DNA from: a virus
Lineage: Duplodnaviria; Heunggongvirae; Uroviricota; Caudoviricetes
IMG/VR virus record: IMGVR_UViG_3300029705_000019
Length of the DNA stretch: 64,000 nt
Reading direction: 5' to 3' (one strand)
Shown here: one piece after another, positions 1-64,000 of the stretch
Layout of the letters: each line of letters opens with the position of its first letter
How positions within the stretch are numbered: position 1 is the stretch's first letter
Made by a program: the position numbers and the translations under genes
Notes under the pieces: model-generated
Seen by the model: the letters and a program-made list of their open reading frames with translations, nothing else
What the model was told of the DNA's origin: nothing
Database searches by the model: none

Positions 1-222
1 TTTACCACTGCTTGTTCTTACAATGAGCATAATTAAGTTACTTGTACTTCATAACCGCTCTTCTACGTTTCTTCAACGCGCAATCTAATGCTTCGTGGCA
101 CCTATTTATTTTTGTAAGTGACGATAAGGTCTCGCCAAGCCACCCATCTTGCTATTTGATTAAGTCACCATACTATGTTGGCTTCTTTTCGCAGTGCCTT
201 AGTTTGTTATGTAATCTGCCTG

Positions 223-302
223 TGGTCGAGATGGTGAGATTCGAACTCACGAGTTCTCCAGTTCCCAAAACTGGCGGGGTAACCTGACTCCCCAACATCT
301 CG
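223..302 (-). tRNA. tRNA-Pro(TGG)
   Basis: The reverse complement folds as a cloverleaf. Acceptor stem CGAGATG pairs with CATCTCG, followed by discriminator A and an encoded CCA. T-arm is GTGAG-TTCGAAT-CTCAC. Anticodon stem is CCAGT/ACTGG with loop TTTGGGA. Confidence 0.6.
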
Positions 303-454
303 AAATTATGTAAGAGGTGACAATAAGCCAAACCTGAGCGATGTTTTATCCTCTTACCGTTCAACATATCCGGAGGTTCAATATGTTGACCTTACTCATA
401 GGTTTTTTGTAATAAGTCGAACTTGAACTTATTACAGGCACTCGTTATTTATAC

Positions 455-489
455 ATATATTATAATATGTTTGTTTTGATTGATCAACT
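455..489 (-). promoter_or_regulatory. consensus sigma70-type promoter (minus strand): -35 TTGATC, 17-bp spacer, -10 TATAAT
   Basis: Plus strand shows ATATATTATAATAT ... GATCAACT. On the minus strand this gives TTGATC-N17-TATAAT. It sits upstream of tRNA-Pro. Confidence 0.6.
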
Positions 490-887
490 TAATCAAGTGT
501 CCATTTGATATCAAACTGTTTCTTGTAGGAACAGTTATTGTAAATGTATCCTTTTTGTTTAAATTCTTGTCTTACAATCTTGTTAGAATATTTTTTATAG
601 TATTTCTTTAGTTTACTATATTTAGGGCGAGTATAATATTCTTGAATGGAATAATCAACTTCTGGTCTACTCCAATAAATATAATAATTCTTACCGGGTT
701 GTTTTTCATCAACCGGCCAACCTCGTTTTTGCCAACTAAATCTATATTGATTTTCTCTTACATATCTAGGGTCGGAATCTTTAGTAATAAAGAATACGAG
801 ATCCCAGTATGTAGTAGAAGTACTAACCATTGATTCAAGTTTTTGCTTGTAACGAAGATTTCGGAAATACTTGTGATGTTTTTTCAT
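489..887 (-). CDS. hypothetical protein (Lys/Tyr-rich)
   Basis: 132-aa ORF on the same strand as all other genes, inside the tRNA cluster. No recognisable motif. Confidence 0.45.
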   Translation of the reverse strand: MKKHHKYFRNLRYKQKLESMVSTSTTYWDLVFFITKDSDPRYVRENQYRFSWQKRGWPVDEKQPGKNYYIYWSRPEVDYSIQEYYTRPKYSKLKKYYKKYSNKIVRQEFKQKGYIYNNCSYKKQFDIKWTLD

Positions 888-953
888 TATTCTATACTCC
901 TTTAAAGTAGTTATAGCATAATGAATACCTCCTATTTTTAAGTACTGCGTGAA

Positions 954-1048
954 TGGCGACGGAGGAGGGATTCGAACCCCCGGGTCGGATCAAGGCCGAC
1001 ACAGCAGATTTCAAGTCTGCGCCCTTATGACCTCTTGGGCACTCCGCC
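954..1048 (-). tRNA. tRNA-Ser(TGA), type II
   Basis: Acceptor GGCGGAG pairs with CTCCGTC (one G-T), then G and an encoded CCA. T-arm is GGGGG-TTCGAAT-CCCTC. Anticodon stem is GCAGA/TCTGC with loop CTTGAAA. A long variable arm is present. Confidence 0.6.
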
Positions 1049-1218
1049 GTAATGTAGCTTATCGTACTACTTGTATCTAACATGAGCTCAATGTTTCTAC
1101 TTACGCTAAGTTTTGGATTGCTTAGAACCGCTGTTTTTAATTCTTAAAACAACTTAAACACAATACCAACCTTCATGTGTCCTCTTCGGATTTAATGTCG
1201 CGGTATCTGTACGACAGC

Positions 1219-1310
1219 TGGCGGAGGAGGACAGATTTGAACTGTCGGACCGAATTAAGTCGATCGGCACCTTAGCAGGGTGCTGGTTTAAACCTCTCAC
1301 CCACTCCTCC
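1219..1310 (-). tRNA. tRNA-Ser(GCT), type II
   Basis: Acceptor GGAGGAG pairs with CTCCTCC, then G and CCA. T-arm is GACAG-TTCAAAT-CTGTC. Anticodon stem is GCACC/GGTGC with loop CTGCTAA. About 92 nt with a long variable arm. Confidence 0.6.
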
Positions 1311-1783
1311 AAATTATCAGGCTTTCCACCTGATCGGGGGTTTGGACGGGCCCTTGTTCGCCGCCTGAACTTTTTACAGGGTCTTTACGTCTCTCTATCA
1401 ATGATCAAGAAATGACTGTCTATCCCAACCTTACGGATTTGGTACCACCCACTATTGTTATGATGTCTTAACCACAGGGGCATTCGCTGAGCGTTATCTT
1501 CTCAGTACTTAACTATTTTACTAGTTAGTATCCTTTACATCGGGCATCATAACTCACTTAGATATAACTATGAATGACAATCTTTAACAAGTCCACTGTG
1601 TCATTTTCAGTTTTCTTGTGATCATAATTTATCTGTTAGCACTAACGTAGCTTTCACACTACTTTTACCTTACAAGCCAGTTCAAAAGTAGTAAACGATA
1701 GGGAGTTTACTCACGGTTATCTCGCCGTCGCTGCTGTGGCACTGTCTTAGTCGCGCAATTATATCCTGTAACTGGGAAGCCAC

Positions 1784-1866
1784 TGGTTGTGAAGGTTGGA
1801 CTTAAACCAACTTATAACTTGCTACTACTTCGGGATCTTGTTTACCGCATGATTTGCTTCAGGAAG
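1784..1866 (-). tRNA. tRNA-like element (3' domain canonical, 5' half not resolved)
   Basis: T-arm is GTTGG-TTTAAGT-CCAAC, followed by CTTCACA-A-CCA. No clean complementary 5' acceptor strand was found within 90 nt. Confidence 0.3.
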
Positions 1867-2015
1867 CACTTTCATATTCTACTCGAGTTACCTTTTGAGT
1901 TACTTCCAACGTTGTCAACATGTTATGTTCATGTCCGTCTCGATGCTTCGACCATCTTCACGATAATAGTAATACATACAATAAAAGTCTTAAATGTATA
2001 CCGTACTAATTATAA

Positions 2016-2153
2016 TGGTGCGGCTAGTGGGACTCGAACCCACACGCTGTCTCCAGCAGGGGATTTTTGGTGCTAGAGGGAAGTGCTGACCTTCCACGAT
2101 AGTCACTGGACCTCTAACAAGTCCCCTGTGTCTGCCAATTCCACCATAGCCGC
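2016..2153 (-). tRNA. tRNA-like gene with a ~60-nt insertion (138 nt between perfectly complementary acceptor strands)
   Basis: 3' end is GTGGG-TTCGAGT-CCCAC TAGCCGC-A-CCA. The exact complement GCGGCTA lies 138 nt away. The interior holds a GGGGA...TCCCC stem around a ~57-nt insert, and a GGAAG-GTCAGCA-CTTCC hairpin. Confidence 0.35.
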
Positions 2154-2221
2154 ATATTTACTTATAAGTTTGCCAGTTCCGCCACTGGGGCATAATAAAA
2201 TTTTTAATCGTCTTCTACATC

Positions 2222-2255
2222 AATATTATAATATACATTATGTAAATAATCAACT
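2222..2255 (-). promoter_or_regulatory. consensus sigma70-type promoter (-35 TTGATT, N17, -10 TATAAT)
   Basis: Same bipartite motif as elsewhere: plus-strand AATATTATAATAT, then 17 nt, then AATCAACT. It lies upstream of the tRNA-like gene at 2016-2153. Confidence 0.55.
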
Positions 2256-2457
2256 AAAAACATTAAGCTGTTCATCTCACTCCATTTACCACAGCTTCTA
2301 TAATCCAAGACTTCCTACATTTCCGGAATTTTACCGGCTCTCCACCCCCTCTGGGTGGTGCGTCATATAAAATATCAGCAGCTACCTGATATTTTATACA
2401 TCAGTTTCGCTTATGGCTTCTCTTAGCTTCGTGGCACTTAATGATTTAGTTTTAAGT

Positions 2458-2536
2458 GTGAACAACAGGACTCGAACCTGTAACCTTACCCAGCCAACGC
2501 TTAGAGTATATTGCTTCCACTTGCAACTTTGCTCAC
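2458..2536 (-). tRNA. tRNA-like gene (no encoded CCA; anticodon arm not resolved)
   Basis: T-arm is ACAGG-TTCGAGT-CCTGT. Acceptor GTGAGCA pairs with TGTTCAC (one G-T). D-stem is TTGC/GCAA. I could not fold a canonical anticodon arm. Confidence 0.35.
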
Positions 2537-2628
2537 ATATGAATATCTGTCTCTCCAGATTGTCACGTTGCTTCAACAGGTAAAATAAATATTACTTATT
2601 CGTTCATGTAGTCTAAATAAGCTCCACA

Positions 2629-2705
2629 AGTCTCACATCCGAATCGAACGGACCGTTAACTACACCACACTCACCGCTAAGGATTACTTGTGATTTTGAA
2701 TATTT
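2629..2705 (-). tRNA. possible tRNA-like element (T-arm only)
   Basis: GTCCG-TTCGATT-CGGAT T-arm-like hairpin followed by GTGAGAC. No CCA and no clear 5' acceptor partner. Confidence 0.2.
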
Positions 2706-2836
2706 ATTTCTGGTACTCAAGACAAGCCTCGCACTTGTATCTTTCGGATTATTGTCCGCTGCCCTAACCTACCGGAGCTTTGAAGTTAAGTTTATACCAT
2801 TCATAACTTCACAACCTTTTGAGCGACTTGAGTATG

Positions 2837-2913
2837 TGGTACACCCCCAAAGAGTCGAACTTTGTGTACGCGCTTATAAGGCGCGCCCTCAATAACCGTC
2901 GAGGACAAGGTGC
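2837..2913 (-). tRNA. tRNA with anticodon TAT (Ile-AUA-reading or unusual), type I
   Basis: Acceptor GCACCTT pairs with GGGGTGT (three G-T), then A and an encoded CCA. T-arm is CAAAG-TTCGACT-CTTTG. D-stem is CCTC/GAGG. Anticodon stem is CGCGC/GCGCG with loop CTTATAA. Confidence 0.5.
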
Positions 2914-3067
2914 TTATTTAAAGTTGAACTAAAGGTCTCTCACCTTTAGGAGCAAGGGTTGGATTCGTGTGTGCACCCACTTCCAACGGTCAATAACCCT
3001 TTGTGACCAGCATTTAATTCGTTTACCTTGCTTTTTCATATCCTGTACTTTTAAGAGATTTTCTTTT

Positions 3068-3150
3068 TGGTCATCCTCATCCGATTCGAACGGATCCGTC
3101 GGCTAATGCGCCGGCCATGCTACCTACTTACACCATCGTTGGACTAATCT
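3068..3150 (-). tRNA. tRNA-like element (canonical T-arm + acceptor 3' strand + CCA; 5' half unresolved)
   Basis: ATCCG-TTCGAAT-CGGAT then GAGGATG-A-CCA. No complementary 5' strand was found within 95 nt. Confidence 0.3.
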
Positions 3151-3626
3151 CTGCCACTCTCAATTCAACCATTGTACAGATGGCTAATCAAACAAGCTGT
3201 TCCTCAAATTCCATTTACTACTACATCGCAGTTTTCAAATAGTGTTACTTAAATGCCTGTACTGCATTAGTCCTTGCCTCACACCATCAATTTTAGTAGC
3301 ACTTGTTTGTTTCATTGAGTTTGTACATTGTGGCATACTCGATATGGATCTTTACTCACTATTCAACTTTTAATGATTTTCTTTCATTTATAACACATAT
3401 AACAAGTAGTAGCGCAAGAAACCTTATCTACTTTTTAGCGCTGATAAACTTATTGTTTATTCACGGGCGCGACTTCATATCCCTGTTGATGCAACTTATT
3501 AGTTATGTGTTGTTTTATAATAACAAAGAAGCTCAGCTGAGTAACATATTAGACTCTATATACATCTACTAGAATCAATCTCTAGCGACCTTATATAGTA
3601 CATCTTTATGTCCTTCTTTATTATAC

Positions 3627-3662
3627 ATATATTATAATATGTCTCGGTTGATTAATCAACTA
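3627..3662 (-). promoter_or_regulatory. consensus sigma70-type promoter (-35 TTGATT, N17, -10 TATAAT)
   Basis: Plus-strand ATACATATATTATAATAT, then 17 nt, then AATCAACT. Confidence 0.55.
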
Positions 3663-3675
3663 AAAATCAAACATG

Positions 3676-3861
3676 TTAGTCAATCTTTGTTAAACAATTC
3701 GCTGTAAACTCTCTGGCTATAGCTTGAAACTCAACGGGTTCACACATATACCAGATTGTACCAGATTCATCAGGGCCCATATCAATAATCTTTGCTTTGA
3801 TGGGTTCCAAATCTTTACAACCCTGTACCATAACAATATCACCAATCTTGAACATGATCAA
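3676..3861 (-). CDS. hypothetical small protein
   Basis: 61-aa ORF with GGAGG about 8 nt upstream of the ATG and its own consensus promoter. A GTTGATCA motif overlaps the start codon. Confidence 0.45.
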   Translation of the reverse strand: MIMFKIGDIVMVQGCKDLEPIKAKIIDMGPDESGTIWYMCEPVEFQAIAREFTANCLTKID

Positions 3862-3885
3862 CTACCTCCATCGTTTATTACATTT

Positions 3886-3918
3886 ATATTATAATATAAA
3901 ATAGAGGATTGTTCAACT
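3886..3918 (-). promoter_or_regulatory. consensus sigma70-type promoter (-35 TTGAAC, N17, -10 TATAAT)
   Basis: Plus-strand TTATATTATAATAT, then 17 nt, then GTTCAACT. Directly upstream of ORF 3676-3861. Confidence 0.55.
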
Positions 3919-3994
3919 TAATCTAATAGAAGATCATTTTTTAATTCTATTTCATCGAAGATTTTATGCAAAATACAGTACATTGTAAAGTTTA

Positions 3995-4072
3995 TTGGTG
4001 CTCGTAGCGAGATTCGAACTCGCAAAATCATGATTTTGAGTCATGCACATATGCCAATTCTGTTACACGAGC
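3995..4072 (-). tRNA. tRNA, anticodon loop CTCAAAA (anticodon CAA as read; type I length)
   Basis: Acceptor GCTCGTG pairs with TACGAGC (one G-T), then A and CCA. T-arm is GCGAG-TTCGAAT-CTCGC. Anticodon stem is CATGA/TCATG. Confidence 0.5.
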
Positions 4073-4407
4073 GGATCCTCATATCTTAACGACTACTTGA
4101 GCCTTTACTCAACAGATATGAAAAACGGGTTACGGATACTAGATATTCCTTCCAGAGTTTACTATCAACTTTTCTTTGTTGGCACAACCTGCTCGTTATA
4201 CTTGCAACTATAACTATTTTCAAATCAATTAACAATACATATGCTGGCTTGCAGCAGAGGATAGAATTTAACTACCTTAATTGATTCCATTTGTACTTGC
4301 TCACCGTATACGAATTAGAGCTGTCTGAGCGAGTTTTATACGAGTTTTCTTTCTCAAAGTATACTAACCGAAATATGCTTCATTGAAAGCAGCTTGCATA
4401 AATTTGT

Positions 4408-4617
4408 TCATTTCTTACCAGCTGTTCTTATAAGTGCTTCCATGTAATTTGCATAAGCACGTTTTTCGATAGATCTATAAGCATCTGCACTAGAACGATC
4501 TTTGAATCGTTCAGCACGATCGGCAGCCTGAAAATAGGATCTTTTTAAGTTGTTAAGATTAGCACGTTCTCCAATCGACATCTTATTCGGATCATTTGCC
4601 ATAATAAGTTCCTCCAT
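4408..4617 (-). CDS. hypothetical protein
   Basis: 69-aa ORF with GGAGG upstream of the ATG, downstream of promoter 4635-4668. Confidence 0.45.
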   Translation of the reverse strand: MEELIMANDPNKMSIGERANLNNLKRSYFQAADRAERFKDRSSADAYRSIEKRAYANYMEALIRTAGKK

Positions 4618-4634
4618 TAGTTATCTTTACATGA

Positions 4635-4668
4635 ATTATTATATATTAAATTGATGTAATAATCAACT
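4635..4668 (-). promoter_or_regulatory. sigma70-type promoter (-35 TTGATT, N18, -10 TATAAT)
   Basis: Plus-strand ATTATATATTAAA ... AATCAACT. Confidence 0.5.
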
Positions 4669-4717
4669 AGTTTCAATGTTCATTATTTCTGTTAACTACT
4701 CTACGCCTAGACACTAT

Positions 4718-4791
4718 GTTTAATGAATGGATTCGAACCATTGACCTCGTCCTTAACTGGGACGTGCTCTGTCCTACTGAGCTACATTGTT
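4718..4791 (-). tRNA. tRNA-like gene, anticodon GTT (Asn) with A33 and a poor acceptor stem; possibly degenerate
   Basis: D-arm is TAGCTCAGTAGGACAGAGC. Anticodon stem is CGTCC/GGACG with loop CAGTTAA. T-arm is AATGG-TTCGAAT-CCATT. The acceptor strands have 2 mismatches and no CCA. Confidence 0.4.
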
Positions 4792-5602
4792 AGTTGGTCT
4801 GCGTAGCCACACCTCATCCTAACCCTTGACTTACTCTTGAAAAATTAATGCCATAAGTAAGTACCTTAAGCGCGAATTGTTTTACAGTCTTAATTTCAGC
4901 TATCTGTTCGAGGGTCTTTGACATTCACTCATATTCGTATGAGCTCGCCTCATTAACATTATAAATGAACATTGATTTTGCTGCGAATTAATGAGTGTGT
5001 AGTGAGGTCTGAGACATATCCTACATTCAACTATCATGAATGCCTTCACACTAATTAACCGAAATTTTTATATTACTCAGAACGCAATATAACTGTATGA
5101 TAGTTCATGAAGCATTAACGTAGCTCTACAGTTTTACGCAATCAAGATATCTGATAAGTATCAGTACCATTAACAGATATATCATTTCACCGTTAATAGA
5201 GTAAGTGAGCCCTTATCTTGATTGAGAATCATAAAAGGCCTTCAGCACTGCACAGCAGCCTTCGCGAAAGTTAACTAAAGAGGATTTGTTAATTGGAGGG
5301 AATGCACCCCTATGCAGTTTCGCATGTATGATTCTTCAATTGTGAAGCCTGATATAACTCCACAATTAATAATTTAACACAGCAGAGTTAAATTATTAAT
5401 TCAAGAGTTATATATGTAATAATGAGTATAAAACTTGACCCGTAACAAGAAACTTCATCATTATTAAAGTTTTTTATCAAGGAGGAAAAGGAGGTTGCAA
5501 GGTGTCTCTAAACGCAAACTTCCAGACTGTTTTGACCTTGCTGGTATGCCGACCTGCTGCATAAGTTAATTTACACTGCCCCATCAGTGTGCGTTTGTTA
5601 AG

Positions 5603-5695
5603 TGGTCCGGCAGGTGGGGGTCGAACCAACACTATGCCTTGTCAGGGTCTACGGCTTATAAGGCCGTGGCTTGAAACCAGTTAAGCTGCTGCCGG
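5603..5695 (-). tRNA. type II tRNA, anticodon loop CTTATAA (TAT as read)
   Basis: Acceptor CCGGCAG pairs with CTGCCGG, then A and CCA. T-arm is GTTGG-TTCGACC-CCCAC (one mismatch). D-stem is GCTT/AAGC. Anticodon stem is ACGGC/GCCGT. About 20-nt variable arm. Confidence 0.5.
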
Positions 5696-5698
5696 ATA

Positions 5699-6037
5699 TC
5701 ATATTTTGTACAACTCTTTCACTCTAATATTACTATTTACAACTGTGTGTATCTTAATCAATTTTTCTGGTTGTAGATTATAGATTAGTGACTGTTCATA
5801 ATTTTCAAATTCATCAAATGAGTTGAAATAATGAATCTCATCCGCATTACTAACAAATCTATCAACTAGATTATCTTGCACAGTTTGAACACGTATGCCA
5901 TAAACTCCACAATAAAGTTGTGACTCATCAAGTACACGAGCAATATATTTCTTAACGGTAGAAATTCGAGTTGTGTTATTAATCATTGAATGTTTCACCT
6001 CAACGTTTATGATATGTAGTTGCTCTAATTGAAACAT
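5699..6037 (-). CDS. hypothetical protein
   Basis: 112-aa ORF downstream of promoter 6073-6106. Confidence 0.5.
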   Translation of the reverse strand: MFQLEQLHIINVEVKHSMINNTTRISTVKKYIARVLDESQLYCGVYGIRVQTVQDNLVDRFVSNADEIHYFNSFDEFENYEQSLIYNLQPEKLIKIHTVVNSNIRVKELYKI

Positions 6038-6072
6038 CCTTTATGATTAACTATGTGATTTATTTTACGCTA

Positions 6073-6106
6073 ATATTATAAAGCAGAACCTGTTAGTGAT
6101 CAACTT
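6073..6106 (-). promoter_or_regulatory. consensus sigma70-type promoter (-35 TTGATC, N17, -10 TATAAT)
   Basis: Plus-strand TAATATTATAAAG, then 17 nt, then GATCAACT. Confidence 0.55.
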
Positions 6107-6109
6107 GAT

Positions 6110-6325
6110 TTATTCATCTTTTTCAATGTTGTCATTGTTAATTACTTCGCAAATGTCCTCAGGAAAAGATTTGCCAGCGCCATACCAGCACTTTGTATCA
6201 GGTTTATAGAGCCAGTCTTTATTAACAATACAGAAGGGTTCAAATTTTGGATTTTTTGGTGTTATATTCATGTCACCATGAAATGCTTTATATCCTTCAA
6301 CACAAATCATCTTCATAATAAACAC
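6110..6325 (-). CDS. hypothetical protein
   Basis: 71-aa ORF downstream of promoter 6346-6378. Confidence 0.45.
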   Translation of the reverse strand: MFIMKMICVEGYKAFHGDMNITPKNPKFEPFCIVNKDWLYKPDTKCWYGAGKSFPEDICEVINNDNIEKDE

Positions 6326-6345
6326 CTCATTGTTTAATTATGTTA

Positions 6346-6378
6346 ATATTATAAATTATTTATAACATTTAATCAACT
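6346..6378 (-). promoter_or_regulatory. consensus sigma70-type promoter (-35 TTGATT, N17, -10 TATAAT)
   Basis: Plus-strand TTAATATTATAAAT, then 17 nt, then AATCAACT. Confidence 0.55.
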
Positions 6379-6689
6379 ATAAATAATTATTAACAATTAT
6401 TTACAATTGTTATATGTTATAATATATTATATAAATATATTTAACATTTATTATATGAAAATCTAGAAATATTTCAACATAAGTAAGAGTTATACAACAA
6501 AACAGTATTCACCTGAGAATCATTGATTATCAAGTTTGAAAAGTGGTTTGTTTATGTTTCTTATCGATTCTATCTTTCAACTGTTTCTTTGTTGGAGTTT
6601 TTCTTGTGTAATAACCATTCCACATTGGTCTGTTTTTTCGGTTTTCTTTATCAATGTTTTTCTGTAACATGGTAAAAATGGTATCTCCA

Positions 6690-7280
6690 TTACTCAACAT
6701 CAATGATATAATTCCAGAACTCTTCATCAGTCATTTTTCTCACTTTTTGATATTCTTTATCAATCCATTTGTAGGAATAATAAATATCTGCAAAATAATT
6801 TTTTTCATATATTGTAACTTTATAATGTTTGGGCAATTTGATTTTTCCAGTATTAACAGTTATAATTGTGTATCGAATCGAACAATCATTACACAAGTGT
6901 CTTACCCAACCGAAGGTTTCAACTGTTGCTGCATCTCCGCATATACTACAAACATATTTGCTGTAAGCTTCGAATGTGCGAGTCAAATATTCAATTGATT
7001 CAGGGTAGCCCATATTGTAAAGACACATCATACCCCATTTTTCTTTTAGTTGTGAAAAAGAAAAATCATACAAATAATCAGCCTGAACAAGATGAGGTCT
7101 GATATATTTACAATACATTAGAAATAACCTGAACCATCCGTTAGGCAATTCATTGCCACAAATATATGTATAATCATACTCATCTGATGTTTTATTGCTT
7201 GATAGATTTTGTGGTATCAGGTATGGATAAAGAGAAACAAGTTGTTTGTTTTGTTCAGTTGTAAATTGCGTATTAAACAT
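6690..7280 (-). CDS. hypothetical Cys-containing protein (start trimmed to the RBS-supported Met)
   Basis: The ORF-track ORF is 6690-7319. GAGGAG sits 7 nt upstream of the ATG at 7280, which lies 2 nt after the stop of the upstream gene. CxxC pairs occur near the C-terminus. Confidence 0.5.
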   Translation of the reverse strand: MFNTQFTTEQNKQLVSLYPYLIPQNLSSNKTSDEYDYTYICGNELPNGWFRLFLMYCKYIRPHLVQADYLYDFSFSQLKEKWGMMCLYNMGYPESIEYLTRTFEAYSKYVCSICGDAATVETFGWVRHLCNDCSIRYTIITVNTGKIKLPKHYKVTIYEKNYFADIYYSYKWIDKEYQKVRKMTDEEFWNYIIDVE

Positions 7281-7599
7281 CTGATTTCTCCTCAGGAATA
7301 ATACAGACATGAGTTTCAATATTTACACCAAAGCGTTCGCCAACAGGTACCACAATGTAATCAAGTCCCTTTATCGTATCAAGAGAATTTTTCAAGCCTC
7401 TCAAGTACGCCTTAATATTTGAGACGGGAACATTATGATTAAACTCAACTGTTATGAGATTCACAATTTTGCCCTGCTCAATTTTTGAAATTTCTGATTT
7501 GATAGCTTCAGCTAGTTCATTTGGAGATCGCGTACTGTTTACATTCAAAACTTTTATTTCTCTATTCATTATAACCTCATACCTGCAAACCTTGCACAA
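7273..7599 (-). CDS. hypothetical protein
   Basis: 108-aa ORF, translationally coupled to the downstream gene. Confidence 0.5.
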   Translation of the reverse strand: MCKVCRYEVIMNREIKVLNVNSTRSPNELAEAIKSEISKIEQGKIVNLITVEFNHNVPVSNIKAYLRGLKNSLDTIKGLDYIVVPVGERFGVNIETHVCIIPEEKSDV

Positions 7600-7667
7600 C
7601 TAATTGTGCAAGGCGATTATATTTATCTTATAATTTATATATGGACTAAACTTGAGCCTAAATTTGT

Positions 7668-7850
7668 TTAGTTCTTTGTTGTAGTTCTGGAGGAATTATA
7701 CCTGTACAATGCGATAAGCAAATCTTTTGCTTCTGCAAATTGTTTATTTACACCTTCTTGTGTTTTCTCATTGCACATAGTTTTTGCAGCAGCATCAAGA
7801 AGAATGAGCGTTGATCTAAGATCATCATTAGTTACGATTTCTTTTGCCAT
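7668..7850 (-). CDS. hypothetical small protein
   Basis: 60-aa ORF. Confidence 0.35.
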   Translation of the reverse strand: MAKEIVTNDDLRSTLILLDAAAKTMCNEKTQEGVNKQFAEAKDLLIALYRYNSSRTTTKN

Positions 7851-7872
7851 TTGTAAGTTACCTACTTCCTAT

Positions 7873-8421
7873 TTATTTAATTTTAACATCGATTATATTT
7901 GATGGAACTGTTTTTATTTCAACTGTTCTAAGGTATCTAGAATAGGCTGCTGGGCAATACACATCTTTACATACAACATGACCACATTTTGTTGCAGCAT
8001 ATCGTCTTTTACCGTAGTTTGTTTCTTTACAGTATTCATTACATAATGTGATACCAAGTTCTTCTTTTGTGTGAGCTTCTGCAACGATAAAGTTACTCAA
8101 TGACATTTCAGTAACATATGTAATAACATCTTTAATTGTCAACAATGTAACTTCACGTTTACCATTCTTTGTTACAAAATTAAATTCATCGGATGTTAAA
8201 CCACAAGCCTCAAGCTCTTTATCGGTTATATTGCCATCCTTTATCTTTTTAACTTTTGTACAAATCCACTCATTAACAATTCCGCCTCTTTTTTCATCAT
8301 AAGTATACACTTTGAAGGGGCATGTTTTCTTAGGTATATTATTCTTAATAAGAGCTGTAATTTCACCGGACTCAATTTTTGAATTGATATCAGGTCTGAT
8401 GTTCATAATTATTGAATTCAT
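7873..8421 (-). CDS. hypothetical protein, paralog of 8474-9061
   Basis: Shares the motif PFKVYTY[DE]...VNEWIC and a Cys-rich C-terminus with the neighbouring gene. Confidence 0.55.
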   Translation of the reverse strand: MNSIIMNIRPDINSKIESGEITALIKNNIPKKTCPFKVYTYDEKRGGIVNEWICTKVKKIKDGNITDKELEACGLTSDEFNFVTKNGKREVTLLTIKDVITYVTEMSLSNFIVAEAHTKEELGITLCNEYCKETNYGKRRYAATKCGHVVCKDVYCPAAYSRYLRTVEIKTVPSNIIDVKIK

Positions 8422-8473
8422 TTAGTCACCTCAAACTAGTAAACGAAAATAATATACATATTCATACATGAAT

Positions 8474-9061
8474 TTACATATACTTAGATGTGTCTATTTC
8501 TTTTACACAGCACCAATTCTGTGGAGCTCTTGTAATAACTAAATTATTCTCTTCAAGATATGTTGTATATGCTTCATTGCAGAATGATCCTTCACAGCAG
8601 ATAGGTCCGCTTGGAGTTCCAACAGTCGCACGTTCACCACGTTCAGTGGGTATGCAGTATGGACACAAATCATCCATCATTTCATCAAATTCTTTTGCAG
8701 AAGGTTTAATAAATTCATGAATGAAAATTGGTTTCTTGTAAATCTTAAGATTGCTGATCTTCATTTCAGTTATATTTTTATTACCCCTGTCACAATAGCT
8801 CCATATATAATCATTTGATACGTTTGCAACTTTGGATAGATGACCTGGTAAACCCATATACATAAGCCACTCAGTCATACTATTACAGATCCATTCATTA
8901 ACGACTTTGTGACGACCAAGTCCTCCTGATTCATAGGTGTAAACTTTGAAGGGTGGTTCTAACTTAGGTGGTTTTGTTCTCAACTCAGAAGTTTTTGTAC
9001 CATCTTCGATATTGCAATTATGAATAGAATTAATTGACATTAGTACACATTTCATTACCAC
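8474..9061 (-). CDS. hypothetical protein, paralog of 7873-8421
   Basis: PPFKVYTYESGG...VVNEWICNS motif. Cys-rich C-terminus (CPYC, CCEGSFC). Confidence 0.55.
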   Translation of the reverse strand: MVMKCVLMSINSIHNCNIEDGTKTSELRTKPPKLEPPFKVYTYESGGLGRHKVVNEWICNSMTEWLMYMGLPGHLSKVANVSNDYIWSYCDRGNKNITEMKISNLKIYKKPIFIHEFIKPSAKEFDEMMDDLCPYCIPTERGERATVGTPSGPICCEGSFCNEAYTTYLEENNLVITRAPQNWCCVKEIDTSKYM

Positions 9062-9420
9062 TCTTCCTCCTCATTAGTTTCTGCTTCAATGTAATTATCT
9101 ATATCCTCATCATTGATAGGTGTGATAAAATATTCACGTTCTTCTTCACACCATTCTTCGATGCCATAACCACGGAAACAGATACGACCGGTGGGTGTAA
9201 AACCATGTTCATTATACATCCACTGATGAAACTCATCATTGAAGTAGTTGTTCGGATCTTCCTCAAAGTAACATGCAGATAACCAATCAGTTTTTCCTTC
9301 ACGAGTTGTTACCTCAATATTCCATCCTCTTACAAGACCTCTAATAAAGCCTCTATCTTCATGATCAACTGCAGTTGCCCAGATAGTGCTTGCAGGAACA
9401 TATTCGTTGAAGTTAAACAT
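9055..9420 (-). CDS. hypothetical acidic protein
   Basis: 121-aa ORF downstream of promoter 9452-9484. Confidence 0.5.
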   Translation of the reverse strand: MFNFNEYVPASTIWATAVDHEDRGFIRGLVRGWNIEVTTREGKTDWLSACYFEEDPNNYFNDEFHQWMYNEHGFTPTGRICFRGYGIEEWCEEEREYFITPINDEDIDNYIEAETNEEEEW

Positions 9421-9451
9421 AGTTGATTCTCCTCAATTATTTATTATGTTA

Positions 9452-9484
9452 ATATTATAATATAACTGTTACGTTTTATCAACT
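9452..9484 (-). promoter_or_regulatory. consensus sigma70-type promoter (-35 TTGATA, N17, -10 TATAAT)
   Basis: Plus-strand TTAATATTATAATAT, then 17 nt, then TATCAACT. Confidence 0.55.
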
Positions 9485-9485
9485 A

Positions 9486-9522
9486 AAAATAAAAAGAATG
9501 CTGTTTGATAAGCATTCTTTTA
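9486..9522. terminator. bidirectional intrinsic-terminator-like hairpin
   Basis: AAGAATGC ... GCATTCTT stem, flanked by A-runs and T-runs. Confidence 0.45.
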
Positions 9523-9801
9523 CATAAAACAATCACGCATTAAATGTTCATACCACAGAGTATCTTGCTCTTTTATTTTTTCAACAAGAATGGGTTCTTC
9601 ATCTGTTTCATATATGCCTCGATGATCAAATAGTTGACTGGATGATAATCCCGCAACAAAGTGACCGATTTTTGGCAAATAGTACATTTTCATTTCAGGA
9701 AATCTTGTTATAAGAATGTATGCAAACCACCAACAGTTTCCATCATGCCATTTACAATCAATTGACCATCTTCTGTTTATAAAATCAATAATTTCGTTCA
9801 T
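9520..9801 (-). CDS. hypothetical protein
   Basis: 93-aa ORF. Confidence 0.5.
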   Translation of the reverse strand: MNEIIDFINRRWSIDCKWHDGNCWWFAYILITRFPEMKMYYLPKIGHFVAGLSSSQLFDHRGIYETDEEPILVEKIKEQDTLWYEHLMRDCFM

Positions 9802-9929
9802 AATACTCTTTTTATTTAAGACAAGGATAAAAATTGCACCACTTTGTTAACTGGGTGATGCAAAGAACCAGTAATAGTTCTCATTCGACTTTGTTCTGAC
9901 CGAAGAAACTAATAAACAACATCTACAGC

Positions 9930-10006
9930 TGGCTGGGATAGCTGGACTCGAACCAGCGAATACAGGAGTCAAAGTCCTGTGCCTTCACCAACTTGGCGAT
10001 ATCCCA
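9930..10006 (-). tRNA. tRNA-Gln(TTG)
   Basis: Acceptor TGGGATA pairs perfectly with TATCCCA, then G and CCA. T-arm is GCTGG-TTCGAGT-CCAGC. Anticodon stem is CAGGA/TCCTG with loop CTTTGAC. Confidence 0.65.
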
Positions 10007-10124
10007 ATATATAAATGCTCAGCGTCCGAAGAACATCGTTACGTACCGACTTGTTTTTTACGGAAATAACAGCACTGGTAATTACTCAGGCCATACAATC
10101 GTAAACATAACAAACTGAGCTGAC

Positions 10125-10201
10125 TGGTACCCGTGAGAGGACTCGAACCTCCAGATTACAGATCCTAAATCTGTCGCCTATGCCAGTTCGGCTACACGGG
10201 C
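10125..10201 (-). tRNA. tRNA with anticodon TAG (Leu-type anticodon, type I length)
   Basis: Acceptor GCCCGTG pairs with CACGGGT, then A and CCA. T-arm is GGAGG-TTCGAGT-CCTCT. Anticodon stem is ACAGA/TCTGT with loop TTTAGGA. Confidence 0.55.
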
Positions 10202-10296
10202 ATAGATAACTGAGCTGTTCAGATACACATTGAACCACTAATACTGTTGCTTAATCAAATAATCTGCTTTGTGGCACTCAGTTAATTATATACAAT

Positions 10297-10656
10297 TTAC
10301 TTAAGACTTTCTTCAAACTTTATGCGAGCATCATTTGCTGCAACAAAATCTTTAAATGCATCATCGTAGTATCTCTGCATCTTTTCCAAATATTCCTTTG
10401 CATTGCCGAGGGCTTTAAGTGCTTCATGATGTCTTTTACGAGCCCTGAGTACTCTCTTTTTGGTAACCTTTTCGTCACACCTGAGCTGTGCAAGCTTTCT
10501 GCCTGTTTCTTCGTTGAATTCGTCACAGCTCGTATCACACTTTGCATAGCCCTTAACAGGCTGACCTGCAAACGAAGATACACAAACAACTTTGTTAGGA
10601 GCAATGTAATACCGATATCTCATTTTTAGTAGACCTCCAAGTCTCTTATTTAACAC
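10297..10656 (-). CDS. hypothetical basic protein
   Basis: 119-aa ORF. GGAGG RBS and promoter 10657-10692 lie immediately upstream. Confidence 0.5.
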   Translation of the reverse strand: MLNKRLGGLLKMRYRYYIAPNKVVCVSSFAGQPVKGYAKCDTSCDEFNEETGRKLAQLRCDEKVTKKRVLRARKRHHEALKALGNAKEYLEKMQRYYDDAFKDFVAANDARIKFEESLK

Positions 10657-10692
10657 ATATATTATAATATGAACTTAATCATTGATCAACTT
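10657..10692 (-). promoter_or_regulatory. consensus sigma70-type promoter (-35 TTGATC, N17, -10 TATAAT)
   Basis: Plus-strand CACATATATTATAATAT, then 17 nt, then GATCAACT. Confidence 0.6.
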
Positions 10693-10993
10693 GTTCTTGA
10701 TTAAAATAATTTCCAAAATTTGGATTCTTATCAAGATCAAGCGTATTAACTTCAAACGGAGTTCCATGTTGACTGATGAATGGACCAAACAGTTGCATTA
10801 CTTCCCACAACGCACTTTCAAAGTATCCATCAGCATCAACACGATTTTTTAATTCAGTATATACCTGAGGATGTTCTTCTTTGAAATTTTCAGGCAACTT
10901 ACTCAGGTACGCATTCCAAATTTGTTTACCTGCCTCATTTAATTTTACACGACATAATACTTCAAGGTTCACAATCATTATCGTTATCTTCAT
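10679..10993 (-). CDS. hypothetical protein (start uncertain)
   Basis: The ORF-track ORF is 10679-11053 and overlaps the upstream gene. Internal Mets at 10993 and 10978 are preceded by GAGG. Confidence 0.4.
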   Translation of the reverse strand: MKITIMIVNLEVLCRVKLNEAGKQIWNAYLSKLPENFKEEHPQVYTELKNRVDADGYFESALWEVMQLFGPFISQHGTPFEVNTLDLDKNPNFGNYFNQEQVDQ

Positions 10994-11456
10994 CCTCTCT
11001 ATTTTCTGTAAAATTGAACCAACAATCATGTTTTGTAGTTCTATAATCCTCAATTACCTGACAAAGATTCATTGGAGTGAGTACATCATGCTTGCACATG
11101 TTACCACTCTTTAGTTTATACTTATAGATACCTTTAAGGACAGCCTCATTTCTACCGCATTCCCCAATGCAAATAAAGTGATATATCAGTTCATTTATAG
11201 TTTCGTACTGTGACCGTATAATTTCAAATTCTTTAGCTTCCTCATCATTATCAGCAATTCTTGATTTATTGATAACTTCAACTTCATCCTCAGTAAAAAA
11301 CATCAGAACAAGCGCGTTAATTGTTTTTTCAAATACTTGAGACATCCAGTTATCATCGATATATACCTGAAGAGCATTTTCAAACTTTGTTAAGCCTACT
11401 TCATACTTATCAAGCATTTCAATGAGTTCCGTAACCACATGGATATTTGGTGTCAT
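10962..11456 (-). CDS. hypothetical protein with acidic C-terminal tail
   Basis: 164-aa ORF. Confidence 0.5.
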   Translation of the reverse strand: MTPNIHVVTELIEMLDKYEVGLTKFENALQVYIDDNWMSQVFEKTINALVLMFFTEDEVEVINKSRIADNDEEAKEFEIIRSQYETINELIYHFICIGECGRNEAVLKGIYKYKLKSGNMCKHDVLTPMNLCQVIEDYRTTKHDCWFNFTENREDEDNDNDCEP

Positions 11457-11935
11457 TCTTTACCTCCAAGAATCTTAACAGCTTCACTTACATGACTCAA
11501 TTTGAGACCACCATCATAGAAAGATGTTTTAACAACATGTGGCATTAGGTTATATTCTGCATAGTCAAACAACTCATCATCAAGTATACAAAATTTATCA
11601 ACCCACGGATGTTCATCAAGCCAATCAACAATTCCAGCCCCACGATTAGATCCGTTGTCTGTGGTTTTATCGAGAATATCAATGTCAGCACGATAGAACG
11701 TCGCTGCAAGATACTGACCGTCCTCATTTAGATCTTCAAACTTTGTGTCAGGGTTCCAATCTAGTTTCCATGTACTTGTTAGTACAACTTTAGAATGAGT
11801 TGCATTAACAATTGCCCTTAGAAGAACAAGTTTGTTTTCTTCGATACCGTACATACCATGAATTTTTGTTTTACACTTACTATAATTTAGTACGCCGTCA
11901 ATGTCAAGAAATATTACTTTCATTATGTTCCTCAA
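11453..11935 (-). CDS. HAD-superfamily phosphatase-like protein
   Basis: N-terminal VIFLDIDGVLN matches the HAD motif I (DxDG[TV]). Confidence 0.5.
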   Translation of the reverse strand: MRNIMKVIFLDIDGVLNYSKCKTKIHGMYGIEENKLVLLRAIVNATHSKVVLTSTWKLDWNPDTKFEDLNEDGQYLAATFYRADIDILDKTTDNGSNRGAGIVDWLDEHPWVDKFCILDDELFDYAEYNLMPHVVKTSFYDGGLKLSHVSEAVKILGGKE

Positions 11936-12275
11936 AATAGAATTTTATTTTTCTCGGGTGTTCTTCAATTAGATTGTATTGAATACCAACTTTATAGATA
12001 TAGTTATCTCTCATCAACTTCATTGGTATTTCCTCAATATAACGACGAAAAGTTTCTAGAGAATGAGCACGTTTGTAATGGTTACACCTGCGACAGGATG
12101 GCATCATATTTTCAATTGATTGTATCTGATCTTCTGCATAATATTTTGTATATCTGGCATTACGTTGAGGTATCAAATGGTCGACCTGCATATCTTTATA
12201 TTCGATTTCTTTACCACAATATGCACAATGACCGTTATATTTTGCGTAGATCTGTTCACGCTCTTTCCTGGTCAT
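11904..12275 (-). CDS. HNH endonuclease (free-standing, homing-endonuclease-like)
   Basis: CAYCGK...VDHLIPQRN...CRRCNHYK is an HNH motif with flanking Cys pairs. Confidence 0.6.
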   Translation of the reverse strand: MTRKEREQIYAKYNGHCAYCGKEIEYKDMQVDHLIPQRNARYTKYYAEDQIQSIENMMPSCRRCNHYKRAHSLETFRRYIEEIPMKLMRDNYIYKVGIQYNLIEEHPRKIKFYFEEHNESNIS

Positions 12276-13176
12276 TCTTTTTCTTCTCCTCTTTCACAAT
12301 GCTGAACATATCTACGATGTTGTCCATCAGTGGAAATCTTTTTTCTGCTGTAGAACTTACACCAAATTCCTCATTTACAAGATCCACATAGAAGGTCATT
12401 GTTCCATCATCACCCATGTAAAATTCGTTCCACTCTTCTTCAGACATTAGTCTCTTTACATTGAGCTGTTCAATTGCAAGGTTATCAAAACTAATTGTAT
12501 TGAACCACTCCTTTTCAATCATTTCCGGCAACAGATCATACATATACTGAATCAGAAAATCAATATTAGAGCTATTCATGTCATAATGATCAATACCACG
12601 TCTAAAATACTTGTAACCAAGAATAAGAATTTTCAAATTATGATTCTTAAGACGATTAATAATTGATTCAGATGCACAACCAGCAATAAGATGAACAACA
12701 GCAGTCGGAAATTCCTGAAGTGCTTCAATGAGCTCATCTGTTACATGACTTACAGAAACACCAATACCATAGATAAGTTTATTGTCCCGAAGCTTACGGA
12801 AAAAGTCAAGTGACTTCAAAAAGTGATACTGATGAACAGTCATGCTCGGGATGAGCTTTAGCTCTTTACACCGATACAGAAATTCTTCGAGATCAGGGTG
12901 TTCAAGAGGATTACCTCCGCCAATAGCAATTTCAGTGTATGGGTGCATTGATTCAAAGAACTTTGCGTTCATGATATCCGCATGTTTTCCGTTAGGTACA
13001 CTATTCTCATGACACATTACACAGCCGCGGTCGCACGAGTTGGTTATTTTACAATCGATGCTTTCTGGAGACTCCGCCTCAAAGAAATCAAGATTGTTCT
13101 TGCGAATCTTTGTTCCATTATCAAGATCAATGAAACAAGTATAATTACCATTCTTGTAAGATACAAAATTACTCAT
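12256..13176 (-). CDS. radical SAM domain protein
   Basis: CDRGCVMC is a CxxxCxxC motif. It is followed by a glycine-rich AIGGGNPLEHPD stretch. Confidence 0.5.
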   Translation of the reverse strand: MSNFVSYKNGNYTCFIDLDNGTKIRKNNLDFFEAESPESIDCKITNSCDRGCVMCHENSVPNGKHADIMNAKFFESMHPYTEIAIGGGNPLEHPDLEEFLYRCKELKLIPSMTVHQYHFLKSLDFFRKLRDNKLIYGIGVSVSHVTDELIEALQEFPTAVVHLIAGCASESIINRLKNHNLKILILGYKYFRRGIDHYDMNSSNIDFLIQYMYDLLPEMIEKEWFNTISFDNLAIEQLNVKRLMSEEEWNEFYMGDDGTMTFYVDLVNEEFGVSSTAEKRFPLMDNIVDMFSIVKEEKKKNDQERA

Positions 13177-13180
13177 CTAC

Positions 13181-13546
13181 TTAATCCTCCGAATTATCGA
13201 AAAAATCAACTTCACCAAGAGATACCCAACCTACCATGTCGCAGTAGTACGCTTTATTGTCAATCACAACAACATCGCTCATACTTAAGCTATGACCACG
13301 GAAGTCAGCCGGCTGTGTTTCATAAACGTTGAACACATTAAATAATCCTTCAAGAATATCTTCATGAGGATTTGCTACAGAATAAGCTGTAATATGATCA
13401 TGCTGCCATACTTTCTTATAATCGCGAGGATTAAACAGCTTCTCATTGTACGGTCTAAATGCATAATCAACACACTCACTGTTTTCAATCTGATAAATAG
13501 CAACCTTCTTACCAACATTATCGAGAACATTATTGAGCTTTGACAT
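13181..13546 (-). CDS. hypothetical protein
   Basis: 121-aa ORF downstream of promoter 13580-13615. Confidence 0.5.
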   Translation of the reverse strand: MSKLNNVLDNVGKKVAIYQIENSECVDYAFRPYNEKLFNPRDYKKVWQHDHITAYSVANPHEDILEGLFNVFNVYETQPADFRGHSLSMSDVVVIDNKAYYCDMVGWVSLGEVDFFDNSED

Positions 13547-13579
13547 GACACTGATTCCTCCACTGGTTTTATTTTACAT

Positions 13580-13615
13580 ATATATTATAATAAAAAACAG
13601 CAGTTTAATCAACTT
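13580..13615 (-). promoter_or_regulatory. consensus sigma70-type promoter (-35 TTGATT, N17, -10 TATAAT)
   Basis: Plus-strand CATATATATTATAATAA, then 17 nt, then AATCAACT. Overlaps a hairpin. Confidence 0.55.
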
Positions 13616-13636
13616 AAACTGCTGTTTATTTTTTAC
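13592..13636. terminator. bidirectional terminator-like hairpin
   Basis: CAGCAGTTT ... AAACTGCTG stem flanked by an A6 and a T-run. Closes the operon 17409-13650. Confidence 0.45.
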
Positions 13637-13649
13637 TGTTAGATAATAT

Positions 13650-14192
13650 TCACTCAAGTTTGAAAAGCTGTGTTCGTAACAAGAAGTCAACCTGTGTTTG
13701 AAGAACCTCCATTGTGGTGTTTACAAAAACACCATCAAATTCATAATTATCAAGCGCTGTTTCAGATGGATGTTTTAACTGTTCCTCTGTAAGATCACTC
13801 GTAAAATTCGGTCTTTCAACTCTTAAACTGTAAACTGAATCTGGGAATTCGTTTTTGATATATTCAATCTCGTTAGGAAAACGACAATCAGGAATGATAA
13901 CTACATCCCAGTGGTTTTGAAAGAATTTCAAAATTCCTGCAATGAATCTTACCCAGTAGTCAGGCTCAGCAGATCTGATAATGTCTGTTCCAACATACTG
14001 TAGCAATGTTCTTCCAGTTTCATCTTTTTCGCCATTCCAATTAAAGAATGTTCTACAGATATATTTAACAAGATCTCCGTAGTGAGTAACGAGTACCTTT
14101 TTGCCTTGAGACTCGAGTTTTGTTTTTAACATTTCTGCGGTAGTATCTTTACCGTGTCTCGCTTTACCTGAAATACAAATAATGTTCATCAA
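13650..14192 (-). CDS. deoxynucleoside monophosphate kinase (T4 gp1-like)
   Basis: N-terminal ICISGKARHGKDT matches the phage dNMP kinase P-loop (GxxxxGKDT). Confidence 0.6.
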   Translation of the reverse strand: MMNIICISGKARHGKDTTAEMLKTKLESQGKKVLVTHYGDLVKYICRTFFNWNGEKDETGRTLLQYVGTDIIRSAEPDYWVRFIAGILKFFQNHWDVVIIPDCRFPNEIEYIKNEFPDSVYSLRVERPNFTSDLTEEQLKHPSETALDNYEFDGVFVNTTMEVLQTQVDFLLRTQLFKLE

Positions 14193-14548
14193 CGTGACTC
14201 TCCATAATATCCGAAAGTGACAACTGTTTCACCGCTGTCAGTTACGAACTCCTCATAGAACTCTTCAAATTCACCACTAAAGTTTGATTCAGTGTAGAAG
14301 TCATAGTCTTCAATGAAGTTTTCAAATTTGTAACTTTCATTTTTACGGAGCTCAAGAACTGTTGCACGATCTTCTTCATCAATTTCAGCGAGCATTTCTT
14401 CAAACGTATACCATGGCTTCTTGCTTGAATACTTTTTAAAGAATAACTCACCGTTACTGAATTTTTTGTAAGTTTCTTTTGAGCACATGGTTATACTATG
14501 TACTGAGCTTGAATTTGTTTCAAAAACATTACGTCTAACTTGAATCAT
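14189..14548 (-). CDS. tandem paralog family member 1 (MIxxRxNxFETNSSSxHS N-terminus)
   Basis: MIQVRRNVFETNSSSVHSI. The C-terminus ends GETVVTFGYYGESR. Confidence 0.6.
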   Translation of the reverse strand: MIQVRRNVFETNSSSVHSITMCSKETYKKFSNGELFFKKYSSKKPWYTFEEMLAEIDEEDRATVLELRKNESYKFENFIEDYDFYTESNFSGEFEEFYEEFVTDSGETVVTFGYYGESR

Positions 14549-14573
14549 TTATATATCTCCTTAATTGAAATTT

Positions 14574-15011
14574 TTATCCATCGTATCCACCTTTACCAAA
14601 CGAAACTACTGTGTCACCATGTTCAGTTGTATGGTATTTTTCTGAATATTCACAACCTTGTTTGTAGTAATTTCTATAGTAATCATATGTGAGACCTTTT
14701 TCCATGAGAATATCGTCTTTATGAAGTGTTACATAAGTATCTATATGTTTCTGTTTGAGTATATCACTGAGATCATCCCACGGTATTTTATATGGATCAT
14801 TTTTCATATACACGTTCTTATACTGATCAACAGCCTGTACAATAAGATCCTCTTCGACCTCTTTGGTAAATGGATCGATGAATTCTTCAGTATCTACATC
14901 AAACGCAAGTAGTCCAGCTTTCCATTTATCAAATGTTTCCTTTGAACAGATAACAATTGAGTGTGTTGAAGAGCTATTAGTTTCAAATGTATTCTGTCTT
15001 ACTTGAATCAT
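14574..15011 (-). CDS. tandem paralog family member 2
   Basis: MIQVRQNTFETNSSSTHSI. The C-terminus ends GDTVVSFGKGGYDG. Confidence 0.6.
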   Translation of the reverse strand: MIQVRQNTFETNSSSTHSIVICSKETFDKWKAGLLAFDVDTEEFIDPFTKEVEEDLIVQAVDQYKNVYMKNDPYKIPWDDLSDILKQKHIDTYVTLHKDDILMEKGLTYDYYRNYYKQGCEYSEKYHTTEHGDTVVSFGKGGYDG

Positions 15012-15294
15012 TTTTAATCTCCTTTACAATAGTGGAATCAAAGATAATAATAGGTCTAACTTTTTCTTCAATGTAAGGTAGTGCTCTGATTGTATTATAA
15101 TCAATATACTGAATGGCTTCTTCCTCTGTTAAGGCTGTCTCTTCTGTTAACTCTTTTACCATCAAGTCATAGTCATATATGACTCTGCCATCGTCAGATA
15201 AACCTACAATAGAATTGTCATAACTTGGAACATTGAAAACAAAAGCTTCTTTATGTTCTTCGGCAATATAGTCTCTTAATTCATTATTAATCAT
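14983..15294 (-). CDS. hypothetical acidic protein (start trimmed)
   Basis: The ORF-track ORF 14983-15528 overlaps family member 3 out of frame. The ATG at 15294 lies directly after that gene's stop and has GGAGCGG upstream. Confidence 0.45.
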   Translation of the reverse strand: MINNELRDYIAEEHKEAFVFNVPSYDNSIVGLSDDGRVIYDYDLMVKELTEETALTEEEAIQYIDYNTIRALPYIEEKVRPIIIFDSTIVKEIKNDSSKTEYI

Positions 15295-15295
15295 A

Positions 15296-15790
15296 TCAAC
15301 CGCTCCAACAACAGTAAAATTTTCTATTTTTCTTAACATCATAATGAGTAAAGTCATAAAAATCCTCATTATCTCTGTTTCCAAAATATACAGTCCCATT
15401 GAGCATGAAATCACGCAGCTCATCATCTGTAAAGGACAAATCCTCTGTATAATATTCAGCATCCTCAAAGATGTATGGATGAGGACCATAACTACCTTCA
15501 CTTCTGAAGTCACGAATAAACAATGCATTAGGAAACAATTTTGATAACTGTTGCATTAAAGAAGTATGATACTCTTCTCCTTGATAATAAATCGTCAAAA
15601 AGTAACGAAGCTTGTCCTCAATGGAAGTATACTCTGCTTTATAAATTGATTCAGTAAAAGGATAAACAATATATTGTTTGTTAAATACATCCTCTGTACT
15701 AGTGTCCTGTTCAGAATGTTCAGCTTTGATAACAAGACAATGAGTTGAACTTGAGTTTGTTTCAAAACAGTTGCTTCTGATCTTAACCAT
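15296..15790 (-). CDS. tandem paralog family member 3
   Basis: MVKIRSNCFETNSSSTHCLVI. The start overlaps the stop of the upstream gene (TATGGTTAA). Confidence 0.6.
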   Translation of the reverse strand: MVKIRSNCFETNSSSTHCLVIKAEHSEQDTSTEDVFNKQYIVYPFTESIYKAEYTSIEDKLRYFLTIYYQGEEYHTSLMQQLSKLFPNALFIRDFRSEGSYGPHPYIFEDAEYYTEDLSFTDDELRDFMLNGTVYFGNRDNEDFYDFTHYDVKKNRKFYCCWSG

Positions 15791-16373
15791 AGATGTACTC
15801 CTTTGTACCCTTTGGAAGTTTAACAAGTTTCTGTTCCTTTAATCTACCCCAGACGCAATACTCGTCACCGTCACAAATAACAATAATGTTCTTATTGAAC
15901 AGATATTCATACCAACTTATTCCTGCCTTCTTAAGTGCTCCTGTAAATTCATGAGCTTCAGAGGAAGGCATTCCTTTATAGTCTCCTCTACAGTCTGACC
16001 AATCTACAGTTTTAAGCCAGGGCAATTCCTTCTTGAGGAAGTTTGTAACTTTATAATACTCTGTTGTCCAACGATCATAACCGTCTTTTGTCTTCTGTTT
16101 AAGATGACGAACAGGAGCATGAGCATAAAGGTACCACAATTTTGAATCAAAGTCATCAAGAACCTGGAATGGCCAACGGTTAAACCCATCCTGAAACCAG
16201 TAGTGTCTAGGTTCAAGAATATATTTACCAGGCTCATCTTTACATTCATGTAACTTCCACTTGAAACGTTCATAAATTTCTTCGGGAGTATAATAGTCAA
16301 ACCCAGGTTTTACAACAAGACTGTGTGAGCTACTGCTGTTGGTTTCAAAACAATTTTCTCTAAATTGAATCAT
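15783..16373 (-). CDS. tandem paralog family member 4
   Basis: MIQFRENCFETNSSSSHSLVV. Confidence 0.6.
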   Translation of the reverse strand: MIQFRENCFETNSSSSHSLVVKPGFDYYTPEEIYERFKWKLHECKDEPGKYILEPRHYWFQDGFNRWPFQVLDDFDSKLWYLYAHAPVRHLKQKTKDGYDRWTTEYYKVTNFLKKELPWLKTVDWSDCRGDYKGMPSSEAHEFTGALKKAGISWYEYLFNKNIIVICDGDEYCVWGRLKEQKLVKLPKGTKEYIYG

Positions 16374-16387
16374 TTTATCACCTCTAT

Positions 16388-16885
16388 TTAACCATCATAA
16401 TAGTAATGTAATGACATTTCACTAAATATAAATTCAACTGGATCATATTCAGCATAAGTATAAAATTCATCGATAGCATCATAGCTATCATCAATATATC
16501 CCCACCCATAGTTTTCATCAAACCTAATACCCTGACATCCATTGCCAAGATGCGCTATAACAGCATTTTGAATATTTGTAAATTCTTCAGTGTCATATAA
16601 TTGAGAAAGAGCATCTTTAAACTCTGCCGAATTACCACAATGATTTAGACATATTTCATTCTTTGCAGCAATTGTTTGCAAAACATAAGTTAATTTTTCA
16701 CGTTGTGAGTAATATGCATCAGTGCTACAAAAACCCATTACTTCAAGTGTAATATAACCTTCATCATCTAAAACTAAATTTGATGGTTCATAGTTTAATT
16801 GTCGTAAAAAATTAGAGGGTGTTATGCTTATGGAATGTGATGAGCTGCTGTTTGTTTCAAAACAATTATTTCTAATCTGAATCAT
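16388..16885 (-). CDS. tandem paralog family member 5
   Basis: MIQIRNNCFETNSSSSHSISI. The start is trimmed from the ORF-track Met at 16900 to match the family N-terminus. Confidence 0.55.
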   Translation of the reverse strand: MIQIRNNCFETNSSSSHSISITPSNFLRQLNYEPSNLVLDDEGYITLEVMGFCSTDAYYSQREKLTYVLQTIAAKNEICLNHCGNSAEFKDALSQLYDTEEFTNIQNAVIAHLGNGCQGIRFDENYGWGYIDDSYDAIDEFYTYAEYDPVEFIFSEMSLHYYYDG

Positions 16886-16896
16886 ATCGTTATCTC

Positions 16897-17409
16897 TCAA
16901 CCGTTGTGTTCAAAATGAATGTATGTATCAGCGCCATAAACAAGAGCAAGATATCCTCCATAAGGAATATCCCAATTCTTTAACTCCTCAATATTATAGC
17001 ACACTGAGTCGTGGTCGATGTATCCCTCAGTGTCATCACGAAGTCGAATGTGCTTACATCCCGCGTGGTCACAAATGATGTCTTCAAGCTCCTTGAACTC
17101 TTCAGACTCATATAATTTTTCTCTTGCATCTTCTATTTCTTCTTTTGATCCGTAAAAGCCATTTGCGCTCTCTAAATTCAAAATATACGCGATCTGCATA
17201 ATTATGTAAGCTAATTTTTCCATCTGAGTTTCATGATTTTCCCAACCACAAAAACCGTTGAGCTCAACCATCATAGTGGGTTCTCCGTCACAGATATCAT
17301 AATCTTCCTCAATAGGAATTTCATTTGCAACAAGACTATCATTTTTTATAGTAATGCTATGAGAAGAGCTGCTATTAGTTTCAAAGACGTTACGTCTTAC
17401 CTTTATCAT
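16897..17409 (-). CDS. tandem paralog family member 6
   Basis: MIKVRRNVFETNSSSSHSITI. Shares GFCxxxxxxxQxEKL[TA]Y with member 5. Confidence 0.6.
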   Translation of the reverse strand: MIKVRRNVFETNSSSSHSITIKNDSLVANEIPIEEDYDICDGEPTMMVELNGFCGWENHETQMEKLAYIIMQIAYILNLESANGFYGSKEEIEDAREKLYESEEFKELEDIICDHAGCKHIRLRDDTEGYIDHDSVCYNIEELKNWDIPYGGYLALVYGADTYIHFEHNG

Positions 17410-17509
17410 AATTTACCTCCATTTTTATTTAATTGCACAACTTATTACAATGTGTTGTGCAATTAGTTACAATATATCTTATACATATTATAGTTTCACT
17501 ATTAATATT

Positions 17510-17548
17510 ATTAATATTATAAATGAGCTAGTTAAAATAATCAACTAG
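17510..17548 (-). promoter_or_regulatory. consensus sigma70-type promoter (-35 TTGATT, N17, -10 TATAAT) with an overlapping inverted repeat
   Basis: Plus-strand TTAATATTATAAATG, then 17 nt, then AATCAACT. A GAGCTAGTT...AACTAGCTC inverted repeat spans the -35. Confidence 0.55.
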
Positions 17549-17565
17549 CTCATTCATATCTTTAA

Positions 17566-17817
17566 TTATTCATTTATGTAGTTCAACGTATCAAGAATGA
17601 TATCACCCACGTCAACCTTGTTGGTAGGAATAATGAAGAAGAAGTCATCACCAATGTTGAAAACGAAGTTTGAGCAATTAGTGAGCTTACCAGTCTTCAC
17701 ATTGTAGCTCTTGTAGCCACCGCTGGTCTTTACAGCGATTCTACCGTTCATCGTAAGTCGGCACATACCGGCACCGAGCTTACCAAACATACCGTTAAAG
17801 CAATTCATCATATCCAT
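17566..17817 (-). CDS. hypothetical protein
   Basis: 83-aa ORF downstream of promoter 17851-17886. Confidence 0.45.
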   Translation of the reverse strand: MDMMNCFNGMFGKLGAGMCRLTMNGRIAVKTSGGYKSYNVKTGKLTNCSNFVFNIGDDFFFIIPTNKVDVGDIILDTLNYINE

Positions 17818-17850
17818 CTTTACATTCTCCTTTGTAATTTCTATTACACT

Positions 17851-17886
17851 AATATTATATATTGAAACTGTTATTTAATCAACTAT
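17851..17886 (-). promoter_or_regulatory. sigma70-type promoter (-35 TTGATT, N18, -10 TATAAT)
   Basis: Plus-strand CTAATATTATATATTG ... TTAATCAACT. Confidence 0.5.
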
Positions 17887-18715
17887 CTTTTCGTTGAATG
17901 TGCTGTTCTATGTAATTGCGGTCCTGTGAGAAAATAGGACATTCTTTATCTAGAATCCATTCCTTCTTATATCCGATAAGTCTATCAACGCAAGGAACTT
18001 CTTTTCTATAACAACAGATGCCACGCTTGAACTCAGTGGGCATATCGTTGAAGTTGATTCCCTGCTCTAAGAATAGCATATCTTGAATGTCATTGCTGGA
18101 CTTGTGCTCAAGAAGTTTGTGACTGAAATAAGTCTGACCGAGCATCTGAATAGCATTACGCGTTGCATCCTGTTGACGCCAAATAAAGCAATTACAAACT
18201 TCCTCCTCAGGAATTACAAACACTCTTGAATCAAATAATGCACCTTTTTCTATTGCATTCTTATAAACTGAAATCAATTTTTCATCTGTAGAATTACAAT
18301 TAGCTGTTTCTGGATCAACTGATACGCAGTCAATAAATTCTGCAACAGCGTCACTGAAAAATCTGTTAAATGCAAATGTTGCCATACTTGCAGAAACACT
18401 ACACATCTTTTGAAGATTATAATCAAACCAACCACTAGTGTCAATTTTATCATAATCAGTGATAAGCAAACTTATTTCATCAGACTGAGTATAACCAAAT
18501 TTACATCCTTGAATGTTTTTACAAAGATACTGAAGTGTTTCGTTCATTGCCACATGAAACACTTCATCATATGGTCGCTTAAAATGTTTTGTGAATGAAT
18601 GAAATGCTTTCCCATCAATTCGAATCATAACTGGAGTTCGTCTTGTGAGATACGTCTTACTTCTGTTCTCATAGAACTCTTTCATACGGTCACCAAGTGA
18701 ATCTTTGGTTGCCAA
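17879..18715 (-). CDS. Thg1-like protein (tRNA-His guanylyltransferase family, 3'-5' nucleotidyltransferase)
   Basis: N-terminal DRMKEFY...MIRIDGKAFHSFTKHF matches the Thg1/TLP signature (R[IV]DGxxFHxFT). Confidence 0.65.
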   Translation of the reverse strand: MATKDSLGDRMKEFYENRSKTYLTRRTPVMIRIDGKAFHSFTKHFKRPYDEVFHVAMNETLQYLCKNIQGCKFGYTQSDEISLLITDYDKIDTSGWFDYNLQKMCSVSASMATFAFNRFFSDAVAEFIDCVSVDPETANCNSTDEKLISVYKNAIEKGALFDSRVFVIPEEEVCNCFIWRQQDATRNAIQMLGQTYFSHKLLEHKSSNDIQDMLFLEQGINFNDMPTEFKRGICCYRKEVPCVDRLIGYKKEWILDKECPIFSQDRNYIEQHIQRKDS

Positions 18716-18959
18716 ATCTCTTACCCCACTTTCTCATTCTTTTAAGTTTTCTTTTGCGCGCGCCGTAAATGCATAGCAACACAATTGTGTAAATTAGCAG
18801 TGCAACTAACCCAAGTCCAAAGCTAATCCACAAAGGAGATGTTACCCACCACCACGACCAATCAATCACGTTTGTAAGTTTAAGAATCAGAAACACAATA
18901 AATACCACTGTGGACAAACTGATTCCTCTGCTTACTCGAACTGTCTTGTTGTCGTTCAT
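18690..18959 (-). CDS. small membrane protein
   Basis: Two hydrophobic helices (VVFIVFLILKL..., LWISFGLGLVALLIYTIVLLCIY) and a basic C-terminus. Confidence 0.5.
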   Translation of the reverse strand: MNDNKTVRVSRGISLSTVVFIVFLILKLTNVIDWSWWWVTSPLWISFGLGLVALLIYTIVLLCIYGARKRKLKRMRKWGKRFGNQRFTW

Positions 18960-18985
18960 GAAATTTCCTCCTTTACTTTTTACAC

Positions 18986-19020
18986 TTATATTATAATATG
19001 TACTAACAGTTATATCAACT
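18986..19020 (-). promoter_or_regulatory. consensus sigma70-type promoter (-35 TTGATA, N17, -10 TATAAT)
   Basis: Plus-strand CTTATATTATAATATG, then 17 nt, then TATCAACT. Confidence 0.55.
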
Positions 19021-19024
19021 AAAA

Positions 19025-19049
19025 AGCGGCTACCATAACAATAGCCGCT
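19025..19049. terminator. bidirectional terminator-like hairpin
   Basis: AGCGGCTA ... TAGCCGCT stem flanked by AAAAA and TTTATTTTTT. Confidence 0.5.
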
Positions 19050-19063
19050 TTATTTTTTACTTA

Positions 19064-19765
19064 TCAGGATAATTCTAATCCGCCACCGCCGCTAAAGACC
19101 TCACTGATTAGAGGATGTCTTCCGCAACTTCTCTTTTTAGTTTCAGTACAGAAGTGATAGTTAGGATGCTTTTCGCATTTAGGAACAAGGAACTGTTTAA
19201 GTTCAGGTGCAACCTTAAGAACTTCCTTTACCATCTGAATTGCCATCTGTCTGATTTCCCACTGTGCACAGGAACAAAGACGCTCATTGCAGAAGTTCAT
19301 AAATGTTCTTAGATTCATCTTAACACAGATTTCAGTGAAGCACGCATTGGGCAAAACCATTCTAGCATCTTCTCCGGGAATCAACAACTCCAGCAACTTC
19401 GCATAAGCTTCAGTAATAGTGTCCATTGTCTTCTGATAAATAACAGCAGCTTCAGGATTCTTTGCAATTGAAGGAGGAACAACAAATTCAAATCCTGTCT
19501 CCTTACAATACCTCTGTGAGCGTTGTGCATAACTTGCAAGACGGTGTCTAACCAACTGATGGGTTAGTGCTCTACTTACTCCGCTAATCTTAAAAGTAAA
19601 ATCAGCAAACTCAAGAACGGAATGATGACCGCTCTTATAACAATGATTCATGATCTTACCACCTGTAGGTGAACTATCATAACATGTGCTTGCTGCCTCT
19701 TCAATTGCGTCAACTGGTGCTGTTGTATAACGGATTAGTTCAACTTTCATTGTCAAGTTCTCCAT
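19064..19765 (-). CDS. thyX: flavin-dependent thymidylate synthase ThyX
   Basis: The ThyX signature RHRxxSxxxxSxRY is present as VRHRLASYAQRSQRY. Confidence 0.8.
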   Translation of the reverse strand: MENLTMKVELIRYTTAPVDAIEEAASTCYDSSPTGGKIMNHCYKSGHHSVLEFADFTFKISGVSRALTHQLVRHRLASYAQRSQRYCKETGFEFVVPPSIAKNPEAAVIYQKTMDTITEAYAKLLELLIPGEDARMVLPNACFTEICVKMNLRTFMNFCNERLCSCAQWEIRQMAIQMVKEVLKVAPELKQFLVPKCEKHPNYHFCTETKKRSCGRHPLISEVFSGGGGLELS

Positions 19766-20087
19766 TTATTGTTATGTAACAGGTCTTAATATATTCCGCA
19801 TTTTCACGCAGAAATTCAACAAGACCCTCATACAACATTGCATCATCAATGAACAATGTTGTTGGTCTCGAAAGTTTGTCACAGTCGATGTTAACAGGCG
19901 GGATAGAACAAACATGACCTGAAGTTGCATGATAATACTCCGCAAAATCTGAATATCTTTTACCATACAGATTTGAAGTCACATATAATCTTGTTGTACC
20001 ATCGTTGTTTTCACTTATTGCTTTGTTTACAAGCCACTTTGTTTTACCATACCCAGGAAGACAAACTTTATAGATCATCTTCATCAA
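19740..20087 (-). CDS. hypothetical protein with P-loop-like motif
   Basis: CLPGYGKTKW resembles a Walker A motif. 115 aa. Confidence 0.4.
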   Translation of the reverse strand: MMKMIYKVCLPGYGKTKWLVNKAISENNDGTTRLYVTSNLYGKRYSDFAEYYHATSGHVCSIPPVNIDCDKLSRPTTLFIDDAMLYEGLVEFLRENAEYIKTCYITINGELDNES

Positions 20088-20103
20088 ACATGTACCTCGC
20101 GAA

Positions 20104-20289
20104 TTATCTCTTCTTCTTTTTCATTCTCTTCATTGCCAAGTCATCTTTTGCTCGTCTCTTCTGAGAAGGGCTGAGATAGTATTCACGTCTGCGCAGCTCC
20201 TGAATCAGTCCGTCGTTGTTAACAGACTTCTTAAAGCGTCTGAGCATAGAATCAAATGACTCATTAGGCTTCGGAACAACCTTTGCCAT
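20104..20289 (-). CDS. rpsU: ribosomal protein bS21 homolog
   Basis: MAKVVPKPNESFDSMLRRFKKSV...LIQELRRREYYLSPSQKRRAK aligns with bacterial S21 (..V.ENE.FD.ALRRFKRS....G......RRREFYEKP...RKRAK). Confidence 0.7.
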   Translation of the reverse strand: MAKVVPKPNESFDSMLRRFKKSVNNDGLIQELRRREYYLSPSQKRRAKDDLAMKRMKKKKR

Positions 20290-20335
20290 TGTTTGAATTC
20301 ACCACCTTAATTTTAATAGTTATTTAATTTATTAA

Positions 20336-20530
20336 TCAGCCATTTATGGCTTCATAAACTTTTTCAACTGAAAGTGTTGTCACTTCAGTACTATGATTAT
20401 CAAGATATATCATAGAACCAACAAGATCATTCTTAAATGAATGTTCTTCAACTTTAATGATTCTATCAACCTTGATTAATAGTTTCTTTCCTGCTGCTAT
20501 TCCGTCAGGAATTAGTATGAATGTTTTCAT
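20336..20530 (-). CDS. hypothetical small protein
   Basis: 64-aa ORF. Confidence 0.4.
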   Translation of the reverse strand: MKTFILIPDGIAAGKKLLIKVDRIIKVEEHSFKNDLVGSMIYLDNHSTEVTTLSVEKVYEAING

Positions 20531-21962
20531 TTTTTACAACCTCATCAAGATTACCAAATTTATTTTCACAAAGAATAACATTGGCCATATAAACACCCAT
20601 AACAGATGCCATCATCAAACCTCTAGTCCATCCACTTGAGTCTCCGAGACAATGTAAATTATCAATACTTGTTCTGAGTTGATAATCCATTGTTACTTTG
20701 TTTGAGTAAAATTTAAGTTCAGGAGCATACAAAAGTGTTTCTTTGTTCGCAATACCGGGCGCCACTTTATCAAGCATAAAGATAAACTCAATGATATTTG
20801 TCATTGTTCTATACGGAATTGCAGCTGTAATATCCCCGGCAACAGCATCAGGTAACGTAGGTTTCAAATTTCCTCTATTCAGTTCCTTCTGCCAAGTTCT
20901 CTTTCCATCAAGAATGTCACCAAAACGCTGCACAAGGATATGACCATCTCCAAGTTTGTTTGTAAGCTGACCAACTTTCTTTGCATATGCAATCGGATCA
21001 TCGAATGGGACACTAAAATTATGTGAACAAAGAATTGAGAAGTTAGTATTCGGAGATTTTGTTTCCTTGAAGGAATGACCATTAACTACAGCAAGACCTT
21101 CATCATAGTTTTCCTGAGCAACCCACCCGCCAGGATTCTGACAAAATGTTCTAACTTTATTCTTAAACGGTTTTGGATATCCGATAAACTTGCCTTCATA
21201 CAGAGCTTCATTTACTTCCTGCATTATTTCATTACGACATTCAACTCGAACACCGATATCAACAGTACCAGGTTCATGCTGAATGTGATAATGATTGCAA
21301 ACATTGAATAACCACTCCGCTCCTCGACGACCTGTTGCAATGATTACCTTTTTTGCTGTGTATTTTGTACCATCATCTGTAATAACGCCAGAACAAACAT
21401 GTTTTTTATTCTTCTTATTAACAATTATATCTTTTACTGACTCATTGTAGTGAATATCAACACCACGTTCAGAAAGATAATCCTGAATTTTCTTATAGAT
21501 TTCTTGAGCTTTTTCTGTTCCTAAATGTCTTATGGGGCAGTCTACAAGCTTCAGATCGGCACGAATCGCACATTTCCGAATTCTCTCAACCGCATCATAA
21601 TCGCTAACACCCTCAATTTGAGTATCAGCTCCAAATTCGCGATAAATGGAATCAGTATACTCAATTAGATGCTGAACTGAATCTTCACCAATAAGTTCAG
21701 GAAGATCACCACCTACTTCATAACTAAGTGACAGTTTACCATCTGAAAATGCTCCAGCTCCCGAAAATCCAGTTGTAATATTACAGGGATCACAGTGTAC
21801 ACATTTACCTGTTTTATGTTTCGGGCAACTTCTATTTTCCACAGCTTTGCCCTTCTCACAAATGAGAATCTTGCCTTCATAATTGTTAGCAACAAGCTGC
21901 AGAGCAGTGAAAATTCCTGCCGGACCCGCACCAACAATTACAATGTCATAATCATATGTCAT
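20505..21962 (-). CDS. FAD-dependent oxidoreductase (NAD(FAD)-utilizing dehydrogenase family)
   Basis: N-terminal DIVIVGAGPAGIFTAL is a Rossmann dinucleotide-binding motif. 485 aa. Cys cluster CPKHKTGKCVHCDPC. Confidence 0.6.
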   Translation of the reverse strand: MTYDYDIVIVGAGPAGIFTALQLVANNYEGKILICEKGKAVENRSCPKHKTGKCVHCDPCNITTGFSGAGAFSDGKLSLSYEVGGDLPELIGEDSVQHLIEYTDSIYREFGADTQIEGVSDYDAVERIRKCAIRADLKLVDCPIRHLGTEKAQEIYKKIQDYLSERGVDIHYNESVKDIIVNKKNKKHVCSGVITDDGTKYTAKKVIIATGRRGAEWLFNVCNHYHIQHEPGTVDIGVRVECRNEIMQEVNEALYEGKFIGYPKPFKNKVRTFCQNPGGWVAQENYDEGLAVVNGHSFKETKSPNTNFSILCSHNFSVPFDDPIAYAKKVGQLTNKLGDGHILVQRFGDILDGKRTWQKELNRGNLKPTLPDAVAGDITAAIPYRTMTNIIEFIFMLDKVAPGIANKETLLYAPELKFYSNKVTMDYQLRTSIDNLHCLGDSSGWTRGLMMASVMGVYMANVILCENKFGNLDEVVKNENIHTNS

Positions 21963-22711
21963 GCGTTTGCCTCTTCATAAAAGTTAATCTTACCCAAATT
22001 GATCTGCTTTATAAGGTCTTCCTTATTAACAGATCCATTGACACCTGTGGCTTTGGACTGAACATTAACAGTAACTCTATTTACCTTTGTGATAACCCAC
22101 ACACTCTTATCTGTGTAGTGACCAAACAGTCTGGATCCACTTGCATCATCGGCATATTTTACTTGAGTACCAACAATGATATTGTTTCTGATTGCTTCAA
22201 TCTTTTTTGCTGCAATCATCTTTTTGATTTTACTAATCTCACACGTAATTTCACAGTCTTTCTCACGAATAATATCATATTCATTGAGAAGATTATTACA
22301 AGTCATTTCAGATTCAAGACGAGCTTCAACCGCCTCAATATCTGCAAAGATTGCGTGGAGAAGATGAACACGAGCAAACTGATATATGTCTTCCTTACCA
22401 TAAGTACCAATAGTGCCCACATTTACTTGAAGACCCTTCTTAACACTGTAAGTGAACCACATATCTGAACCAAAGTCAATTTTGTTTTCATCAGTATTGA
22501 AGAATCCAATTTCGAAAGAAATTTCCTTATCGAACTCATTATAATTAAGTCTAGTTAATCTTGCGTTCTCAAAGGGATTAACAAACATCTCAGTTACAAT
22601 AGTCTTGAAGCCCTCATGGATATTATGATAGATATTACTACCCATCTCGTTTATCATATCCAGCTCAGCCTTAAGTTCAATAATCTTGTTTTCCATGAAT
22701 TGATCCTCCAT
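21959..22711 (-). CDS. hypothetical protein
   Basis: 250-aa ORF downstream of promoter 22728-22764. Confidence 0.5.
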   Translation of the reverse strand: MEDQFMENKIIELKAELDMINEMGSNIYHNIHEGFKTIVTEMFVNPFENARLTRLNYNEFDKEISFEIGFFNTDENKIDFGSDMWFTYSVKKGLQVNVGTIGTYGKEDIYQFARVHLLHAIFADIEAVEARLESEMTCNNLLNEYDIIREKDCEITCEISKIKKMIAAKKIEAIRNNIIVGTQVKYADDASGSRLFGHYTDKSVWVITKVNRVTVNVQSKATGVNGSVNKEDLIKQINLGKINFYEEANA

Positions 22712-22727
22712 ACGTCTTTTATTTACA

Positions 22728-22764
22728 TATATATTATATATGATAACAGTTGAATGATCAACTT
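22728..22764 (-). promoter_or_regulatory. consensus sigma70-type promoter (-35 TTGATC, N17, -10 TATAAT)
   Basis: Plus-strand CATATATATTATATATG, then 17 nt, then GATCAACT. Confidence 0.55.
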
Positions 22765-23284
22765 AAAAATCAAGAATATCAGAATTTACATTAACATGAA
22801 CTTCAACATCATCGAGCAATTCCAGGTTGTCGCAAGTGTTACCGATAACCGTTACACTACTCACATCGTTCCACGGATCTTGCATCAAGAAACAAAAGTC
22901 TTCGTATCGAGTATAGTTTGTTTCATTGTAATAATCGTAACCATTAAACATTGCCGCCTCAAGATTAACAGCAGAAAAATGATTCATTTCCTGATTAAAC
23001 CAAACAATATATTTATAAATGCCACCGCAACGAGTTATTACTTCAACAATGTCACCGTGATAGATCAAACAGTCAAGAATGAGTTTATTGTTCTCATAAT
23101 GATATGCCTGAAAGCCTGTAGGCTTACAAATGGTTTCAGGCCAGATGCTAAGTTCATTTCCATCAAAATCAATGATGACAAATTCCAAATTTGGTTTAAT
23201 AACAATGTTGCCTTCAACCCATTCGTTATCATAAAAACTTTTTGCTTTGTAAGTGTATTGTTCAAATCCAAGATCGTGAGCCAT
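22763..23284 (-). CDS. hypothetical protein
   Basis: 173-aa ORF. Confidence 0.5.
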   Translation of the reverse strand: MAHDLGFEQYTYKAKSFYDNEWVEGNIVIKPNLEFVIIDFDGNELSIWPETICKPTGFQAYHYENNKLILDCLIYHGDIVEVITRCGGIYKYIVWFNQEMNHFSAVNLEAAMFNGYDYYNETNYTRYEDFCFLMQDPWNDVSSVTVIGNTCDNLELLDDVEVHVNVNSDILDF

Positions 23285-23286
23285 CT

Positions 23287-23541
23287 TTATACCTCCATCA
23301 CGTCAATTGCGAGCGTGCCACATTTCGGACACATATAGATGGTGTGTCTTGTAATAGGTTTATAGCTTGCTGTTTGAATAAGAGCAGGCTCTAACAATGC
23401 AATAAAGGGTGCATCAATTTTGTTCATTTCTCGATTCTTATCTTCATCAAAATAATCATCATATGTGTAGTGACAGGCGTGACATTCATAATGAACTATC
23501 ATTTCTGTAGATTGCCATTTTTTAATCATGTTATACCTCAC
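23287..23541 (-). CDS. small zinc-ribbon protein
   Basis: CHACH ... CPKCG. Confidence 0.45.
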   Translation of the reverse strand: MRYNMIKKWQSTEMIVHYECHACHYTYDDYFDEDKNREMNKIDAPFIALLEPALIQTASYKPITRHTIYMCPKCGTLAIDVMEV

Positions 23542-23993
23542 TTAAATAGACCTGGCACTAAATCAAGAGGCTTTTCTTTTGGAATAAGTCCCCAAACTCG
23601 TTTACCTATAGCCTTTGGATCATCAGATTTAACTCTGCAGAAGTCATATTTTAACAATGTTTCAATAATTTTATTCTCACAGTAGCTTTCATCTTCAAGA
23701 CATTCGTTATCTTCAGCTATGTATGAAGTACAATTTGGACAAATCATATGATGACAAAATTCATGACAACCATCTATAAAATCATCCTCATACACTCCGT
23801 CCCAAGGATCAATGTATTCCCATAGCTCAAAACAGATGAATTGACATTCACAATGAGCATCAAATGCCCAACACTCAGATCCCTCTTTGTTCAATTGATG
23901 AGAATATCTGTCTCCAACATGAATTTTTCCTCCGCACAATCCACAAGTACGTTCCTTCTTTGATGTACGGTATTCTTGAGCAATTTGAATCAT
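23538..23993 (-). CDS. Cys-rich hypothetical protein
   Basis: CGLCGG ... CPNC plus multiple Cys/His. Confidence 0.5.
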   Translation of the reverse strand: MIQIAQEYRTSKKERTCGLCGGKIHVGDRYSHQLNKEGSECWAFDAHCECQFICFELWEYIDPWDGVYEDDFIDGCHEFCHHMICPNCTSYIAEDNECLEDESYCENKIIETLLKYDFCRVKSDDPKAIGKRVWGLIPKEKPLDLVPGLFK

Positions 23994-24006
23994 AAATTAA
24001 TCCTAC

Positions 24007-24258
24007 CTATTCAACAACTTTCCAATCTGATTCACTTGTTACATTGATTTCTATTGTTAGTATTCTGTACTTTGTTCCAATTCGAGAGGGTCTTCTTCTT
24101 TTAATTGAGTCAATAGCGCACGATTCAGCCATCTTGTAGCTGTTATATAACATCGCCTTTCTAATTTGATCGACAAATGTGTTATATCCAGCCCAGTATG
24201 TTCCGTCATCTAGTTGAATGATATAATGGAAATTTTGATCTTTCATAGTTTTATTCAA
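24007..24258 (-). CDS. hypothetical protein
   Basis: 83-aa ORF. Confidence 0.45.
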   Translation of the reverse strand: MNKTMKDQNFHYIIQLDDGTYWAGYNTFVDQIRKAMLYNSYKMAESCAIDSIKRRRPSRIGTKYRILTIEINVTSESDWKVVE

Positions 24259-24889
24259 TTACAACAATTGTGATTGCATCATTTTCTTTATTTGCTACAA
24301 ATCTGTGATAACCATCAATAAGTGTATATTGATCATTATTCTTAATACAAACACAAACGGGTAAAATTCTATGTTTGTATTCTTCAATGACATCTCTATT
24401 CAACTTTACCAAGTATTCACGCTGTGGCGGAAATACTAAATTTGTTTCAACTAGTTCAATGTGAGCATTTTTTGCGTATTCGAGGGACGGGAGTAGATAA
24501 CCATATTCTAATTCAAGAACATATTTAATTTTGTCAATATCATTTTTTAATAACGTTACTTCATTATATGTGTTGACTATATCTTCCTCTTTTTCAAAGA
24601 ATACACCAGCGATTTCTTCTCCGTAGTAACCACCACAAACATCAACGTCATACAAATATTTATCATAAAGTCTAAATACAGAACAAATTCTGTCAAAACA
24701 GTATGTTTCAATTTCAGAAGCTGATTTACAATATTTTTTACAGAGGATTGAATACACCTTATTAAAAGAAACATTTTCAACACGAGTACTTTCAATACGA
24801 GTACATCTACAGATATAATCATCACATTCACATGGTGTTCTGTCATAATCGTAATCTACATAGTAATTCAAATCTGTTTTAGTAAACAT
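24251..24889 (-). CDS. hypothetical protein with ParB-like nuclease motif at C-terminus
   Basis: C-terminal LIDGYHRFVA resembles the ParB/sulfiredoxin-fold DGxHR motif. Confidence 0.4.
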   Translation of the reverse strand: MFTKTDLNYYVDYDYDRTPCECDDYICRCTRIESTRVENVSFNKVYSILCKKYCKSASEIETYCFDRICSVFRLYDKYLYDVDVCGGYYGEEIAGVFFEKEEDIVNTYNEVTLLKNDIDKIKYVLELEYGYLLPSLEYAKNAHIELVETNLVFPPQREYLVKLNRDVIEEYKHRILPVCVCIKNNDQYTLIDGYHRFVANKENDAITIVVIE

Positions 24890-24906
24890 ATATCAGCACC
24901 TCAATG

Positions 24907-25170
24907 TTAGATAGAAATTTCTAATATTTCATAATTCTTAGTATAATCAATATTTGAATACTTACTTAAAATATTAGCGTCCCACAGTTTCTTTTCATGT
25001 ATCCTTTGTTCTGCCCATCTACGATTAGTAAAACCATGTTCTCTTGCTACATACTTTAGAGGAAGCGTTGCCTCACCACACCATCCTCCTTTACCGCAGA
25101 ACCATTCATTGATAAAACAAGGATGATTTTCTTTACGTACAATAGTTTCTTTAATAATGTATCTTGTCAT
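24907..25170 (-). CDS. hypothetical protein
   Basis: 87-aa ORF downstream of promoter 25202-25236. Confidence 0.45.
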   Translation of the reverse strand: MTRYIIKETIVRKENHPCFINEWFCGKGGWCGEATLPLKYVAREHGFTNRRWAEQRIHEKKLWDANILSKYSNIDYTKNYEILEISI

Positions 25171-25201
25171 TTGTTCGCTTCCTCCAGCTTTATTTTACAT
25201 T

Positions 25202-25236
25202 AATATTATATAATAACAGTTATAATTAATCAACTA
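25202..25236 (-). promoter_or_regulatory. sigma70-type promoter (-35 TTGATT, N18, -10 TATAAT)
   Basis: Plus-strand TTAATATTATATAAT ... TTAATCAACT. Confidence 0.5.
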
Positions 25237-25249
25237 AAAAGAGACGCTT

Positions 25250-25269
25250 TCGCGTCTCTTTTATTTATT
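25250..25269. terminator. bidirectional terminator-like hairpin
   Basis: AGAGACGC-TTTC-GCGTCTCT flanked by AAAAA and TTTTATTTATTTT. Confidence 0.5.
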
Positions 25270-25593
25270 TTGTGTTTCACTAACGTACGTAAATGGTACA
25301 TTCATCTCTGTTTTAGATGTCTCATAACCGTTCATGTAATCAGCTGTTGCATACACAACCTGCTGTGTACCTAACGTACAATTACAGTTACCATTTCCAC
25401 CATTAGATGGATGATTTGGACATTTAATACAAGCTGGCGGTATGTATTCCTGTCTAATAAAAAATTCATCATACTGTGGAGTATTTATCTTTTGAGGATA
25501 AGTTATTTCATCTTCAATGTAAATGCACTTTTTACCTGAAGCTTTACATACTCCACAATGTAATCTATATTCACACTGTTCATACTTGCTCAT
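25261..25593 (-). CDS. Cys-rich hypothetical protein
   Basis: CEYRLHCGVCKASGKKC ... CIKCPNH ... CNC. Confidence 0.5.
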   Translation of the reverse strand: MSKYEQCEYRLHCGVCKASGKKCIYIEDEITYPQKINTPQYDEFFIRQEYIPPACIKCPNHPSNGGNGNCNCTLGTQQVVYATADYMNGYETSKTEMNVPFTYVSETQNK

Positions 25594-25605
25594 GTTAAAT
25601 TCTCC

Positions 25606-25971
25606 TCATATAGTATGATAGCTAACATGTCCGCATTTGTTACATTCGTATCTATGCTGCGGAGGAATTGAGGTAAGAACAATTGTCTCATCTCGACACA
25701 TTGCACCGTCGTTACATTTCGGACACTTGTATAATGGTGCACTAAACTTTTTAGTAGACCATTCAAAATAATTTTCTCTATGTTGTCTGTCTAGTTCTTC
25801 ATACTCTTCAGCCGAGGGTAGATTACAAACTGTTTCAATATTAGTATTTACATTATTATTAACTAACTGTAAAGTAGCAATTCCTTCTGTTTCTTCTACA
25901 TTTAATGTACAAATCTTATTGTTGTTTATTTCCGAATTTATATTTGATTTCATATGTTTCTCCTTAATCAA
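25606..25971 (-). CDS. zinc-ribbon protein
   Basis: CPKCNDGAMC ... CNKCGH. Confidence 0.5.
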   Translation of the reverse strand: MIKEKHMKSNINSEINNNKICTLNVEETEGIATLQLVNNNVNTNIETVCNLPSAEEYEELDRQHRENYFEWSTKKFSAPLYKCPKCNDGAMCRDETIVLTSIPPQHRYECNKCGHVSYHTI

Positions 25972-26194
25972 GTATCATTCCTATCTTTTCTTCCTCATAT
26001 ACAACACGCGGAAACTTTTCTGTCAACGAATAAGTTTTTCCACATTTGTTACATTTATGATAATATTGTATCGGATATGTAGCTACAGTCATCATTCCTG
26101 ATTCATAAATAACGTCACCTCCGCAATCACAAATATAGTGTTCATTGTAAATTCTAACTGGTACTCTTCGTTTATTTTCATTAATTATTTCCAT
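25964..26194 (-). CDS. small zinc-ribbon protein
   Basis: CDCGG ... CNKCGK. Confidence 0.45.
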   Translation of the reverse strand: MEIINENKRRVPVRIYNEHYICDCGGDVIYESGMMTVATYPIQYYHKCNKCGKTYSLTEKFPRVVYEEEKIGMILD

Positions 26195-26200
26195 ATAAAT

Positions 26201-26713
26201 TTACTCCACAATTCTTATATTTTCAATTTTTGGCATTCTTAAATTATTCATGTTGCAGTAAGCTACTAGAGTATCAAATGTTTTACTTGTCATTGTCCAT
26301 ATTTTTGTATCTTTACAATAGTATTCCCACATCGGTCCTCTTGTTACTTTAATCCAATTCTTATTATAAAGATATAATTCAGCCTCATCCCAATCAATCA
26401 GATCGCACTCAAATCCATATAGGTAGTTCGCTAACTTTACAGCATCAACTCCATGAGAATCAGCATACCAGATTTCACCATCAGAATCAAGCCAGGCTGA
26501 CCAGTAAGTTAATTGTCCATGCTTTAAAGGACAATAATCTGTAGCAGTGTATAATTCGTGCCATGATTCATACTCATAAATTTCAGCTGTTAACCAGTAG
26601 TCTGCATTTTCATCAATCTGAAATCCACCATGATTAAAGTTGCGTAGTCTCATTGATTTTTCGTGAAATTCAAACCATTCGCCATTTTTATCAGGTAGGT
26701 AAGCAAATTTCAA
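26201..26713 (-). CDS. hypothetical Trp/Tyr-rich protein
   Basis: 170-aa ORF. Confidence 0.5.
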   Translation of the reverse strand: MKFAYLPDKNGEWFEFHEKSMRLRNFNHGGFQIDENADYWLTAEIYEYESWHELYTATDYCPLKHGQLTYWSAWLDSDGEIWYADSHGVDAVKLANYLYGFECDLIDWDEAELYLYNKNWIKVTRGPMWEYYCKDTKIWTMTSKTFDTLVAYCNMNNLRMPKIENIRIVE

Positions 26714-26741
26714 CTGTTGTCACCTCACATTTGTAGTTGTC

Positions 26742-27134
26742 TCAACTATCAAACTCTTTTTCAAGCTGGTGAAAAGAAACATTTGCAGCTGATACTGCAT
26801 TCATAAAGTCTTTGTCACTGCCCTGTTCATGAGTTATGATTCTAACAGCATCACTTGGGCCGTCATGAAATTCAACAACAGTTGCCCAATACCACCGATC
26901 ATTTTCTTTTGTAATTTTAATGCACGGAAAAAGATTATACGGTGCATAATTACCATACCATTCTGCAGAAACATCATCTTCAACAGGAACATGTTCCATG
27001 TTAAATTCTTTGTAGCATCTACGAGCAAGAGCAGCTTTATCATTAAAGTAGTCTTCATCACTAATAACAACAGTTGAATCCTCAGAGTACCATCCACTAT
27101 ATTTGATTACATAAACATTGTACATATCACACAA
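26742..27134 (-). CDS. hypothetical protein
   Basis: 130-aa ORF. Confidence 0.5.
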   Translation of the reverse strand: MCDMYNVYVIKYSGWYSEDSTVVISDEDYFNDKAALARRCYKEFNMEHVPVEDDVSAEWYGNYAPYNLFPCIKITKENDRWYWATVVEFHDGPSDAVRIITHEQGSDKDFMNAVSAANVSFHQLEKEFDS

Positions 27135-27438
27135 TTTCTCCCTTGTAAAGTTTGAACATGAGCTCTGTTAATGCAATATCATCGAGTGTCTGTTTATCCT
27201 CAGGTCTGCCCATCATTGCGTATTTTCTGTAAACAAGTTCATCATATTGTTTCTTAAATTCTTCGCTACAATGAGTAGGTATATTCTTCCACTGAATCAT
27301 GTTACCACATTCATGGCAGTAAAGCTCTTTGTTTCCATAGATTCTAAAATCACAAAAACAAACAGGACACATATAAATGATTTCAGTACCTGATCCCCAT
27401 TGACTTAACTGTTTTGGAACTGGTTTATGTAAATCCAT
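27127..27438 (-). CDS. zinc-ribbon protein
   Basis: CPVCFCD ... CHECG. Confidence 0.5.
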   Translation of the reverse strand: MDLHKPVPKQLSQWGSGTEIIYMCPVCFCDFRIYGNKELYCHECGNMIQWKNIPTHCSEEFKKQYDELVYRKYAMMGRPEDKQTLDDIALTELMFKLYKGEIV

Positions 27439-27465
27439 CTAATTACCTCCTGATTGTTTATAGTT

Positions 27466-27498
27466 ATATTATAATATGAATAGTTAGTCTAATCAACT
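27466..27498 (-). promoter_or_regulatory. consensus sigma70-type promoter (-35 TTGATT, N17, -10 TATAAT)
   Basis: Plus-strand TTATATTATAATATG, then 17 nt, then AATCAACT. Confidence 0.55.
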
Positions 27499-27617
27499 AT
27501 AAATATAAACCTTGTGCAATGGATAAGACAAGCGTTATTTTTAGCAATAATTTTATATTAATAATACCTTATCGTTAATATTTGACCTTACTTTCTCCAC
27601 AGCTGTGGATAGATTAC

Positions 27618-28517
27618 TTAGTGTGCAATAAGGTCTGCCTCATGTAACTTATCAATCATCTCTTTTTCATCAGCTGCAAGACTTTGATAATATGTAGAAT
27701 TAAAGAAAGGCTGCATATGTGAAGAAATTAACCATGGCACATAGATACCAGTTGCTACATCGGGATCATAACATCCAATACTCAAATAAGCTCCAACATT
27801 GTCATGATTATAATAATGTGCATCAGGTAACTTATGACCTTTTTCATCACGTTTGAAAAATTTCGTCAGTGGTTTACCACAATCATGGATAAATGCTGCT
27901 TCAACAAGGATTGGTGAGTTGTAATTATTTATCAACCACTTTGCAGCACATTCACAATGCTTATCTACAGGCAAAGAATGATGAGGGTTATCATGAGGAA
28001 TATTCATTGACTCTATCAGTGAAGATCTATATTTAACACGATCAAAATCAACAGATTCATTATGTACAATTTTAATGCGAGGAAAACCTTCATTGTAGAA
28101 AGGCATTTCAAATCTATATAGCATTTTCTTGATTACTTCAGAACCAACATTTCTGGATCTTGTAGCATCACGTGTAATACAATCTTCATACGGACACCAT
28201 ACCACATGTGCTTCGATGGTTGCATTATGTTTTTTAGCAATATCAATTATCTGTTTTCTGTTTTTTCGATTCATGTTTGTTGCATCATATACAACATTTA
28301 TATTCTTTGTAAGTAGTTCATTAACTTCTCTATGTAGCTGATTAAACACATCAGATGGATTTCCCTGAATTCGTTCATCACCATAAAGTTTCTTTCTTAC
28401 TTGATCTGACGAACAAATTTTCCATTGTCTTACATCAGATGTTCTATTTACATATTTAATTGCATAGTCTGATTTACCACAACCAGGTAAACCAACAAGA
28501 ACTATTACTGTTGACAT
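27618..28517 (-). CDS. polynucleotide kinase (P-loop) fused to HD-domain phosphohydrolase; putative RNA/DNA end-healing enzyme
   Basis: N-terminal VLVGLPGCGKSDYA is a Walker A of the PNK type. The C-terminal half carries H...HD motifs (HHSLPV..., FIHDCGK). Confidence 0.55.
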   Translation of the reverse strand: MSTVIVLVGLPGCGKSDYAIKYVNRTSDVRQWKICSSDQVRKKLYGDERIQGNPSDVFNQLHREVNELLTKNINVVYDATNMNRKNRKQIIDIAKKHNATIEAHVVWCPYEDCITRDATRSRNVGSEVIKKMLYRFEMPFYNEGFPRIKIVHNESVDFDRVKYRSSLIESMNIPHDNPHHSLPVDKHCECAAKWLINNYNSPILVEAAFIHDCGKPLTKFFKRDEKGHKLPDAHYYNHDNVGAYLSIGCYDPDVATGIYVPWLISSHMQPFFNSTYYQSLAADEKEMIDKLHEADLIAH

Positions 28518-29311
28518 TTAAGTTCCTCCATTAAATGAAGTTTGATTATATCTTTACAAGTTGTGTCAAGAAGTTCAACCACTTCAAAGTCTGTTTTATT
28601 TAGTTCGAGTGTGCAATCAGCTTCTTTTAACATATCATCAATCTGTTTCATCAGATTATCATGCATTTTTCTTGCATTGTACACAGTGGTAAAATAACCT
28701 GTTTGTTTTAATTCACGAATATAAGTATTATTTTCTGGTACAAGACAAAATTCATACTTAGTATCAAACATGTATTCATGCAGCATGTCTCTAAATCTGA
28801 TTATATCAGCAAGCGCTTTGTTATCAAATCCGTATTTCTGAATCGCCTCTTTGTTCGAGGGCATTTCTTTGAATACCTTCTTTGACTTATTTTTTGCACA
28901 TCCTGCAATACACTGTATGTTAGCATACCTGTTAAGATGAGCAATCCTTTCACGATTTTCAATCAATTGATCAAATACAGATTTATACTTATCATTGATG
29001 ATATACCACTTAGTAAACAGTGTTTCAAGAAAATTAACATTCTGTTTCTTATAATTGTAAATCATATTTCGAATATCAAAAACGGTTAACTCACCGTTCT
29101 CTCGTTGATAACAGTTTGAAAATTCAGTTTTACCCATTGCCAGATTATCAAAAGAGGGTACAACGATAGCTTTGACATCTATATCGGAGGCCGACGTATC
29201 ACAACAATAATTCTGAGAACCAAAAAGAAACACACCAAGGACTTCCAGCCCCTGATTCTCAAGAAAATAGTAATCATTAAGGAGACGTGTATTAATAATT
29301 TCAGGCATCAT
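28505..29311 (-). CDS. Pol-beta-superfamily nucleotidyltransferase
   Basis: LFGSQNYCCDTSASDIDV matches the NTase signature G[SG]-x(9-13)-DxD. Confidence 0.55.
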   Translation of the reverse strand: MMPEIINTRLLNDYYFLENQGLEVLGVFLFGSQNYCCDTSASDIDVKAIVVPSFDNLAMGKTEFSNCYQRENGELTVFDIRNMIYNYKKQNVNFLETLFTKWYIINDKYKSVFDQLIENRERIAHLNRYANIQCIAGCAKNKSKKVFKEMPSNKEAIQKYGFDNKALADIIRFRDMLHEYMFDTKYEFCLVPENNTYIRELKQTGYFTTVYNARKMHDNLMKQIDDMLKEADCTLELNKTDFEVVELLDTTCKDIIKLHLMEELKCQQ

Positions 29312-29963
29312 ATGATTTGCCCTCCACGTTGAATTTTTCTTTTGTCCATATACAGTTAAAATATGGCTTTCCTGTTTCTATTGCATTTTGAATACTTAAA
29401 CTAGTTTCAATTGTCTTTCTTACTATAATGCCAGGTCTTAGTCCTTTTGACAGTATTTTTCTTTTTTCAACAATATCAAGAATAGCTTTTTCTATATTAA
29501 TATATTTGATTATTTTATCAGGATTTTCAACGCTTCGAGAAACAATGCCTTCAATCTCATGTTCATATATAGAGCCTTTTTTACGATTACACTCTTCACA
29601 CATTACTTGCATATTTTCAAGTGTATCTTTACCTCCCCATTTCTTCGGAAGTATATGATCTTTAGTCATTAAAGTACCGTCGTCAGCATAAAGATTAAAA
29701 TGTCTACGATTAGTTTTTGTAGGATCAGTGTGACTATCACAATCAAGCTTAAAATGAGTACCCTCTTTACCACAAGAGACACACTTTACACCCTTATTAT
29801 AAAATGTTTGATATCTCAAAGATCTTTGATAAACAGTGTATCCATCAACTTCAATGGATTTCTTTGAACCACTTCCAAGATTACGTGTTAAGTAATCTTC
29901 ACCAATGAGGGTAAATACTTCCTCTAAAGTATAATGTTTTTCCATATCATATCCACCCTTCAT
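29301..29963 (-). CDS. HNH endonuclease (free-standing)
   Basis: DHILPKKWGGKDTLENMQVMCEECNRKKG is an HNH motif. Upstream CVSCGKEG zinc knuckle. Confidence 0.6.
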   Translation of the reverse strand: MKGGYDMEKHYTLEEVFTLIGEDYLTRNLGSGSKKSIEVDGYTVYQRSLRYQTFYNKGVKCVSCGKEGTHFKLDCDSHTDPTKTNRRHFNLYADDGTLMTKDHILPKKWGGKDTLENMQVMCEECNRKKGSIYEHEIEGIVSRSVENPDKIIKYINIEKAILDIVEKRKILSKGLRPGIIVRKTIETSLSIQNAIETGKPYFNCIWTKEKFNVEGKSYDA

Positions 29964-30240
29964 TTACACGTTTACTAATGAATGATTTAAGTTCATCAAA
30001 ACATGTTTCATACTTTTCTTTACACATTTCAAGATATTCTTCATCTACATCTTTACTGTTTTTCCATGTGACATATGTGCAGTAATTTTTAATAGTTGTA
30101 CTTACAAGATTATGAACTTTTTCATAGTCTCTTGCAGCATGAATCCATCCTGTCATGTCATAAGGATTTGGTGAAGCCTGTGGAACTTTGTTCATTAGTT
30201 CCATAACGTTAAATATGAAGTTAAGTTCATTTTGTTTCAT
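29947..30240 (-). CDS. hypothetical protein
   Basis: 97-aa ORF. Confidence 0.45.
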   Translation of the reverse strand: MKQNELNFIFNVMELMNKVPQASPNPYDMTGWIHAARDYEKVHNLVSTTIKNYCTYVTWKNSKDVDEEYLEMCKEKYETCFDELKSFISKRVNEGWI

Positions 30241-30508
30241 AAGTTACCTCGGATTTAAGATGGCCCCACTTAATATATAGATATCTTTCAGAATCATGAA
30301 ATCTTGTGGAAACACTGTACCCAAGATCAATTAACATACATTTGATGTGATCAACTACTACTTCATACATATCTCCGATATATGCTTCAGCCCAAAAGCA
30401 TTTATTTTTAATAGCATTTGTAATAGCAATATCACAACGATTTTCTAGCTTCTCTTCCTGAGATTCAGTGTACAAAGTAAGTTTAGCTGCTTCTTTTGCT
30501 GTAATCAT
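30227..30508 (-). CDS. hypothetical protein
   Basis: 93-aa ORF. Confidence 0.45.
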   Translation of the reverse strand: MITAKEAAKLTLYTESQEEKLENRCDIAITNAIKNKCFWAEAYIGDMYEVVVDHIKCMLIDLGYSVSTRFHDSERYLYIKWGHLKSEVTYETK

Positions 30509-30511
30509 ATT

Positions 30512-30814
30512 TTACACCACCTTCTCAAAAAGACCGCCATCTTTAATTCCTGTAACATCAGATGTCATATACCAAGAGAATTTGCCATTGTCATAATAAT
30601 CAAGTAACATATTCTTAAAATTAACTAGCTCATTTATATCCTCAAACCAGCCAACACGATGACTAAGTTCATTGCTGATAGGTCCGATCCAATAAATAAC
30701 AACATAGTGTAAATCAGCTTTGATGGCTTTTTTACGGATTCCCTCTAAAATTGTTTTAGCTTCTTCACGAATACTATTCAACATATTAAAAATCCTCCAT
30801 TCCTTTTTACACAT
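30512..30814 (-). CDS. hypothetical protein
   Basis: 100-aa ORF downstream of promoter 30815-30848. Confidence 0.45.
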   Translation of the reverse strand: MCKKEWRIFNMLNSIREEAKTILEGIRKKAIKADLHYVVIYWIGPISNELSHRVGWFEDINELVNFKNMLLDYYDNGKFSWYMTSDVTGIKDGGLFEKVV

Positions 30815-30848
30815 ATATTATAATATAAGAATAGAAGATAATCAACTT
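30815..30848 (-). promoter_or_regulatory. consensus sigma70-type promoter (-35 TTGATT, N17, -10 TATAAT)
   Basis: Plus-strand CACATATATTATAATAT, then 17 nt, then AATCAACT. Confidence 0.55.
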
Positions 30849-30857
30849 AAATAACAG

Positions 30858-31403
30858 TTATAATTTTTTGAATGTAAAATCAGAAGCATCACAAGATCCA
30901 CACATATAATATTTATTTGGATAATTAAGATAAGAAGTCATTCTTCTGAATTCATGTACTTTTCCACATTTATTGCATATAAGATGATATTTAACAGGTC
31001 TTGAAGGAATATCCACACCGAAGTCTCTTCCATCAGTTGAAGTGGCTATTGTTATTTGAGGGAATCTTGTGTTAACACATTGTGCCCAATATTGAAATCT
31101 TTTGCCATGATTCCAACAATTTGTTTGAGTATGTATCATTTCATGTACAATACAACTTAACAATCGTTTGTGAAATAATTCTGCATCTGTTATTCGTTCG
31201 AACATTCTGCTAAGTTTTACAGCCCATCCAATATTACATCCATCAACAACTGGTTTGATTGTTGCCCAATAACTTGTTACATTAGCAAATTCAATTTTAA
31301 CAATTTCTGGCACTTTAAATTTTTTATATGTAACAAGCATGTCTGTTGCTTCATTGATGTATTCTCGAACTAAAGATTCAGTTAATTCCATTATTATCCT
31401 CAT
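30858..31403 (-). CDS. SprT-like zinc metallopeptidase domain protein with C-terminal zinc ribbon
   Basis: VHEMIHTQ...HGKRFQYWA resembles the SprT HExxH...HGxxF motif. C-terminal CNKCGK ... CGSC. Confidence 0.5.
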   Translation of the reverse strand: MRIIMELTESLVREYINEATDMLVTYKKFKVPEIVKIEFANVTSYWATIKPVVDGCNIGWAVKLSRMFERITDAELFHKRLLSCIVHEMIHTQTNCWNHGKRFQYWAQCVNTRFPQITIATSTDGRDFGVDIPSRPVKYHLICNKCGKVHEFRRMTSYLNYPNKYYMCGSCDASDFTFKKL

Positions 31404-31423
31404 GTTGGCATATTTATTTAACT

Positions 31424-31456
31424 ATATTATATGATATTCATTCAAATTTATCAACT
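31424..31456 (-). promoter_or_regulatory. consensus sigma70-type promoter (-35 TTGATA, N17, -10 TATAAT)
   Basis: Plus-strand CTATATTATATGAT, then 17 nt, then TATCAACT. Confidence 0.5.
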
Positions 31457-31461
31457 ACAAT

Positions 31462-31494
31462 AAAAAAGAGGCTTGTAAGAAGCCTCTTTTTTAT
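31462..31494. terminator. bidirectional terminator hairpin
   Basis: AAAAAAGAGGCTTGTAAGAAGCCTCTTTTTTATT: a GC stem flanked by A6 and T6. Confidence 0.55.
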
Positions 31495-31514
31495 TATATG
31501 TATTTACATGTAAC

Positions 31515-32462
31515 TTATTCAATGATGTTGCTTGGAAGCAGATAGTTACCATCACTCATTACAGTGGGTAGTACACCATTCCACTTTTCGTAGTACATCT
31601 GAGTTAGAATTTTATCAGTGATAGATTCTGCAAGTACCTTGTTTGCTTCAGCTTGCGCCTCTGCTGCAATGATGATGGCCTGAGCTTCAGCCTCTGCCTT
31701 TGCAATATTTGCTTCATTCTTATTCTGCTGAATTACAAGTTCCTGCTCAGATGCAAACTTAGCATCAAGTGCCTTCTGAATTTCAGGATTCTCAAACGAA
31801 ATACCTTCCTTCAAACCAAGAACAGTGATTGTGATACCATAATCCTTGAAGTAGTCAATAACATAATTCTTAACAGCTTCCATAATTTCACCCTTCTTAG
31901 CACCGAGATCAGTGGACATTACAAGGGCTGTTTCAATGTTAAATCTATCTTCAACCATCTTTTTGATGTCAGTATCAATGATGGTTTCAAGGGGAGTGTT
32001 ATTATAACGATAAAGGAACTTTGCTGCATCTTTTTCTTCAATCAATGCAGTGCAATTCATACCAACATAGATACCAATATTATCTGATGTTTCACCAAAA
32101 ATTGCCTTGTTTGAAGAAGTTGCTGTCGAGTCACCGCTTTCCCAGCTTCTCGAAACAGGCTTTCGTTCAACAACAATAAGTGTTGCTGTAGGTCTATATT
32201 CACCTTGCCAGTGCTTACGACCTGTCTGTACCCATCTATGAGGAATCTGAATTTCTTTAGTTGCAACCTTTGTTTCAAGCAGCAGCTCTTCTGAATCAAA
32301 TGCACCTTGACTGCCAGTGTCACCTACAAGGGGAACAAGGAATGCTGTCTGTGAGGCTTCAATGGTTTTGAACTCTGGCTTGTCATAGGGCTTACGGCAG
32401 CCTGTAAACAGTGCACAACACATAATCACGAGCATTACAAGGAAGATGATACACTTTTTCAT
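31515..32462 (-). CDS. SPFH (band-7/prohibitin) domain lipoprotein
   Basis: Signal peptide plus lipobox (LFTGC). The C-terminal Ala/Glu/Gln-rich coiled coil (AKAEAEAQAIIIAAEAQAEANK) is typical of band-7 proteins. Confidence 0.5.
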   Translation of the reverse strand: MKKCIIFLVMLVIMCCALFTGCRKPYDKPEFKTIEASQTAFLVPLVGDTGSQGAFDSEELLLETKVATKEIQIPHRWVQTGRKHWQGEYRPTATLIVVERKPVSRSWESGDSTATSSNKAIFGETSDNIGIYVGMNCTALIEEKDAAKFLYRYNNTPLETIIDTDIKKMVEDRFNIETALVMSTDLGAKKGEIMEAVKNYVIDYFKDYGITITVLGLKEGISFENPEIQKALDAKFASEQELVIQQNKNEANIAKAEAEAQAIIIAAEAQAEANKVLAESITDKILTQMYYEKWNGVLPTVMSDGNYLLPSNIIE

Positions 32463-32779
32463 TTGATATTGTCTCCATTCTTTTTAGTTGAAAAATATTT
32501 ATAAACATTATAACAAGCAGACCCAGCCACAAGTGCTATAATAAGTACAAAAATTGTAGCAACAAGTGGCTTCACAAAGTTATAAAGCTCATACATAAGA
32601 TATAGTTCATTACTGTTTTCTAACTGAGTCATAGCCAACTCGTTATTAATTATGGGCTCTAAATTTAGAACAACAACGTATGCAGCAACAGTAATAACAG
32701 CGAATACAGCTTTGAGAATCAAATTTCTTATAAGTTTTTGTTTACTCATTCGAGTTTTTAGTTTCCTTTCGTTCTTCAT
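32459..32779 (-). CDS. small two-TM membrane protein (possible SPFH partner)
   Basis: Two hydrophobic helices (AVFAVITVAAYVVVL; LVATIFVLIIALVAGSACY). Start/stop coupled to the SPFH gene. Confidence 0.45.
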   Translation of the reverse strand: MKNERKLKTRMSKQKLIRNLILKAVFAVITVAAYVVVLNLEPIINNELAMTQLENSNELYLMYELYNFVKPLVATIFVLIIALVAGSACYNVYKYFSTKKNGDNIK

Positions 32780-33071
32780 TAAGTTGCATTATCTTTTCAC
32801 AACATTTATAATCTGTTACAATTGTTAAGACTCGTTCACCATTGTCAGTATACACATTGAAATGACTGACTGTGTTAAGATCAATTGGCCAAAGATAATT
32901 GAAAGGATTAATACCATCGCCAATATAGTACTTATTACACATATTTTCTTCATCATATGCAACAACAAGTTCTTTACTATGAAGAACAGGATTATTATCT
33001 TGAAAATTTTTCAGTGTATCTCGTCTAATGAGACATATGATTGATTTATTGTTATTAAGTACCATGATCAC
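32742..33071 (-). CDS. hypothetical protein
   Basis: 109-aa ORF. Confidence 0.45.
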   Translation of the reverse strand: MIMVLNNNKSIICLIRRDTLKNFQDNNPVLHSKELVVAYDEENMCNKYYIGDGINPFNYLWPIDLNTVSHFNVYTDNGERVLTIVTDYKCCEKIMQLNEERKETKNSNE

Positions 33072-34549
33072 ATCTCACTCAAAATATCTTCAGAAATTTC
33101 TGCAGTGGTATCACTAGCAATCTTATCTTGAATAATACCTTCCAGCTGTTTGAATTCATAATTCTTGTGCTTGTAAGCACAGAATTTAGGCCTATTGATT
33201 ATTCTACAAACAACACCCTCACGTGTGTGAGTTTTACCAATGGGATCTGGTCCGCTATAATAATCTTCAGCAGCTGCAACAATCAGATCACCAATAATTT
33301 CATTTTCTTCAAGTTGATAGACAGTCCACTCATTCTTATCATGTGGCTTAAACCAGAACTCATTGTTGAAAACAATACCCTTACCAATAACAGGTACTGT
33401 TTTTACACCCATTTGTTCACATCTGTGTCTAACTTGATCAGGTGTATACTCAACAACATATCCATCGTCATTGGTCATAGTCATTCGATAAACATACATA
33501 TCGGATAACGGTTCCTCTGTGTGGATATCCACGTTGTTGGTTTCCTCATTGAATTGAAGAGAAGATCCTGAGATTGAACAACCATAAGTAAAAATAGTTG
33601 TAGGCCCATACTGTTTTACAAACTCGGGTCCAACTTTTGTGTTATCACCTGTTGACATAATCGGGGCACCAGTATCAGTAAATCCAACAACTTCGTAGTA
33701 AACAGTTTCACCTTTGTTTAATTTACCGATAAATTCATTATGATGTTTTTCACGGAATGCATTTGATCCATAGAAACTTGTATTACCATCAAAGTTTTCA
33801 AGAACAACTCTTCTAGTTCCACAAACATAATCATAATTGTAAATCGGTGTACCTTCTTTATGAAGCAACCAATCTTTAAATGTTCTCTTGTAACTTTTAT
33901 GTACAGGCAAATAGCCAGTTCGCTGAGAAGTTCCGTGCATCTTTAAAGTGATTTCAATTTCATCACCTTCTCTAAAGGCACCAGTATTGTAAGCAAGCTG
34001 CTCAGTGTCAACATGTTCGGCAAATAATGGAGCATAGTCAACTCTCTTTTTACGAGTTCTATTTCCATCAGAGTATGTTCCATAGCGTCGAGTTGTTTTT
34101 GGAACATACTTACAACAGATGTTATGACCATTTACTGTAACAATTTGTTCGCCAACAGAAAATTCGGTTACAACAACATCAGGATTATTCTGCAACTCTG
34201 AATAACAATAGTTAATGGATTCTAGAGGCATGAATACACCATCCGATTTTTCTCCACGCAGCTTTATTGCCTTGATGTTGCGATGGTCTGGATCAAGATA
34301 TCCGCCAATGTTTTTTCCATTCTCATCTTTCTTACGAACAAGATTATTTTGTTCACAATATTCTTCTGACAGCTGCAATCCTGAAGGGAAATAGATACCC
34401 ATGTCACCGATTTTTGTTTCTAGCGAGACAATGGTATCATTTCCAAAAAATGTTGCAACTTGAAGTCTGTCTGCATTTGTGTGAGGTCTAAGTTTTTCAA
34501 CCTTAACAATGTAACCACAATGCATGTTAGTCACCTCCGACAAGTTCAA
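33068..34549 (-). CDS. RNA ligase (Rnl2-like nucleotidyltransferase) with N-terminal extension
   Basis: EITLKMHGTSQR matches the Rnl2-type motif I (KxHGT) of ATP-dependent RNA ligases. 493 aa. Confidence 0.5.
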   Translation of the reverse strand: MNLSEVTNMHCGYIVKVEKLRPHTNADRLQVATFFGNDTIVSLETKIGDMGIYFPSGLQLSEEYCEQNNLVRKKDENGKNIGGYLDPDHRNIKAIKLRGEKSDGVFMPLESINYCYSELQNNPDVVVTEFSVGEQIVTVNGHNICCKYVPKTTRRYGTYSDGNRTRKKRVDYAPLFAEHVDTEQLAYNTGAFREGDEIEITLKMHGTSQRTGYLPVHKSYKRTFKDWLLHKEGTPIYNYDYVCGTRRVVLENFDGNTSFYGSNAFREKHHNEFIGKLNKGETVYYEVVGFTDTGAPIMSTGDNTKVGPEFVKQYGPTTIFTYGCSISGSSLQFNEETNNVDIHTEEPLSDMYVYRMTMTNDDGYVVEYTPDQVRHRCEQMGVKTVPVIGKGIVFNNEFWFKPHDKNEWTVYQLEENEIIGDLIVAAAEDYYSGPDPIGKTHTREGVVCRIINRPKFCAYKHKNYEFKQLEGIIQDKIASDTTAEISEDILSEM

Positions 34550-34829
34550 TATATTTATTAAAAAGTTTTACTAGCTCATAATCGTGCCGAATCTTATGTA
34601 GAATTTGTTCCTCAAGTTCGTTTTTTGTAAGTTCTTTTTCAGCTTGAGCACGCTTTTCAGGATAAAAAGTACACTTGAGTGGGTCTCCGTTACAAAAACA
34701 TTCATCCATCTCCTTTGTTCCGTAACAAACACCCTCAATATCCCCTACTTTGACTGGTTGTTTTATACCACGGAGTATATCATCATATGTAACAATCGTC
34801 CTGGCATGATAGCAAGAACATTTACTCAT
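34527..34829 (-). CDS. hypothetical Cys-containing protein
   Basis: 100-aa ORF. Confidence 0.45.
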   Translation of the reverse strand: MSKCSCYHARTIVTYDDILRGIKQPVKVGDIEGVCYGTKEMDECFCNGDPLKCTFYPEKRAQAEKELTKNELEEQILHKIRHDYELVKLFNKYIELVGGD

Positions 34830-35046
34830 TCAGTGCCTCTTTTTCTTTAATGGGCGTTAGTTCATAAACTGGAACCGTAATCCAATATTCATTATCCAAC
34901 ATCCAACATGTTGCAACAGTTATGATACAAGTGTCACCATAGCTATCAGTAGTAGGCTCAGCATGAAAATAGTATACATCTACTTCATGCGGTTTATTAA
35001 CTACACTAGTAGGGTCTTTATAAATCATTCTTATTGGAAACATCAT
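34822..35046 (-). CDS. hypothetical protein
   Basis: 74-aa ORF. Confidence 0.4.
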   Translation of the reverse strand: MMFPIRMIYKDPTSVVNKPHEVDVYYFHAEPTTDSYGDTCIITVATCWMLDNEYWITVPVYELTPIKEKEALNE

Positions 35047-35297
35047 TAATCTCCATTTACAACAAAGGGTTCAATCAAGGTGTAGATGTCTTCATCACAC
35101 TCACACCAAAGTCTTGCAAATTCACGTGCATGACATACGCCAAGAAAAGATTTCCCATCAACACGAAGACCGCTATCATCAGTGAGAAATACTCTGCTTT
35201 TCACTGTGTTAACAATGTACACAAAGTTAGCAATATCTGTTGTGGTATCAAGTCTTACTCTAACCTTCATAAAAGTCACCTCCATCTTTACAAACAT
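35046..35297 (-). CDS. hypothetical protein
   Basis: 83-aa ORF. Confidence 0.4.
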   Translation of the reverse strand: MFVKMEVTFMKVRVRLDTTTDIANFVYIVNTVKSRVFLTDDSGLRVDGKSFLGVCHAREFARLWCECDEDIYTLIEPFVVNGD

Positions 35298-35345
35298 TTA
35301 TATATGTATAAAAGGGCTGTTATAAAACAGCCCTTAATGTTGTTT

Positions 35346-35906
35346 TTACTTAACAGCTGTATAACCCATATCTTCAAGGCAACGAATATACCCGCTAACC
35401 AACGTTGAGTTCATCTCATGTACAACATCGTTACCTTGTTTATCGTAAACAATAACTCTTGAAGGACCATTAATAACATTGGTGACAGCATAACAATTCT
35501 TTTTAACAGTTGTTCTATTCTGCGGAATAATTTTATAAGCGGTGTAGACACACTTGTCACTGCAATCCCAAGTATCATAAATCACACCATCAACACAGCA
35601 AGACCAATGACCTGCCATATTAAGAATGTAGCTGCCTTTTGGATATGCTTTACTGAAGCGTTCTCCGTTCATTCTTGGCTGACCCTTAACTGCAGGAAAA
35701 CTCAACTTAATACCATGTAACACGTTTTCAACATACTTGTGAGGATTATAGTCGCTATTGAAAGATTTTGCACCGGTTACTTTTTTGTAACGATTTAGCT
35801 CACGCTGTACTTCCATATAATCCATGTTTGCAGCTTTTGTGATTGCTCTCTTTACACAATCACCAACAGATAAACCTTTCGGATGAACATTGAGATATGT
35901 GTACAT
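35346..35906 (-). CDS. hypothetical protein
   Basis: 186-aa ORF downstream of promoter 35936-35972. Confidence 0.5.
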   Translation of the reverse strand: MYTYLNVHPKGLSVGDCVKRAITKAANMDYMEVQRELNRYKKVTGAKSFNSDYNPHKYVENVLHGIKLSFPAVKGQPRMNGERFSKAYPKGSYILNMAGHWSCCVDGVIYDTWDCSDKCVYTAYKIIPQNRTTVKKNCYAVTNVINGPSRVIVYDKQGNDVVHEMNSTLVSGYIRCLEDMGYTAVK

Positions 35907-35935
35907 ATAAGATCCTCCACTTCTTTTATCTACAT

Positions 35936-35972
35936 ATATATTATAATATAGAAATGGAGGATTATCAACTTG
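35936..35972 (-). promoter_or_regulatory. consensus sigma70-type promoter (-35 TTGATA, N17, -10 TATAAT)
   Basis: Plus-strand CATATATATTATAATAT, then 17 nt, then TATCAACT. Confidence 0.55.
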
Positions 35973-35973
35973 T

Positions 35974-36375
35974 TTAATTGCCCTCCAGAAAGCTGCTGTG
36001 AATCTTTATCAAAACATCAGCAAGTACTTGATCATTTGATCTTCTATTATCATTTTCATCGAACAAGTTCACGCCGAATCTACTGAGAGCAAATTCGAGA
36101 TTTTGAACTTCCTTCGGTTTTATAGCTTCCTCAAAAAGTGGATAATCTTTTGAGTCATCACCACAAGTGTGTTCAATTACACAACTATTATCAGTGTAAG
36201 ATCCAGAGCCCATCCTCGACCAATCAATATATTCAAATTCAACATTTGGAAAACGACCAATCTTACAATGCTTTTCACATTTATTTGCAAGTTTACACTT
36301 TGAACCCTCACAATAGGTCATCATTACTTTACACCTCTTCTTGCATTTAATCTTTCGCATTCTGCAATAGCACAT
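35974..36375 (-). CDS. Cys-rich hypothetical protein
   Basis: MCYCRMRKIKCKKRCKVMMTYCEGSKCK... Confidence 0.45.
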   Translation of the reverse strand: MCYCRMRKIKCKKRCKVMMTYCEGSKCKLANKCEKHCKIGRFPNVEFEYIDWSRMGSGSYTDNSCVIEHTCGDDSKDYPLFEEAIKPKEVQNLEFALSRFGVNLFDENDNRRSNDQVLADVLIKIHSSFLEGN

Positions 36376-36692
36376 GCTTCATCAAAGAAGTAAGTTTTAT
36401 TAACAGAAGATTCTGTGAAATTACCTCGATAGATATGCCCGCCTCCCTTATTCCATCTACCTTCAACTGAAAATATCTTCTTACTCTTTGTAAGTCTCTT
36501 CAACATTACAGTTACAGGTACTACTTCATAAGCTGAATAGCGTGTTGGTTTTGCAACAACAAATCCCTTATCACCCAAACAAATAACATACCGCCTAAGA
36601 TATTCTTGAATTAGATCTAAATTAGCTAAGTAGAATTCAAAAAGTTCTTTGTCAATAGGATTTTCAGACCTTTTCTCATAATTGTTGTTCAT
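36324..36692 (-). CDS. hypothetical protein
   Basis: 122-aa ORF. Confidence 0.45.
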   Translation of the reverse strand: MNNNYEKRSENPIDKELFEFYLANLDLIQEYLRRYVICLGDKGFVVAKPTRYSAYEVVPVTVMLKRLTKSKKIFSVEGRWNKGGGHIYRGNFTESSVNKTYFFDEACAIAECERLNARRGVK

Positions 36693-37477
36693 ATCGAGCC
36701 TCCATCATGATGTTCAGCATACAGTGCACGAGCATAATTGATATTTAGTCTTCCATAGTTTATTTTGGAGGGTGCTGAATCAATGATTGAGTTACCTTTT
36801 ACAAGACCTTCTTTTAGAGCATATTTAATTTCAAGCTCTTCGATAATTGGATTACCTGACATCATGATAAAGTCATTAATAGGCATCTTTTCAATCTTTT
36901 CACCGTTATGTGTATAAACATCCTCTGATCCGGTAGCCTCTTCATCATGGACAATAGTTACACAATCAACACGATTTTTGTTATCGTAAACAAACTGAAA
37001 GATAATGTTGAACCAATTAAAGCCAGCTGAAGATACTCTGAATACAAGTTCTTTGCTTCCAGCAAATGAATTGTACATACCACCGTATCTTGCTCTCAAG
37101 AATTCCTGATTTAGTTCGTTTACAACAAGATCATTGAGATCTTCAATTTCTGCAACAACTCTAGACTCATCAAGTTTATCGGCAATTGAATCAATAAATT
37201 CATGAGATAGAAATCTATACGGTCGCTTGTCAATTTCTGAATGAATTGAATTAACAATTGTCATTTCATCAGGATTCTGTTGGTATCCCCAAGTAGAAAT
37301 GAAGTTCAAAATCAAGTCTTTTGTTGAAGAATGTCTTGTTGCACTATACAACCACTCTGCAGCAGCAAGAGTTTCTTCAACTTCAAGAGGACTACCATAA
37401 ACATGTTGAATCATATCAAAAACTTTACCATCATTACGAATCATATATGCGTTCTTAGCTGCTTCCTGAAGTTTCAA
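36689..37477 (-). CDS. hypothetical protein
   Basis: 262-aa ORF. Confidence 0.5.
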   Translation of the reverse strand: MKLQEAAKNAYMIRNDGKVFDMIQHVYGSPLEVEETLAAAEWLYSATRHSSTKDLILNFISTWGYQQNPDEMTIVNSIHSEIDKRPYRFLSHEFIDSIADKLDESRVVAEIEDLNDLVVNELNQEFLRARYGGMYNSFAGSKELVFRVSSAGFNWFNIIFQFVYDNKNRVDCVTIVHDEEATGSEDVYTHNGEKIEKMPINDFIMMSGNPIIEELEIKYALKEGLVKGNSIIDSAPSKINYGRLNINYARALYAEHHDGGSI

Positions 37478-37492
37478 ATAAACACCTCCAAA

Positions 37493-38260
37493 TCACCTTT
37501 CAATAACAATACAGTTTATTTTCTTTGAATATGCTGTGCAAGCGTCAATTGCAATAATACCATCATGAATAAATGGATCAAATATTGCATCAGGACCCCA
37601 CTCTGAACATTTATAATCTATCTTAGAATGACCATAATTTGTATGCCAATGTCCACAAACAATTGTTTTACCATCAATTCTTGATCCACGATTCCAAAAT
37701 TCCATGCCATTATACCATCTTGCTTCATTCCAATCACCATCAGGAAAATCAGCTATAAGTGGAGGATTGTAGTCAGAAAATTTTGTCTGCTTTACAATTG
37801 TTGGTATCCAACCATGAACAAAAATATATTCATCTAGTTCATAGTAGTCAACAGCATATTCATCAATGAATTTCAAAATAGAATTTATTTCTTCATTAAA
37901 TTGCTTTTTATCATAACACCCAGTAATTAGATCAAAAACATGGATACCAGTAAAATGCTCAATTGTCTTCATAGTTCCATTGCTAATATGATGACGAATT
38001 TCTAGATTGTGAGTTTCGATGTCGAACACAGCCTCTCTGAGAAGATCTTCATGATTACCTCTGATATAAATAAATCGATTTTGCTCTGCAAGCTTTGTTA
38101 CAAAGTTAAAAATTCCAACAGATTCATCACCACGATCAAATAGGTCACCACAAACAATTAAAACATGATCAGGGTTTGAGATTTCAAACCCTTTTTGATG
38201 TAATGTTTTCAGAAGTATATTACAAAATGAATGAACATCAGATACTACAAAATATTTCAT
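37493..38260 (-). CDS. calcineurin-like metallophosphoesterase
   Basis: VSDVHSF, GDLFDRGDESV and GNHE are the canonical metallophosphoesterase motifs I-III. Confidence 0.7.
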   Translation of the reverse strand: MKYFVVSDVHSFCNILLKTLHQKGFEISNPDHVLIVCGDLFDRGDESVGIFNFVTKLAEQNRFIYIRGNHEDLLREAVFDIETHNLEIRHHISNGTMKTIEHFTGIHVFDLITGCYDKKQFNEEINSILKFIDEYAVDYYELDEYIFVHGWIPTIVKQTKFSDYNPPLIADFPDGDWNEARWYNGMEFWNRGSRIDGKTIVCGHWHTNYGHSKIDYKCSEWGPDAIFDPFIHDGIIAIDACTAYSKKINCIVIER

Positions 38261-38558
38261 TATGTTTCCTCAAGGTTTCTAAAAAGTTATTTTCCCATCG
38301 AACATAGTTTAGGTCAGGTGCAACAAGTTTTCTATACATTTCGTATTCAACACGTGCAGCTGCAACAACATTATCTTCATAATTTTCAATTGAAATCATC
38401 TGACGAGTTACATTACCAAGTCTGTAGCCTGCAATAATATCAGCTGCAAGATTTTTTCTCATTGTTTCAGCAATACTTAACTTGTCAAGATACGTAATAT
38501 AAAGTCTTTGAAGCTTCTCTTCTTGCCTTCCAACCATTGTAATCCTCCATCCATGCAC
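38238..38558 (-). CDS. hypothetical protein
   Basis: 106-aa ORF with GGAGG RBS. Confidence 0.45.
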   Translation of the reverse strand: MHGWRITMVGRQEEKLQRLYITYLDKLSIAETMRKNLAADIIAGYRLGNVTRQMISIENYEDNVVAAARVEYEMYRKLVAPDLNYVRWENNFLETLRKHNEIFCSI

Positions 38559-38665
38559 AAATGTGCTAACGCGATTTAACGAGTTTTTATGTTAACTAAT
38601 AAGTTATACCTGATAAACTATTAGTTATGTATGTGTATCTATTTTCTCCACAGCTTTAGGGGAAG

Positions 38666-39151
38666 TTACTTATTTGCCACATTAAGCTGACGAAGATATT
38701 CATTCTCCATTATTTTTGACCATTTTTCATACGCAGAAGATTCACTAAAACTAGAGATGGAGTAGTTGGCTTTGCCAAGAGATCTACAATCACCAAAAAA
38801 TGTATTCTTGTACAAATCGCTGATACACACGCTATTTGGAGTAGATTCTGATTTACCGCGACGATAAACAATTTTAATTTCTGAATTTCTTCTTACCAAT
38901 TTCGCGCTTCCATCAATATCTGCATTAATTTTACTACCAAAAATGAACTTCTTTTTTGGCTCAATGTCACTGTTAATTTTCCCTACAGTGGATACAGGTA
39001 TACAAACTTCAACTTCGTCAGCTTGACCCCACAGAACCCACCCATCACCTTTCTTAATAGATTCCGGAAGTTCTACTTCAACAGCTTTCACTTCGGTATG
39101 AGGCAGATCATCAACCATTGTTTGTCTTCTGAAAATTAACATTGTTTTCAT
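38666..39151 (-). CDS. hypothetical protein
   Basis: 161-aa ORF downstream of promoter 39184-39216. Confidence 0.5.
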   Translation of the reverse strand: MKTMLIFRRQTMVDDLPHTEVKAVEVELPESIKKGDGWVLWGQADEVEVCIPVSTVGKINSDIEPKKKFIFGSKINADIDGSAKLVRRNSEIKIVYRRGKSESTPNSVCISDLYKNTFFGDCRSLGKANYSISSFSESSAYEKWSKIMENEYLRQLNVANK

Positions 39152-39183
39152 ATTGAAACATCCTCCATCTTATCTTCTTACAT

Positions 39184-39216
39184 ATATTATATAATGTAAC
39201 AGTTAGTTAATCAACT
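39184..39216 (-). promoter_or_regulatory. consensus sigma70-type promoter (-35 TTGATT, N17, -10 TATAAT)
   Basis: Plus-strand CATATATTATATAATG, then 17 nt, then AATCAACT. Confidence 0.55.
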
Positions 39217-39220
39217 TATT

Positions 39221-40849
39221 TTACCATAAACTAACTTGCTGTGGAGTTGCAGTAAAATTGTAATCTTCAAGCATAACTTGAGTTGACTTTCTTCCTGCAA
39301 AGAACGATTCTTCAAGCGTACCAACAGCACTCATACTTCCATCTTCAATCACATCATTCCAAGAATTAAAATTCCACCACAAGAATTTAAGATCAGATGT
39401 TTCAACACAAAGATGTTTGCCCTGAGACATTTTCTTAACTGTATAATTATTGATATTATCAATGAAAACAGATATTGACGGAAAACCAGCTCCTGAAATG
39501 AAATTTAATTTTTCAAGCTCTCGCAATAGCAATGGTGTTATTTGAGCTCTATCAATCTGTAAATCGACATCACGTTGTACTGTGACATCAATCCCATCAA
39601 AGATACTTTCGAGATAGTCAACTAATGACTGTAAATCTTCTTGTTTAATTTCTACACCTGCCGATGTTTCGTGACCAGCACAAGTTCCAAAGCCACTATT
39701 ATTGATGATTCCGCGAAGATCAACATTCCAGTTACACCTCATTGATCCTCGGTAATAACCATCATCACTAGTGTGAAGAACAAATGCAGGTCTTTTCCAC
39801 ATGTCTGAAGCTTTTGTAGCAAGTAATCCAGCAAGATTTCCACAATCAGTTGGGAAAAAGAACATACAGTGATAGTTAAGCTGTAATTCAGCTTCATTTT
39901 TCATATCTTCAAAAAGTTCTGCTGTTTTCTTTTTCTGCTGTTCTTTTATTTTTGTTAAATCTTTAATAATTGATTTAACTTCTGTTACATTGTCAGAAAG
40001 CAGCATCTGTAAAACAAGTTCATTTGCTCCACCTCTGTTAGCTGCATTGATTAGCGGACCTACTCCGAAACCAATATCTTTTGAATTCATAATATCTTTT
40101 CCAACAAGTTGTTTAATTGCCGGATTAGTTACATTTCGGAAACCAATTTTACAGATTGCTCTATTTTCCATAGAGTCTTTCCCTACACTACAAACATCTG
40201 CAATGATACCAGTCGCTGCAAGATCTGCATATTTGTCTGAATAATTTCTTCCAATACAATGGTCATAGTATCTAATGAATTTCCAACAAACACCGCTACC
40301 ACTTAGATTTGGATTAACGTATTCATTTGCTGAACTGACAAGATTATATCGTGACTGATTTTTAAGGACAGCTTCTGAAGGAACGTGATGATCGAGAATG
40401 ATCAGGTCCTTACCGGATTGTAAGATACGTTCATACATTTCAACATCTTCATTGATGGAATCTACAACAATGACAATGTCTTCATCCTGATCTTTTCTAT
40501 CAAAGAAATAATCTTTTACACCGTGTTCTTTTTCATTGTTAATAAATGTTGTTACCCTGCAGTTAAGATCATCTCTCAAGTACCTTGTTAAAATAGCCGC
40601 AGAACAGCAACCATCTGTGTCGACGTCAGCATAAATAAGAAATTTTGAATTGCAATGAAAATGTGTGTCAAAAACACTTATTGCTTTTTCAATGTTCTTA
40701 AATTCAGCTCCTGAAACAATATGATAATCAGAGGGTTCAACGAAGTCAACGACATCATCAATTCCCCTTGATTTTAGAAGCTTTTTGTATATCTCATTTA
40801 CTGGTATTCCACGACCATTAACTTTTATATTCCAATTTGATTTTCTCAT
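39221..40849 (-). CDS. DHH-family phosphoesterase (RecJ-like exonuclease / nanoRNase-like)
   Basis: DVDTDGCCSAAIL (motif I) and IILDHHVPSE (DHH motif). Confidence 0.55.
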   Translation of the reverse strand: MRKSNWNIKVNGRGIPVNEIYKKLLKSRGIDDVVDFVEPSDYHIVSGAEFKNIEKAISVFDTHFHCNSKFLIYADVDTDGCCSAAILTRYLRDDLNCRVTTFINNEKEHGVKDYFFDRKDQDEDIVIVVDSINEDVEMYERILQSGKDLIILDHHVPSEAVLKNQSRYNLVSSANEYVNPNLSGSGVCWKFIRYYDHCIGRNYSDKYADLAATGIIADVCSVGKDSMENRAICKIGFRNVTNPAIKQLVGKDIMNSKDIGFGVGPLINAANRGGANELVLQMLLSDNVTEVKSIIKDLTKIKEQQKKKTAELFEDMKNEAELQLNYHCMFFFPTDCGNLAGLLATKASDMWKRPAFVLHTSDDGYYRGSMRCNWNVDLRGIINNSGFGTCAGHETSAGVEIKQEDLQSLVDYLESIFDGIDVTVQRDVDLQIDRAQITPLLLRELEKLNFISGAGFPSISVFIDNINNYTVKKMSQGKHLCVETSDLKFLWWNFNSWNDVIEDGSMSAVGTLEESFFAGRKSTQVMLEDYNFTATPQQVSLW

Positions 40850-42819
40850 TCAATTCCATCCAACCACGCTCTAAAATGTTCTTCTTCAACAATCGTGATT
40901 CCAAGTTCTTGAGCCTTTTTTAACTTACTGCCTGCATCATCACCAACAAACAGTACATCAGTCTTCTTTGTCACACTGTTAACAAAGATTCCACCACAGG
41001 CTTCAATTTCTTTTTGAATTGCACTTCTTGGATATTCAAATTTACCTGTAATACAAAATGTTTTTCCTGCTATGGGGCTATTTGTTAATACAACTTCTTT
41101 TACTTCAGGCTTCTTAATAGTTACATAACTAAGAATGTTGTTAAATATACTGAAGTTTTTTGAATACCAACTATTAATCTGCTCTGAAGTTTTTTCACCA
41201 AATCCGCTAATTGTTGACCAATCAAACTCATTATCAAGTGCTTCTACAATCTTTTCCATATCATTACTAAAATGTTCTGCAATTGATTTTGCGGTAGTCA
41301 AACCAACATTGGGAATACTCATTGCGGATAAGAAATTTTCAACTGAAATGTTCTTAGACCTATCAATTTCATCCAGTAGTTTCCTCACTGAGTGTTCACC
41401 CCAACCTTGTTCATTTTCAAGTCTATAACCACGTTTGTACAATGTGAAGATATCTTGAAAATCTGTTACATAATTATTATCAATCAGAAACTCAAGTTTT
41501 CCTTCGCTTAATCCATCAATGTCAAAACCTTGTTTAGAAACAAATGTACAAAGTTTGCCTAAAAGTTTTCCTTTACAGTTAGGATTGGAACAAATAAGCA
41601 CTTCCGAATCATTCTCTTTAGTTACCTTTGTATTGCCACCACAAACGGGACAACTTGTAGGAATTTCAAAATCAGCAACTCCATCATCATCCACTGAGTC
41701 AACTTGAGGGATAATCATATTTGCTTTGAAAACTCGTGCGGTGCAATCTTTTCTTACATTCAACTGTTTCATAATTGTAAGATTATGAAGATTTGCACGA
41801 CAAACATCAGTGCCATCAATTTCGACTGTATCAAACATTGCTGTTGGAGTAAGAGCACCTGTCTTGCCCATGGTCCAATCAATTCCACGAATTACTGTAT
41901 CATACTTTTCATCATAAAATTTGTAAGCAAGTTGTGCTTTTGAATGATGCGAGGTAAATCCAAGAGAATCCATATACTCACATTCATTAAAGCTGAATAC
42001 GCAACCATCAATGGGGTAGTTTAATTTTTCACATATTTCCTGAATATTATCAGTGGCAACCTTGTAATCAGATTCATCCATTGCCCTAACTAACTCAAAG
42101 TAGGGAGTAGTGTTGAACCCATATTCTGCAAGATGGTTAAGTCTTGAGCTGAAATGTTTATATTCACTTCCCTTAACAAACTTCCAAGCTACAAACTGCA
42201 AACAGCGCTCTGCGGCTTTCTGCGAATCATGAAGTCTTATTGACCCTGCTGCAAAGTTTCTAGCGTTCTTGTATTTCTTTCCCTTATTATCTACAAACTT
42301 TTCACGAAGTCTTGCAAAGTTGTCTCGGGTAACAATTACTTCACCATCGACAATAACTTCTTCTTGAACAGGAATCTGTAAAGGAACATCTTTTACAAAA
42401 CTGATATTGTGAGTAACATCCTCTCCCACTTCACCGTCGCCGCGTGTTTCAGCTCTCCAAACTTTACCATCTTTGTAGGTAATACGAATAGTAAGACCAT
42501 CCATCTTTGCCATAACAAGGGCAGGCCTAGTTCCAAGAAACTTTTTCATGTCTTTAAGTTCCTTTGATTTGTTGAGAGACAACATAGGTGGAAAATTATG
42601 TTTAACTTCAGGCAAGTCAGAAGCTACTTTGTAACCAACAGTTCTTGTAGGTGAGTTCGATAATACAACTCCACATTTTTCTTCGAGCTTAACAAGGTTG
42701 TCATACAGATTATCATATTCAAGATCTGTCACAAGACTCTCATTATCGTTGTAATAAGCATTTCTATACTCATTCAATTGTTCAACAAGCTGCCTCATAA
42801 CAATGACATCATGTATCAT
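40846..42819 (-). CDS. ligA: NAD-dependent DNA ligase LigA
   Basis: N-terminal Ia-domain-like EYDNLYDNL. The adenylation motif KMDG is present (VMAKMDGLTIRI). Cys4 zinc finger (CPVCGG ... CSNPNC). BRCT-like C-terminus. Confidence 0.85.
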   Translation of the reverse strand: MIHDVIVMRQLVEQLNEYRNAYYNDNESLVTDLEYDNLYDNLVKLEEKCGVVLSNSPTRTVGYKVASDLPEVKHNFPPMLSLNKSKELKDMKKFLGTRPALVMAKMDGLTIRITYKDGKVWRAETRGDGEVGEDVTHNISFVKDVPLQIPVQEEVIVDGEVIVTRDNFARLREKFVDNKGKKYKNARNFAAGSIRLHDSQKAAERCLQFVAWKFVKGSEYKHFSSRLNHLAEYGFNTTPYFELVRAMDESDYKVATDNIQEICEKLNYPIDGCVFSFNECEYMDSLGFTSHHSKAQLAYKFYDEKYDTVIRGIDWTMGKTGALTPTAMFDTVEIDGTDVCRANLHNLTIMKQLNVRKDCTARVFKANMIIPQVDSVDDDGVADFEIPTSCPVCGGNTKVTKENDSEVLICSNPNCKGKLLGKLCTFVSKQGFDIDGLSEGKLEFLIDNNYVTDFQDIFTLYKRGYRLENEQGWGEHSVRKLLDEIDRSKNISVENFLSAMSIPNVGLTTAKSIAEHFSNDMEKIVEALDNEFDWSTISGFGEKTSEQINSWYSKNFSIFNNILSYVTIKKPEVKEVVLTNSPIAGKTFCITGKFEYPRSAIQKEIEACGGIFVNSVTKKTDVLFVGDDAGSKLKKAQELGITIVEEEHFRAWLDGIE

Positions 42820-42843
42820 AGATCAATTCCTCCCACTAATATA

Positions 42844-42876
42844 TGTTATATATATTATAATATAAAAATAACAGTT
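42844..42876 (-). promoter_or_regulatory. consensus sigma70-type promoter (-35 TTGATA, N17, -10 TATAAT)
   Basis: Plus-strand TATATATTATAATAT, then 17 nt, then TATCAACT. Drives ligA. Confidence 0.6.
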
Positions 42877-42881
42877 TATCA

Positions 42882-42908
42882 ACTAAAAACAGCGGTAACA
42901 AAAATGTT
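42882..42908. terminator. bidirectional terminator-like hairpin
   Basis: CAGCGGTAAC-AAAAAT-GTTACCGCTG flanked by AAAAA and TTTAATTT. Confidence 0.5.
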
Positions 42909-42921
42909 ACCGCTGTTTAAT

Positions 42922-43161
42922 TTATTCTTCAATTGTCTTATAATACAACTTACAATGACAATAACCGCTTTCTCGCTGTTCAATGAACTCTTTACACATA
43001 CATTTTGTATTTTCATTTTTGATTAACACGCAAGGGCAATAACCATCATTTTCTTTCAACTTTGCACGTATTTTATCAACGTGCTCTTTATCTGTGTTAA
43101 GTGTAATTTTCATCCAAACGTCTCCAAAATCTTGATGTAAGATCTTCTTCAATTTCTGCAT
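42922..43161 (-). CDS. hypothetical Cys-containing protein
   Basis: 79-aa ORF with CPC ... CMC ... CHC. Confidence 0.4.
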   Translation of the reverse strand: MQKLKKILHQDFGDVWMKITLNTDKEHVDKIRAKLKENDGYCPCVLIKNENTKCMCKEFIEQRESGYCHCKLYYKTIEE

Positions 43162-43660
43162 TATTAAGTCTATATAACCGTTGATTTGTGGTTACCGATT
43201 TTAGTCCACCTAGTTCATCAACATAAGGTCCAATTTTGACATAATCTAGCATCTTTAGTAGAACTGTAGGAAGATAATCTAATTCATACCCTGAATAAAG
43301 GGCTGTTTTGAAACCATGTTTTTTACAAATCTCTAAGCTATTGATTAAACTGCTGATTTGTAAATTATCGTCTCCTCCCATGAATAGTACACAAGATATA
43401 CGATCTTTATTTTTTTCAAGATCATCTTCTAGTGTATCACTTACCAATGTTCCAATATCATCTCTCAAATGAGGAGAATGACAATTTTTGCATCTATTAG
43501 GGCAATTTGTTATGAAGTACGTAAGTGATACTTCATCAGGTATTTCTTGAAAACAAATTTGCTTTGTGTAGTACTTAATTTGTTTTGTTATCATAATATC
43601 TCGTTGCCGCTTCCACTTGTCTTGGCTCGGAATATTTAGATATGCGTTTTGCATAACCAA
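43097..43660 (-). CDS. nrdG: anaerobic ribonucleotide reductase activating protein NrdG (radical SAM)
   Basis: CPNRCKNCHSP is a CxxxCxxC motif. Gene is adjacent to nrdD. Confidence 0.65.
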   Translation of the reverse strand: MVMQNAYLNIPSQDKWKRQRDIMITKQIKYYTKQICFQEIPDEVSLTYFITNCPNRCKNCHSPHLRDDIGTLVSDTLEDDLEKNKDRISCVLFMGGDDNLQISSLINSLEICKKHGFKTALYSGYELDYLPTVLLKMLDYVKIGPYVDELGGLKSVTTNQRLYRLNNAEIEEDLTSRFWRRLDENYT

Positions 43661-45428
43661 TAATACGAGTTATCCAGTCAATCTTTTCTGATCCACATTT
43701 CGGACAATTCTTTGTGTAATGTTTTGAAATATGTCCACAATTATCACAAACTGTATTGGGAATATTATATGTGAAATAACTACATCCAACTTTTGCTGCA
43801 AACGTGAGTAATTTCTTATACTGTTCTTTTGTAAGATGTTCTTCCAAATTAATGTGACATGCAGAACCACCATCAAGATACTTGATTACTTTGTCACCAT
43901 GAAGTTCCATCTTATCAAATACTGATAATGTTTCATCATCAGGTCTAAAGAAGTATGAATTGTAACAAGCACGAGGTGACTTGTATCCTTGCTTTTTATC
44001 CCAGAGAGCATTTTTCACACCAAGATTTTCAGCAGGTACATATTCTGTGTTAAACATTAATTCATTCGTTCGAGCTTTCTTGTTTTCTTCCATGATAGGC
44101 TCAAGGATCTTACGACAGAATTCATGATATTCCTCATTAGGATTAATATCAATACCTAAGAATTCGGCAGCCTCAACAAGACCATTAATACCCTGTGTCA
44201 GATACTGTTTTTCCAAACTGATATAGCCTGCATCATAAATAGGTAACATACCATTATTAAGTTCTTGTTTCAGAAGTTCATTATATGCAATAAGATACTT
44301 GTGATTCTTCTTTGCCTGCTCTCTAATTGCTTCGCTATAATCAACACCGTTCTTAATGGCGTCTTGAACAATGCGATTTACGTTCATTGTGATTACAGCT
44401 TTTGAACCAGTTGCAATACCACCAGCTCCGAGCGTATAACTAAATGTATTTTCTGTGATTCCATTCTTTAGTCTACAACAAGAGGATAATGAATCAACTG
44501 TATCAGATGTATAACAGAAGAAGCTATGACCTTCAGACCACATCTCACAAGCAAAGTCGTACCATTCCTGATCAATAAATTCTTTTGTATCTGGTCTATA
44601 AACAAGGTTGACTGTTTCAACAGGAAATGTAAGATAATTTCTGGAACGCTCTTTATTAAACCACTTCATGTGATATTTCTGAAGCCACGACACGGATTTC
44701 CACTGCATCTCAGTGCCATCAGGAAATACAAAATCTTCAAACAGCGCTTCAAAATAGGGCTTGTCAAAATAAGCAATGTTCCAGAATACGGACTGATAAT
44801 TACGAGCTGCCGCTGGTTCGTTCAACGAATGAGCGATCTGTTCAAATATATCAGTTATTTCACGACCAATTGTTTTCTTTCTTTTACTTCTTGTATTTGT
44901 TTCATCCTCAATATGTAGATAATAATCATCACCATACTCAAGACGAATGAAGTAATCAAGATAAGCAAGATATTCAGGAGTCGCAACAGCTCCAGCAAAC
45001 TGTGCGCTAATTGCAAAAACTAGATTAACAAAGTTGCCTGCAAAAGAATTTAGATGTTTTGGAGCTCCGCTTGGTCCACCAATGCTTTTTAATCCTTTAC
45101 AGATAAACGGATAAAGAGTCACAGACACACAGTAAGGAAATAACGGATGTGTTTCATCATGTCTATAAATAATATGTGAGTCTAATTGATCAATATATTC
45201 TTGAGCACAACTCTCTCCATATAATTCGGTCAACATCTGAATCATTCTTAAACGATTTGTTCCAATGTCATCTTCCTTGTGCATTTCACATGACAATGTT
45301 GCAACATTTTTGTTTTCAATATTTGCATTTGCATCAAACTTGCTCTTTGTAGCAGCATTACCTGCACTTGAGTATTCATTGATAAAGTCAACGTGTTTTT
45401 GATATTTGTTGTAATTGATCTTGGCCAT
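43575..45428 (-). CDS. nrdD: anaerobic ribonucleoside-triphosphate reductase NrdD
   Basis: 617 aa. C-terminal zinc ribbon CDNCGH...CPKCGS is followed by the glycyl-radical motif RIIGYAKR. Confidence 0.8.
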   Translation of the reverse strand: MAKINYNKYQKHVDFINEYSSAGNAATKSKFDANANIENKNVATLSCEMHKEDDIGTNRLRMIQMLTELYGESCAQEYIDQLDSHIIYRHDETHPLFPYCVSVTLYPFICKGLKSIGGPSGAPKHLNSFAGNFVNLVFAISAQFAGAVATPEYLAYLDYFIRLEYGDDYYLHIEDETNTRSKRKKTIGREITDIFEQIAHSLNEPAAARNYQSVFWNIAYFDKPYFEALFEDFVFPDGTEMQWKSVSWLQKYHMKWFNKERSRNYLTFPVETVNLVYRPDTKEFIDQEWYDFACEMWSEGHSFFCYTSDTVDSLSSCCRLKNGITENTFSYTLGAGGIATGSKAVITMNVNRIVQDAIKNGVDYSEAIREQAKKNHKYLIAYNELLKQELNNGMLPIYDAGYISLEKQYLTQGINGLVEAAEFLGIDINPNEEYHEFCRKILEPIMEENKKARTNELMFNTEYVPAENLGVKNALWDKKQGYKSPRACYNSYFFRPDDETLSVFDKMELHGDKVIKYLDGGSACHINLEEHLTKEQYKKLLTFAAKVGCSYFTYNIPNTVCDNCGHISKHYTKNCPKCGSEKIDWITRIIGYAKRISKYSEPRQVEAATRYYDNKTN

Positions 45429-45431
45429 TGC

Positions 45432-45635
45432 TCATCTCTCCTGATTTACCCACTTTAATGCCTGAGGATATTTTAATCTTTCACCATTCTCAATTTCGAG
45501 CATTGGCATATGAGTGAGACCGAGAGAAAGCATCAACTGCACGTCATCAACCTCCTCATACTGAATTTTCTTTTCATCCAACAGCTCTTTGAGAGTGTTA
45601 CATAACGGGCAGTGGTTTGTATATAATTTGATCAT
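45432..45635 (-). CDS. glutaredoxin-like protein (NrdH-like)
   Basis: 67 aa. MIKLYTNHCPLCN carries a CxxC motif in thioredoxin-fold context. Confidence 0.55.
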   Translation of the reverse strand: MIKLYTNHCPLCNTLKELLDEKKIQYEEVDDVQLMLSLGLTHMPMLEIENGERLKYPQALKWVNQER

Positions 45636-45689
45636 CTAATTGAGTTCCTCCAATTTTTATCTTCGTACAATAAGATCAATTATTGTTAC

Positions 45690-45726
45690 ATATATTATAA
45701 TATGAAATAACTAATTGATCAACTTA
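45690..45726 (-). promoter_or_regulatory. consensus sigma70-type promoter (-35 TTGATC, N17, -10 TATAAT); last copy in window
   Basis: Plus-strand CATATATTATAATATG, then 17 nt, then GATCAACT. Confidence 0.55.
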
Positions 45727-45927
45727 CTGAGCTGTTAGTAACAACCCGATATTGTCACCAATAGCAACTATTCTACCGTAACGGTTTTTTGTTTGATTTA
45801 ATCTTTTATAGTAAGTGCCACAGTATCTACCATAACGGTCTGTGACCCTTTTATTACCTTGATTGTCTGTTTCAACAAACCCGATAATTTTTCCGTAAAA
45901 GTCTTTAATGGTTTCTCTTTTATTCAT
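45724..45927 (-). CDS. hypothetical protein (start trimmed)
   Basis: The ORF-track ORF 45724-46017 overlaps the upstream gene by 98 nt. The internal Met at 45927 lies just after that gene's stop. Confidence 0.4.
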   Translation of the reverse strand: MNKRETIKDFYGKIIGFVETDNQGNKRVTDRYGRYCGTYYKRLNQTKNRYGRIVAIGDNIGLLLTAQ

Positions 45928-46309
45928 CACCTGAGTCACCTTCAAAACTTGACTTAACAAACACCTTATCCACAGGATTAATGATGTTTTCTCGTATCTC
46001 ATCAAGCTCAACAACACGTGCTTGTGTTACCAATCGTTTTGGATTATTCAAAAACTTGTCAATTATTCTTTCAAGTTTATTCTGATTGTATTCAAATCTT
46101 GAATAACTACTATTAACATTGAATGGAAGTATATCAAGATCAGGAGTTGCGGGTCCATATTCTATTACTTCCGTCCAACCTAAGTCAGTTCCAATGATTA
46201 AATAATACTCTTCTCCAAAATCGTTGTTACCAACAATTACACATTGACCAATATTTTCAACGTCAAGTTGAGCTTCAATAACAACTCTTTGTAAATAATC
46301 AAATTTCAT
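45920..46309 (-). CDS. hypothetical protein
   Basis: 129-aa ORF. Confidence 0.5.
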   Translation of the reverse strand: MKFDYLQRVVIEAQLDVENIGQCVIVGNNDFGEEYYLIIGTDLGWTEVIEYGPATPDLDILPFNVNSSYSRFEYNQNKLERIIDKFLNNPKRLVTQARVVELDEIRENIINPVDKVFVKSSFEGDSGDE

Positions 46310-46311
46310 TC

Positions 46312-46920
46312 TTAAATAATTTCAAATGATCTAATTACACACTCATGAGCAATTCTAAATTCAAAAGATCCATCATCAAGAATTTTTTTATATTCACGTG
46401 AATGAATTTCACCTTGAATTTGAAGAGCCGTATTAATTGGTAATTTTGATAGTTCAATTGCTTCTTGTCCCCAAGCAATACAGGGAATATAAGAATTCAA
46501 TTTCTTTGATCCTTGACTAACAATTAAGTTATTTGCCAAAATCAAATGAATGTTATGTTTGCCGTTTTTTGTTTCACGAAGTGGTTCAATCTTACAAATA
46601 CGACCATCAAGCTGTAAACTATTAATATCTTCCTGATCGTTTTCATTCAATTCAGGTTGATCAAAATAAGTGAAAACATATAGATCCACTTTATTCTTTC
46701 CATTATCTAGTTTGGACGAATATGATCTAATATTACCACACAGAGTTACCTCTTGATTATCGACATAAGGATTCGAAAACTTCTTAAATCTCACATTGAT
46801 GATATCTTCTTTTCCATCCTTACGTTTAACAAGTAAATTTGCCTTATCAAACTCGATGCCTTGTATCACATGTGACGGTTCAATATTTGTAAGTATACCT
46901 TTTAGATTTACATTATTCAT
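46312..46920 (-). CDS. putative single-stranded DNA-binding (OB-fold) protein
   Basis: 202 aa. Call is based on position next to replication genes and a beta-rich composition. Weak. Confidence 0.3.
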   Translation of the reverse strand: MNNVNLKGILTNIEPSHVIQGIEFDKANLLVKRKDGKEDIINVRFKKFSNPYVDNQEVTLCGNIRSYSSKLDNGKNKVDLYVFTYFDQPELNENDQEDINSLQLDGRICKIEPLRETKNGKHNIHLILANNLIVSQGSKKLNSYIPCIAWGQEAIELSKLPINTALQIQGEIHSREYKKILDDGSFEFRIAHECVIRSFEII

Positions 46921-46935
46921 GTCCTTAATTCACCA

Positions 46936-47232
46936 TCACTTAAAAGTTTTCCATTTCAGACCAGAGCTGCCGAAATCATTTCCGAAATCTGATGCTTCAA
47001 ATGTAACAACATTATCTTCATCTTCACCTACTTGAAGTCTTATTACCCCGTCCTCCACAGTTTTGGTAAGCTCGGCAATATGTTTTTTATTACCTCTGAG
47101 AGCTTCGCCCTCAGTATTACCGATATAAAGATTTTTCTTCTCTGCGTTGTAAAAAGGCTCGCCTGTGTCAATCTTAACATCAGTATTTGAACTATCATTA
47201 ACGCGCCTTTTCAGTCTAATTTTTGTTGCCAT
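46936..47232 (-). CDS. hypothetical protein
   Basis: 98-aa ORF. Confidence 0.45.
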   Translation of the reverse strand: MATKIRLKRRVNDSSNTDVKIDTGEPFYNAEKKNLYIGNTEGEALRGNKKHIAELTKTVEDGVIRLQVGEDEDNVVTFEASDFGNDFGSSGLKWKTFK

Positions 47233-47260
47233 ATCTGTGATTCCTCAGCCCTTTAATAAT

Positions 47261-47914
47261 TTATTTCTGCTTAGGTTCCAAGATTGTTTCTCCTGATTTA
47301 ACACTTGCGATAAACTTTACAGCATCATCAATGTTTTTCAGATCCTCGTTGTTATCAATGTCTTCGGTTAACTGCTTTTGTGTTATATCCAACGCTTCGG
47401 CATACATCTTTAGCAGCTCTTCACGTTCCTCATCAGTTGCATTATCAAACATTTCATCAATTTCAAGACCAATGTCTGAAACTAGCATACCGTTGATATG
47501 ATCCATGCAGTGTTGGAAAACAAAAGCAGCTCTACCAGCTAACTTACCACCTTCGGCTTTACCCAAGGGTGTTGTGAAGAAAAACTTAACATTACCAAAT
47601 CGAGGCATGATGAATGTTTTGTTCGGAATGCTCGAACATGTTTCTCTGGAGAACTGGAACGCTGTGTTATTTTCAATTAACGGATTAATAAATGTTCTGT
47701 AGTCATTCTTGCCAAATCTAATACAAAACACACGATACCTGTAACCAATCTGCGGAGCTGTTAATGATTCCAGATCATGAGCTCTCATGGTTGCTTTTAG
47801 AGCAAGAATAATTTCCTGTAGTAACTTGCCCTCTTTACGAGTATCAATTTCAGTACACCACTCACTTAAAGTATCAACGTCAGTGATGATTTCTTTTTCA
47901 TGATTCAACTTCAT
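47261..47914 (-). CDS. def: peptide deformylase-like protein (catalytic Glu replaced by Cys)
   Basis: PDF motif 1 is LTAPQIG (G[IL]AAPQ[IV]G). Motif 2 is ETCSS (EGCLS). Motif 3 is FQHCMDHINGML (QHExDHLxG, with E changed to C). Confidence 0.55.
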   Translation of the reverse strand: MKLNHEKEIITDVDTLSEWCTEIDTRKEGKLLQEIILALKATMRAHDLESLTAPQIGYRYRVFCIRFGKNDYRTFINPLIENNTAFQFSRETCSSIPNKTFIMPRFGNVKFFFTTPLGKAEGGKLAGRAAFVFQHCMDHINGMLVSDIGLEIDEMFDNATDEEREELLKMYAEALDITQKQLTEDIDNNEDLKNIDDAVKFIASVKSGETILEPKQK

Positions 47915-47928
47915 AGTTTTCTACCTCT

Positions 47929-48192
47929 TCAATATTGAGTTACAACAAGTTTATATAAATCTTCATCCAAATCAGCTTGTAAAATGACCTGATATTTATC
48001 TGATGTATATGTCACGTTTGTTGTATGAATTGTTATTTGGCTTGTATCTTGTACTTCTTCAAGATCACTCTTTTCAAGTAAACTAAAATATTTACCGTAC
48101 TCATCATAATCTTTGATATCTACAACATACACACCATTCTTTGTGTATTCACCTTTTGCAGTAATACCTACACTCTTCAATAATTCTTCCAT
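47929..48192 (-). CDS. hypothetical protein
   Basis: 87-aa ORF. Confidence 0.45.
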   Translation of the reverse strand: MEELLKSVGITAKGEYTKNGVYVVDIKDYDEYGKYFSLLEKSDLEEVQDTSQITIHTTNVTYTSDKYQVILQADLDEDLYKLVVTQY

Positions 48193-48194
48193 GT

Positions 48195-48527
48195 TTACTT
48201 ACCCACATTTCTTAAAGCTTCATTATTTTCCTCAATAACAGCATCAGCTGTATTTGATTTATCAATTGACTGCAATAATTTTTTATTCATTGATTCGTAT
48301 TTTGCAACCTTTTCTTTTCTTGTTGGCTGATTAAGTAAGAACATCATGTATGACCAACGTTGAAAATTAACTTTAATAGGCTCAATTTGTTCTTTTAATC
48401 GGTCAATTCTTTCAGGCTCAACAATACCTTTTGCACACTCTGCTTCAAGATCTCTGATGTTTTCAAGCATTTCAGAATATTGATCGCATATCTGATTGTA
48501 GTAGTTTCTAACATCTTTTACTGACAT
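48195..48527 (-). CDS. hypothetical protein
   Basis: 110-aa ORF. Confidence 0.45.
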   Translation of the reverse strand: MSVKDVRNYYNQICDQYSEMLENIRDLEAECAKGIVEPERIDRLKEQIEPIKVNFQRWSYMMFLLNQPTRKEKVAKYESMNKKLLQSIDKSNTADAVIEENNEALRNVGK

Positions 48528-48584
48528 AAAAGTTTCCTCTTAATATAAATTTATATACAATTTGTTAGTAGTATGATTCAACAA

Positions 48585-48640
48585 AAAAGCTCAATTATAC
48601 TTGGCGGATGCTAGTTATATCAAGTATAATTGAGCTTATA
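48585..48640. repeat. perfect 17-bp inverted repeat (large hairpin) in intergenic region
   Basis: AAGCTCAATTATACTTG-N17-CAAGTATAATTGAGCTT. Confidence 0.6.
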
Positions 48641-48687
48641 TTCTATATTAACTATTCATCCATAAATTATCTTAACAACTTTAATGT

Positions 48688-49131
48688 TTAGCGGAAAAAA
48701 TAATTCCAGAAGTTTCTTTGCATATGATTTAACTCATCAAGAGTTTTTGTAAATTCATTTGCAGCATCTTTACCAGTGTAGTATCTGGTGTACGGACCGT
48801 AAGCCTCATTGAATTTACGGATTGCCTCATATCGATCTGCTTCTGCATCTTTTACAGCTTTTTCAGCAGGTTTTAGAATTGCATCAATATCTTCCAAAAA
48901 TTTCTTCGATAATTCTTCAACTTTCTTCTTTGCTAGTTCATACTGAGCTCTGCAATCCTCAACCACAGCATCAGCTTTTTCAATATTTGCAACAAATTGT
49001 TTCTTTGTTGTTGCCTCTTCTAGCTTCTTAGTTTCTTCTGCAAGCTTCTTTTTTGCAACAGCCGCTTCTGCATCTTTAAGCGCATCTTCAGACTCATAAA
49101 GCTTCTTTGTTACGTCACTAAAGTATTTCAT
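48688..49131 (-). CDS. coiled-coil protein
   Basis: Lys/Glu/Ala-rich heptad-like sequence. Confidence 0.5.
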   Translation of the reverse strand: MKYFSDVTKKLYESEDALKDAEAAVAKKKLAEETKKLEEATTKKQFVANIEKADAVVEDCRAQYELAKKKVEELSKKFLEDIDAILKPAEKAVKDAEADRYEAIRKFNEAYGPYTRYYTGKDAANEFTKTLDELNHMQRNFWNYFFR

Positions 49132-49216
49132 TCGTTTTCTCCTTATCTGTAAACCTTACTATTTACAGCCTTATAAAAAATTTATTTTACAACTGTTTTT
49201 TAACAGCTATATTCAA

Positions 49217-50413
49217 TTATTTAAGAACAATTCTATATATACATTCACATACATTATCTGGTGTTGCAACAATTAATGTTTGTGAAGGGTCACTTGTTAC
49301 TCTTAATTTTTCTGCATAACGGTCAACACCCATCAATGAACTATTTGAAACAACCATCGACATATGTTGCTCATCAGCCGAAAAGTGATGTAGATGCGCA
49401 GTACATAACAAGTCATAATGTCTGTGCGTCATCAAACTTAGTTTATCAAGAGCATTAACAGGTCGGTCATTGTCACCATGGACGCCAATAATATCATGAC
49501 CGAGAACATTACAAGTAATGATGTCAGCACCGAATTCGTTGTCACAAACACGAACGCGTTTATTTTGAGCTAATCTCTCTTTTAAGTACCACGGAATGAT
49601 TCTCACCAATGATTCAAGATCCATTGAATCATTTTTATTTGGCTCAAGTCTAGAATGGTTATCAAGACAGTCATAGTAATCAACTTCACAACAAACTGAC
49701 AATTCATTTAAGAATTCAGCTAGTATTTCAGAAACTTCCATTACCTGAGTAATAACATCAAATCTGCTTTCAATACGAATTTGTGTATGTATACGACCTG
49801 CAATCAGGTCTGATAAGTTCAATACTGTTACTTTCTTTAGACTTTCTTTTTCAATAATTTCAAAAGTCTTATTAAGTAACTTGCTAACTCTTTTACGACA
49901 AATTTCTGGATTATATATATTCCATGGATTATCGCAAATCATACCATAATGCCAATCTGATAAAAGAAGAATACCCTCATTCTTTGATGTATAAACAAAG
50001 TGGTTATCATATTCTTCAAGTCTTTTTCTCGTGCTCATTGTCTGTGCATATTCACGAGCTATTTCGCGAATTGTTTCTTCACGAGACATTCTTGCAATTT
50101 TTGAGTTAACATAAGCTCTTTCGTCTCGTAGCTTAACTCTTTCAGACTTCAATTTATAAACTTCATCAAATTCTTCAACATTGCAGGTTGCATATGTAGT
50201 TGTAGCTTCAGGAATACTAATAAAGTTTCCTGCTATGTAGTTTTTTCTGTAATATGATTCAGAATATGTGTATCCAAATTTTTCATTAAACATCTGTTGA
50301 AGTTGTTTCCAACTTAAATTCAAAATATCTTTGTTGGCACATATTCGTTGAATATATTCCATTTTAGTTTCCGTTGCTGACATTTCTAAATCAGCATTGT
50401 AGGTAACAACCAT
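49217..50413 (-). CDS. hypothetical protein with metallophosphoesterase-like motifs
   Basis: LLLSDWHYG (DxH), DNHSR (GNH[DE]-like) and GHDIIGVHGD. Weak. Confidence 0.35.
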   Translation of the reverse strand: MVVTYNADLEMSATETKMEYIQRICANKDILNLSWKQLQQMFNEKFGYTYSESYYRKNYIAGNFISIPEATTTYATCNVEEFDEVYKLKSERVKLRDERAYVNSKIARMSREETIREIAREYAQTMSTRKRLEEYDNHFVYTSKNEGILLLSDWHYGMICDNPWNIYNPEICRKRVSKLLNKTFEIIEKESLKKVTVLNLSDLIAGRIHTQIRIESRFDVITQVMEVSEILAEFLNELSVCCEVDYYDCLDNHSRLEPNKNDSMDLESLVRIIPWYLKERLAQNKRVRVCDNEFGADIITCNVLGHDIIGVHGDNDRPVNALDKLSLMTHRHYDLLCTAHLHHFSADEQHMSMVVSNSSLMGVDRYAEKLRVTSDPSQTLIVATPDNVCECIYRIVLK

Positions 50414-50417
50414 TGTT

Positions 50418-50960
50418 TTATTTGTTCTCCTCTGTTACAGAATTTAATTCTTCTATTGCACTTTCAGGGTCAATATAAACAATATTTTCTGTCTCTTGAG
50501 GAGTTTCTTGTACAATAGTTTGAGCTTGTTTCAATGTTTGTTGAACTGCCTCAAGTATTCTTTGTTTTGCTTCTCTATCAAATGTGTCACCAATGTTTAC
50601 ATTGATTTGTGTGTTGTTTTGCTGTAAAATTTTTGGTGGCTCTTCAACTTGTGTTAAATTCTTTGTTGATGTGTCAATTGCACCTTGTACAGCTTTCATG
50701 TAATCCAAAACATCAGAATTACTAAATTGATCAGCTCGAGTCTTAAATCGCAGAACCATTTGATCTGTAACATCATCATATAGTTCATTTAATTTAACAA
50801 CACGAGCTGTATTCTTTTTTGAAATGTACCAGTTGAATAACTCAACAAGTTGTTTTGACTTTGCTGGGTCTGATTCAGCTACCACTTGATTTGCCAGTTC
50901 AGCAATCTTTGTATCTAAATCAGTGTTATCAACAACAGATTTTGTCTGGTCTTCATTCAT
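50418..50960 (-). CDS. hypothetical protein
   Basis: 180-aa ORF. Confidence 0.5.
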   Translation of the reverse strand: MNEDQTKSVVDNTDLDTKIAELANQVVAESDPAKSKQLVELFNWYISKKNTARVVKLNELYDDVTDQMVLRFKTRADQFSNSDVLDYMKAVQGAIDTSTKNLTQVEEPPKILQQNNTQINVNIGDTFDREAKQRILEAVQQTLKQAQTIVQETPQETENIVYIDPESAIEELNSVTEENK

Positions 50961-51283
50961 AGCAAATCTTTATATGTGTTTTCAATTCGTTCTTTCAACG
51001 CTGCATCAAGCCCCTGAACAATGGGGGATGTTTTTGTTTGAACGGTTCTTGAAACACTCTCCTCAAGTTTTTTTGAAGGTATGAATTTATATTTTATTTC
51101 ATCACCTTCATATTTTATATACAATGTACCGAACCCCAGCTCCATTTCAATCGGGTTATTTCCCTCTAAAATTCCTTCATACACACAATGACATATAGCT
51201 TGAATAGTTCTGTCGTTCAACATTGCTAATGAATTTACTGATATTGAAGTGAGAGCAGCAACATCATCAATAATTTTGTTCAT
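50957..51283 (-). CDS. hypothetical protein
   Basis: 108-aa ORF. Confidence 0.45.
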   Translation of the reverse strand: MNKIIDDVAALTSISVNSLAMLNDRTIQAICHCVYEGILEGNNPIEMELGFGTLYIKYEGDEIKYKFIPSKKLEESVSRTVQTKTSPIVQGLDAALKERIENTYKDLL

Positions 51284-51522
51284 CGTTTCTTTTGATTTAT
51301 CTTTCTCATTACATTTAGTTCATTACGTCTTTTCAAGTAACCTAAACTTAACTCAAGTTCATGGTTATATGTTTCAAAAGATTTGTCAAGCCGCTCTTTA
51401 ACAGCTTGTAATAAAATTGCATCTCTATCTTTTCTTTTATATTGTTGTAATGTTTCAAGGGCTTTGTTACAAAAATACTTAAGTTCCATTATACACCCTT
51501 GATGTAAATTCATATTGTTCAA
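51280..51522 (-). CDS. hypothetical protein
   Basis: 80-aa ORF. Confidence 0.4.
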   Translation of the reverse strand: MNNMNLHQGCIMELKYFCNKALETLQQYKRKDRDAILLQAVKERLDKSFETYNHELELSLGYLKRRNELNVMRKINQKKR

Positions 51523-51865
51523 GAACCTCTTGAATCTTCAAGTACGACTTTTTAACTTCTTTCATATCAATATTATTTCGTGCCACCATCTCAAGTGCAT
51601 TGTCATAATTGATTTTTTCAATTACAACGTACTGATAAAGTAACAATCCATAAACAATGTTTTCAAACTCTTCGACTGTTGGTATTGTAATCGTACATCC
51701 ACCAAAATATTCGCAGAGCTTTAACATATTTTTCTGATCAAGAATGTATGCTAATTCACTTAAACATGAATACTCGGGAATATCTTTTACTTTAAATAGT
51801 ACAAAGAGAATCAAGCTCCACAGGTCGGACTCTTTAAGTTTTCCAAGTTCAGTTTTTATTCTCAT
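51479..51865 (-). CDS. hypothetical protein
   Basis: 128-aa ORF. Confidence 0.45.
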   Translation of the reverse strand: MRIKTELGKLKESDLWSLILFVLFKVKDIPEYSCLSELAYILDQKNMLKLCEYFGGCTITIPTVEEFENIVYGLLLYQYVVIEKINYDNALEMVARNNIDMKEVKKSYLKIQEVLEQYEFTSRVYNGT

Positions 51866-52692
51866 TGGGTATCTTCCTCTTTATCAAATGCCGCCCAGAT
51901 CAAACTTTTTGTTGTTGACTCAGCTGATTCAGTTATATGTTCTCGCCAACCTATTTCTGATGCAAGAACATGTCGCAACTCATTAACAAGAACCTTTACA
52001 TAGTTTGACATTTTTTCAGGCAAATGATATAAAATTGGCGGATCTAATCGTAGTTCTGAATACAACCCATTGATAACAGATAAATCATCAATTTTTGTTT
52101 TGAACCTTTCTCTTTGATTAGCTGTTAAAGTAATTGAATTCATCAATGTTAACATACAACTTATGTAGATATTTGTCCACTCTGAGCTTCTCTTCTTGTA
52201 CGGAATTTTTAGTAAGTGAGCTTTAACAATGTCAGCTACATGACTTAATGCTAATGAAAATTCAACTCTATCAAACATACTAGTTGACTCTGAAACAAAT
52301 GTCCCAAGATTAAAATTACTAACAGGTAGAATATCAATATTCTTATCCATAATCTTAAATTGTAATTCAAAATCAACTTTATACGGATAAATAATTTTCT
52401 TCATGTAATTAAGAATACTCTTAATTATTTTCATTTTAGGCTGACCATTCTCATTCAATTCAAACTGTTGTTTATTCCTCAATCTCATAAATAGTCTTGA
52501 AGCTGTATACAAACAAAATGAATCATAGTCATTAGCACAAGAAAAATAACCAGCTAACCCAGAAAGCATGAACGCTAAATGATATAAATATTCATATAGC
52601 ATGTCATCAGGGCAATCATCTTTATAAACATTTTCATCAATCCATATAGCCATTTCAGTAAAGGTTTTGTCGTCTGGCTTTGTATAGGTCAT
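51862..52692 (-). CDS. hypothetical protein
   Basis: 276-aa ORF. Confidence 0.5.
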   Translation of the reverse strand: MTYTKPDDKTFTEMAIWIDENVYKDDCPDDMLYEYLYHLAFMLSGLAGYFSCANDYDSFCLYTASRLFMRLRNKQQFELNENGQPKMKIIKSILNYMKKIIYPYKVDFELQFKIMDKNIDILPVSNFNLGTFVSESTSMFDRVEFSLALSHVADIVKAHLLKIPYKKRSSEWTNIYISCMLTLMNSITLTANQRERFKTKIDDLSVINGLYSELRLDPPILYHLPEKMSNYVKVLVNELRHVLASEIGWREHITESAESTTKSLIWAAFDKEEDTQ

Positions 52693-54551
52693 CTTAATTC
52701 ACTAATTCCATTAATTGATTTAACAACAAGCAATTCTTTATCGGAAGGAATTGACAAATCTTTTCTATGAGTTACAATGAATATATTTTTGATATCATTG
52801 ATGGCAGATATAACATCAAGTACTTTTTGACAACCAATCATATCAAGTGCATCAAACACCTCATCAAGAACAATAATATTACTTGAGAAGCCCAGATGAG
52901 CACATAGCATATCTCTAATGGAAAATTGAACAATCAAATCAACTTTTTGTTTTTCACCACCAGATAGATTTTCATAAGATTTTGTTAAATATGTAATCTC
53001 AATATTATTTCCATCAAGCTCAAATCCAATATTTTCAGTCTCAAAAATTATCTTTGAATACATCTTTGCACGTGTTTGAATATATTCAATTACTGATGAT
53101 AAAAGATGTCCTCTAAAGTCTCGTTTAAGAGCTGTATCAAACTTTGATTGTATCTCTAGCTTTGATTTGATTAGATCTGCTTGTGTATTGTTATACAATA
53201 CAAGCTCTTCAAGCTCTTGGATTTGAATAGTATTTTCGGAAATAATTTTTTGATGACTCTCAATGGTTGCATTGAGTTGTGTTAAACTTACAACAACAGT
53301 TTGATATCTATTATCTAGTTGCTGTAAATCATAGTTTCGCTGATTAAATTTATTTGTTAACTCTCTTAGTTCTTTTTCATTTTCAGTTATACTTTTTAAT
53401 AAACCTGATTCAGCTGATTCTTTGTTTGAATCATTCAATGTAATTTCTGTTTGTTGTCTGTTTCTAACTTCAACTAATTTATTGGAAACAACATCGAGGT
53501 CATTTTTTGTCGATTGAAGTTGACTTTCAATGTCTGATGTATCTGGTTTTATAACATCGGGTAATCGTTGTCCACATGTGGGACAGACATCTTTGATTGA
53601 CTTCAGTCGAGTCAGTTCACGCTGCAATGAATTTATCATTGCATTTAATTCACTTGATTTAGCTGTTAAATCATCAATCTGTGGCTTGTATGTGTCAAAG
53701 ATTGTTTGTTTTCGATTCATGAATTCGGCTGTTATCTTATTTAACTCTTCAGTTAAATGATTTTTTGCTGTGGTATATTCATTAATATCATGAGTCAAGC
53801 ATTCACAGTCTTTTTTCAATACAGTAATTTGCTCTGTATAGGATGCAGCTGCGGATTCAAGATCTTCTTTGTTCAAAGATTGAATTGTAATTTTTGATTG
53901 TTCAATTTGTGATGACAAAATTTCTTTCTTGCTTGTTGCAGATACAACAGCATCTTGATGTACTCTTAGCTGTGTATTCAGTTCTGACTTTCTAGCTGAA
54001 ACACGGTTCTTAAGATCTTCAATCATGAAATCGGATTTCGATAATTTCTCAAGAACTTCTTTTCTACCGCTTGGTGTGTTATTTGTAAATTTTTGAGGTA
54101 AACCTTGACCTAGTATGATAACAGATCCGAGAAGCGATGCAGTAATATCAGGAAGATATTCGGCAAGAAGTTTTTCTGAATCGCGAATTCCTTTACCTGA
54201 ACAATCCTGACCATCGATAACAATCTTAAGATTTGTTTTTAATACTTTGTGGTCTTTTGAACGAGTTATTAGATAATGTTTTGAATCTACATAGAACTCA
54301 AGTTCAACAAAAGTACCATCATCACCATAAATGTTTGATACCTGTTTAGTTCCACGAATTGTATCACCTGTTAGTGCCCACGTAATACTTTCCCACAAAC
54401 TTGATTTACCACTACCGTTACTAACAGCAAGATCATCAGGATTCTCATTGATGCCACTAACCTTAATAAATCCATCATCTGTTATGTTAAGTACTGCATC
54501 ACCAAAACTTAAAAAATTATGTAATGTAACTTTTTTGAATTCAATTCTCAT
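52689..54551 (-). CDS. sbcC: SbcC/Rad50-like recombination ATPase (T4 gp46 analog)
   Basis: Walker A SNGSGKSSLWESI. Long coiled coils. Central CPTCGQ zinc hook. C-terminal signature/D-loop region LSGGEKQK...LDEVFD. Confidence 0.8.
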   Translation of the reverse strand: MRIEFKKVTLHNFLSFGDAVLNITDDGFIKVSGINENPDDLAVSNGSGKSSLWESITWALTGDTIRGTKQVSNIYGDDGTFVELEFYVDSKHYLITRSKDHKVLKTNLKIVIDGQDCSGKGIRDSEKLLAEYLPDITASLLGSVIILGQGLPQKFTNNTPSGRKEVLEKLSKSDFMIEDLKNRVSARKSELNTQLRVHQDAVVSATSKKEILSSQIEQSKITIQSLNKEDLESAAASYTEQITVLKKDCECLTHDINEYTTAKNHLTEELNKITAEFMNRKQTIFDTYKPQIDDLTAKSSELNAMINSLQRELTRLKSIKDVCPTCGQRLPDVIKPDTSDIESQLQSTKNDLDVVSNKLVEVRNRQQTEITLNDSNKESAESGLLKSITENEKELRELTNKFNQRNYDLQQLDNRYQTVVVSLTQLNATIESHQKIISENTIQIQELEELVLYNNTQADLIKSKLEIQSKFDTALKRDFRGHLLSSVIEYIQTRAKMYSKIIFETENIGFELDGNNIEITYLTKSYENLSGGEKQKVDLIVQFSIRDMLCAHLGFSSNIIVLDEVFDALDMIGCQKVLDVISAINDIKNIFIVTHRKDLSIPSDKELLVVKSINGISELR

Positions 54552-54554
54552 AGA

Positions 54555-55598
54555 TTACCTCATTACGCATTGCAGCTCATCCTTAATAAGTTCTGATGTT
54601 CCGATAGTTGTTAAAACATAATTCTCAAATTGTTTTAAATGGTCCACACCTTCCATAACAATAGCTTCTGTTGATAATTCAGAAGCAGTATATTCAACAA
54701 TAACACGATATTCAACAATAAGCTCTTTAGGTGCTTTTCCAAGATGTTCTTTTACTTGTTGAACAACACTCTCATTCACTTTGATTGTGATAACAGCATT
54801 TGTTGAAAGTTTACTTAATTTAGTTAAAATCTGATCAAATGTGTCGTTACTACAATCTAACTTATAGAAATTGAACGCATGTGGATTCCTATAAAAATCA
54901 ACATGCAATGTATCAGTGTCGATTAACTGAACACAGTGTTCAAATTTATAAGCATCTTCTGTAAAATTTTGACCAGTCAGGTTACCACCATTAATAATTC
55001 TTTCCGAGACATAACCACAGTGATGAATATGACCATTCAAACAAAGATCACAATTAGATTCAATATCGGATATTGTAAATCCCTCAGTCGATATAAATGG
55101 ACCATACTGAACATCTTTCAAATCATTATGACTAAATAGAATCCTCTTTGTAGTTGGTTTTGGAAAATAGTAGTCTATTGGCTGACGATCTTTCTCAAAT
55201 ATATATGGCAAAAAGCACAGCTCAACATCTGTGCCTTCAAATCTATATGATTCTGGTTTACTGATAACAATTGAGTTTTTACAGAGTGCAAATAGATCAG
55301 CAGTGCTATAGTCAAGGGAACGAACAGTGGTTTCATGATTACCTGTTATAAACATATGTGTAATCGGCGCCCACTGAATCTCTTTTAGAGCACTGACTTC
55401 TTCAGAATTTAACATTGCTGAATCAAAAAAATCACCGCCACAAACAATAGCTCCACAACCACATTGCCAAGCAAGTTGTTCAACCCAGTTAATAGACTGT
55501 ACCAAGTTTTCAAGTCTTATACTATATTTTTCGCCACGACTTCTTACAATTGAAGAATGTTGAGACCAGTGACAATCAGTCATAAACAATAATTTCAT
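54555..55598 (-). CDS. sbcD: SbcD/Mre11-like nuclease (T4 gp47 analog)
   Basis: MKLLFMTDCHW, CGGDFFD and GNHE are the Mre11 phosphoesterase motifs. Confidence 0.8.
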   Translation of the reverse strand: MKLLFMTDCHWSQHSSIVRSRGEKYSIRLENLVQSINWVEQLAWQCGCGAIVCGGDFFDSAMLNSEEVSALKEIQWAPITHMFITGNHETTVRSLDYSTADLFALCKNSIVISKPESYRFEGTDVELCFLPYIFEKDRQPIDYYFPKPTTKRILFSHNDLKDVQYGPFISTEGFTISDIESNCDLCLNGHIHHCGYVSERIINGGNLTGQNFTEDAYKFEHCVQLIDTDTLHVDFYRNPHAFNFYKLDCSNDTFDQILTKLSKLSTNAVITIKVNESVVQQVKEHLGKAPKELIVEYRVIVEYTASELSTEAIVMEGVDHLKQFENYVLTTIGTSELIKDELQCVMR

Positions 55599-55601
55599 AT
55601 C

Positions 55602-56546
55602 TTACACACTCAAAATTTTAATAATCATGTAATCAATTACATATTCAGTCAAAAGTTCACCCATTTTAATCTTACGGTCAATATCTAACAACATTTGATA
55701 AATGGCTAAAAGTTGTTCCGCTGAAAAGACCTTTGGAATCTTTTTAATGGCGTACAGCTGTCTTGCCTCAAGCCCTGTTGTTTCAGGAGTCGGATTTGAA
55801 TTCAACTGAACCATTATTAGGTTTCTAAAATTCTTTACCAATATTGTTAACAAACCAAATTCATTAACATCAACACGTTCAATTTCACGATAAACAGATC
55901 TTAAACTGTTAATGTCTTTTGATGTTAGTGCGTTTGTAATATTGAAAATATTATAAGAACTGAGATCATCAACAGCTCCATCAGCTATCATATCACTGTA
56001 CAGATATCTTTGTTCATCTTTTCCGAAAAGAAGTATTTTATCGAGTTCTTGTTGAAGTCGATGATAGTTTGTTCCACACAGAGACATTAAGTTATCAAGT
56101 TCTTTATGCTCCACACCCTCAATAATTGAATAGACGTAGTCTTTCACTTGCCACTGCTCAAGTTTTGGAACTGTGACAATGTATTTTTCAAACATTTTTT
56201 CAAGTGTCTTGTCCGCGAATTTTGTCACGACAATGCACAACTTTGTTAAACGGGCGATATGAGGTTCCCCCCATATAAATACCTCTGATTTAATTACATT
56301 GAAGTTAGTGCAAGAATCATCCACATCTGTGGAGAATATTGAGGTAGAATCATTAAGTAAGTCAAGCGGACTATCGATATAAGTAATTTCTGTATTTCTT
56401 ATCTTAGCAATAGCATTGATGTACTGATTAGAAATAAATCCACCCTCTGAATCCTTGAAGATAATCAGTTCATCTGTTACATTACCTGATTCAATCTGTT
56501 GTTTCAAATCTTGAATTGTCATGATGACCTCCGTACTAAACTCCAC
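55602..56546 (-). CDS. hypothetical protein (possible clamp-loader delta-like subunit by position)
   Basis: 314 aa. Immediately upstream of SbcD and downstream of two AAA+ clamp-loader-like genes. No motif. Confidence 0.3.
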   Translation of the reverse strand: MEFSTEVIMTIQDLKQQIESGNVTDELIIFKDSEGGFISNQYINAIAKIRNTEITYIDSPLDLLNDSTSIFSTDVDDSCTNFNVIKSEVFIWGEPHIARLTKLCIVVTKFADKTLEKMFEKYIVTVPKLEQWQVKDYVYSIIEGVEHKELDNLMSLCGTNYHRLQQELDKILLFGKDEQRYLYSDMIADGAVDDLSSYNIFNITNALTSKDINSLRSVYREIERVDVNEFGLLTILVKNFRNLIMVQLNSNPTPETTGLEARQLYAIKKIPKVFSAEQLLAIYQMLLDIDRKIKMGELLTEYVIDYMIIKILSV

Positions 56547-57316
56547 AAACTAATCAGATAATTTTCAAACAGATATTTCTGATCAAGATTTTTGATGGTT
56601 AAATTTCTTTTTAGTTCGGCTGTTAAAGAGTACATCGGAACATAAATTGAATTCTGAATGGCTGACCATTTCATATGAATTCTTGAAATAAGAATATCAA
56701 CAAACAATTGAATGTTAACTTTGTTTTCTTCTGACTCTTTATATGAAACTTTATTACTTAATGTTAGTGTATTCGAGACACTTGCAATATTAATTTTATC
56801 AACAATCTTATCAGCAAGTTGAACTGCTTCATCAAAATTAATATTCATCAACTCAACAACCTGACCTGGGGTTTCTGCAATCTGTAAAACATCATTATTT
56901 CCATTTGTAATAAATGTTGATAAAAATTCACGATTATAATTCTGTAAATACCATATCTGACAACGATTTATAACAGTTTGCAAAATTCCAATATCAGTTT
57001 CGGCGACAAGAACTATGAATGAATTTTTTAGAGGTTCTTCAAGAAACTTCAAAATAACATTTTCTTCTTTTACATTCAATGCATTTGCATTGATAATATA
57101 CAGATAAGGTTCTACTCGAGTTGAAATCTCATCAATAGTTTCTTGAGATAATTCTTCAGTAATGTCTCGCTGCATAAGATTAAATTTTTCTGCAATATAT
57201 GAACAAATCAGATGTTTACCTCCACCACGAGGACCCACAATCATTAACGTTCTTGGAAATGAATCAAGTGTTGATTTATCAATTCGTTCACATATTTTTT
57301 CCTGACCTCTAATCAT
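56519..57316 (-). CDS. clamp-loader small subunit-like AAA+ protein
   Basis: MIVGPRGGGKHLI is P-loop-like. Adjacent to the DnaX-like gene. Confidence 0.45.
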   Translation of the reverse strand: MIRGQEKICERIDKSTLDSFPRTLMIVGPRGGGKHLICSYIAEKFNLMQRDITEELSQETIDEISTRVEPYLYIINANALNVKEENVILKFLEEPLKNSFIVLVAETDIGILQTVINRCQIWYLQNYNREFLSTFITNGNNDVLQIAETPGQVVELMNINFDEAVQLADKIVDKINIASVSNTLTLSNKVSYKESEENKVNIQLFVDILISRIHMKWSAIQNSIYVPMYSLTAELKRNLTIKNLDQKYLFENYLISLWSLVRRSS

Positions 57317-58336
57317 TTACATACACCTTGTAATTTGCAACATCATGATTTCAATTGTTGATCTTGGGCTATTATCATTTTTCAACATATTTTTTAACAT
57401 CAATAACTTATCCAAAACATAGTTATAATATTTCGGAGCATTATCGAAGTTTGTTGAGGATTGCAATAAATTTTCCATGCTTGTTGGAATTCTTGTTACA
57501 TCAGTTGTCCTGAATAAAGCATACTTTGTAACATCCATACAGAAGTTCAAGAACTGATCTACAAATAATTTAAGGTCATTACCATCATCGTAAAACTTTG
57601 AAATAATTTCAAGAACAGATGCTTCATCTCCATCAATCATATTGTTGATCAACTTAAAGAAGATTTCGTATGAATAATTACCAAGACTTTCAAGAACATT
57701 GTTAATGTTTAGATCAGTACTGTAACTTGCACACTTCTCAAGATATGCGATAGCGGCTCTCATCCCACCTTCGCTAATTTTTGCAAGATAGTCAATAGAT
57801 TCATTATAATTTGTGAAACCTTCTTGTCTACAAATATATGCAAGTCTATCTTTAATTACATCAGTTGGAATTCGATTAAATGTGTACCTCTGTACTCTGT
57901 TTTTAATTGTTTCCGGAATCTTTTGAGGATCTGTTGTACAAAAAATAAAAATAGTATACTTCGGTGGTTCTTCAATACATTTAAGAAATGCCTGCCAAGC
58001 CTGTGAAGTTAGTGCATGACATTCATCAATGATATAGATTTTATATTTACTATCAATGCTTCTTTCCTGTGCAGCTCGAATAATATTCTTTACATTCTCA
58101 ACACCATTATTAGAAGCACCATCAATTTCAATTGGAGTTCCAACACCCTTATTAATCATATTTGCAAAGATACGAGCACATGTGGTTTTACCGCAGCCAC
58201 TTGACCCACAGAATAACAATGCATTCTTAAATTCTTCCTTGTCAATCTGTCTTTGAAGAATCTTCACAATTGAACTTTGACTACAAACCTCTGAAAAAGT
58301 TTGAGGCCTATATTTCGAGGCCAACGCTTCAGCCAT
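57317..58336 (-). CDS. dnaX: DNA polymerase III gamma/tau-like clamp-loader ATPase
   Basis: KYRPQTFSEV...LLFCGSSGCGKTTCARI is the DnaX N-terminus with Walker A. DEAH-like IIDECHALT. SRC-like motif. Confidence 0.75.
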   Translation of the reverse strand: MAEALASKYRPQTFSEVCSQSSIVKILQRQIDKEEFKNALLFCGSSGCGKTTCARIFANMINKGVGTPIEIDGASNNGVENVKNIIRAAQERSIDSKYKIYIIDECHALTSQAWQAFLKCIEEPPKYTIFIFCTTDPQKIPETIKNRVQRYTFNRIPTDVIKDRLAYICRQEGFTNYNESIDYLAKISEGGMRAAIAYLEKCASYSTDLNINNVLESLGNYSYEIFFKLINNMIDGDEASVLEIISKFYDDGNDLKLFVDQFLNFCMDVTKYALFRTTDVTRIPTSMENLLQSSTNFDNAPKYYNYVLDKLLMLKNMLKNDNSPRSTIEIMMLQITRCM

Positions 58337-58350
58337 ACATTTTCACCTCT

Positions 58351-58725
58351 TTATAATTCAGCTATTAATTTGATACCCTTTTGAGGTACCCAGCCTTCCC
58401 ACATTTCATTAGTTGACTGTTTTGTTACAGGGTCATATACACACCCGATAAACCTTACCATCTTACCCATAATGTTTGTAATCTGTGCATTATAGAAAGA
58501 TGCAGTTGGAATACGACCATTATTCCAATTATCCGCAAGGGTGAAATCAGCTGGTGGATTTGTTATGTATGACGCTAATTCAATCAGATAACATTTATTT
58601 ACTTGATATGGAGTAACAGTCATTTCGGATCCTTGCGGAATAGCTAAATGAGTTGTAGTATCATCAAACTCTGGAATATTTGCAACTCTACATTTTTCAA
58701 GTTGAGCTTTGATAATTGGATTCAT
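58351..58725 (-). CDS. hypothetical protein
   Basis: 124-aa ORF. Confidence 0.45.
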   Translation of the reverse strand: MNPIIKAQLEKCRVANIPEFDDTTTHLAIPQGSEMTVTPYQVNKCYLIELASYITNPPADFTLADNWNNGRIPTASFYNAQITNIMGKMVRFIGCVYDPVTKQSTNEMWEGWVPQKGIKLIAEL

Positions 58726-59364
58726 TTATGATTCCTTCACATACGTTGAAATCATATCAGCCACGTGCAATAAACAAGCAAGATGATATCTGCTATAGAT
58801 TCCTGTTGTGTTTAACTTGGGATTGTCATAAACAGAATGATGATTGAGTATTGCACAATGCTCTTCAGTACTAAGAGGAATGAATGTCTCAGTCATGTAA
58901 ACAGAGTTTTCACCATGAGTACCCATAATGAAAATATCCTTGTCCTCTTTGTACTTCCAACCCGGCACACTTACCCAATCAAATTTACCCATCTCATCAA
59001 ACTTTGATCCTGTAGGAGAATAAACTTTCTGATTACGGAAATAAACTTCATACTTATTCATCTTATCAAAGTCATGAAACAATGATACAATTCGGATTGT
59101 ATCTTCAGTTGGCCTTGTTTCTTCAGTGTAAAAATCATTTACAAGTTTTGTAAGAGTATCATATACATTCAATGAGTGAGCACAAAGACCTCCACGAACA
59201 GCAAGATGATACACAGTACTTGCAGGTGCTTCAAAGAAATCAGACCCTGTTAACTGTGCAACAAGTCTATTCATATCAACGCCATCTCTTGTAATTCCAT
59301 TTACAAGTTCCAAAAATCGCTGCTTATTAGTTTCAATTTCAACATCAGTAAATTCAATCGACAT
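58726..59364 (-). CDS. HD-domain phosphohydrolase-like protein
   Basis: H...HD...D pattern (CAHSLNV ... LFHDFDK). Confidence 0.45.
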   Translation of the reverse strand: MSIEFTDVEIETNKQRFLELVNGITRDGVDMNRLVAQLTGSDFFEAPASTVYHLAVRGGLCAHSLNVYDTLTKLVNDFYTEETRPTEDTIRIVSLFHDFDKMNKYEVYFRNQKVYSPTGSKFDEMGKFDWVSVPGWKYKEDKDIFIMGTHGENSVYMTETFIPLSTEEHCAILNHHSVYDNPKLNTTGIYSRYHLACLLHVADMISTYVKES

Positions 59365-59429
59365 AATTCTTCTCCAAATATAAAAATAGAAAGAGGTACT
59401 TCACAAGTTGCAAAGTACCTCTAGTTCAA

Positions 59430-59780
59430 TTACTGCAATTTACCACTTGCGATTAGTTCACGCTTATATGCAACTCGTTCTGCAGTTCTTGTTGCATAAT
59501 CAATACTATCAGGATGATATGTAACACTTGCAATCTTCATTGCCCTAAAATCTTTGTCCACATGATATCGAATTGTCTGAGGCTTTACCTGAAACTTTTT
59601 TGCAAGAAATTCAATTGTTTTACCCTTTTGATACATCTTGCTAATCTTTTCAATCTGAGCATCAGTCAATTTTCTTCTTCGATCAAACTGCGTACCATTA
59701 ATCTTGAACATCTTATCGATTTCAGCGTCACTAAATTGAGTATGATCGATCGGTGCAGGAGAACGTTTGAACAACTTCAT
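59430..59780 (-). CDS. putative helix-turn-helix DNA-binding protein
   Basis: KGKTIEFLAKKFQVKPQTIRYHV resembles an HTH. Confidence 0.4.
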   Translation of the reverse strand: MKLFKRSPAPIDHTQFSDAEIDKMFKINGTQFDRRRKLTDAQIEKISKMYQKGKTIEFLAKKFQVKPQTIRYHVDKDFRAMKIASVTYHPDSIDYATRTAERVAYKRELIASGKLQ

Positions 59781-59841
59781 ATGTGGTAAACCACCCTTTC
59801 TTTTTACTACACTTATATTATATATGAAGTTAATTGTTTAT

Positions 59842-60309
59842 TCAACTTAATTTCTTCATAAATGATGTAAAAGACGCTGGTGTAATTTCAAGATTTGTTG
59901 CAAGCTTCTTAATTTCATTATATTGATCATCTGTTAAATAACAAAAAATATTGTAGTTCTTGTCAACATATGTCTCAAAATTATTATATGAAATATGTTC
60001 ATTACGAACATCACACTGGTATTCATAATCCATATAGTTGTAAGTACAAATCTGAGCTTTGAATGCGGAAGATAATTTAGTGAACTCCTCAGGATCCACT
60101 GAAATCAATATAAACATTTTGCCAAAACAGTAAGGATCTTTCATTGAAATAATTGCCTTGCCGCCATGTTCAATTAGATCACCAACAGTTGTTATCTCTT
60201 GAGACAAACATTCATCTTTCATCTTAACTAATTTTTTAACACGATCTTCAAGCTCAATAATTTGAGCCCTTGCGTCAGCAATTTCCTTATCGTAATCAGC
60301 TCTTTTCAT
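59842..60309 (-). CDS. hypothetical protein
   Basis: 155-aa ORF. Confidence 0.45.
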   Translation of the reverse strand: MKRADYDKEIADARAQIIELEDRVKKLVKMKDECLSQEITTVGDLIEHGGKAIISMKDPYCFGKMFILISVDPEEFTKLSSAFKAQICTYNYMDYEYQCDVRNEHISYNNFETYVDKNYNIFCYLTDDQYNEIKKLATNLEITPASFTSFMKKLS

Positions 60310-60907
60310 ATTTCATCTCTCCAAGCGTTTCTTTAATCAACTTAAGAATATGTTCGTATGTCTTGCGTGTTTTATCACTCAACAACATGTTTGACTTTTT
60401 CTTTTCATACCAATCAAAAACTTCATATAGATTATTTGACTTCCAAGAAAAGCTCCAATGATCGCATATCATTTCAATAATAAATGCATATGGCATATCA
60501 AGAGCTTTAGTCCCGTCATCATCATTAACAAGAACCCAGTGCTGCCAATGATGTGGATTTGCATGAATATGAGCTAGCCACGCCTTATCGAATGTGGTTT
60601 CAACCTCAGGTGTCTTTTCTCCGTAGAAATAATCGGCATAAGCATCGTATTCCATTTTTAATTCATAATAATTATCAGCATCCGGTAACTTTGTATACTT
60701 ACTCTTGTCATGATTTGCAATGATGTCATCAAGCTCACCATAATATGCTGTTTCTTCAATAAAATTATCAGAATCAAGCACAGCGGGAATATTTTCTTGC
60801 AACCATTGGTAAGCCTTCTGAACATTACCAATATGCTCTGTTAAGTATCTTTCATACTGTTCATTTTCTTCAACAGCCTCAAGTAAATCTTTATATTCAA
60901 TCAACAT
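60296..60907 (-). CDS. hypothetical protein
   Basis: 203-aa ORF. His-rich HIHANPHHWQHW. Confidence 0.45.
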   Translation of the reverse strand: MLIEYKDLLEAVEENEQYERYLTEHIGNVQKAYQWLQENIPAVLDSDNFIEETAYYGELDDIIANHDKSKYTKLPDADNYYELKMEYDAYADYFYGEKTPEVETTFDKAWLAHIHANPHHWQHWVLVNDDDGTKALDMPYAFIIEMICDHWSFSWKSNNLYEVFDWYEKKKSNMLLSDKTRKTYEHILKLIKETLGEMKYEKS

Positions 60908-60910
60908 GTA

Positions 60911-61282
60911 TTATTCCTCATTTAGCATATTCACTAATGTTTCAAACAATGATTCATCAATGATATAATAGTTTGGCTCATCAGGTCCAAAGTTAAATCC
61001 AAGTGCATTATATTCTTTTCCCATGAATAGCATCTCTTTAAGATTTTTCTCAAGCCACTCTTTTTGTATTGTTATTGATTTAGATGGAGTTGTCTTGGTT
61101 TTCATTTCCAACAAGAATTTATCAAGATAGACGTCACCCTTTTCAAATATAGTAGCTCCGCTATTTTTTGCGCGTTGCCCACCAAATTTTTTTGCAACGG
61201 CATCTTCTTGTTTTTTTGAAAAATACCTGGTGGGCTGTTTTTCTCCATCTTTTTCTCTATGAGCAATATTTAGTAAACTCAT
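60911..61282 (-). CDS. hypothetical protein
   Basis: 123-aa ORF. Confidence 0.45.
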   Translation of the reverse strand: MSLLNIAHREKDGEKQPTRYFSKKQEDAVAKKFGGQRAKNSGATIFEKGDVYLDKFLLEMKTKTTPSKSITIQKEWLEKNLKEMLFMGKEYNALGFNFGPDEPNYYIIDESLFETLVNMLNEE

Positions 61283-62448
61283 TTGTTTTCAGGTACCACA
61301 GCTCTTTGAAGAGTTGCTTCAACAGCATCTTCTTGATCTTTTATTTCAACTTGCTCACGAGCATCAAGAACGTTACCATAAGAATTATCATTTGCAGAGA
61401 TATACTTATTCAACATTGCAATGTAATGAGTTTGGAATTCAATATTTGTTTTGATGTACTCTTCAAGATCTTTTCTTTTACCTGTAAGCTCTCTACCATT
61501 CTCATCAACATAAACTTCACCAGTTTCAAGATTAATCAACTGGTAAGTAATATTGTTTACACGATGAATGAAATCAAACTTATATGCAATTTCAAGAAGA
61601 TCTTCAAGCCACATCAGACCTCTGTCGTAATTAAATGAAATAAATCCTCCTCCACGAGCAATAGGTCCACATTTATTCTTTGTTATTGCAAACTTAAGTC
61701 GGAACCCTTCTGCACCTTCACCATCAGAAAGATCAACTCTGTCACCTTTAATAAATGTACGAGAACCAAATCTAACTTTTACAGAAGAATAATACTGAGG
61801 ACCTTGTCCTCCAGGTTCTGAATAGATTGGAGCTCCGGTAAACGTTGTACCTGCAACACGAACCTGATTTACCATAATAAAGATATTATTCTGTTGATTA
61901 ACAAGGCTGCTCATCGCAATCAAGAATCTATGCAGAGGCTTTGCAATAGTTCCACGCATACCAGGGTCTTTGGTCATATCTTTCTCTATTGATTCAGCAG
62001 GTAAGAGTGCTGGAATAGAATCAAGAACAATCATTCCAATATCTTCACTCTTTTGGAATTCTAGAATTGCATCCAGAACCTGCTCACCAGTAAGAGTTGT
62101 AGGATTGAAGTAGATCATTCGTTCAGGATCTAGACCTGTCATTCTTGACTGAAATTTAATATCGAGAGAATGTTCAAGGTCACAATACACACAAAGTTTA
62201 TCCGGAAATTTTCTTTGATATGCAGCCATTGCTACACAAGCTGCACTTGTCTTACCACTATGGAATAGACCTGCAAAGGTCATAATTCTTCCAAGAGGTA
62301 ATCCGCCATAAAGAGGATAATCAAGCCCAAACGCACCAGTCGCCATTCGTTCGTATGTTGGCGTGATATCAGCTTTGATAGCAAGTTTATCGTCCTTGTA
62401 CTCACGGTTCATTTTCTTTGCTGTTTCAAGTACTGAAGCCATAATCAA
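61279..62448 (-). CDS. RecA-family recombinase (RecA/UvsX/Sak4-like)
   Basis: GGLPLGRIMTFAGLFHSGKTS is a RecA-type Walker A context. 389 aa. Confidence 0.65.
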   Translation of the reverse strand: MIMASVLETAKKMNREYKDDKLAIKADITPTYERMATGAFGLDYPLYGGLPLGRIMTFAGLFHSGKTSAACVAMAAYQRKFPDKLCVYCDLEHSLDIKFQSRMTGLDPERMIYFNPTTLTGEQVLDAILEFQKSEDIGMIVLDSIPALLPAESIEKDMTKDPGMRGTIAKPLHRFLIAMSSLVNQQNNIFIMVNQVRVAGTTFTGAPIYSEPGGQGPQYYSSVKVRFGSRTFIKGDRVDLSDGEGAEGFRLKFAITKNKCGPIARGGGFISFNYDRGLMWLEDLLEIAYKFDFIHRVNNITYQLINLETGEVYVDENGRELTGKRKDLEEYIKTNIEFQTHYIAMLNKYISANDNSYGNVLDAREQVEIKDQEDAVEATLQRAVVPENK

Positions 62449-62453
62449 TTACC

Positions 62454-62945
62454 TCACTCTGAAATACCATCAACATTTGACAACTTAGCTTCCTGCATGC
62501 GTGACATAAGTACAGATTGAAGGGCAGCCACAATCCTGTGAATTTCATCGAGCTTAGTCTTAAACAATGAAGACACAAGTGTGTAAATCTCTTCTGCAAG
62601 AATTTCTGCTGATGTATTCAAAATTGCATTATTTTCTCGAACTGCAACAGTACCCTCGGCTGCATTAAAATTAGTCGCATACGCTTCTTTTCTCAATGTC
62701 TCACCAAGGGTGGCTTTGAATATTGACTTCTCTTTAATTTCACTAAAAGAGTATGATCTTAAAGACAGCTTCAACATGAGCTGTCTAATAGCTTCGTTTG
62801 ACAATAGCTCAACATCGTTATAAGCAGATTCCATCATTGCATCAAGGTCACCAACAACTTCTTTCATGATATCATTAGCAACTACAACAAGTTCATCGTA
62901 TGTCATATCAATGTTATCGAGAGCTGCAGAAACATTTTGTTTCAT
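62454..62945 (-). CDS. hypothetical protein
   Basis: 163-aa ORF. Confidence 0.45.
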   Translation of the reverse strand: MKQNVSAALDNIDMTYDELVVVANDIMKEVVGDLDAMMESAYNDVELLSNEAIRQLMLKLSLRSYSFSEIKEKSIFKATLGETLRKEAYATNFNAAEGTVAVRENNAILNTSAEILAEEIYTLVSSLFKTKLDEIHRIVAALQSVLMSRMQEAKLSNVDGISE

Positions 62946-62957
62946 TATTTGATCTCC

Positions 62958-63431
62958 TTACCAACCTTCAGGTAAGCTCTTTAATATACTGTAATCAGAA
63001 TCCATGAAAACTCTTTTCTTTTTTGACGGAATATCTATGTACTCATATTCTTCATTTTCAATGGTTCTTATATTAACAGACTTCTTACCATCTTGTTTCA
63101 TTTTTTCAATACTTTTCAACGGTACATATAGTACTTTATCCTTCTCGTGAAACCATATTACAACACCCATTCTTACACCCTGAGTAGCTGTATATTGTTT
63201 CATTTTATCGTACTGAGTAAAATTTGTAATCGGAAATGTATTACCTGCAATTGATTTAACTTCAAGTACATAGAATAACGGGTAGATGTAACATAAGAAA
63301 TCACTTATATTAGAACTAGCTCCACGAAATCCACTTAGCTGATCAGGCAGCCTATAGACAAAGCTGCCTGATAGCTTACTGAAGTCTTCCTTGAATTTTT
63401 GTTCAAATGCCTTGCCGTATGATTTGGACAT
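62958..63431 (-). CDS. putative PD-(D/E)xK nuclease-fold protein
   Basis: D...EVK pattern (DFLCYIYPLFYVLEVKS). Weak. Confidence 0.3.
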   Translation of the reverse strand: MSKSYGKAFEQKFKEDFSKLSGSFVYRLPDQLSGFRGASSNISDFLCYIYPLFYVLEVKSIAGNTFPITNFTQYDKMKQYTATQGVRMGVVIWFHEKDKVLYVPLKSIEKMKQDGKKSVNIRTIENEEYEYIDIPSKKKRVFMDSDYSILKSLPEGW

Positions 63432-63973
63432 CAGTCAATTCTACATTCCGGAATTACATTCTTAATATTTCCACGAGCCAGAACAATTGCCTGACTATCG
63501 CCGAAATGAAGAGTTACAAACTGTTCAGTACAATTTTCCAGTGTGCCCTTAAGGTCATTCAGGTCAATTAGAGCTGCGTATGCATCATCAATATCACACT
63601 GAGTGTTTGCATAGTAAATGTCTTCTTTATTTTCTTTCTTTGTATCATAAATGATAACACGATCATTCTTGAATTCAAACATGCTAATAGGTTTGATTAC
63701 ATCCTTTGCACTATTAGCAGAACTAAAGAGAAGAAGTCTTCCAATAGTCTGAATTAGCTGTTCTCTATTAACATTAATGGAATAAGGATAATCCGCATTT
63801 GCACGACCTCGTACACCATTTACAGGGAACTGTCTAAGCATACTGTCATCACAGGAAAGAATGGCTGTAATACAGATATCTGATGTTTCAAATCTTACCT
63901 TGGTCTGAATAATATCGTTACTCAGAGAATCATAACCAAGAGTGAATGCAACCTGCTGAGCACCCTTGAACAA
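63431..63973 (-). CDS. hypothetical protein
   Basis: 180-aa ORF near the window edge. Confidence 0.45.
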   Translation of the reverse strand: MFKGAQQVAFTLGYDSLSNDIIQTKVRFETSDICITAILSCDDSMLRQFPVNGVRGRANADYPYSINVNREQLIQTIGRLLLFSSANSAKDVIKPISMFEFKNDRVIIYDTKKENKEDIYYANTQCDIDDAYAALIDLNDLKGTLENCTEQFVTLHFGDSQAIVLARGNIKNVIPECRID

Positions 63974-64000
63974 CTTAAAGAGTTTTACAAGACGATCATT

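Follow-up and report, generated by a model that had tools for sequence, protein, structure and literature searches.

Six consecutive minus-strand genes, M1 to M6, open with nearly the same short peptide and lie about 1 kb upstream of a radical-SAM (rSAM) gene, and the reading that we prefer, to which we give an even chance of being right, is that one phage rSAM maturase serves several tagged client proteins encoded by this array. The array itself goes back to an old expansion within a phage module that is very widespread and undescribed. The window referred to below is the whole 64,000-nucleotide stretch of Caudoviricetes DNA that was analyzed, and its features are collected in Table 1. The first-pass annotation of the window had described the array but overlooked the rSAM gene.

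Table 1. Features of the tag array and its surroundings (positions in the window).
Feature	Position	Strand	Remarks
rSAM enzyme, proposed partner/maturase	12256..13176	-	306 aa; CX3CX2C at C48/C52/C55
YodL-like ORF, context only	13181..13546	-	121 aa; between hairpin and rSAM; syntenic in L001
Terminator-like hairpin	13595..13627	.	14-bp stem, T-runs on both strands; between dNMP kinase and YodL-like gene
dNMP kinase, context only	13650..14192	-	Between array and rSAM
M1, S-class tag protein	14189..14548	-	119 aa; C-terminus ...GETVVTFGYYGESR
M2, S-class tag protein	14574..15011	-	145 aa, acidic; C-terminus ...GDTVVSFGKGGYDG
Interleaved acidic ORF without tag	14983..15357	-	124 aa; phrog_13182 (unknown function); JGI call
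M3, divergent L-class tag protein	15296..15790	-	164 aa; YFGNRDNED; start overlaps M4 stop by 8 nt
M4, L-class tag protein	15783..16373	-	196 aa; subtype with IIVICDGDEYCVW
M5, L-class tag protein	16388..16885	-	165 aa; closest paralogue of M6
M6, L-class tag protein	16897..17409	-	170 aa; GFCGW, KLAY, GYIDHDS; C-terminus ...FEHNG
Sigma-70-like promoter match upstream of M6, weak	17516..17544	-	TTGATT-17-TATAAT, 10/12
Thg1-like 3'-5' polymerase	17879..18715

All six open reading frames (14189-17409) begin M-[IV]-[QK]-h-R-x-N-x-FETNSSS-x-H. A six-frame scan of the window located FETNSSS at the six N-termini of M1-M6 and nowhere else, and the back-translated tag pattern TTYGARACNAAYWSNWSNWSNNNNCAY gave 6 matches against 0.00 expected (100 shuffles). 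The JGI gene calls for the source contig (3300031555 Ga0318466_10000086; 410,186 bp) contain the same six products together with the interleaved acidic ORF, which falls outside the tag family; the tandem of six genes with a near-identical N-terminal peptide is confirmed. Because the three Ser codons of the tag alternate between the AGY and TCN families from paralogue to paralogue, and because each tag gene is preceded by its own GGAG-like ribosome-binding site, the conservation of the tag reflects selection at the peptide level. On these same grounds, the identity of the tags stems neither from repeated DNA nor from gene conversion in the recent past.

The array had also been described as one unit, transcribed from a single promoter, translationally coupled and closed by a hairpin. 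The hairpin is present. The promoter match upstream of M6 exists, but in DNA as AT-rich as this, promoter-like sites are frequent (42 in 7 kb vs 30.8 expected), so that it argues only weakly for a single promoter. Overlaps consistent with coupling occur at M4/M3 and at M1/dNMP kinase, but none at M6/M5.

Among 171 unique sequences, R(-4), F, E, N, S, S, S, and H of the tag are 100% conserved and T is kept in 167, whereas identity among the bodies is 20-40%. The tag is offset from Met1 by 8 or 9 residues. The motif is widespread, being carried by about 5,400 50%-identity clusters. The tag had no match in Pfam, NCBIfam, or PADLOC and no relative in the PDB, and the sole library family touching the tag was phrog_28997 of PHROGs ("unknown function"; E about 5e-4, N-terminus only), which agrees with the first-pass annotation, where the motif could be placed in no known family. 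In the AF2 model of M6, residues 1-12 have pLDDT <50 and are not packed on the body, the remainder is confident, and the first β-strand begins inside the tag.

Behind the tag, two conserved body classes are present in the window, L (about 165-196 aa; M6, M5, M4, and M3) and S (about 120-145 aa, acidic; M2 and M1). The patchy body motifs noticed earlier are real and represent the signatures of these classes, namely GFCGW/GEFGW and KLxY for L and G[DE]xVV[AST]FG..G for S. Only the first ~39 residues align in a profile-profile comparison of L with S, and the tag is also found on a third, Cys-rich body of ~310 aa (X), and thus on at least three unrelated bodies. M4 joins the L supercluster once its first 24 aa are removed, and the M3 orthologue L001_A2 groups in it as well. 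An L body without the tag was never found; of 88 matches, 82 have it, and the six without it are gene calls that were truncated. The six-gene array recurs on a ~217-kb phage contig (L001), where the orthologues have identities of 26-41% (M6~A1 41%, M4~A3 41%, M2~A5 40%, M1~A6 34%, and M3~A2 26%; M4 and A3 match with 120 bits, and M4 also matches L003_B2), and other small accessory ORFs in this comparison are 32-44% identical. The first-pass annotation had seen a constant leader on rapidly diversifying bodies: the constant leader on non-homologous bodies stands, but the bodies are conserved in distant phages, at identities like those of the other small ORFs, and are not rapidly diversifying.

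The rSAM gene and the tag nearly always occur together. An rSAM cluster (~304 aa) is present in 82 of 83 viral loci picked only by the tag, at a median of 21 bp after the last tag gene, and the one exception stops at a contig edge. Of 75 genome/MAG loci picked by FETNSSS[TSM]H, 57 have the rSAM within the locus, and in ~10 of the remaining 18 the contig breaks off soon after the last tag gene. Conversely, strict tag genes were found in 77 of 79 viral loci picked only by rSAM motifs, with all tag genes on the rSAM strand, 149/151 of them upstream, and from 1 to 6 copies per single rSAM. The pairing occurs in Microcystis phage Ma-LMM01 (gp130, tag; gp128, rSAM annotated "Fe-S oxidoreductase"), in Prevotella Lak megaphages (four tag genes beside the rSAM in Lak-B7), and inside a phage-gene region of the isolate Eubacterium plexicaudatum ASF492. 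Exceptions are the long loci L088, L114, L122, and L132, with tag genes and the rSAM absent within the fetched flanks, and L164, with an rSAM and no tag gene in 7 kb upstream. In most other phages the rSAM comes directly after the last tag gene; in the window the terminator-like hairpin and two genes lie between them, which counts against the maturase reading. Gene linkage, moreover, would be explained just as well if the tag proteins were subunits, or partners in a pathway, and not substrates.

The rSAM has three N-terminal β-strands ahead of its core, and neither conserved auxiliary-cluster cysteines nor SPASM/twitch cysteines were found in it. In structure its model comes nearest to SkfB and SuiB, which are peptide maturases, and it is also near the nucleotide-modifying viperin and BlsE. 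The sole library family touching it is phrog_16999 ("Fe-S oxidoreductase"; E 2e-48). Neither phrog_28997 nor phrog_16999 carries a function or a record of pairing.

At the variable leader positions, identity between L and S tags is 0.52 in the same genome vs 0.39 in different genomes (permutations reaching the observed value, 0/2000), and leader length agrees within loci in 303/339 pairs vs 0.48 expected. The rSAM columns most informative on leader length are 27, 29, and 31 (i/i+2 spacing), in the N-terminal extension (residues 27-31); N27 goes with 8-residue leaders in 62/62 cases and T/S27 with 9-residue leaders in 59/63, and in the tree of the rSAM this pattern holds across three or more separate switches. 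The independent events are few, and L051 and L157/L081 are exceptions. This homogenisation of leaders within genomes, together with the covariation, points to a probable contact of the leader with the enzyme.

The tag comprises ~20 residues, with a leader that has 8 residues in this phage (M-[IV]-[QK]-h-R-x-N-x), the invariant F-E-T-N-S-S-S-x-H, and the first β-strand of the body. We propose a mechanism in which this flexible tag would dock onto the small β-sheet extension at the rSAM N-terminus, as substrate rather than subunit interface, and the enzyme, through its single [4Fe-4S]/SAM site, would modify a residue in or beside E-T-N-S-S-S-x-H. One enzyme would thereby mature several proteins, here four of class L and two of class S, which may then act during infection.

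Alternatively, the tag may be an integral part of each protein that binds phosphate, a nucleotide, or a metal (β-strand, Ser/Thr-rich loop, His), with the L and S proteins as small enzymes or cofactor carriers in the rSAM's pathway, e.g., on nucleotide or RNA, and the linkage reflecting a shared pathway or complex instead of enzyme and substrate. This third option of the first-pass annotation is still live, although we regard it as unlikely. The L class retains conserved polar motifs (GEFGW, Y68, GYIDH, and hhhh-GNDN with a nearly invariant D) that look like an active site, which might include tag residues and which weighs against the maturase reading; the R, E, N, S, S, S, and H of the tag are those expected in a phosphoryl-binding site. 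Flavodoxin and NrdI open with a β-strand that leads into a Ser/Thr-rich FMN-phosphate loop, at nearly the same distance from Met1, and the S-class profile weakly matches a Clostridium flavodoxin over ...SGxKVxxFGxYG (E 0.08), but 0/32 S-class members match flavodoxin Pfam models even at E<=10. The nearness of the rSAM model to viperin and BlsE and the nucleotide/RNA-metabolism genes adjoining the module in many phages would also suit a binding loop. However, the S class keeps the tag at 100% without the L-class motifs, the same invariant tag is found on three bodies lacking detectable homology past ~39 residues, a stretch of 20 residues is hardly an autonomous catalytic site, and the unpacked M6 residues 1-12 and the leader homogenisation with rSAM covariation are likewise unfavorable to it.

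These neighbors also suggest phage RNA/tRNA repair or modification, in which RNA would be the target of the rSAM, e.g., for restoring or introducing a modified base, and the tagged proteins would serve as adaptors that bind RNA or process its ends and are brought to the enzyme by the tag. The Thg1-like polymerase of the window recurs in 25 other tag loci, an AAA_33 kinase-HD phosphatase fusion in 37, an RlaP nucleotidyltransferase in 28, and a T4 Rnl1-like RNA ligase in 21; the ASF492 element has HD proteins, a CCA-adding enzyme, and a DHH phosphoesterase, and the window HAD_SAK_2 and a tRNA cluster. None of these neighbors, however, is found in more than ~45% of loci vs ~100% for the rSAM. 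The L-class profile weakly matches a CdiA tRNA nuclease over G-Y-x-D-H (E 0.02-0.04), but this match falls short of significance and has no counterpart in the fold search, and an RNA-binding domain was detected in no tag protein. We consider this explanation quite unlikely.

The suggestion that the tag is a capsid-targeting or prohead-protease processing signal, with the six proteins packaged and ejected in the style of T4 internal proteins, is in our judgment very improbable. As in those systems, small tandem proteins have a common N-terminal leader of ~10 residues ending in hydrophobic-x-Glu, here V-F-E, similar to the [LI]-x-E context of cleavage in T4. Conservation, however, continues past the point where cleavage would occur and is highest in the residues that follow, TNSSSxH, and the first β-strand of the fold begins within the tag. 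The tag genes are coupled to an rSAM gene and not to genes for head proteins or proteases, they sit among nucleotide- and RNA-metabolism genes, and their bodies are conserved between distant phages. In Ma-LMM01, with early genes gp054-063 and named late genes gp086, gp087, and gp091, gp128-130 lie outside both groups and outside gp037-041 (PMC5780444).

Compared with known rSAM systems, the maturase that we favor differs from anSME/AtsB, which act on Ser/Cys of sulfatases, in that the defining (C/S)-x-P-x-R motif does not occur in the tag, SPASM auxiliary clusters are missing, and the clients are unrelated to sulfatases. It resembles the glycyl-radical activases (PFL-AE and NrdG) as a single-cluster rSAM without auxiliary clusters that, by analogy, may act on folded proteins, and the client C-termini are rich in Gly and aromatics (Gly in the last 5 residues, 76% of clients vs 25% of background ORFs); the clients, unlike glycyl-radical enzymes, lack an RVxG-type glycine loop, and their conserved motif is N-terminal and Gly-free. 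RiPPs are ribosomally made, post-translationally modified peptides; in such gene clusters the precursor genes directly precede the gene of a single rSAM maturase, and many substrates have a common recognition sequence, a one-enzyme, many-precursors layout best known from prochlorosins. In contrast to RiPPs, and counting against the maturase reading, the clients are not peptides but folded proteins, about 95-320 aa long and of three or more body classes, and no protease, RRE (RiPP recognition element) domain, or exporter was recognized beside the rSAM and tag genes; also, the invariant part is the tag itself with no variable core, the rSAM lacks SPASM/twitch cysteines, and the module resides in large lytic phages and megaphages. 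As with the RiPP rSAM maturases (SkfB/SkfA, SuiB/SuiA, ChlB, CteB, and PqqE/PqqA), one rSAM lies immediately downstream of 1-6 co-directional genes with a conserved N-terminal recognition sequence, its model is nearest to SkfB/SuiB, and its N-terminal extension covaries with the leader. By this analogy, the logic of RiPP gene clusters would have been carried over to whole folded proteins.

All six genes of the array (M1-M6) open with M-[IV]-[QK]-h-R-x-N-x-FETNSSS-x-H, in agreement with the first-pass annotation, which had described six consecutive genes with a common start. The portion R-x3-FETNSSS-x-H is called the tag here, the residues preceding its Phe the leader, and the proteins that bear it clients. 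In a six-frame translation of the 64-kb window, FETNSSS was found at these six N-termini only, and the back-translated tag DNA pattern gave 6 matches vs 0.00 expected (100 shuffles). Because the codon families used for the three tag serines (AGY, TCN) vary among the paralogs, and because each array gene has its own GGAG-type ribosome-binding site, it is the peptide rather than the DNA that is conserved. The JGI gene calls on the 410,186-bp metagenomic source contig agree on M1-M6. The hairpin predicted downstream of the array is real (Table), and a match to the proposed consensus promoter does exist, but it is one of many: sigma-70-like matches number 42 vs 30.8 expected in this AT-rich DNA.

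Table. Coordinates of the tag genes, the radical-SAM gene, and neighboring features in the window
Feature	Coordinates	Strand	Remark
M1 tag gene	14189-14548	-	S class
M2 tag gene	14574-15011	-	S class
M3 tag gene	15296-15790	-	L class, assigned via orthologue
M4 tag gene	15783-16373	-	L class
M5 tag gene	16388-16885	-	L class
M6 tag gene	16897-17409	-	L class
Radical-SAM gene (rSAM)	12256-13176	-	306 aa
Hairpin	13595-13627		downstream of array
83-aa ORF	17566-17817		just upstream of array
HNH endonuclease ORF	11904-12275		20-nt overlap with rSAM 3' end
tRNA genes	223-10201	-	eight to nine
Ribosomal protein S21 gene	~20104-20289		phage-encoded

The 171 unique tag sequences show no variation at R(-4), F, E, N, S, S, S, and H; T is present in 167, and the Phe lies 8 or 9 residues from Met1; rare variants (e.g., FETNSSHEH, FETNSSAVH) are known. 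Run against 1.84 billion proteins, a 40-column tag profile retrieved 5,384 representatives (50% identity), and almost all of the matches listed begin within the first few residues. In two metagenomic proteins, P0186 and P0252, two neighboring tag genes are apparently fused, with the second tag internal; these look like read-through gene calls, which may be artefacts of gene calling or may reflect a reassigned stop codon in the phages of origin.

That the tag lies outside known families, as suspected from the sequence, was borne out by Pfam, NCBIfam, and PADLOC scans of the six proteins and 16 more members, which gave no significant match; PHROGs holds one matching family, which is unnamed and covers the N-terminus alone. 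When the alignments of the L class, the S class, and the M6 group were used for sequence-profile searches of the PDB, nothing significant was returned, the best matches being CdiA (E 0.02), flavodoxin (E 0.08), and a head-tail connector (E 0.57); there was no significant fold match either. A flavodoxin-like reading of the S class came from the weak PDB match, and Pfam scans of 32 members gave it no backing; the [ST]-x-[ST]-G-x-T FMN-phosphate loop in a flavodoxin fold, the hallmark of flavodoxin/NrdI, was not found in the tag proteins. The motif of QueD/PTPS is F-x-F-S-A-A-H and that of DEDD exonucleases is D-x-E-T-T-G. Motif order or spacing is wrong for both of these, and also for Toprim, HAD, vWA MIDAS, 2H phosphoesterase, and calcineurin-like phosphoesterase. 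We also considered a reading that we regard as unlikely, in which the tag proteins are pathway partners of the radical-SAM enzyme described below and the tag is a built-in loop that binds phosphate or metal. Our literature searches on the tag motif, phage radical-SAM enzymes, RNA repair with radical-SAM, and megaphages with radical-SAM returned nothing relevant.

The partner of the array, a radical-SAM gene (rSAM), lies outside the flagged interval. When same-strand ORFs were clustered across 83 viral loci retrieved by the tag pattern only, one non-tag cluster (median 304 aa) was present in 82 of them, its median position being 21 bp past the last tag gene on the downstream side. The cluster corresponds to the rSAM of the window, and the one locus lacking it is truncated by a contig end. 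Conversely, strict tag genes were found in 77 of 79 viral loci retrieved by rSAM motifs only, all on the rSAM strand and 149/151 upstream of it. One of the two exceptions lies at a contig end; in the other (L164), the 7 kb upstream are devoid of tag genes. Among 75 genome or MAG loci found by the tag, rSAM is present in 57, while about 10 of the other 18 are truncated shortly past the last tag gene and roughly seven are long loci without rSAM in the fetched flanks. The commonest module comprises one L gene, one S gene, and rSAM, the tag copy number ranging from 1 to 6; natural fusions of a tag protein with rSAM were not seen. Frequent neighbors of the module are Thg1, kinase-HD, RlaP, an Rnl1-like ligase, and CCA-adding enzyme, so that it might be part of the RNA-repair gene sets often around it, which we judge quite unlikely.

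The motif was also sought in related phages, where it was found, including a ~217-kb phage contig (L001), the Prevotella Lak megaphages, and Microcystis phage Ma-LMM01. Among GenBank phages, megablast gave no match to the locus and tblastn none to M6, and the tag family was reached through rSAM only, which occurs there in the Lak megaphages and the Ma-LMM01 group only; tag genes adjoin it in both. In Ma-LMM01 the tag gene is gp130 (annotated hypothetical) and rSAM is gp128 (annotated "Fe-S oxidoreductase"). The genes gp128-130 are neither among the early genes nor among the three late genes named in the text of the corresponding study (PMC5780444). Directly upstream of gp130 lies gp131 (6049-6849 of locus L085), annotated as "histidyl tRNA synthetase," which looks doubtful since it has no Pfam match at E<=0.001. 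In a related 213-kb phage (L003), an Acb2/Tad1-like anti-CBASS/Thoeris sponge gene (4973-5338) is located ~3 kb upstream of the first tag gene.

The bodies behind the tag had been described as rapidly diversifying, a description that did not hold: 205 family members stripped of their first 24 residues fell into two superclusters. The L class (median 191 aa), to which M6, M5, M4, and, via its orthologue, M3 belong, carries the motifs GEFGW, KLxY, G-Y-I-D-H, LxxFLF, and hhhh-G-N-D-N and frequently ends in YKGN. The S class (median 128 aa), with M2 and M1, carries HSITMC..Y..W..GE and E.F...YTTPSGE.VVAFG.YG.DG. In profile-profile comparison, the alignment of L with S is confined to the first ~39 residues. 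A third tag-bearing body, X (~310 aa), has the Cys-rich motif CCxYFxxxCLDECxCGxE and may bind a metal or an Fe-S cluster; its gene is usually the lone gene preceding rSAM (Clostridia MAG contigs L118, L126, L129, L137, L140, L150, and L159). Homologues of the L body without a tag were not found: 82 of 88 body-only L-profile matches are tagged, the remainder being six truncated gene calls. The C-termini are rich in Gly and aromatic residues (YKGN, FGYYGYDG, FEFNG; e.g., window 14189-14203 and 14574-14588), Gly being present within the last 5 residues in 76% of tag proteins vs 25% of background ORFs. In the AF2 model of M6, of good confidence as a whole (pLDDT 85, pTM 0.83), residues 1-12 are below pLDDT 50 and the first strand begins at residue 14.

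The six-gene array and its surroundings recur in L001, where, as in the window, the gene order is Thg1, array, dNMP kinase, YodL, rSAM, and HAD_SAK_2. The array orthologues correspond one-to-one at 26-41% identity; the flanking enzymes reach 51-76%, and other small ORFs 32-44%. The array is therefore an expansion that is old and stable rather than fast-evolving.

Several other features of this neighborhood deserve mention. The 83-aa ORF, which has no family match, shares 92% identity with the N-terminal 75 aa of an ORF of 210 aa in L001, in contrast to the 51-76% of the flanking enzymes in that distant contig. At the equivalent position of L001 an HNH match was not recorded, and the HNH ORF has probably been inserted as a mobile element. 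The tRNA genes include two tRNA-Ile(TAT) as well as Ser and Ile genes of unusual length (90+ nt), and the tRNA genes at ~900-5700 are spaced by ~1-kb stretches without an ORF >=70 aa. The S21 gene, seen in precomputed Pfam matches on the JGI gene calls, adjoins ThyX and FAD-dependent oxidoreductase genes.

The rSAM protein has the CX3CX2C [4Fe-4S] motif in a partial TIM-barrel core and thus belongs to the radical-SAM superfamily. In our alignment (A3), no cysteine beyond the three of the core cluster is invariant, C103 being conserved among close relatives only, and the Cys-rich C-terminal auxiliary-cluster domain of the SPASM/twitch type is absent from rSAM. An N-terminal extension of ~35 aa places three beta-strands before the core. 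Sequence profiles recognised the generic rSAM core alone, and the family comprises 7,030 clusters at 90% identity, none of them named. The structures nearest to the rSAM model were those of SkfB and SuiB; ranking next were viperin (15.7), EpeE/YydG (15.3), BlsE (15.0), ChlB (14.9), anSME (14.7), and CteB (13.6), while activases and radical-SAM enzymes acting on nucleic acids were much more distant (PFL-AE 10.4, RlmN 10.0, QueE 9.0, SPL 7.8). Weak NCBIfam matches of rSAM to HxsC and other maturases (~20 bits vs cutoffs of 230-400 bits or more) gave rise to the idea of His-Xaa-Ser system clients, which was dropped on wrong motif order or spacing. Because rSAM is without auxiliary clusters, SkfB, SuiB, and anSME cannot simply serve as templates for its chemistry.

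Leader and enzyme covary. The leader length (8 or 9) is concordant within a locus in 303/339 tag-gene pairs vs 0.48 expected, with start-codon ambiguities behind most of the discordant pairs. At the variable leader positions, L and S tags agree at 0.52 identity within the same genome vs 0.39 between genomes; the within-genome value was reached by 0/2000 permutations, with nearly no such effect past the motif (0.44 vs 0.40). Among 135 unique rSAMs, the columns most informative on leader length are 27, 29, and 31, which have i/i+2 spacing right behind the third N-terminal strand: N27 accompanies 8-residue leaders (62/62) and T/S27 9-residue leaders (59/63), and where longer leaders have an extra basic residue, the enzyme gains D29 and E31. 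On the rSAM tree, the pattern is seen again at >=3 separate switches, and there are two exceptions. Contact between tag and rSAM is suggested by the sequences, not proven. The data have phylogenetic structure, leader-length class changing about 7 times on the tree by parsimony. Of the readings considered, the best supported, at about even odds, is that rSAM is a maturase, one enzyme with several tagged clients, for which the tag would serve as both docking peptide and modification site.

An alternative raised from the sequence alone, a capsid-targeting signal, is highly improbable. The leader of T4-type internal proteins is ~10 aa, is cut after [LI]-x-E, and precedes unconserved sequence. The tag does offer V-F-E at positions 8-10, yet the T-N-S-S-S-x-H behind it is 98-100% conserved.

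The tag/rSAM phages are large and range over gut, rumen, freshwater cyanobacteria, and Prevotella megaphages, the carriers including the Lak megaphages, the only long-cultured Microcystis phage lineage, and 100-400-kb gut phages. With about 5,400 tag-protein clusters (50% identity) and >7,000 rSAM clusters (90% identity), the module is abundant, yet no name, family model, or literature was found for it. Slightly short of even, in our estimate, is the fuller proposal of an undescribed phage protein-maturation system in which a dedicated single-cluster rSAM reads the invariant R-x3-FETNSSS-x-H and covalently modifies several unrelated phage proteins. The clients would be enzyme-like L, small acidic S, and Cys-rich X proteins, and the array of the window would be the most expanded client set seen. 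If rSAM modifies the tag, the clients would make up a new class of protein substrates for radical-SAM enzymes, one in which the recognition motif is sharply delimited. Such a class would be of interest for rSAM enzymology, could supply a portable protein tag, and would give the first functional handle on thousands of phage "hypothetical proteins." If instead the tag is a cofactor loop, it would represent a new kind of small module that binds a nucleotide or a metal and is linked to rSAM chemistry. Under either reading, the system has two parts, of which the six-gene array is one; the other is encoded beyond the flagged interval.

RiPPs are ribosomally made, post-translationally modified peptides. 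The tag loci resemble RiPP clusters in that the tag genes are adjacent to and co-directional with rSAM and have a common invariant recognition sequence, but the clients, at 95-320 aa, are proteins whose bodies are folded and conserved, not short peptides, so that maturation would amount to RiPP-style chemistry on whole proteins. RiPP precursors lose their leader, which is bound by an RRE (RiPP recognition element) domain of the enzyme or a partner; among the tag-locus neighbors no protease recurs, no RRE was recognised, and the rSAM extension is only ~35 aa of beta-strands. Maturation of the anSME/formylglycine type targets (C/S)-x-P-x-R, whereas the tag consensus R-x3-F-E-T-N-S-S-S-x-H-S has no P-x-R, and glycyl-radical enzymes paired with activases carry an RVxG[FY] loop near the C-terminus, where the tag proteins have no RVxG. 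No family models, structures, or papers covering the tag proteins or their pairing were found. The closest kind of system is an rSAM maturase with cognate leader-bearing substrates, from which the present one differs in its folded clients of several classes, its invariant tag, its lack of SPASM/twitch clusters, and its being phage-borne.

What the first reader, a model, noticed from the sequence alone, without database searches (positions are those of the whole stretch)
17879..34549. Dispersed tRNA/RNA end-repair toolkit: Thg1-like enzyme, PNK-HD fusion, Pol-beta nucleotidyltransferase, Rnl2-like ligase and metallophosphoesterase, next to a large tRNA cluster
The window encodes five end-repair activities. 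A Thg1-like 3'-5' nucleotidyltransferase (17879-18715, RIDGKAFHSFT) can repair tRNA 5' ends. A P-loop polynucleotide kinase fused to an HD phosphohydrolase (27618-28517) can heal 5'-OH and 3'-phosphate ends. An immediately adjacent, overlapping Pol-beta NTase (28505-29311) could rebuild 3' ends in the manner of a CCA-adding enzyme. An Rnl2-type RNA ligase (33068-34549, KMHGT) can seal breaks. A calcineurin-like phosphoesterase (37493-38260) is also present. Together with >=13 phage tRNA genes, this looks like an expanded T4 Pnk/Rnl-style counter-defence against host anticodon nucleases (PrrC, RloC or colicin-like toxins). It adds 5'-end (Thg1) and 3'-end (NTase) repair functions that are not part of the classical T4 pathway. 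The kinase-HD/NTase pair is split, like a divided CCA-adding/Pnkp-type enzyme.
Basis: partly seen in the sequence, partly recalled or inferred. Interest (0 to 1): 0.7.

Follow-up and report, generated by a model that had tools for sequence, protein, structure and literature searches.

The report
Phage tRNA repair gene kit
A 410-kb uncultured phage carries, next to its tRNA genes, a conserved set of enzymes able to heal, rebuild and re-join broken RNA ends. Kits like this are already described in large phages, but here some of the phage's own tRNA genes are interrupted by small tRNA-like inserts that such enzymes might help remove.

Summary
Three labels need correcting.

- **Ligase:** it is DraRnl/NgrRnl-like (Rnl5: N-terminal tRNA-binding-type OB fold plus C-terminal adenylyltransferase), not Rnl2.
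- **NTase:** it is a divergent RlaP-like Pol-beta enzyme, related to T4 NrdC.11. It is not CCA-adding-like, and the "split CCA enzyme" idea is unsupported.
- **tRNA count:** the window holds 9-11 tRNAs, not 13 or more.

A sixth component was missed: a "Swiss-army-knife" HAD phosphatase at 11453-11923.

The genes are a conserved neighbourhood rather than a chance scatter. Within 10 kb of 80 viral Pnk-HD homologues, the NTase occurs in 32 loci (usually abutting), the Thg1-like protein in 25, the ligase in 20-23 and the phosphoesterase in 11. Unrelated window neighbours occur in 1-4.

This kind of kit (tRNAs, ligase, PNK, HD/HAD/calcineurin phosphatases, RlaP, sporadic Thg1) is already described for jumbo phages (PMC7824862), so it is a new member of a known kind.

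One unexpected lead emerged. tRNA-Leu(UAA) in the window, and tRNA-Lys(UUU) just outside it, carry anticodon-loop inserts shaped like acceptor stem + NCCA. Such inserts are frequent near Pnk-HD genes (57 of 385 tRNAs) and rare in control arrays (2 of 383). The kit may therefore also splice these tRNAs.

The parts
223..10201 (-). tRNA array. ARAGORN calls Pro(UGG), Ser(UGA), Ser(GCU), Ile(UAU) x2, Leu(CAA), Gln(UUG) and Leu(UAG). Rfam alone adds tRNA-like genes at 4722-4788 and 2457-2536. The array continues about 2.7 kb beyond window position 1.
2016..2153 (-). tRNA-Leu(UAA) gene interrupted in the anticodon loop by a 51-nt insert. The insert has an acceptor-like closing stem (7 bp scored, GUUAGAG/CUCUAGC), a T-arm-like hairpin, a discriminator A and CCA.
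   Evidence: ARAGORN intron mode gives perfect 7-bp acceptor, 5-bp anticodon and 5-bp T stems once the insert is removed. Rfam sees only a marginal tRNA at 2019-2106.
11453..11923 (-). HAD 'Swiss-army-knife' RNA-repair phosphatase.
   Evidence: Pfam HAD_SAK_2 PF18143, E 1.8e-23, 83.9 bits against a cut-off of 27.5; translation
17879..18715 (-). Bacterial-type Thg1-like protein (TLP), a templated 3'-5' RNA polymerase that repairs tRNA 5' ends. The start codon is TTG.
   Evidence: Pfam Thg1 3e-30; BtTLP 4kgk 1.4e-64. It has RIDGKAFH and QSDEIS, and WRQQDATRN where eukaryotic Thg1 has WRQVDCHINNLYN. It lies within 10 kb of Pnk-HD homologues in 25 of 80 viral loci.
27618..28517 (-). Bifunctional end-healing enzyme: an N-terminal polynucleotide 5'-kinase and a C-terminal HD phosphoesterase.
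   Evidence: K15, D38, R41 and T80 align with K21, D38, R41 and T80 of CthPnk, the first three of which are essential. The HD motif residues are invariant in 34 homologues.
28505..29311 (-). Short RlaP-like Pol-beta nucleotidyltransferase. Its gene overlaps the Pnk-HD start by 13 nt.
   Evidence: It sits directly upstream of, or beside, Pnk-HD in most of the 32 of 80 loci that carry it.
33068..34525 (-). ATP-dependent RNA ligase with Rnl5 (DraRnl/NgrRnl) architecture: an N-terminal Trbp111/EMAPII-like OB fold and a C-terminal adenylyltransferase carrying large insertions. The motif I lysine is K195 (K203 of the longer ORF).
   Evidence: the DraRnl motifs are described in PMC1807946
37493..38260 (-). 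Lambda-phosphatase/ApaH-like dinuclear metallophosphoesterase. It is a possible 2',3'-cyclic or 3'-phosphate healing enzyme, but its link to the module is weak.
   Evidence: present in 11 of 80 loci

Best explanation
The window carries a phage-encoded RNA end-healing and sealing kit aimed at tRNA.

**Proposed pathway**
1. [quoted passage not shown]
2. The 3' end is converted to 3'-OH by the HD domain of Pnk-HD. The stand-alone HAD 'Swiss-army-knife' phosphatase, and perhaps the lambda-phosphatase-like metallophosphoesterase, may back it up.
3. The 5'-OH is phosphorylated by the kinase domain.
4. If nucleotides were lost, the RlaP-like NTase adds one or two nucleotides to the 3'-OH. The Thg1-like protein refills 5'-truncated acceptor ends by templated 3'-5' synthesis.
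5. The Rnl5-type ligase, holding the tRNA with its Trbp111-like OB fold, seals 3'-OH to 5'-PO4 through a lysyl-AMP intermediate at K195.

**Shown here:** family identities, intact catalytic residues, and recurrent gene linkage with each other and with tRNA arrays in many phages.

**Inferred:** the substrates, the order of steps, and the biological trigger (counter-defence as opposed to maturation of the phage's own tRNAs).
For: - **Domain and catalytic-residue evidence:**
- **Kinase:** K15, D38, R41 and T80 align with CthPnk; K21, D38 and R41 are the residues essential there.
- **Ligase:** TLKMHG matches the T-x-K-x-H-G of DraRnl, and EGVV matches motif IV.
- **NTase:** hhalign gives 91-93% probability to a canonical RlaP and to T4 NrdC.11. 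15 of 38 homologues hit Pfam RlaP.
- **RlaP biochemistry:** purified RlaPs add 1-2 NMP to RNA 3'-OH ends and restored aminoacylation of a repaired tRNA (PMC12776372).
- **Linkage:** in 80 IMG/VR loci centred on Pnk-HD homologues, the NTase occurs in 32, the TLP in 25, the ligase in 20-23 and the phosphoesterase in 11. All are on the same strand. The window's unrelated neighbours occur far less often (ThyX 4, HNH 2, FAD oxidoreductase 1). After clustering Pnk-HD at 70% identity, 30 of 50 clusters keep at least one partner.
- **Compact versions of the module:** L022 has ligase, TLP, NTase and Pnk-HD within 5.3 kb. L007 has MPE, ligase, HNH, NTase and Pnk-HD within 8.7 kb. Bacillus phage Kirov has NTase, protease, ligase and Pnk-HD.
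- **tRNA arrays nearby:** arrays of 7-11 genes lie a few kb upstream of the ligase in L023, L034 and L036.
- **Published framework:** the same interpretation is given for jumbo phages in PMC7824862.
Against: - No activity, substrate or host nuclease is known for this phage.
- Characterised Rnl5 ligases seal nicks in duplexes, not anticodon loops. Both DraRnl and Deinococcus HD-Pnk have been tied to radiation and DNA-damage resistance (my recollection of the HD-Pnk work).
- In the window the genes are spread over 27 kb among replication and nucleotide-metabolism genes.
- The query NTase does not itself reach Pfam RlaP. Its C-terminal half matches only other phage 'nucleotidyltransferases'.
- The phosphoesterase's closest relatives are protein phosphatases and Ap4A hydrolases.
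- The co-occurrence counts are not phylogenetically independent.
Confidence: 0.6

Rival explanations
1. The kit serves tRNA maturation or splicing rather than damage repair. It processes the phage's own tRNA genes that are interrupted in the anticodon loop by tRNA-like inserts (acceptor stem + NCCA). RNase P and RNase Z-type cuts would release the insert. The ligase would then reseal the loop, and Pnk-HD, RlaP and TLP would tidy imprecise ends.
For: - Interrupted tRNA-Leu(UAA) lies in the window at 2016-2153, and interrupted tRNA-Lys(UUU) lies 856 nt beyond window position 1. Removing exactly 77 nt from the latter restores a canonical CUUUUAA loop.
- 57 of 385 tRNAs near Pnk-HD homologues carry short inserts, against 2 of 383 in 51 control phage tRNA arrays.
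- 18 of 42 unique inserts have a perfect 7-bp closing stem plus a discriminator base plus CCA. Shuffled controls average 0.36.
- Lak megaphages, which have published 'enigmatic' tRNA introns (PMC6784885), also match the ligase (11 Prevotella phage records) and the TLP (15 Prevotella phage records, including named Lak phages).
- Within the sequenced array, these are the only Leu(UAA) and Lys(UUU) copies, and AAA is the fourth most used codon.
Against: - Bacillus phage PBC2 has the ligase and Pnk-HD, but none of its 19 tRNAs is interrupted, and they lie 65 kb away.
- The association is at lineage level and is not phylogenetically corrected.
- No cleavage activity for the 3' boundary of the insert is known.
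- ARAGORN intron calls were not checked against RNA data.
- Ends left by RNase P and RNase Z would not need the kinase or the phosphatase.
Confidence: 0.2
2. The kit repairs nucleic-acid breaks at the phage replication fork, as proposed for Deinococcus DraRnl and HD-Pnk. Pnk-HD would heal DNA or RNA-DNA ends, and the Rnl5 ligase would seal nicks whose 3'-OH strand is RNA.
For: - DraRnl-type ligases seal duplex nicks with RNA on the 3'-OH side, and deleting rnl sensitises D. radiodurans to radiation (PMC5397189, PMC1807946).
- Runella HD-Pnk is described as a DNA/RNA end-healing enzyme.
- The window is rich in replication and repair genes: RecJ, NAD-dependent DNA ligase, SbcCD, clamp loader and RecA.
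Against: - The linked TLP is a tRNA-specific enzyme family.
- In vitro, RNA was the only cellular macromolecule that RlaP modified.
- The ligase's OB fold resembles tRNA-binding domains.
- The module recurs next to tRNA arrays.
- A HAD_SAK RNA-repair phosphatase is also present.
Confidence: 0.1
3. The genes do not form one pathway. They are independent accessory functions that happen to share an early-gene region. Examples: the metallophosphoesterase acting as a NinI-like protein phosphatase or Ap4A hydrolase, the NTase as a signalling or anti-defence enzyme, and the TLP only adding G-1 to a phage tRNA-His.
For: - The metallophosphoesterase's best relatives are lambda phosphatase, ApaH and PrpE.
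- The NTase's best solved folds are kanamycin nucleotidyltransferase and the Hailong HalB signal synthase, both with weak similarity (TM 0.4-0.5).
- The genes are interspersed with unrelated ORFs.
Against: - Same-strand co-occurrence of NTase, ligase and TLP with Pnk-HD recurs across many divergent phages. The NTase and Pnk-HD genes overlap, and compact four-gene clusters exist.
Confidence: 0.1

Closest known systems
Jumbo-phage RNA repair systems (Iyer, Anantharaman, Krishnan, Burroughs & Aravind 2021, PMC7824862; Burroughs & Aravind 2016)
   Same: The inventory is the same: phage tRNA arrays, ATP-dependent RNA ligases, polynucleotide kinase, HAD 'Swiss-army-knife', calcineurin-like and HD phosphatases, RlaP NTases and sporadic Thg1.
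   Different: This is an uncultured 410-kb phage with no close DNA relative among deposited phages. Neither the specific kinase-N/HD-C fusion nor the link to interrupted tRNA genes appears in the passages I could read. The 2016 paper could not be opened here.
T4 Pnkp + Rnl1 repair of PrrC-cleaved tRNA-Lys
   Same: The logic is the same: heal the 5'-OH and the 2',3'>P, then seal the anticodon loop. T4 also encodes an RlaP (NrdC.11), placed next to an HNH homing endonuclease gene as it is here.
   Different: The protein families differ. T4 uses a kinase-HAD Pnkp and an Rnl1 ligase. This phage uses kinase-HD, an Rnl5-type ligase, and additionally a TLP.
Runella slithyformis / Deinococcus radiodurans HD-Pnk with adjacent ligase
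   Same: It is a bifunctional HD 2',3'-phosphoesterase plus 5'-OH polynucleotide kinase, encoded beside an ATP-dependent ligase. Deinococcus pairs it with DraRnl, the Rnl5 prototype.
   Different: The domain order is reversed (kinase first, HD second). The context is a phage with tRNAs, an RlaP-like NTase and a TLP. No biochemistry exists for this arrangement.
Rnl5 ligases DraRnl / NgrRnl
   Same: Both have an N-terminal OB fold and a C-terminal adenylyltransferase with no C-terminal domain. Both have the T-x-K-x-H-G motif I, the EGVV motif IV and a K-x-K motif V. The best fold and NCBIfam matches are to this family.
   Different: This ligase is 485 aa against about 340 aa, with large insertions in the NTase domain that AlphaFold modelled poorly. 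It scores below the NCBIfam equivalog cut-off (44 against 151 bits).
Lak megaphage tRNA introns (Devoto et al. 2019, PMC6784885)
   Same: Both show short inserts in phage tRNA anticodon loops, one of which may itself encode a tRNA. Among deposited phage records, 11 Prevotella phage records match the ligase and 15 match the TLP, named Lak phages among the latter.
   Different: That paper calls the introns enigmatic and proposes no removal machinery. Here they are shown to form a class (acceptor stem + NCCA) and to co-occur with the repair kit in other phage lineages.

Membership tests
Thg1 superfamily, bacterial TLP branch | Thg1 catalytic domain scoring above the curated cut-off | tested here: met
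   PF04446 scores 105.3 bits against a cut-off of 29.2. BtTLP 4kgk matches at E 1.4e-64 over both halves.
Thg1 superfamily, bacterial TLP branch | Metal-binding carboxylates (RxDG...; SDE) are present, and the eukaryotic HINNLYN anticodon-recognition motif is absent | tested here: met
   RIDGKAFH and QSDEIS are aligned and conserved. The sequence has WRQQDATRN, like BtTLP's WRQQDASKN, where Candida Thg1 has WRQVDCHINNLYN. The roles assigned to these residues come from my knowledge of the Thg1 literature.
Thg1 superfamily, bacterial TLP branch | Templated 3'-5' nucleotide addition to 5'-truncated tRNA | not testable with these tools
   This needs an enzyme assay.
Polynucleotide 5'-kinase (CthPnk/T4 Pnk type) | P-loop lysine, general-base Asp and acceptor-binding Arg (K21, D38 and R41 in CthPnk) | tested here: met
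   K15, D38 and R41 (with S37 and T80) align to CthPnk and are invariant in 34 homologues. Their essential status is documented in PMC3902929. The best NCBIfam match is bacter_Pnkp, 2.9e-19, covering the kinase part only.
HD phosphohydrolase | H...HD...H...H...D metal-binding motif and a match to an HD profile | tested here: inconclusive
   The motif is fully present and invariant: H187, H211-D212, H234, H238, H267 and D295. However, the query reaches only HDIG 22.7 bits against a cut-off of 27.6, and it has no Pfam HD hit. Pfam HD is recorded on a subset of homologues.
Runella-type HD-Pnk | N-terminal HD domain followed by a C-terminal kinase | tested here: not met
   The order here is kinase (4-139) then HD (about 175-299). 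The domains are the same, but the architecture is reversed.
RlaP (PF10127) | Match to the family profile | tested here: inconclusive
   The query has no PF10127 hit at E<0.01, whereas 15 of 38 homologues hit it (best 7e-8). hhalign against a canonical RlaP gives 91% probability (E 9e-7), and against T4 NrdC.11 it gives 93% (E 4e-7). Both alignments cover only the N-terminal ~105 residues. The family HMM finds the same ORFs that NrdC.11 finds.
RlaP (PF10127) | Gene placed next to RNA ligase or RNA repair genes | tested here: met
   It abuts or overlaps Pnk-HD in most of the 32 of 80 loci that carry it, and the ligase lies nearby in many.
CCA-adding enzyme (class II, PolyA_pol head + body) | Match to the PolyA_pol/CCA profiles or fold | tested here: not met
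   No such family appears in the Pfam, NCBIfam or PHROG scans. No CCA-adding enzyme appears among the listed top 50 fold matches.
Rnl2 (T4 gp24.1 type) | N-terminal adenylyltransferase followed by an Rnl2-specific C-terminal helical domain | tested here: not met
   The adenylyltransferase is C-terminal (residues ~190-460) and is preceded by an OB fold. There is no C-terminal domain. Only the shared Pfam family PF09414 matches, and weakly (5.9e-5, below the cut-off).
Rnl5 (DraRnl/NgrRnl) | N-terminal OB fold plus C-terminal adenylyltransferase, with motif I T-x-K-x-H-G, motif IV EGVV and motif V | tested here: met
   TIGR02306 RNA_lig_DRB0094 is the only NCBIfam hit (9.6e-12, below the equivalog cut-off). 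The top 13 Foldseek hits are all NgrRnl (E about 1e-11), although the model is poor (pLDDT 63) outside the OB fold. The motifs are invariant in 34 homologues and match those in PMC1807946.
Rnl5 (DraRnl/NgrRnl) | Sealing of 3'-OH(RNA)/5'-PO4 nicks through lysyl-AMP | not testable with these tools
   This needs an enzyme assay.
Dinuclear metallophosphoesterase (lambda-Pase/ApaH/Pnkp phosphatase clade) | Motifs DxH, GDxxDRG, GNHE and GHxH, and a match to the Metallophos profile | tested here: met
   PF00149 scores 52.5 bits against a cut-off of 21.5. The motifs are read from the translation. Lambda phosphatase 1g5b matches at 3e-4, and the phosphatase segment of bacter_Pnkp at 1.2e-5.
HAD 'Swiss-army-knife' RNA repair phosphatase | Match to the HAD_SAK_2 profile and the DxDG motif I | tested here: met
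   PF18143 scores 83.9 bits against a cut-off of 27.5. The protein begins MKVIFLDIDGVLN.

The most novel reading that the evidence does not exclude
The kit, or at least its Rnl5-type ligase, may be the missing machinery that removes a class of tRNA-like introns (7-bp acceptor-like stem, often a T-arm, a discriminator base and CCA) nested in the anticodon loops of phage tRNAs. Host RNase P and a cut after CCA would excise the inner element. The phage enzymes would then heal and reseal the outer tRNA. This would amount to a protein-dependent tRNA splicing pathway in bacterial viruses, and it would explain the 'enigmatic' introns first seen in Lak megaphages.
Probability: 0.2. Interest if true: 0.8.

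Novelty: new member of a known kind. Interest (0 to 1): 0.4.

Why it matters
- **The kit as found is ordinary for large phages.** It adds a well-resolved example, with corrected family assignments, and quantifies a conserved core neighbourhood of Pnk-HD, RlaP-like NTase, Rnl5-type ligase and TLP. It also shows that a Thg1-like protein is genomically tied to RNA end-healing genes, which bears on the unsettled biological role of bacterial-type TLPs.
- **The more valuable lead is the co-occurrence with tRNA genes split by tRNA-like, CCA-ended inserts.** If the kit processes them, an open question from 2019 (how phage tRNA introns are removed, and why they exist) becomes directly testable with a handful of recombinant proteins and in-vitro transcripts.

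Tried and rejected
- **Near-identity DNA search against deposited phages:** no match.
- **PDB sequence searches with the ligase (single sequence and profile) and with the NTase:** nothing useful.
- **AlphaFold model of the ligase:** poor outside the OB fold (pLDDT 63). Its fold matches are therefore used only as support, alongside the NCBIfam hit and the motifs.
- **NTase fold search against PDB:** only weak, generic matches to two-domain Pol-beta enzymes such as kanamycin NTase and Hailong HalB (TM 0.4-0.5). I do not read this as an aminoglycoside-resistance or signalling assignment. No solved structure labelled RlaP turned up in the PDB searches.
- **'Split CCA-adding enzyme' idea:** rejected, because no CCA or PolyA_pol family matched.
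- **Burroughs & Aravind 2016:** could not be opened, so I could not check whether it already describes the kinase-HD fusion or the TLP linkage.
- **Odd tRNA-like gene at 4722-4788:** a search for relatives in viral contigs found nothing.
- **Pattern search for interrupted tRNA-Lys genes:** 50 of 52 hits were merely tandem tRNAs, one was a truncated match that could not be scored, and one independent true case remained (L091).
- **Bacillus phage PBC2, used as a counter-check:** it has the ligase and Pnk-HD but no interrupted tRNAs. This lowered my probability for the splicing reading.
- **Other ORFs between the kit genes:** scans found no further RNA-repair domains.

Full report
**Source and setting.** The window is part of a 410,186-bp contig from JGI metagenome 3300031555. 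It has 34% G+C, and 101 of 103 non-overlapping ORFs lie on the minus strand. It has no close DNA relative among 50,697 deposited phage records. Around the finding lie typical large-phage early genes: ThyX, ribosomal protein S21, an FAD oxidoreductase, RecJ, an NAD-dependent DNA ligase, NrdD, SbcCD, clamp-loader subunits and RecA.

**Observation.** All five ORFs are present where stated.

*Thg1-like protein (17879-18715).* It passes Pfam Thg1 well above the cut-off. It is most similar to the Bacillus thuringiensis Thg1-like protein (4kgk, E 1.4e-64), with a roughly 37-residue insertion. It keeps RIDGKAFH and QSDEIS. It has WRQQDATRN where the Candida Thg1 has WRQVDCHINNLYN. It is therefore a bacterial-type TLP, the branch shown to repair 5'-truncated tRNAs by templated 3'-5' addition (PMC3061083, PMC4820378). 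The TTG start fits the homologue's N-terminus, and a related locus also uses TTG.

*Kinase-HD fusion (27618-28517).* The kinase is of the polynucleotide-kinase type.
- Its best solved relative is the Clostridium thermocellum Pnkp kinase domain.
- Its best NCBIfam model is bacterial Pnkp.
- K15, D38 and R41 align with the essential K21, D38 and R41 of CthPnk.
- These residues are invariant in 34 homologues.

The C-terminal half carries an invariant H...HD...H...H...D pattern and a sub-threshold HDIG match. Pfam HD is recorded on some homologues. The characterised HD-Pnk of Runella has the opposite domain order.

*NTase (28505-29311).* It overlaps the kinase gene by 13 nt and has G31-S32...D43-x-D45. 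It misses Pfam RlaP itself. However, 15 of 38 homologues hit that family. Its family profile aligns to a canonical RlaP and to T4 NrdC.11 with 91-93% probability over the catalytic N-terminal half. An HMM built from its family finds the same ORFs that NrdC.11 finds. A confident model (pLDDT 94.9) matches phage 'nucleotidyltransferases' well: Bacillus phage BCD7 has a TM-score of 0.80. It matches solved structures only weakly. No CCA-adding family matched anywhere. Purified RlaPs add one or two nucleotides to RNA 3'-OH ends, and T4 NrdC.11 is a member of the family (PMC12776372).

*Ligase.* It most likely starts at 34525 and is 485 aa long. Its architecture is Rnl5, not Rnl2.
- An N-terminal OB fold that resembles Trbp111, EMAPII and PheRS-B2 tRNA-binding domains precedes the adenylyltransferase.
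- The only NCBIfam match is the DraRnl model.
- The 13 best fold matches are all Naegleria NgrRnl. The model is poor outside the OB fold.
- TLKMHG reproduces the T163-x-K165-x-H167-G168 of DraRnl, and EGVV reproduces motif IV.

*Metallophosphoesterase (37493-38260).* It has all the PPP-type motifs. Its nearest relatives are lambda phosphatase, ApaH and PrpE. It also gives a weaker match to the phosphatase segment of bacterial Pnkp.

*tRNA count.* The tRNA count in the window is 9-11, not 13 or more.

**A missed component.** The ORF at 11453-11923 is a HAD 'Swiss-army-knife' RNA-repair phosphatase (PF18143, E 1.8e-23). Just outside the window the contig also encodes a cRec-domain protein. PMC7824862 links that family to cyclic-phosphate processing beside RNA ligases.

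**Is it a system?** I fetched 80 viral loci around Pnk-HD homologues and searched 10 kb on each side.

| Gene | Loci with the gene (of 80) |
|---|---|
| RlaP-like NTase | 29-32 |
| TLP | 25 |
| Ligase | 20-23 |
| Metallophosphoesterase | 11 |
| ThyX (unrelated window neighbour) | 4 |
| HNH (unrelated window neighbour) | 2 |
| FAD oxidoreductase (unrelated window neighbour) | 1 |

- All the partner genes lie on the same strand as Pnk-HD.
- After clustering at 70% identity, 30 of 50 clusters keep at least one partner.
- The NTase usually abuts or overlaps Pnk-HD.
- Compact forms exist. L022 has ligase, TLP, NTase and Pnk-HD within 5.3 kb. L007 has the phosphoesterase, ligase, HNH, NTase and Pnk-HD within 8.7 kb.
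- Cultured Bacillus phages have ligase and Pnk-HD side by side, with an NTase nearby.
- tRNA arrays lie just upstream of the ligase in several loci.

The core (Pnk-HD, NTase, ligase, TLP) is therefore a conserved neighbourhood. The link to the metallophosphoesterase is weak.

**Mechanism.** The best-supported reading is heal-and-seal repair of tRNA, in five steps:
1. The HD domain, with HAD-SAK and perhaps the metallophosphoesterase, clears 2',3'-cyclic or 3'-phosphates.
2. The kinase phosphorylates the 5'-OH.
3. The RlaP-like NTase restores lost 3' nucleotides.
4. The TLP restores lost 5' nucleotides of acceptor stems.
5. The Rnl5-type ligase seals the break.

The identities, the catalytic residues and the linkage are shown. 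The substrates and the trigger are inferred.

**Comparison with what is known.** This is the framework already published for jumbo phages. It lists the same parts, including HD-like and calcineurin-like phosphatases, RlaP and sporadic Thg1 (PMC7824862). TLP genes are annotated in 163 deposited phage records. I therefore rate the finding a new member of a known kind.

**Unexpected lead.** ARAGORN's intron mode calls a tRNA-Leu(UAA) at window 2016-2153 with a 51-nt insert in the anticodon loop.

Just 856 nt beyond window position 1, a tRNA-Lys(UUU) carries a 77-nt insert between C32 and U33. Rfam scores the outer tRNA at 52.6 bits with an 83-nt 'loop'. Removing exactly 77 nt yields a 76-nt tRNA with a CUUUUAA loop. 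The insert itself folds as a cloverleaf ending in ACCA. An unrelated 72-kb viral contig has a tRNA-Lys(UUU) interrupted at the same place.

The pattern extends beyond this phage.
- In the loci fetched around Pnk-HD homologues, 57 of 385 tRNAs carry such inserts (42 unique inserts of 20-150 nt).
- In 51 control phage tRNA-array loci, only 2 of 383 do.
- 18 of the 42 unique inserts consist of a perfect 7-bp closing helix, a discriminator base and CCA exactly at the 3' boundary. The helix sequence differs from insert to insert. Shuffled inserts give 0.36 on average, with a maximum of 3.

Lak megaphages were reported to have 'enigmatic' tRNA introns, one of which possibly encodes a tRNA (PMC6784885). 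Prevotella phage records also match the ligase (11 records) and the TLP (15 records, including named Lak phages).

A tRNA top-half with NCCA is the classical minimal RNase P substrate (my knowledge). A plausible route is therefore excision by host end-processing enzymes followed by resealing by the phage ligase.

Against this reading, Bacillus phage PBC2 has ligase and Pnk-HD but 19 uninterrupted tRNAs 65 kb away. In addition, the association is not phylogenetically corrected. I give this reading about 20%.

**Verdict.** The kit is an already-described kind of phage RNA-repair system. Its possible role in processing nested tRNA-like introns is the part worth following up.

Noticed in passing
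window 2016-2153 (-): tRNA-Leu(UAA) is interrupted in the anticodon loop by a 51-nt insert. The insert has an acceptor-like closing stem (7 bp scored), a T-arm-like hairpin, a discriminator A and CCA. Standard tRNA callers miss the gene.
   Followed up: partly
L088 11744-11896 (same contig, 856 nt beyond window position 1, same strand as the genes): tRNA-Lys(UUU) carries a 77-nt cloverleaf-like insert between C32 and U33. ARAGORN calls the insert itself a tRNA-Ile(AAU), and it ends in ACCA. Precise removal restores a canonical anticodon loop. An independent case with an unrelated 69-nt insert lies at about 5621-5765 of L091.
   Followed up: partly
loci L004-L086 compared with control loci L090-L141: Short anticodon-loop inserts occur in 57 of 385 tRNAs near Pnk-HD homologues but in only 2 of 383 tRNAs in control phage tRNA arrays. 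18 of 42 unique inserts are a perfect 7-bp stem plus discriminator plus CCA.
   Followed up: partly
L088 12975-13591 (about 2.1-2.7 kb beyond window position 1): A ROOL RNA (RF03087, 144.6 bits, E 6e-31) sits directly after the tRNA array.
   Followed up: no
L088 14827-15171: A 114-aa cREC_REC (PF20274) protein is encoded here. The jumbo-phage literature links this family to cyclic-phosphate processing beside RNA ligases. It lies outside the window.
   Followed up: no
window 29301-29963 and 11904-12275 (-): HNH endonuclease genes sit immediately upstream of, and overlap, the RlaP-like NTase and the HAD-SAK phosphatase respectively. T4 has the same arrangement, with mobD directly upstream of nrdC.11.
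   Followed up: no
window 31515-32462 (-): An SPFH/Band_7 protein lies near the ligase. It is much more conserved than its neighbours (72-77% identity in L004 and L016) and recurs within 10 kb of Pnk-HD in 9 of 80 loci.
   Followed up: partly
window 4722-4788, 2457-2536 and 5603-5695 (-): Three odd tRNA-like genes are present. The first (anticodon GUU) has only a 4-bp acceptor stem, set inside a longer pairing. The second has an extended anticodon arm. The third is a tRNA-Ile(UAU) with a 17-nt variable-arm insertion.
   Followed up: partly
window 20104-20289 (-): The phage encodes a ribosomal protein S21 (PHROG 21469, 2.8e-15; Pfam Ribosomal_S21 is recorded for the JGI gene call).
   Followed up: no
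window 12256-13176, 13181-13546 and 13650-14189 (-): Between the HAD-SAK phosphatase and the TLP lie a radical-SAM protein, a YodL-like protein and a dNMP kinase.
   Followed up: no
window 30858-31403 (-): A 181-aa ORF between the ligase and the NTase gives a weak, sub-threshold SprT-like metalloprotease match (E 1.9e-4).
   Followed up: no
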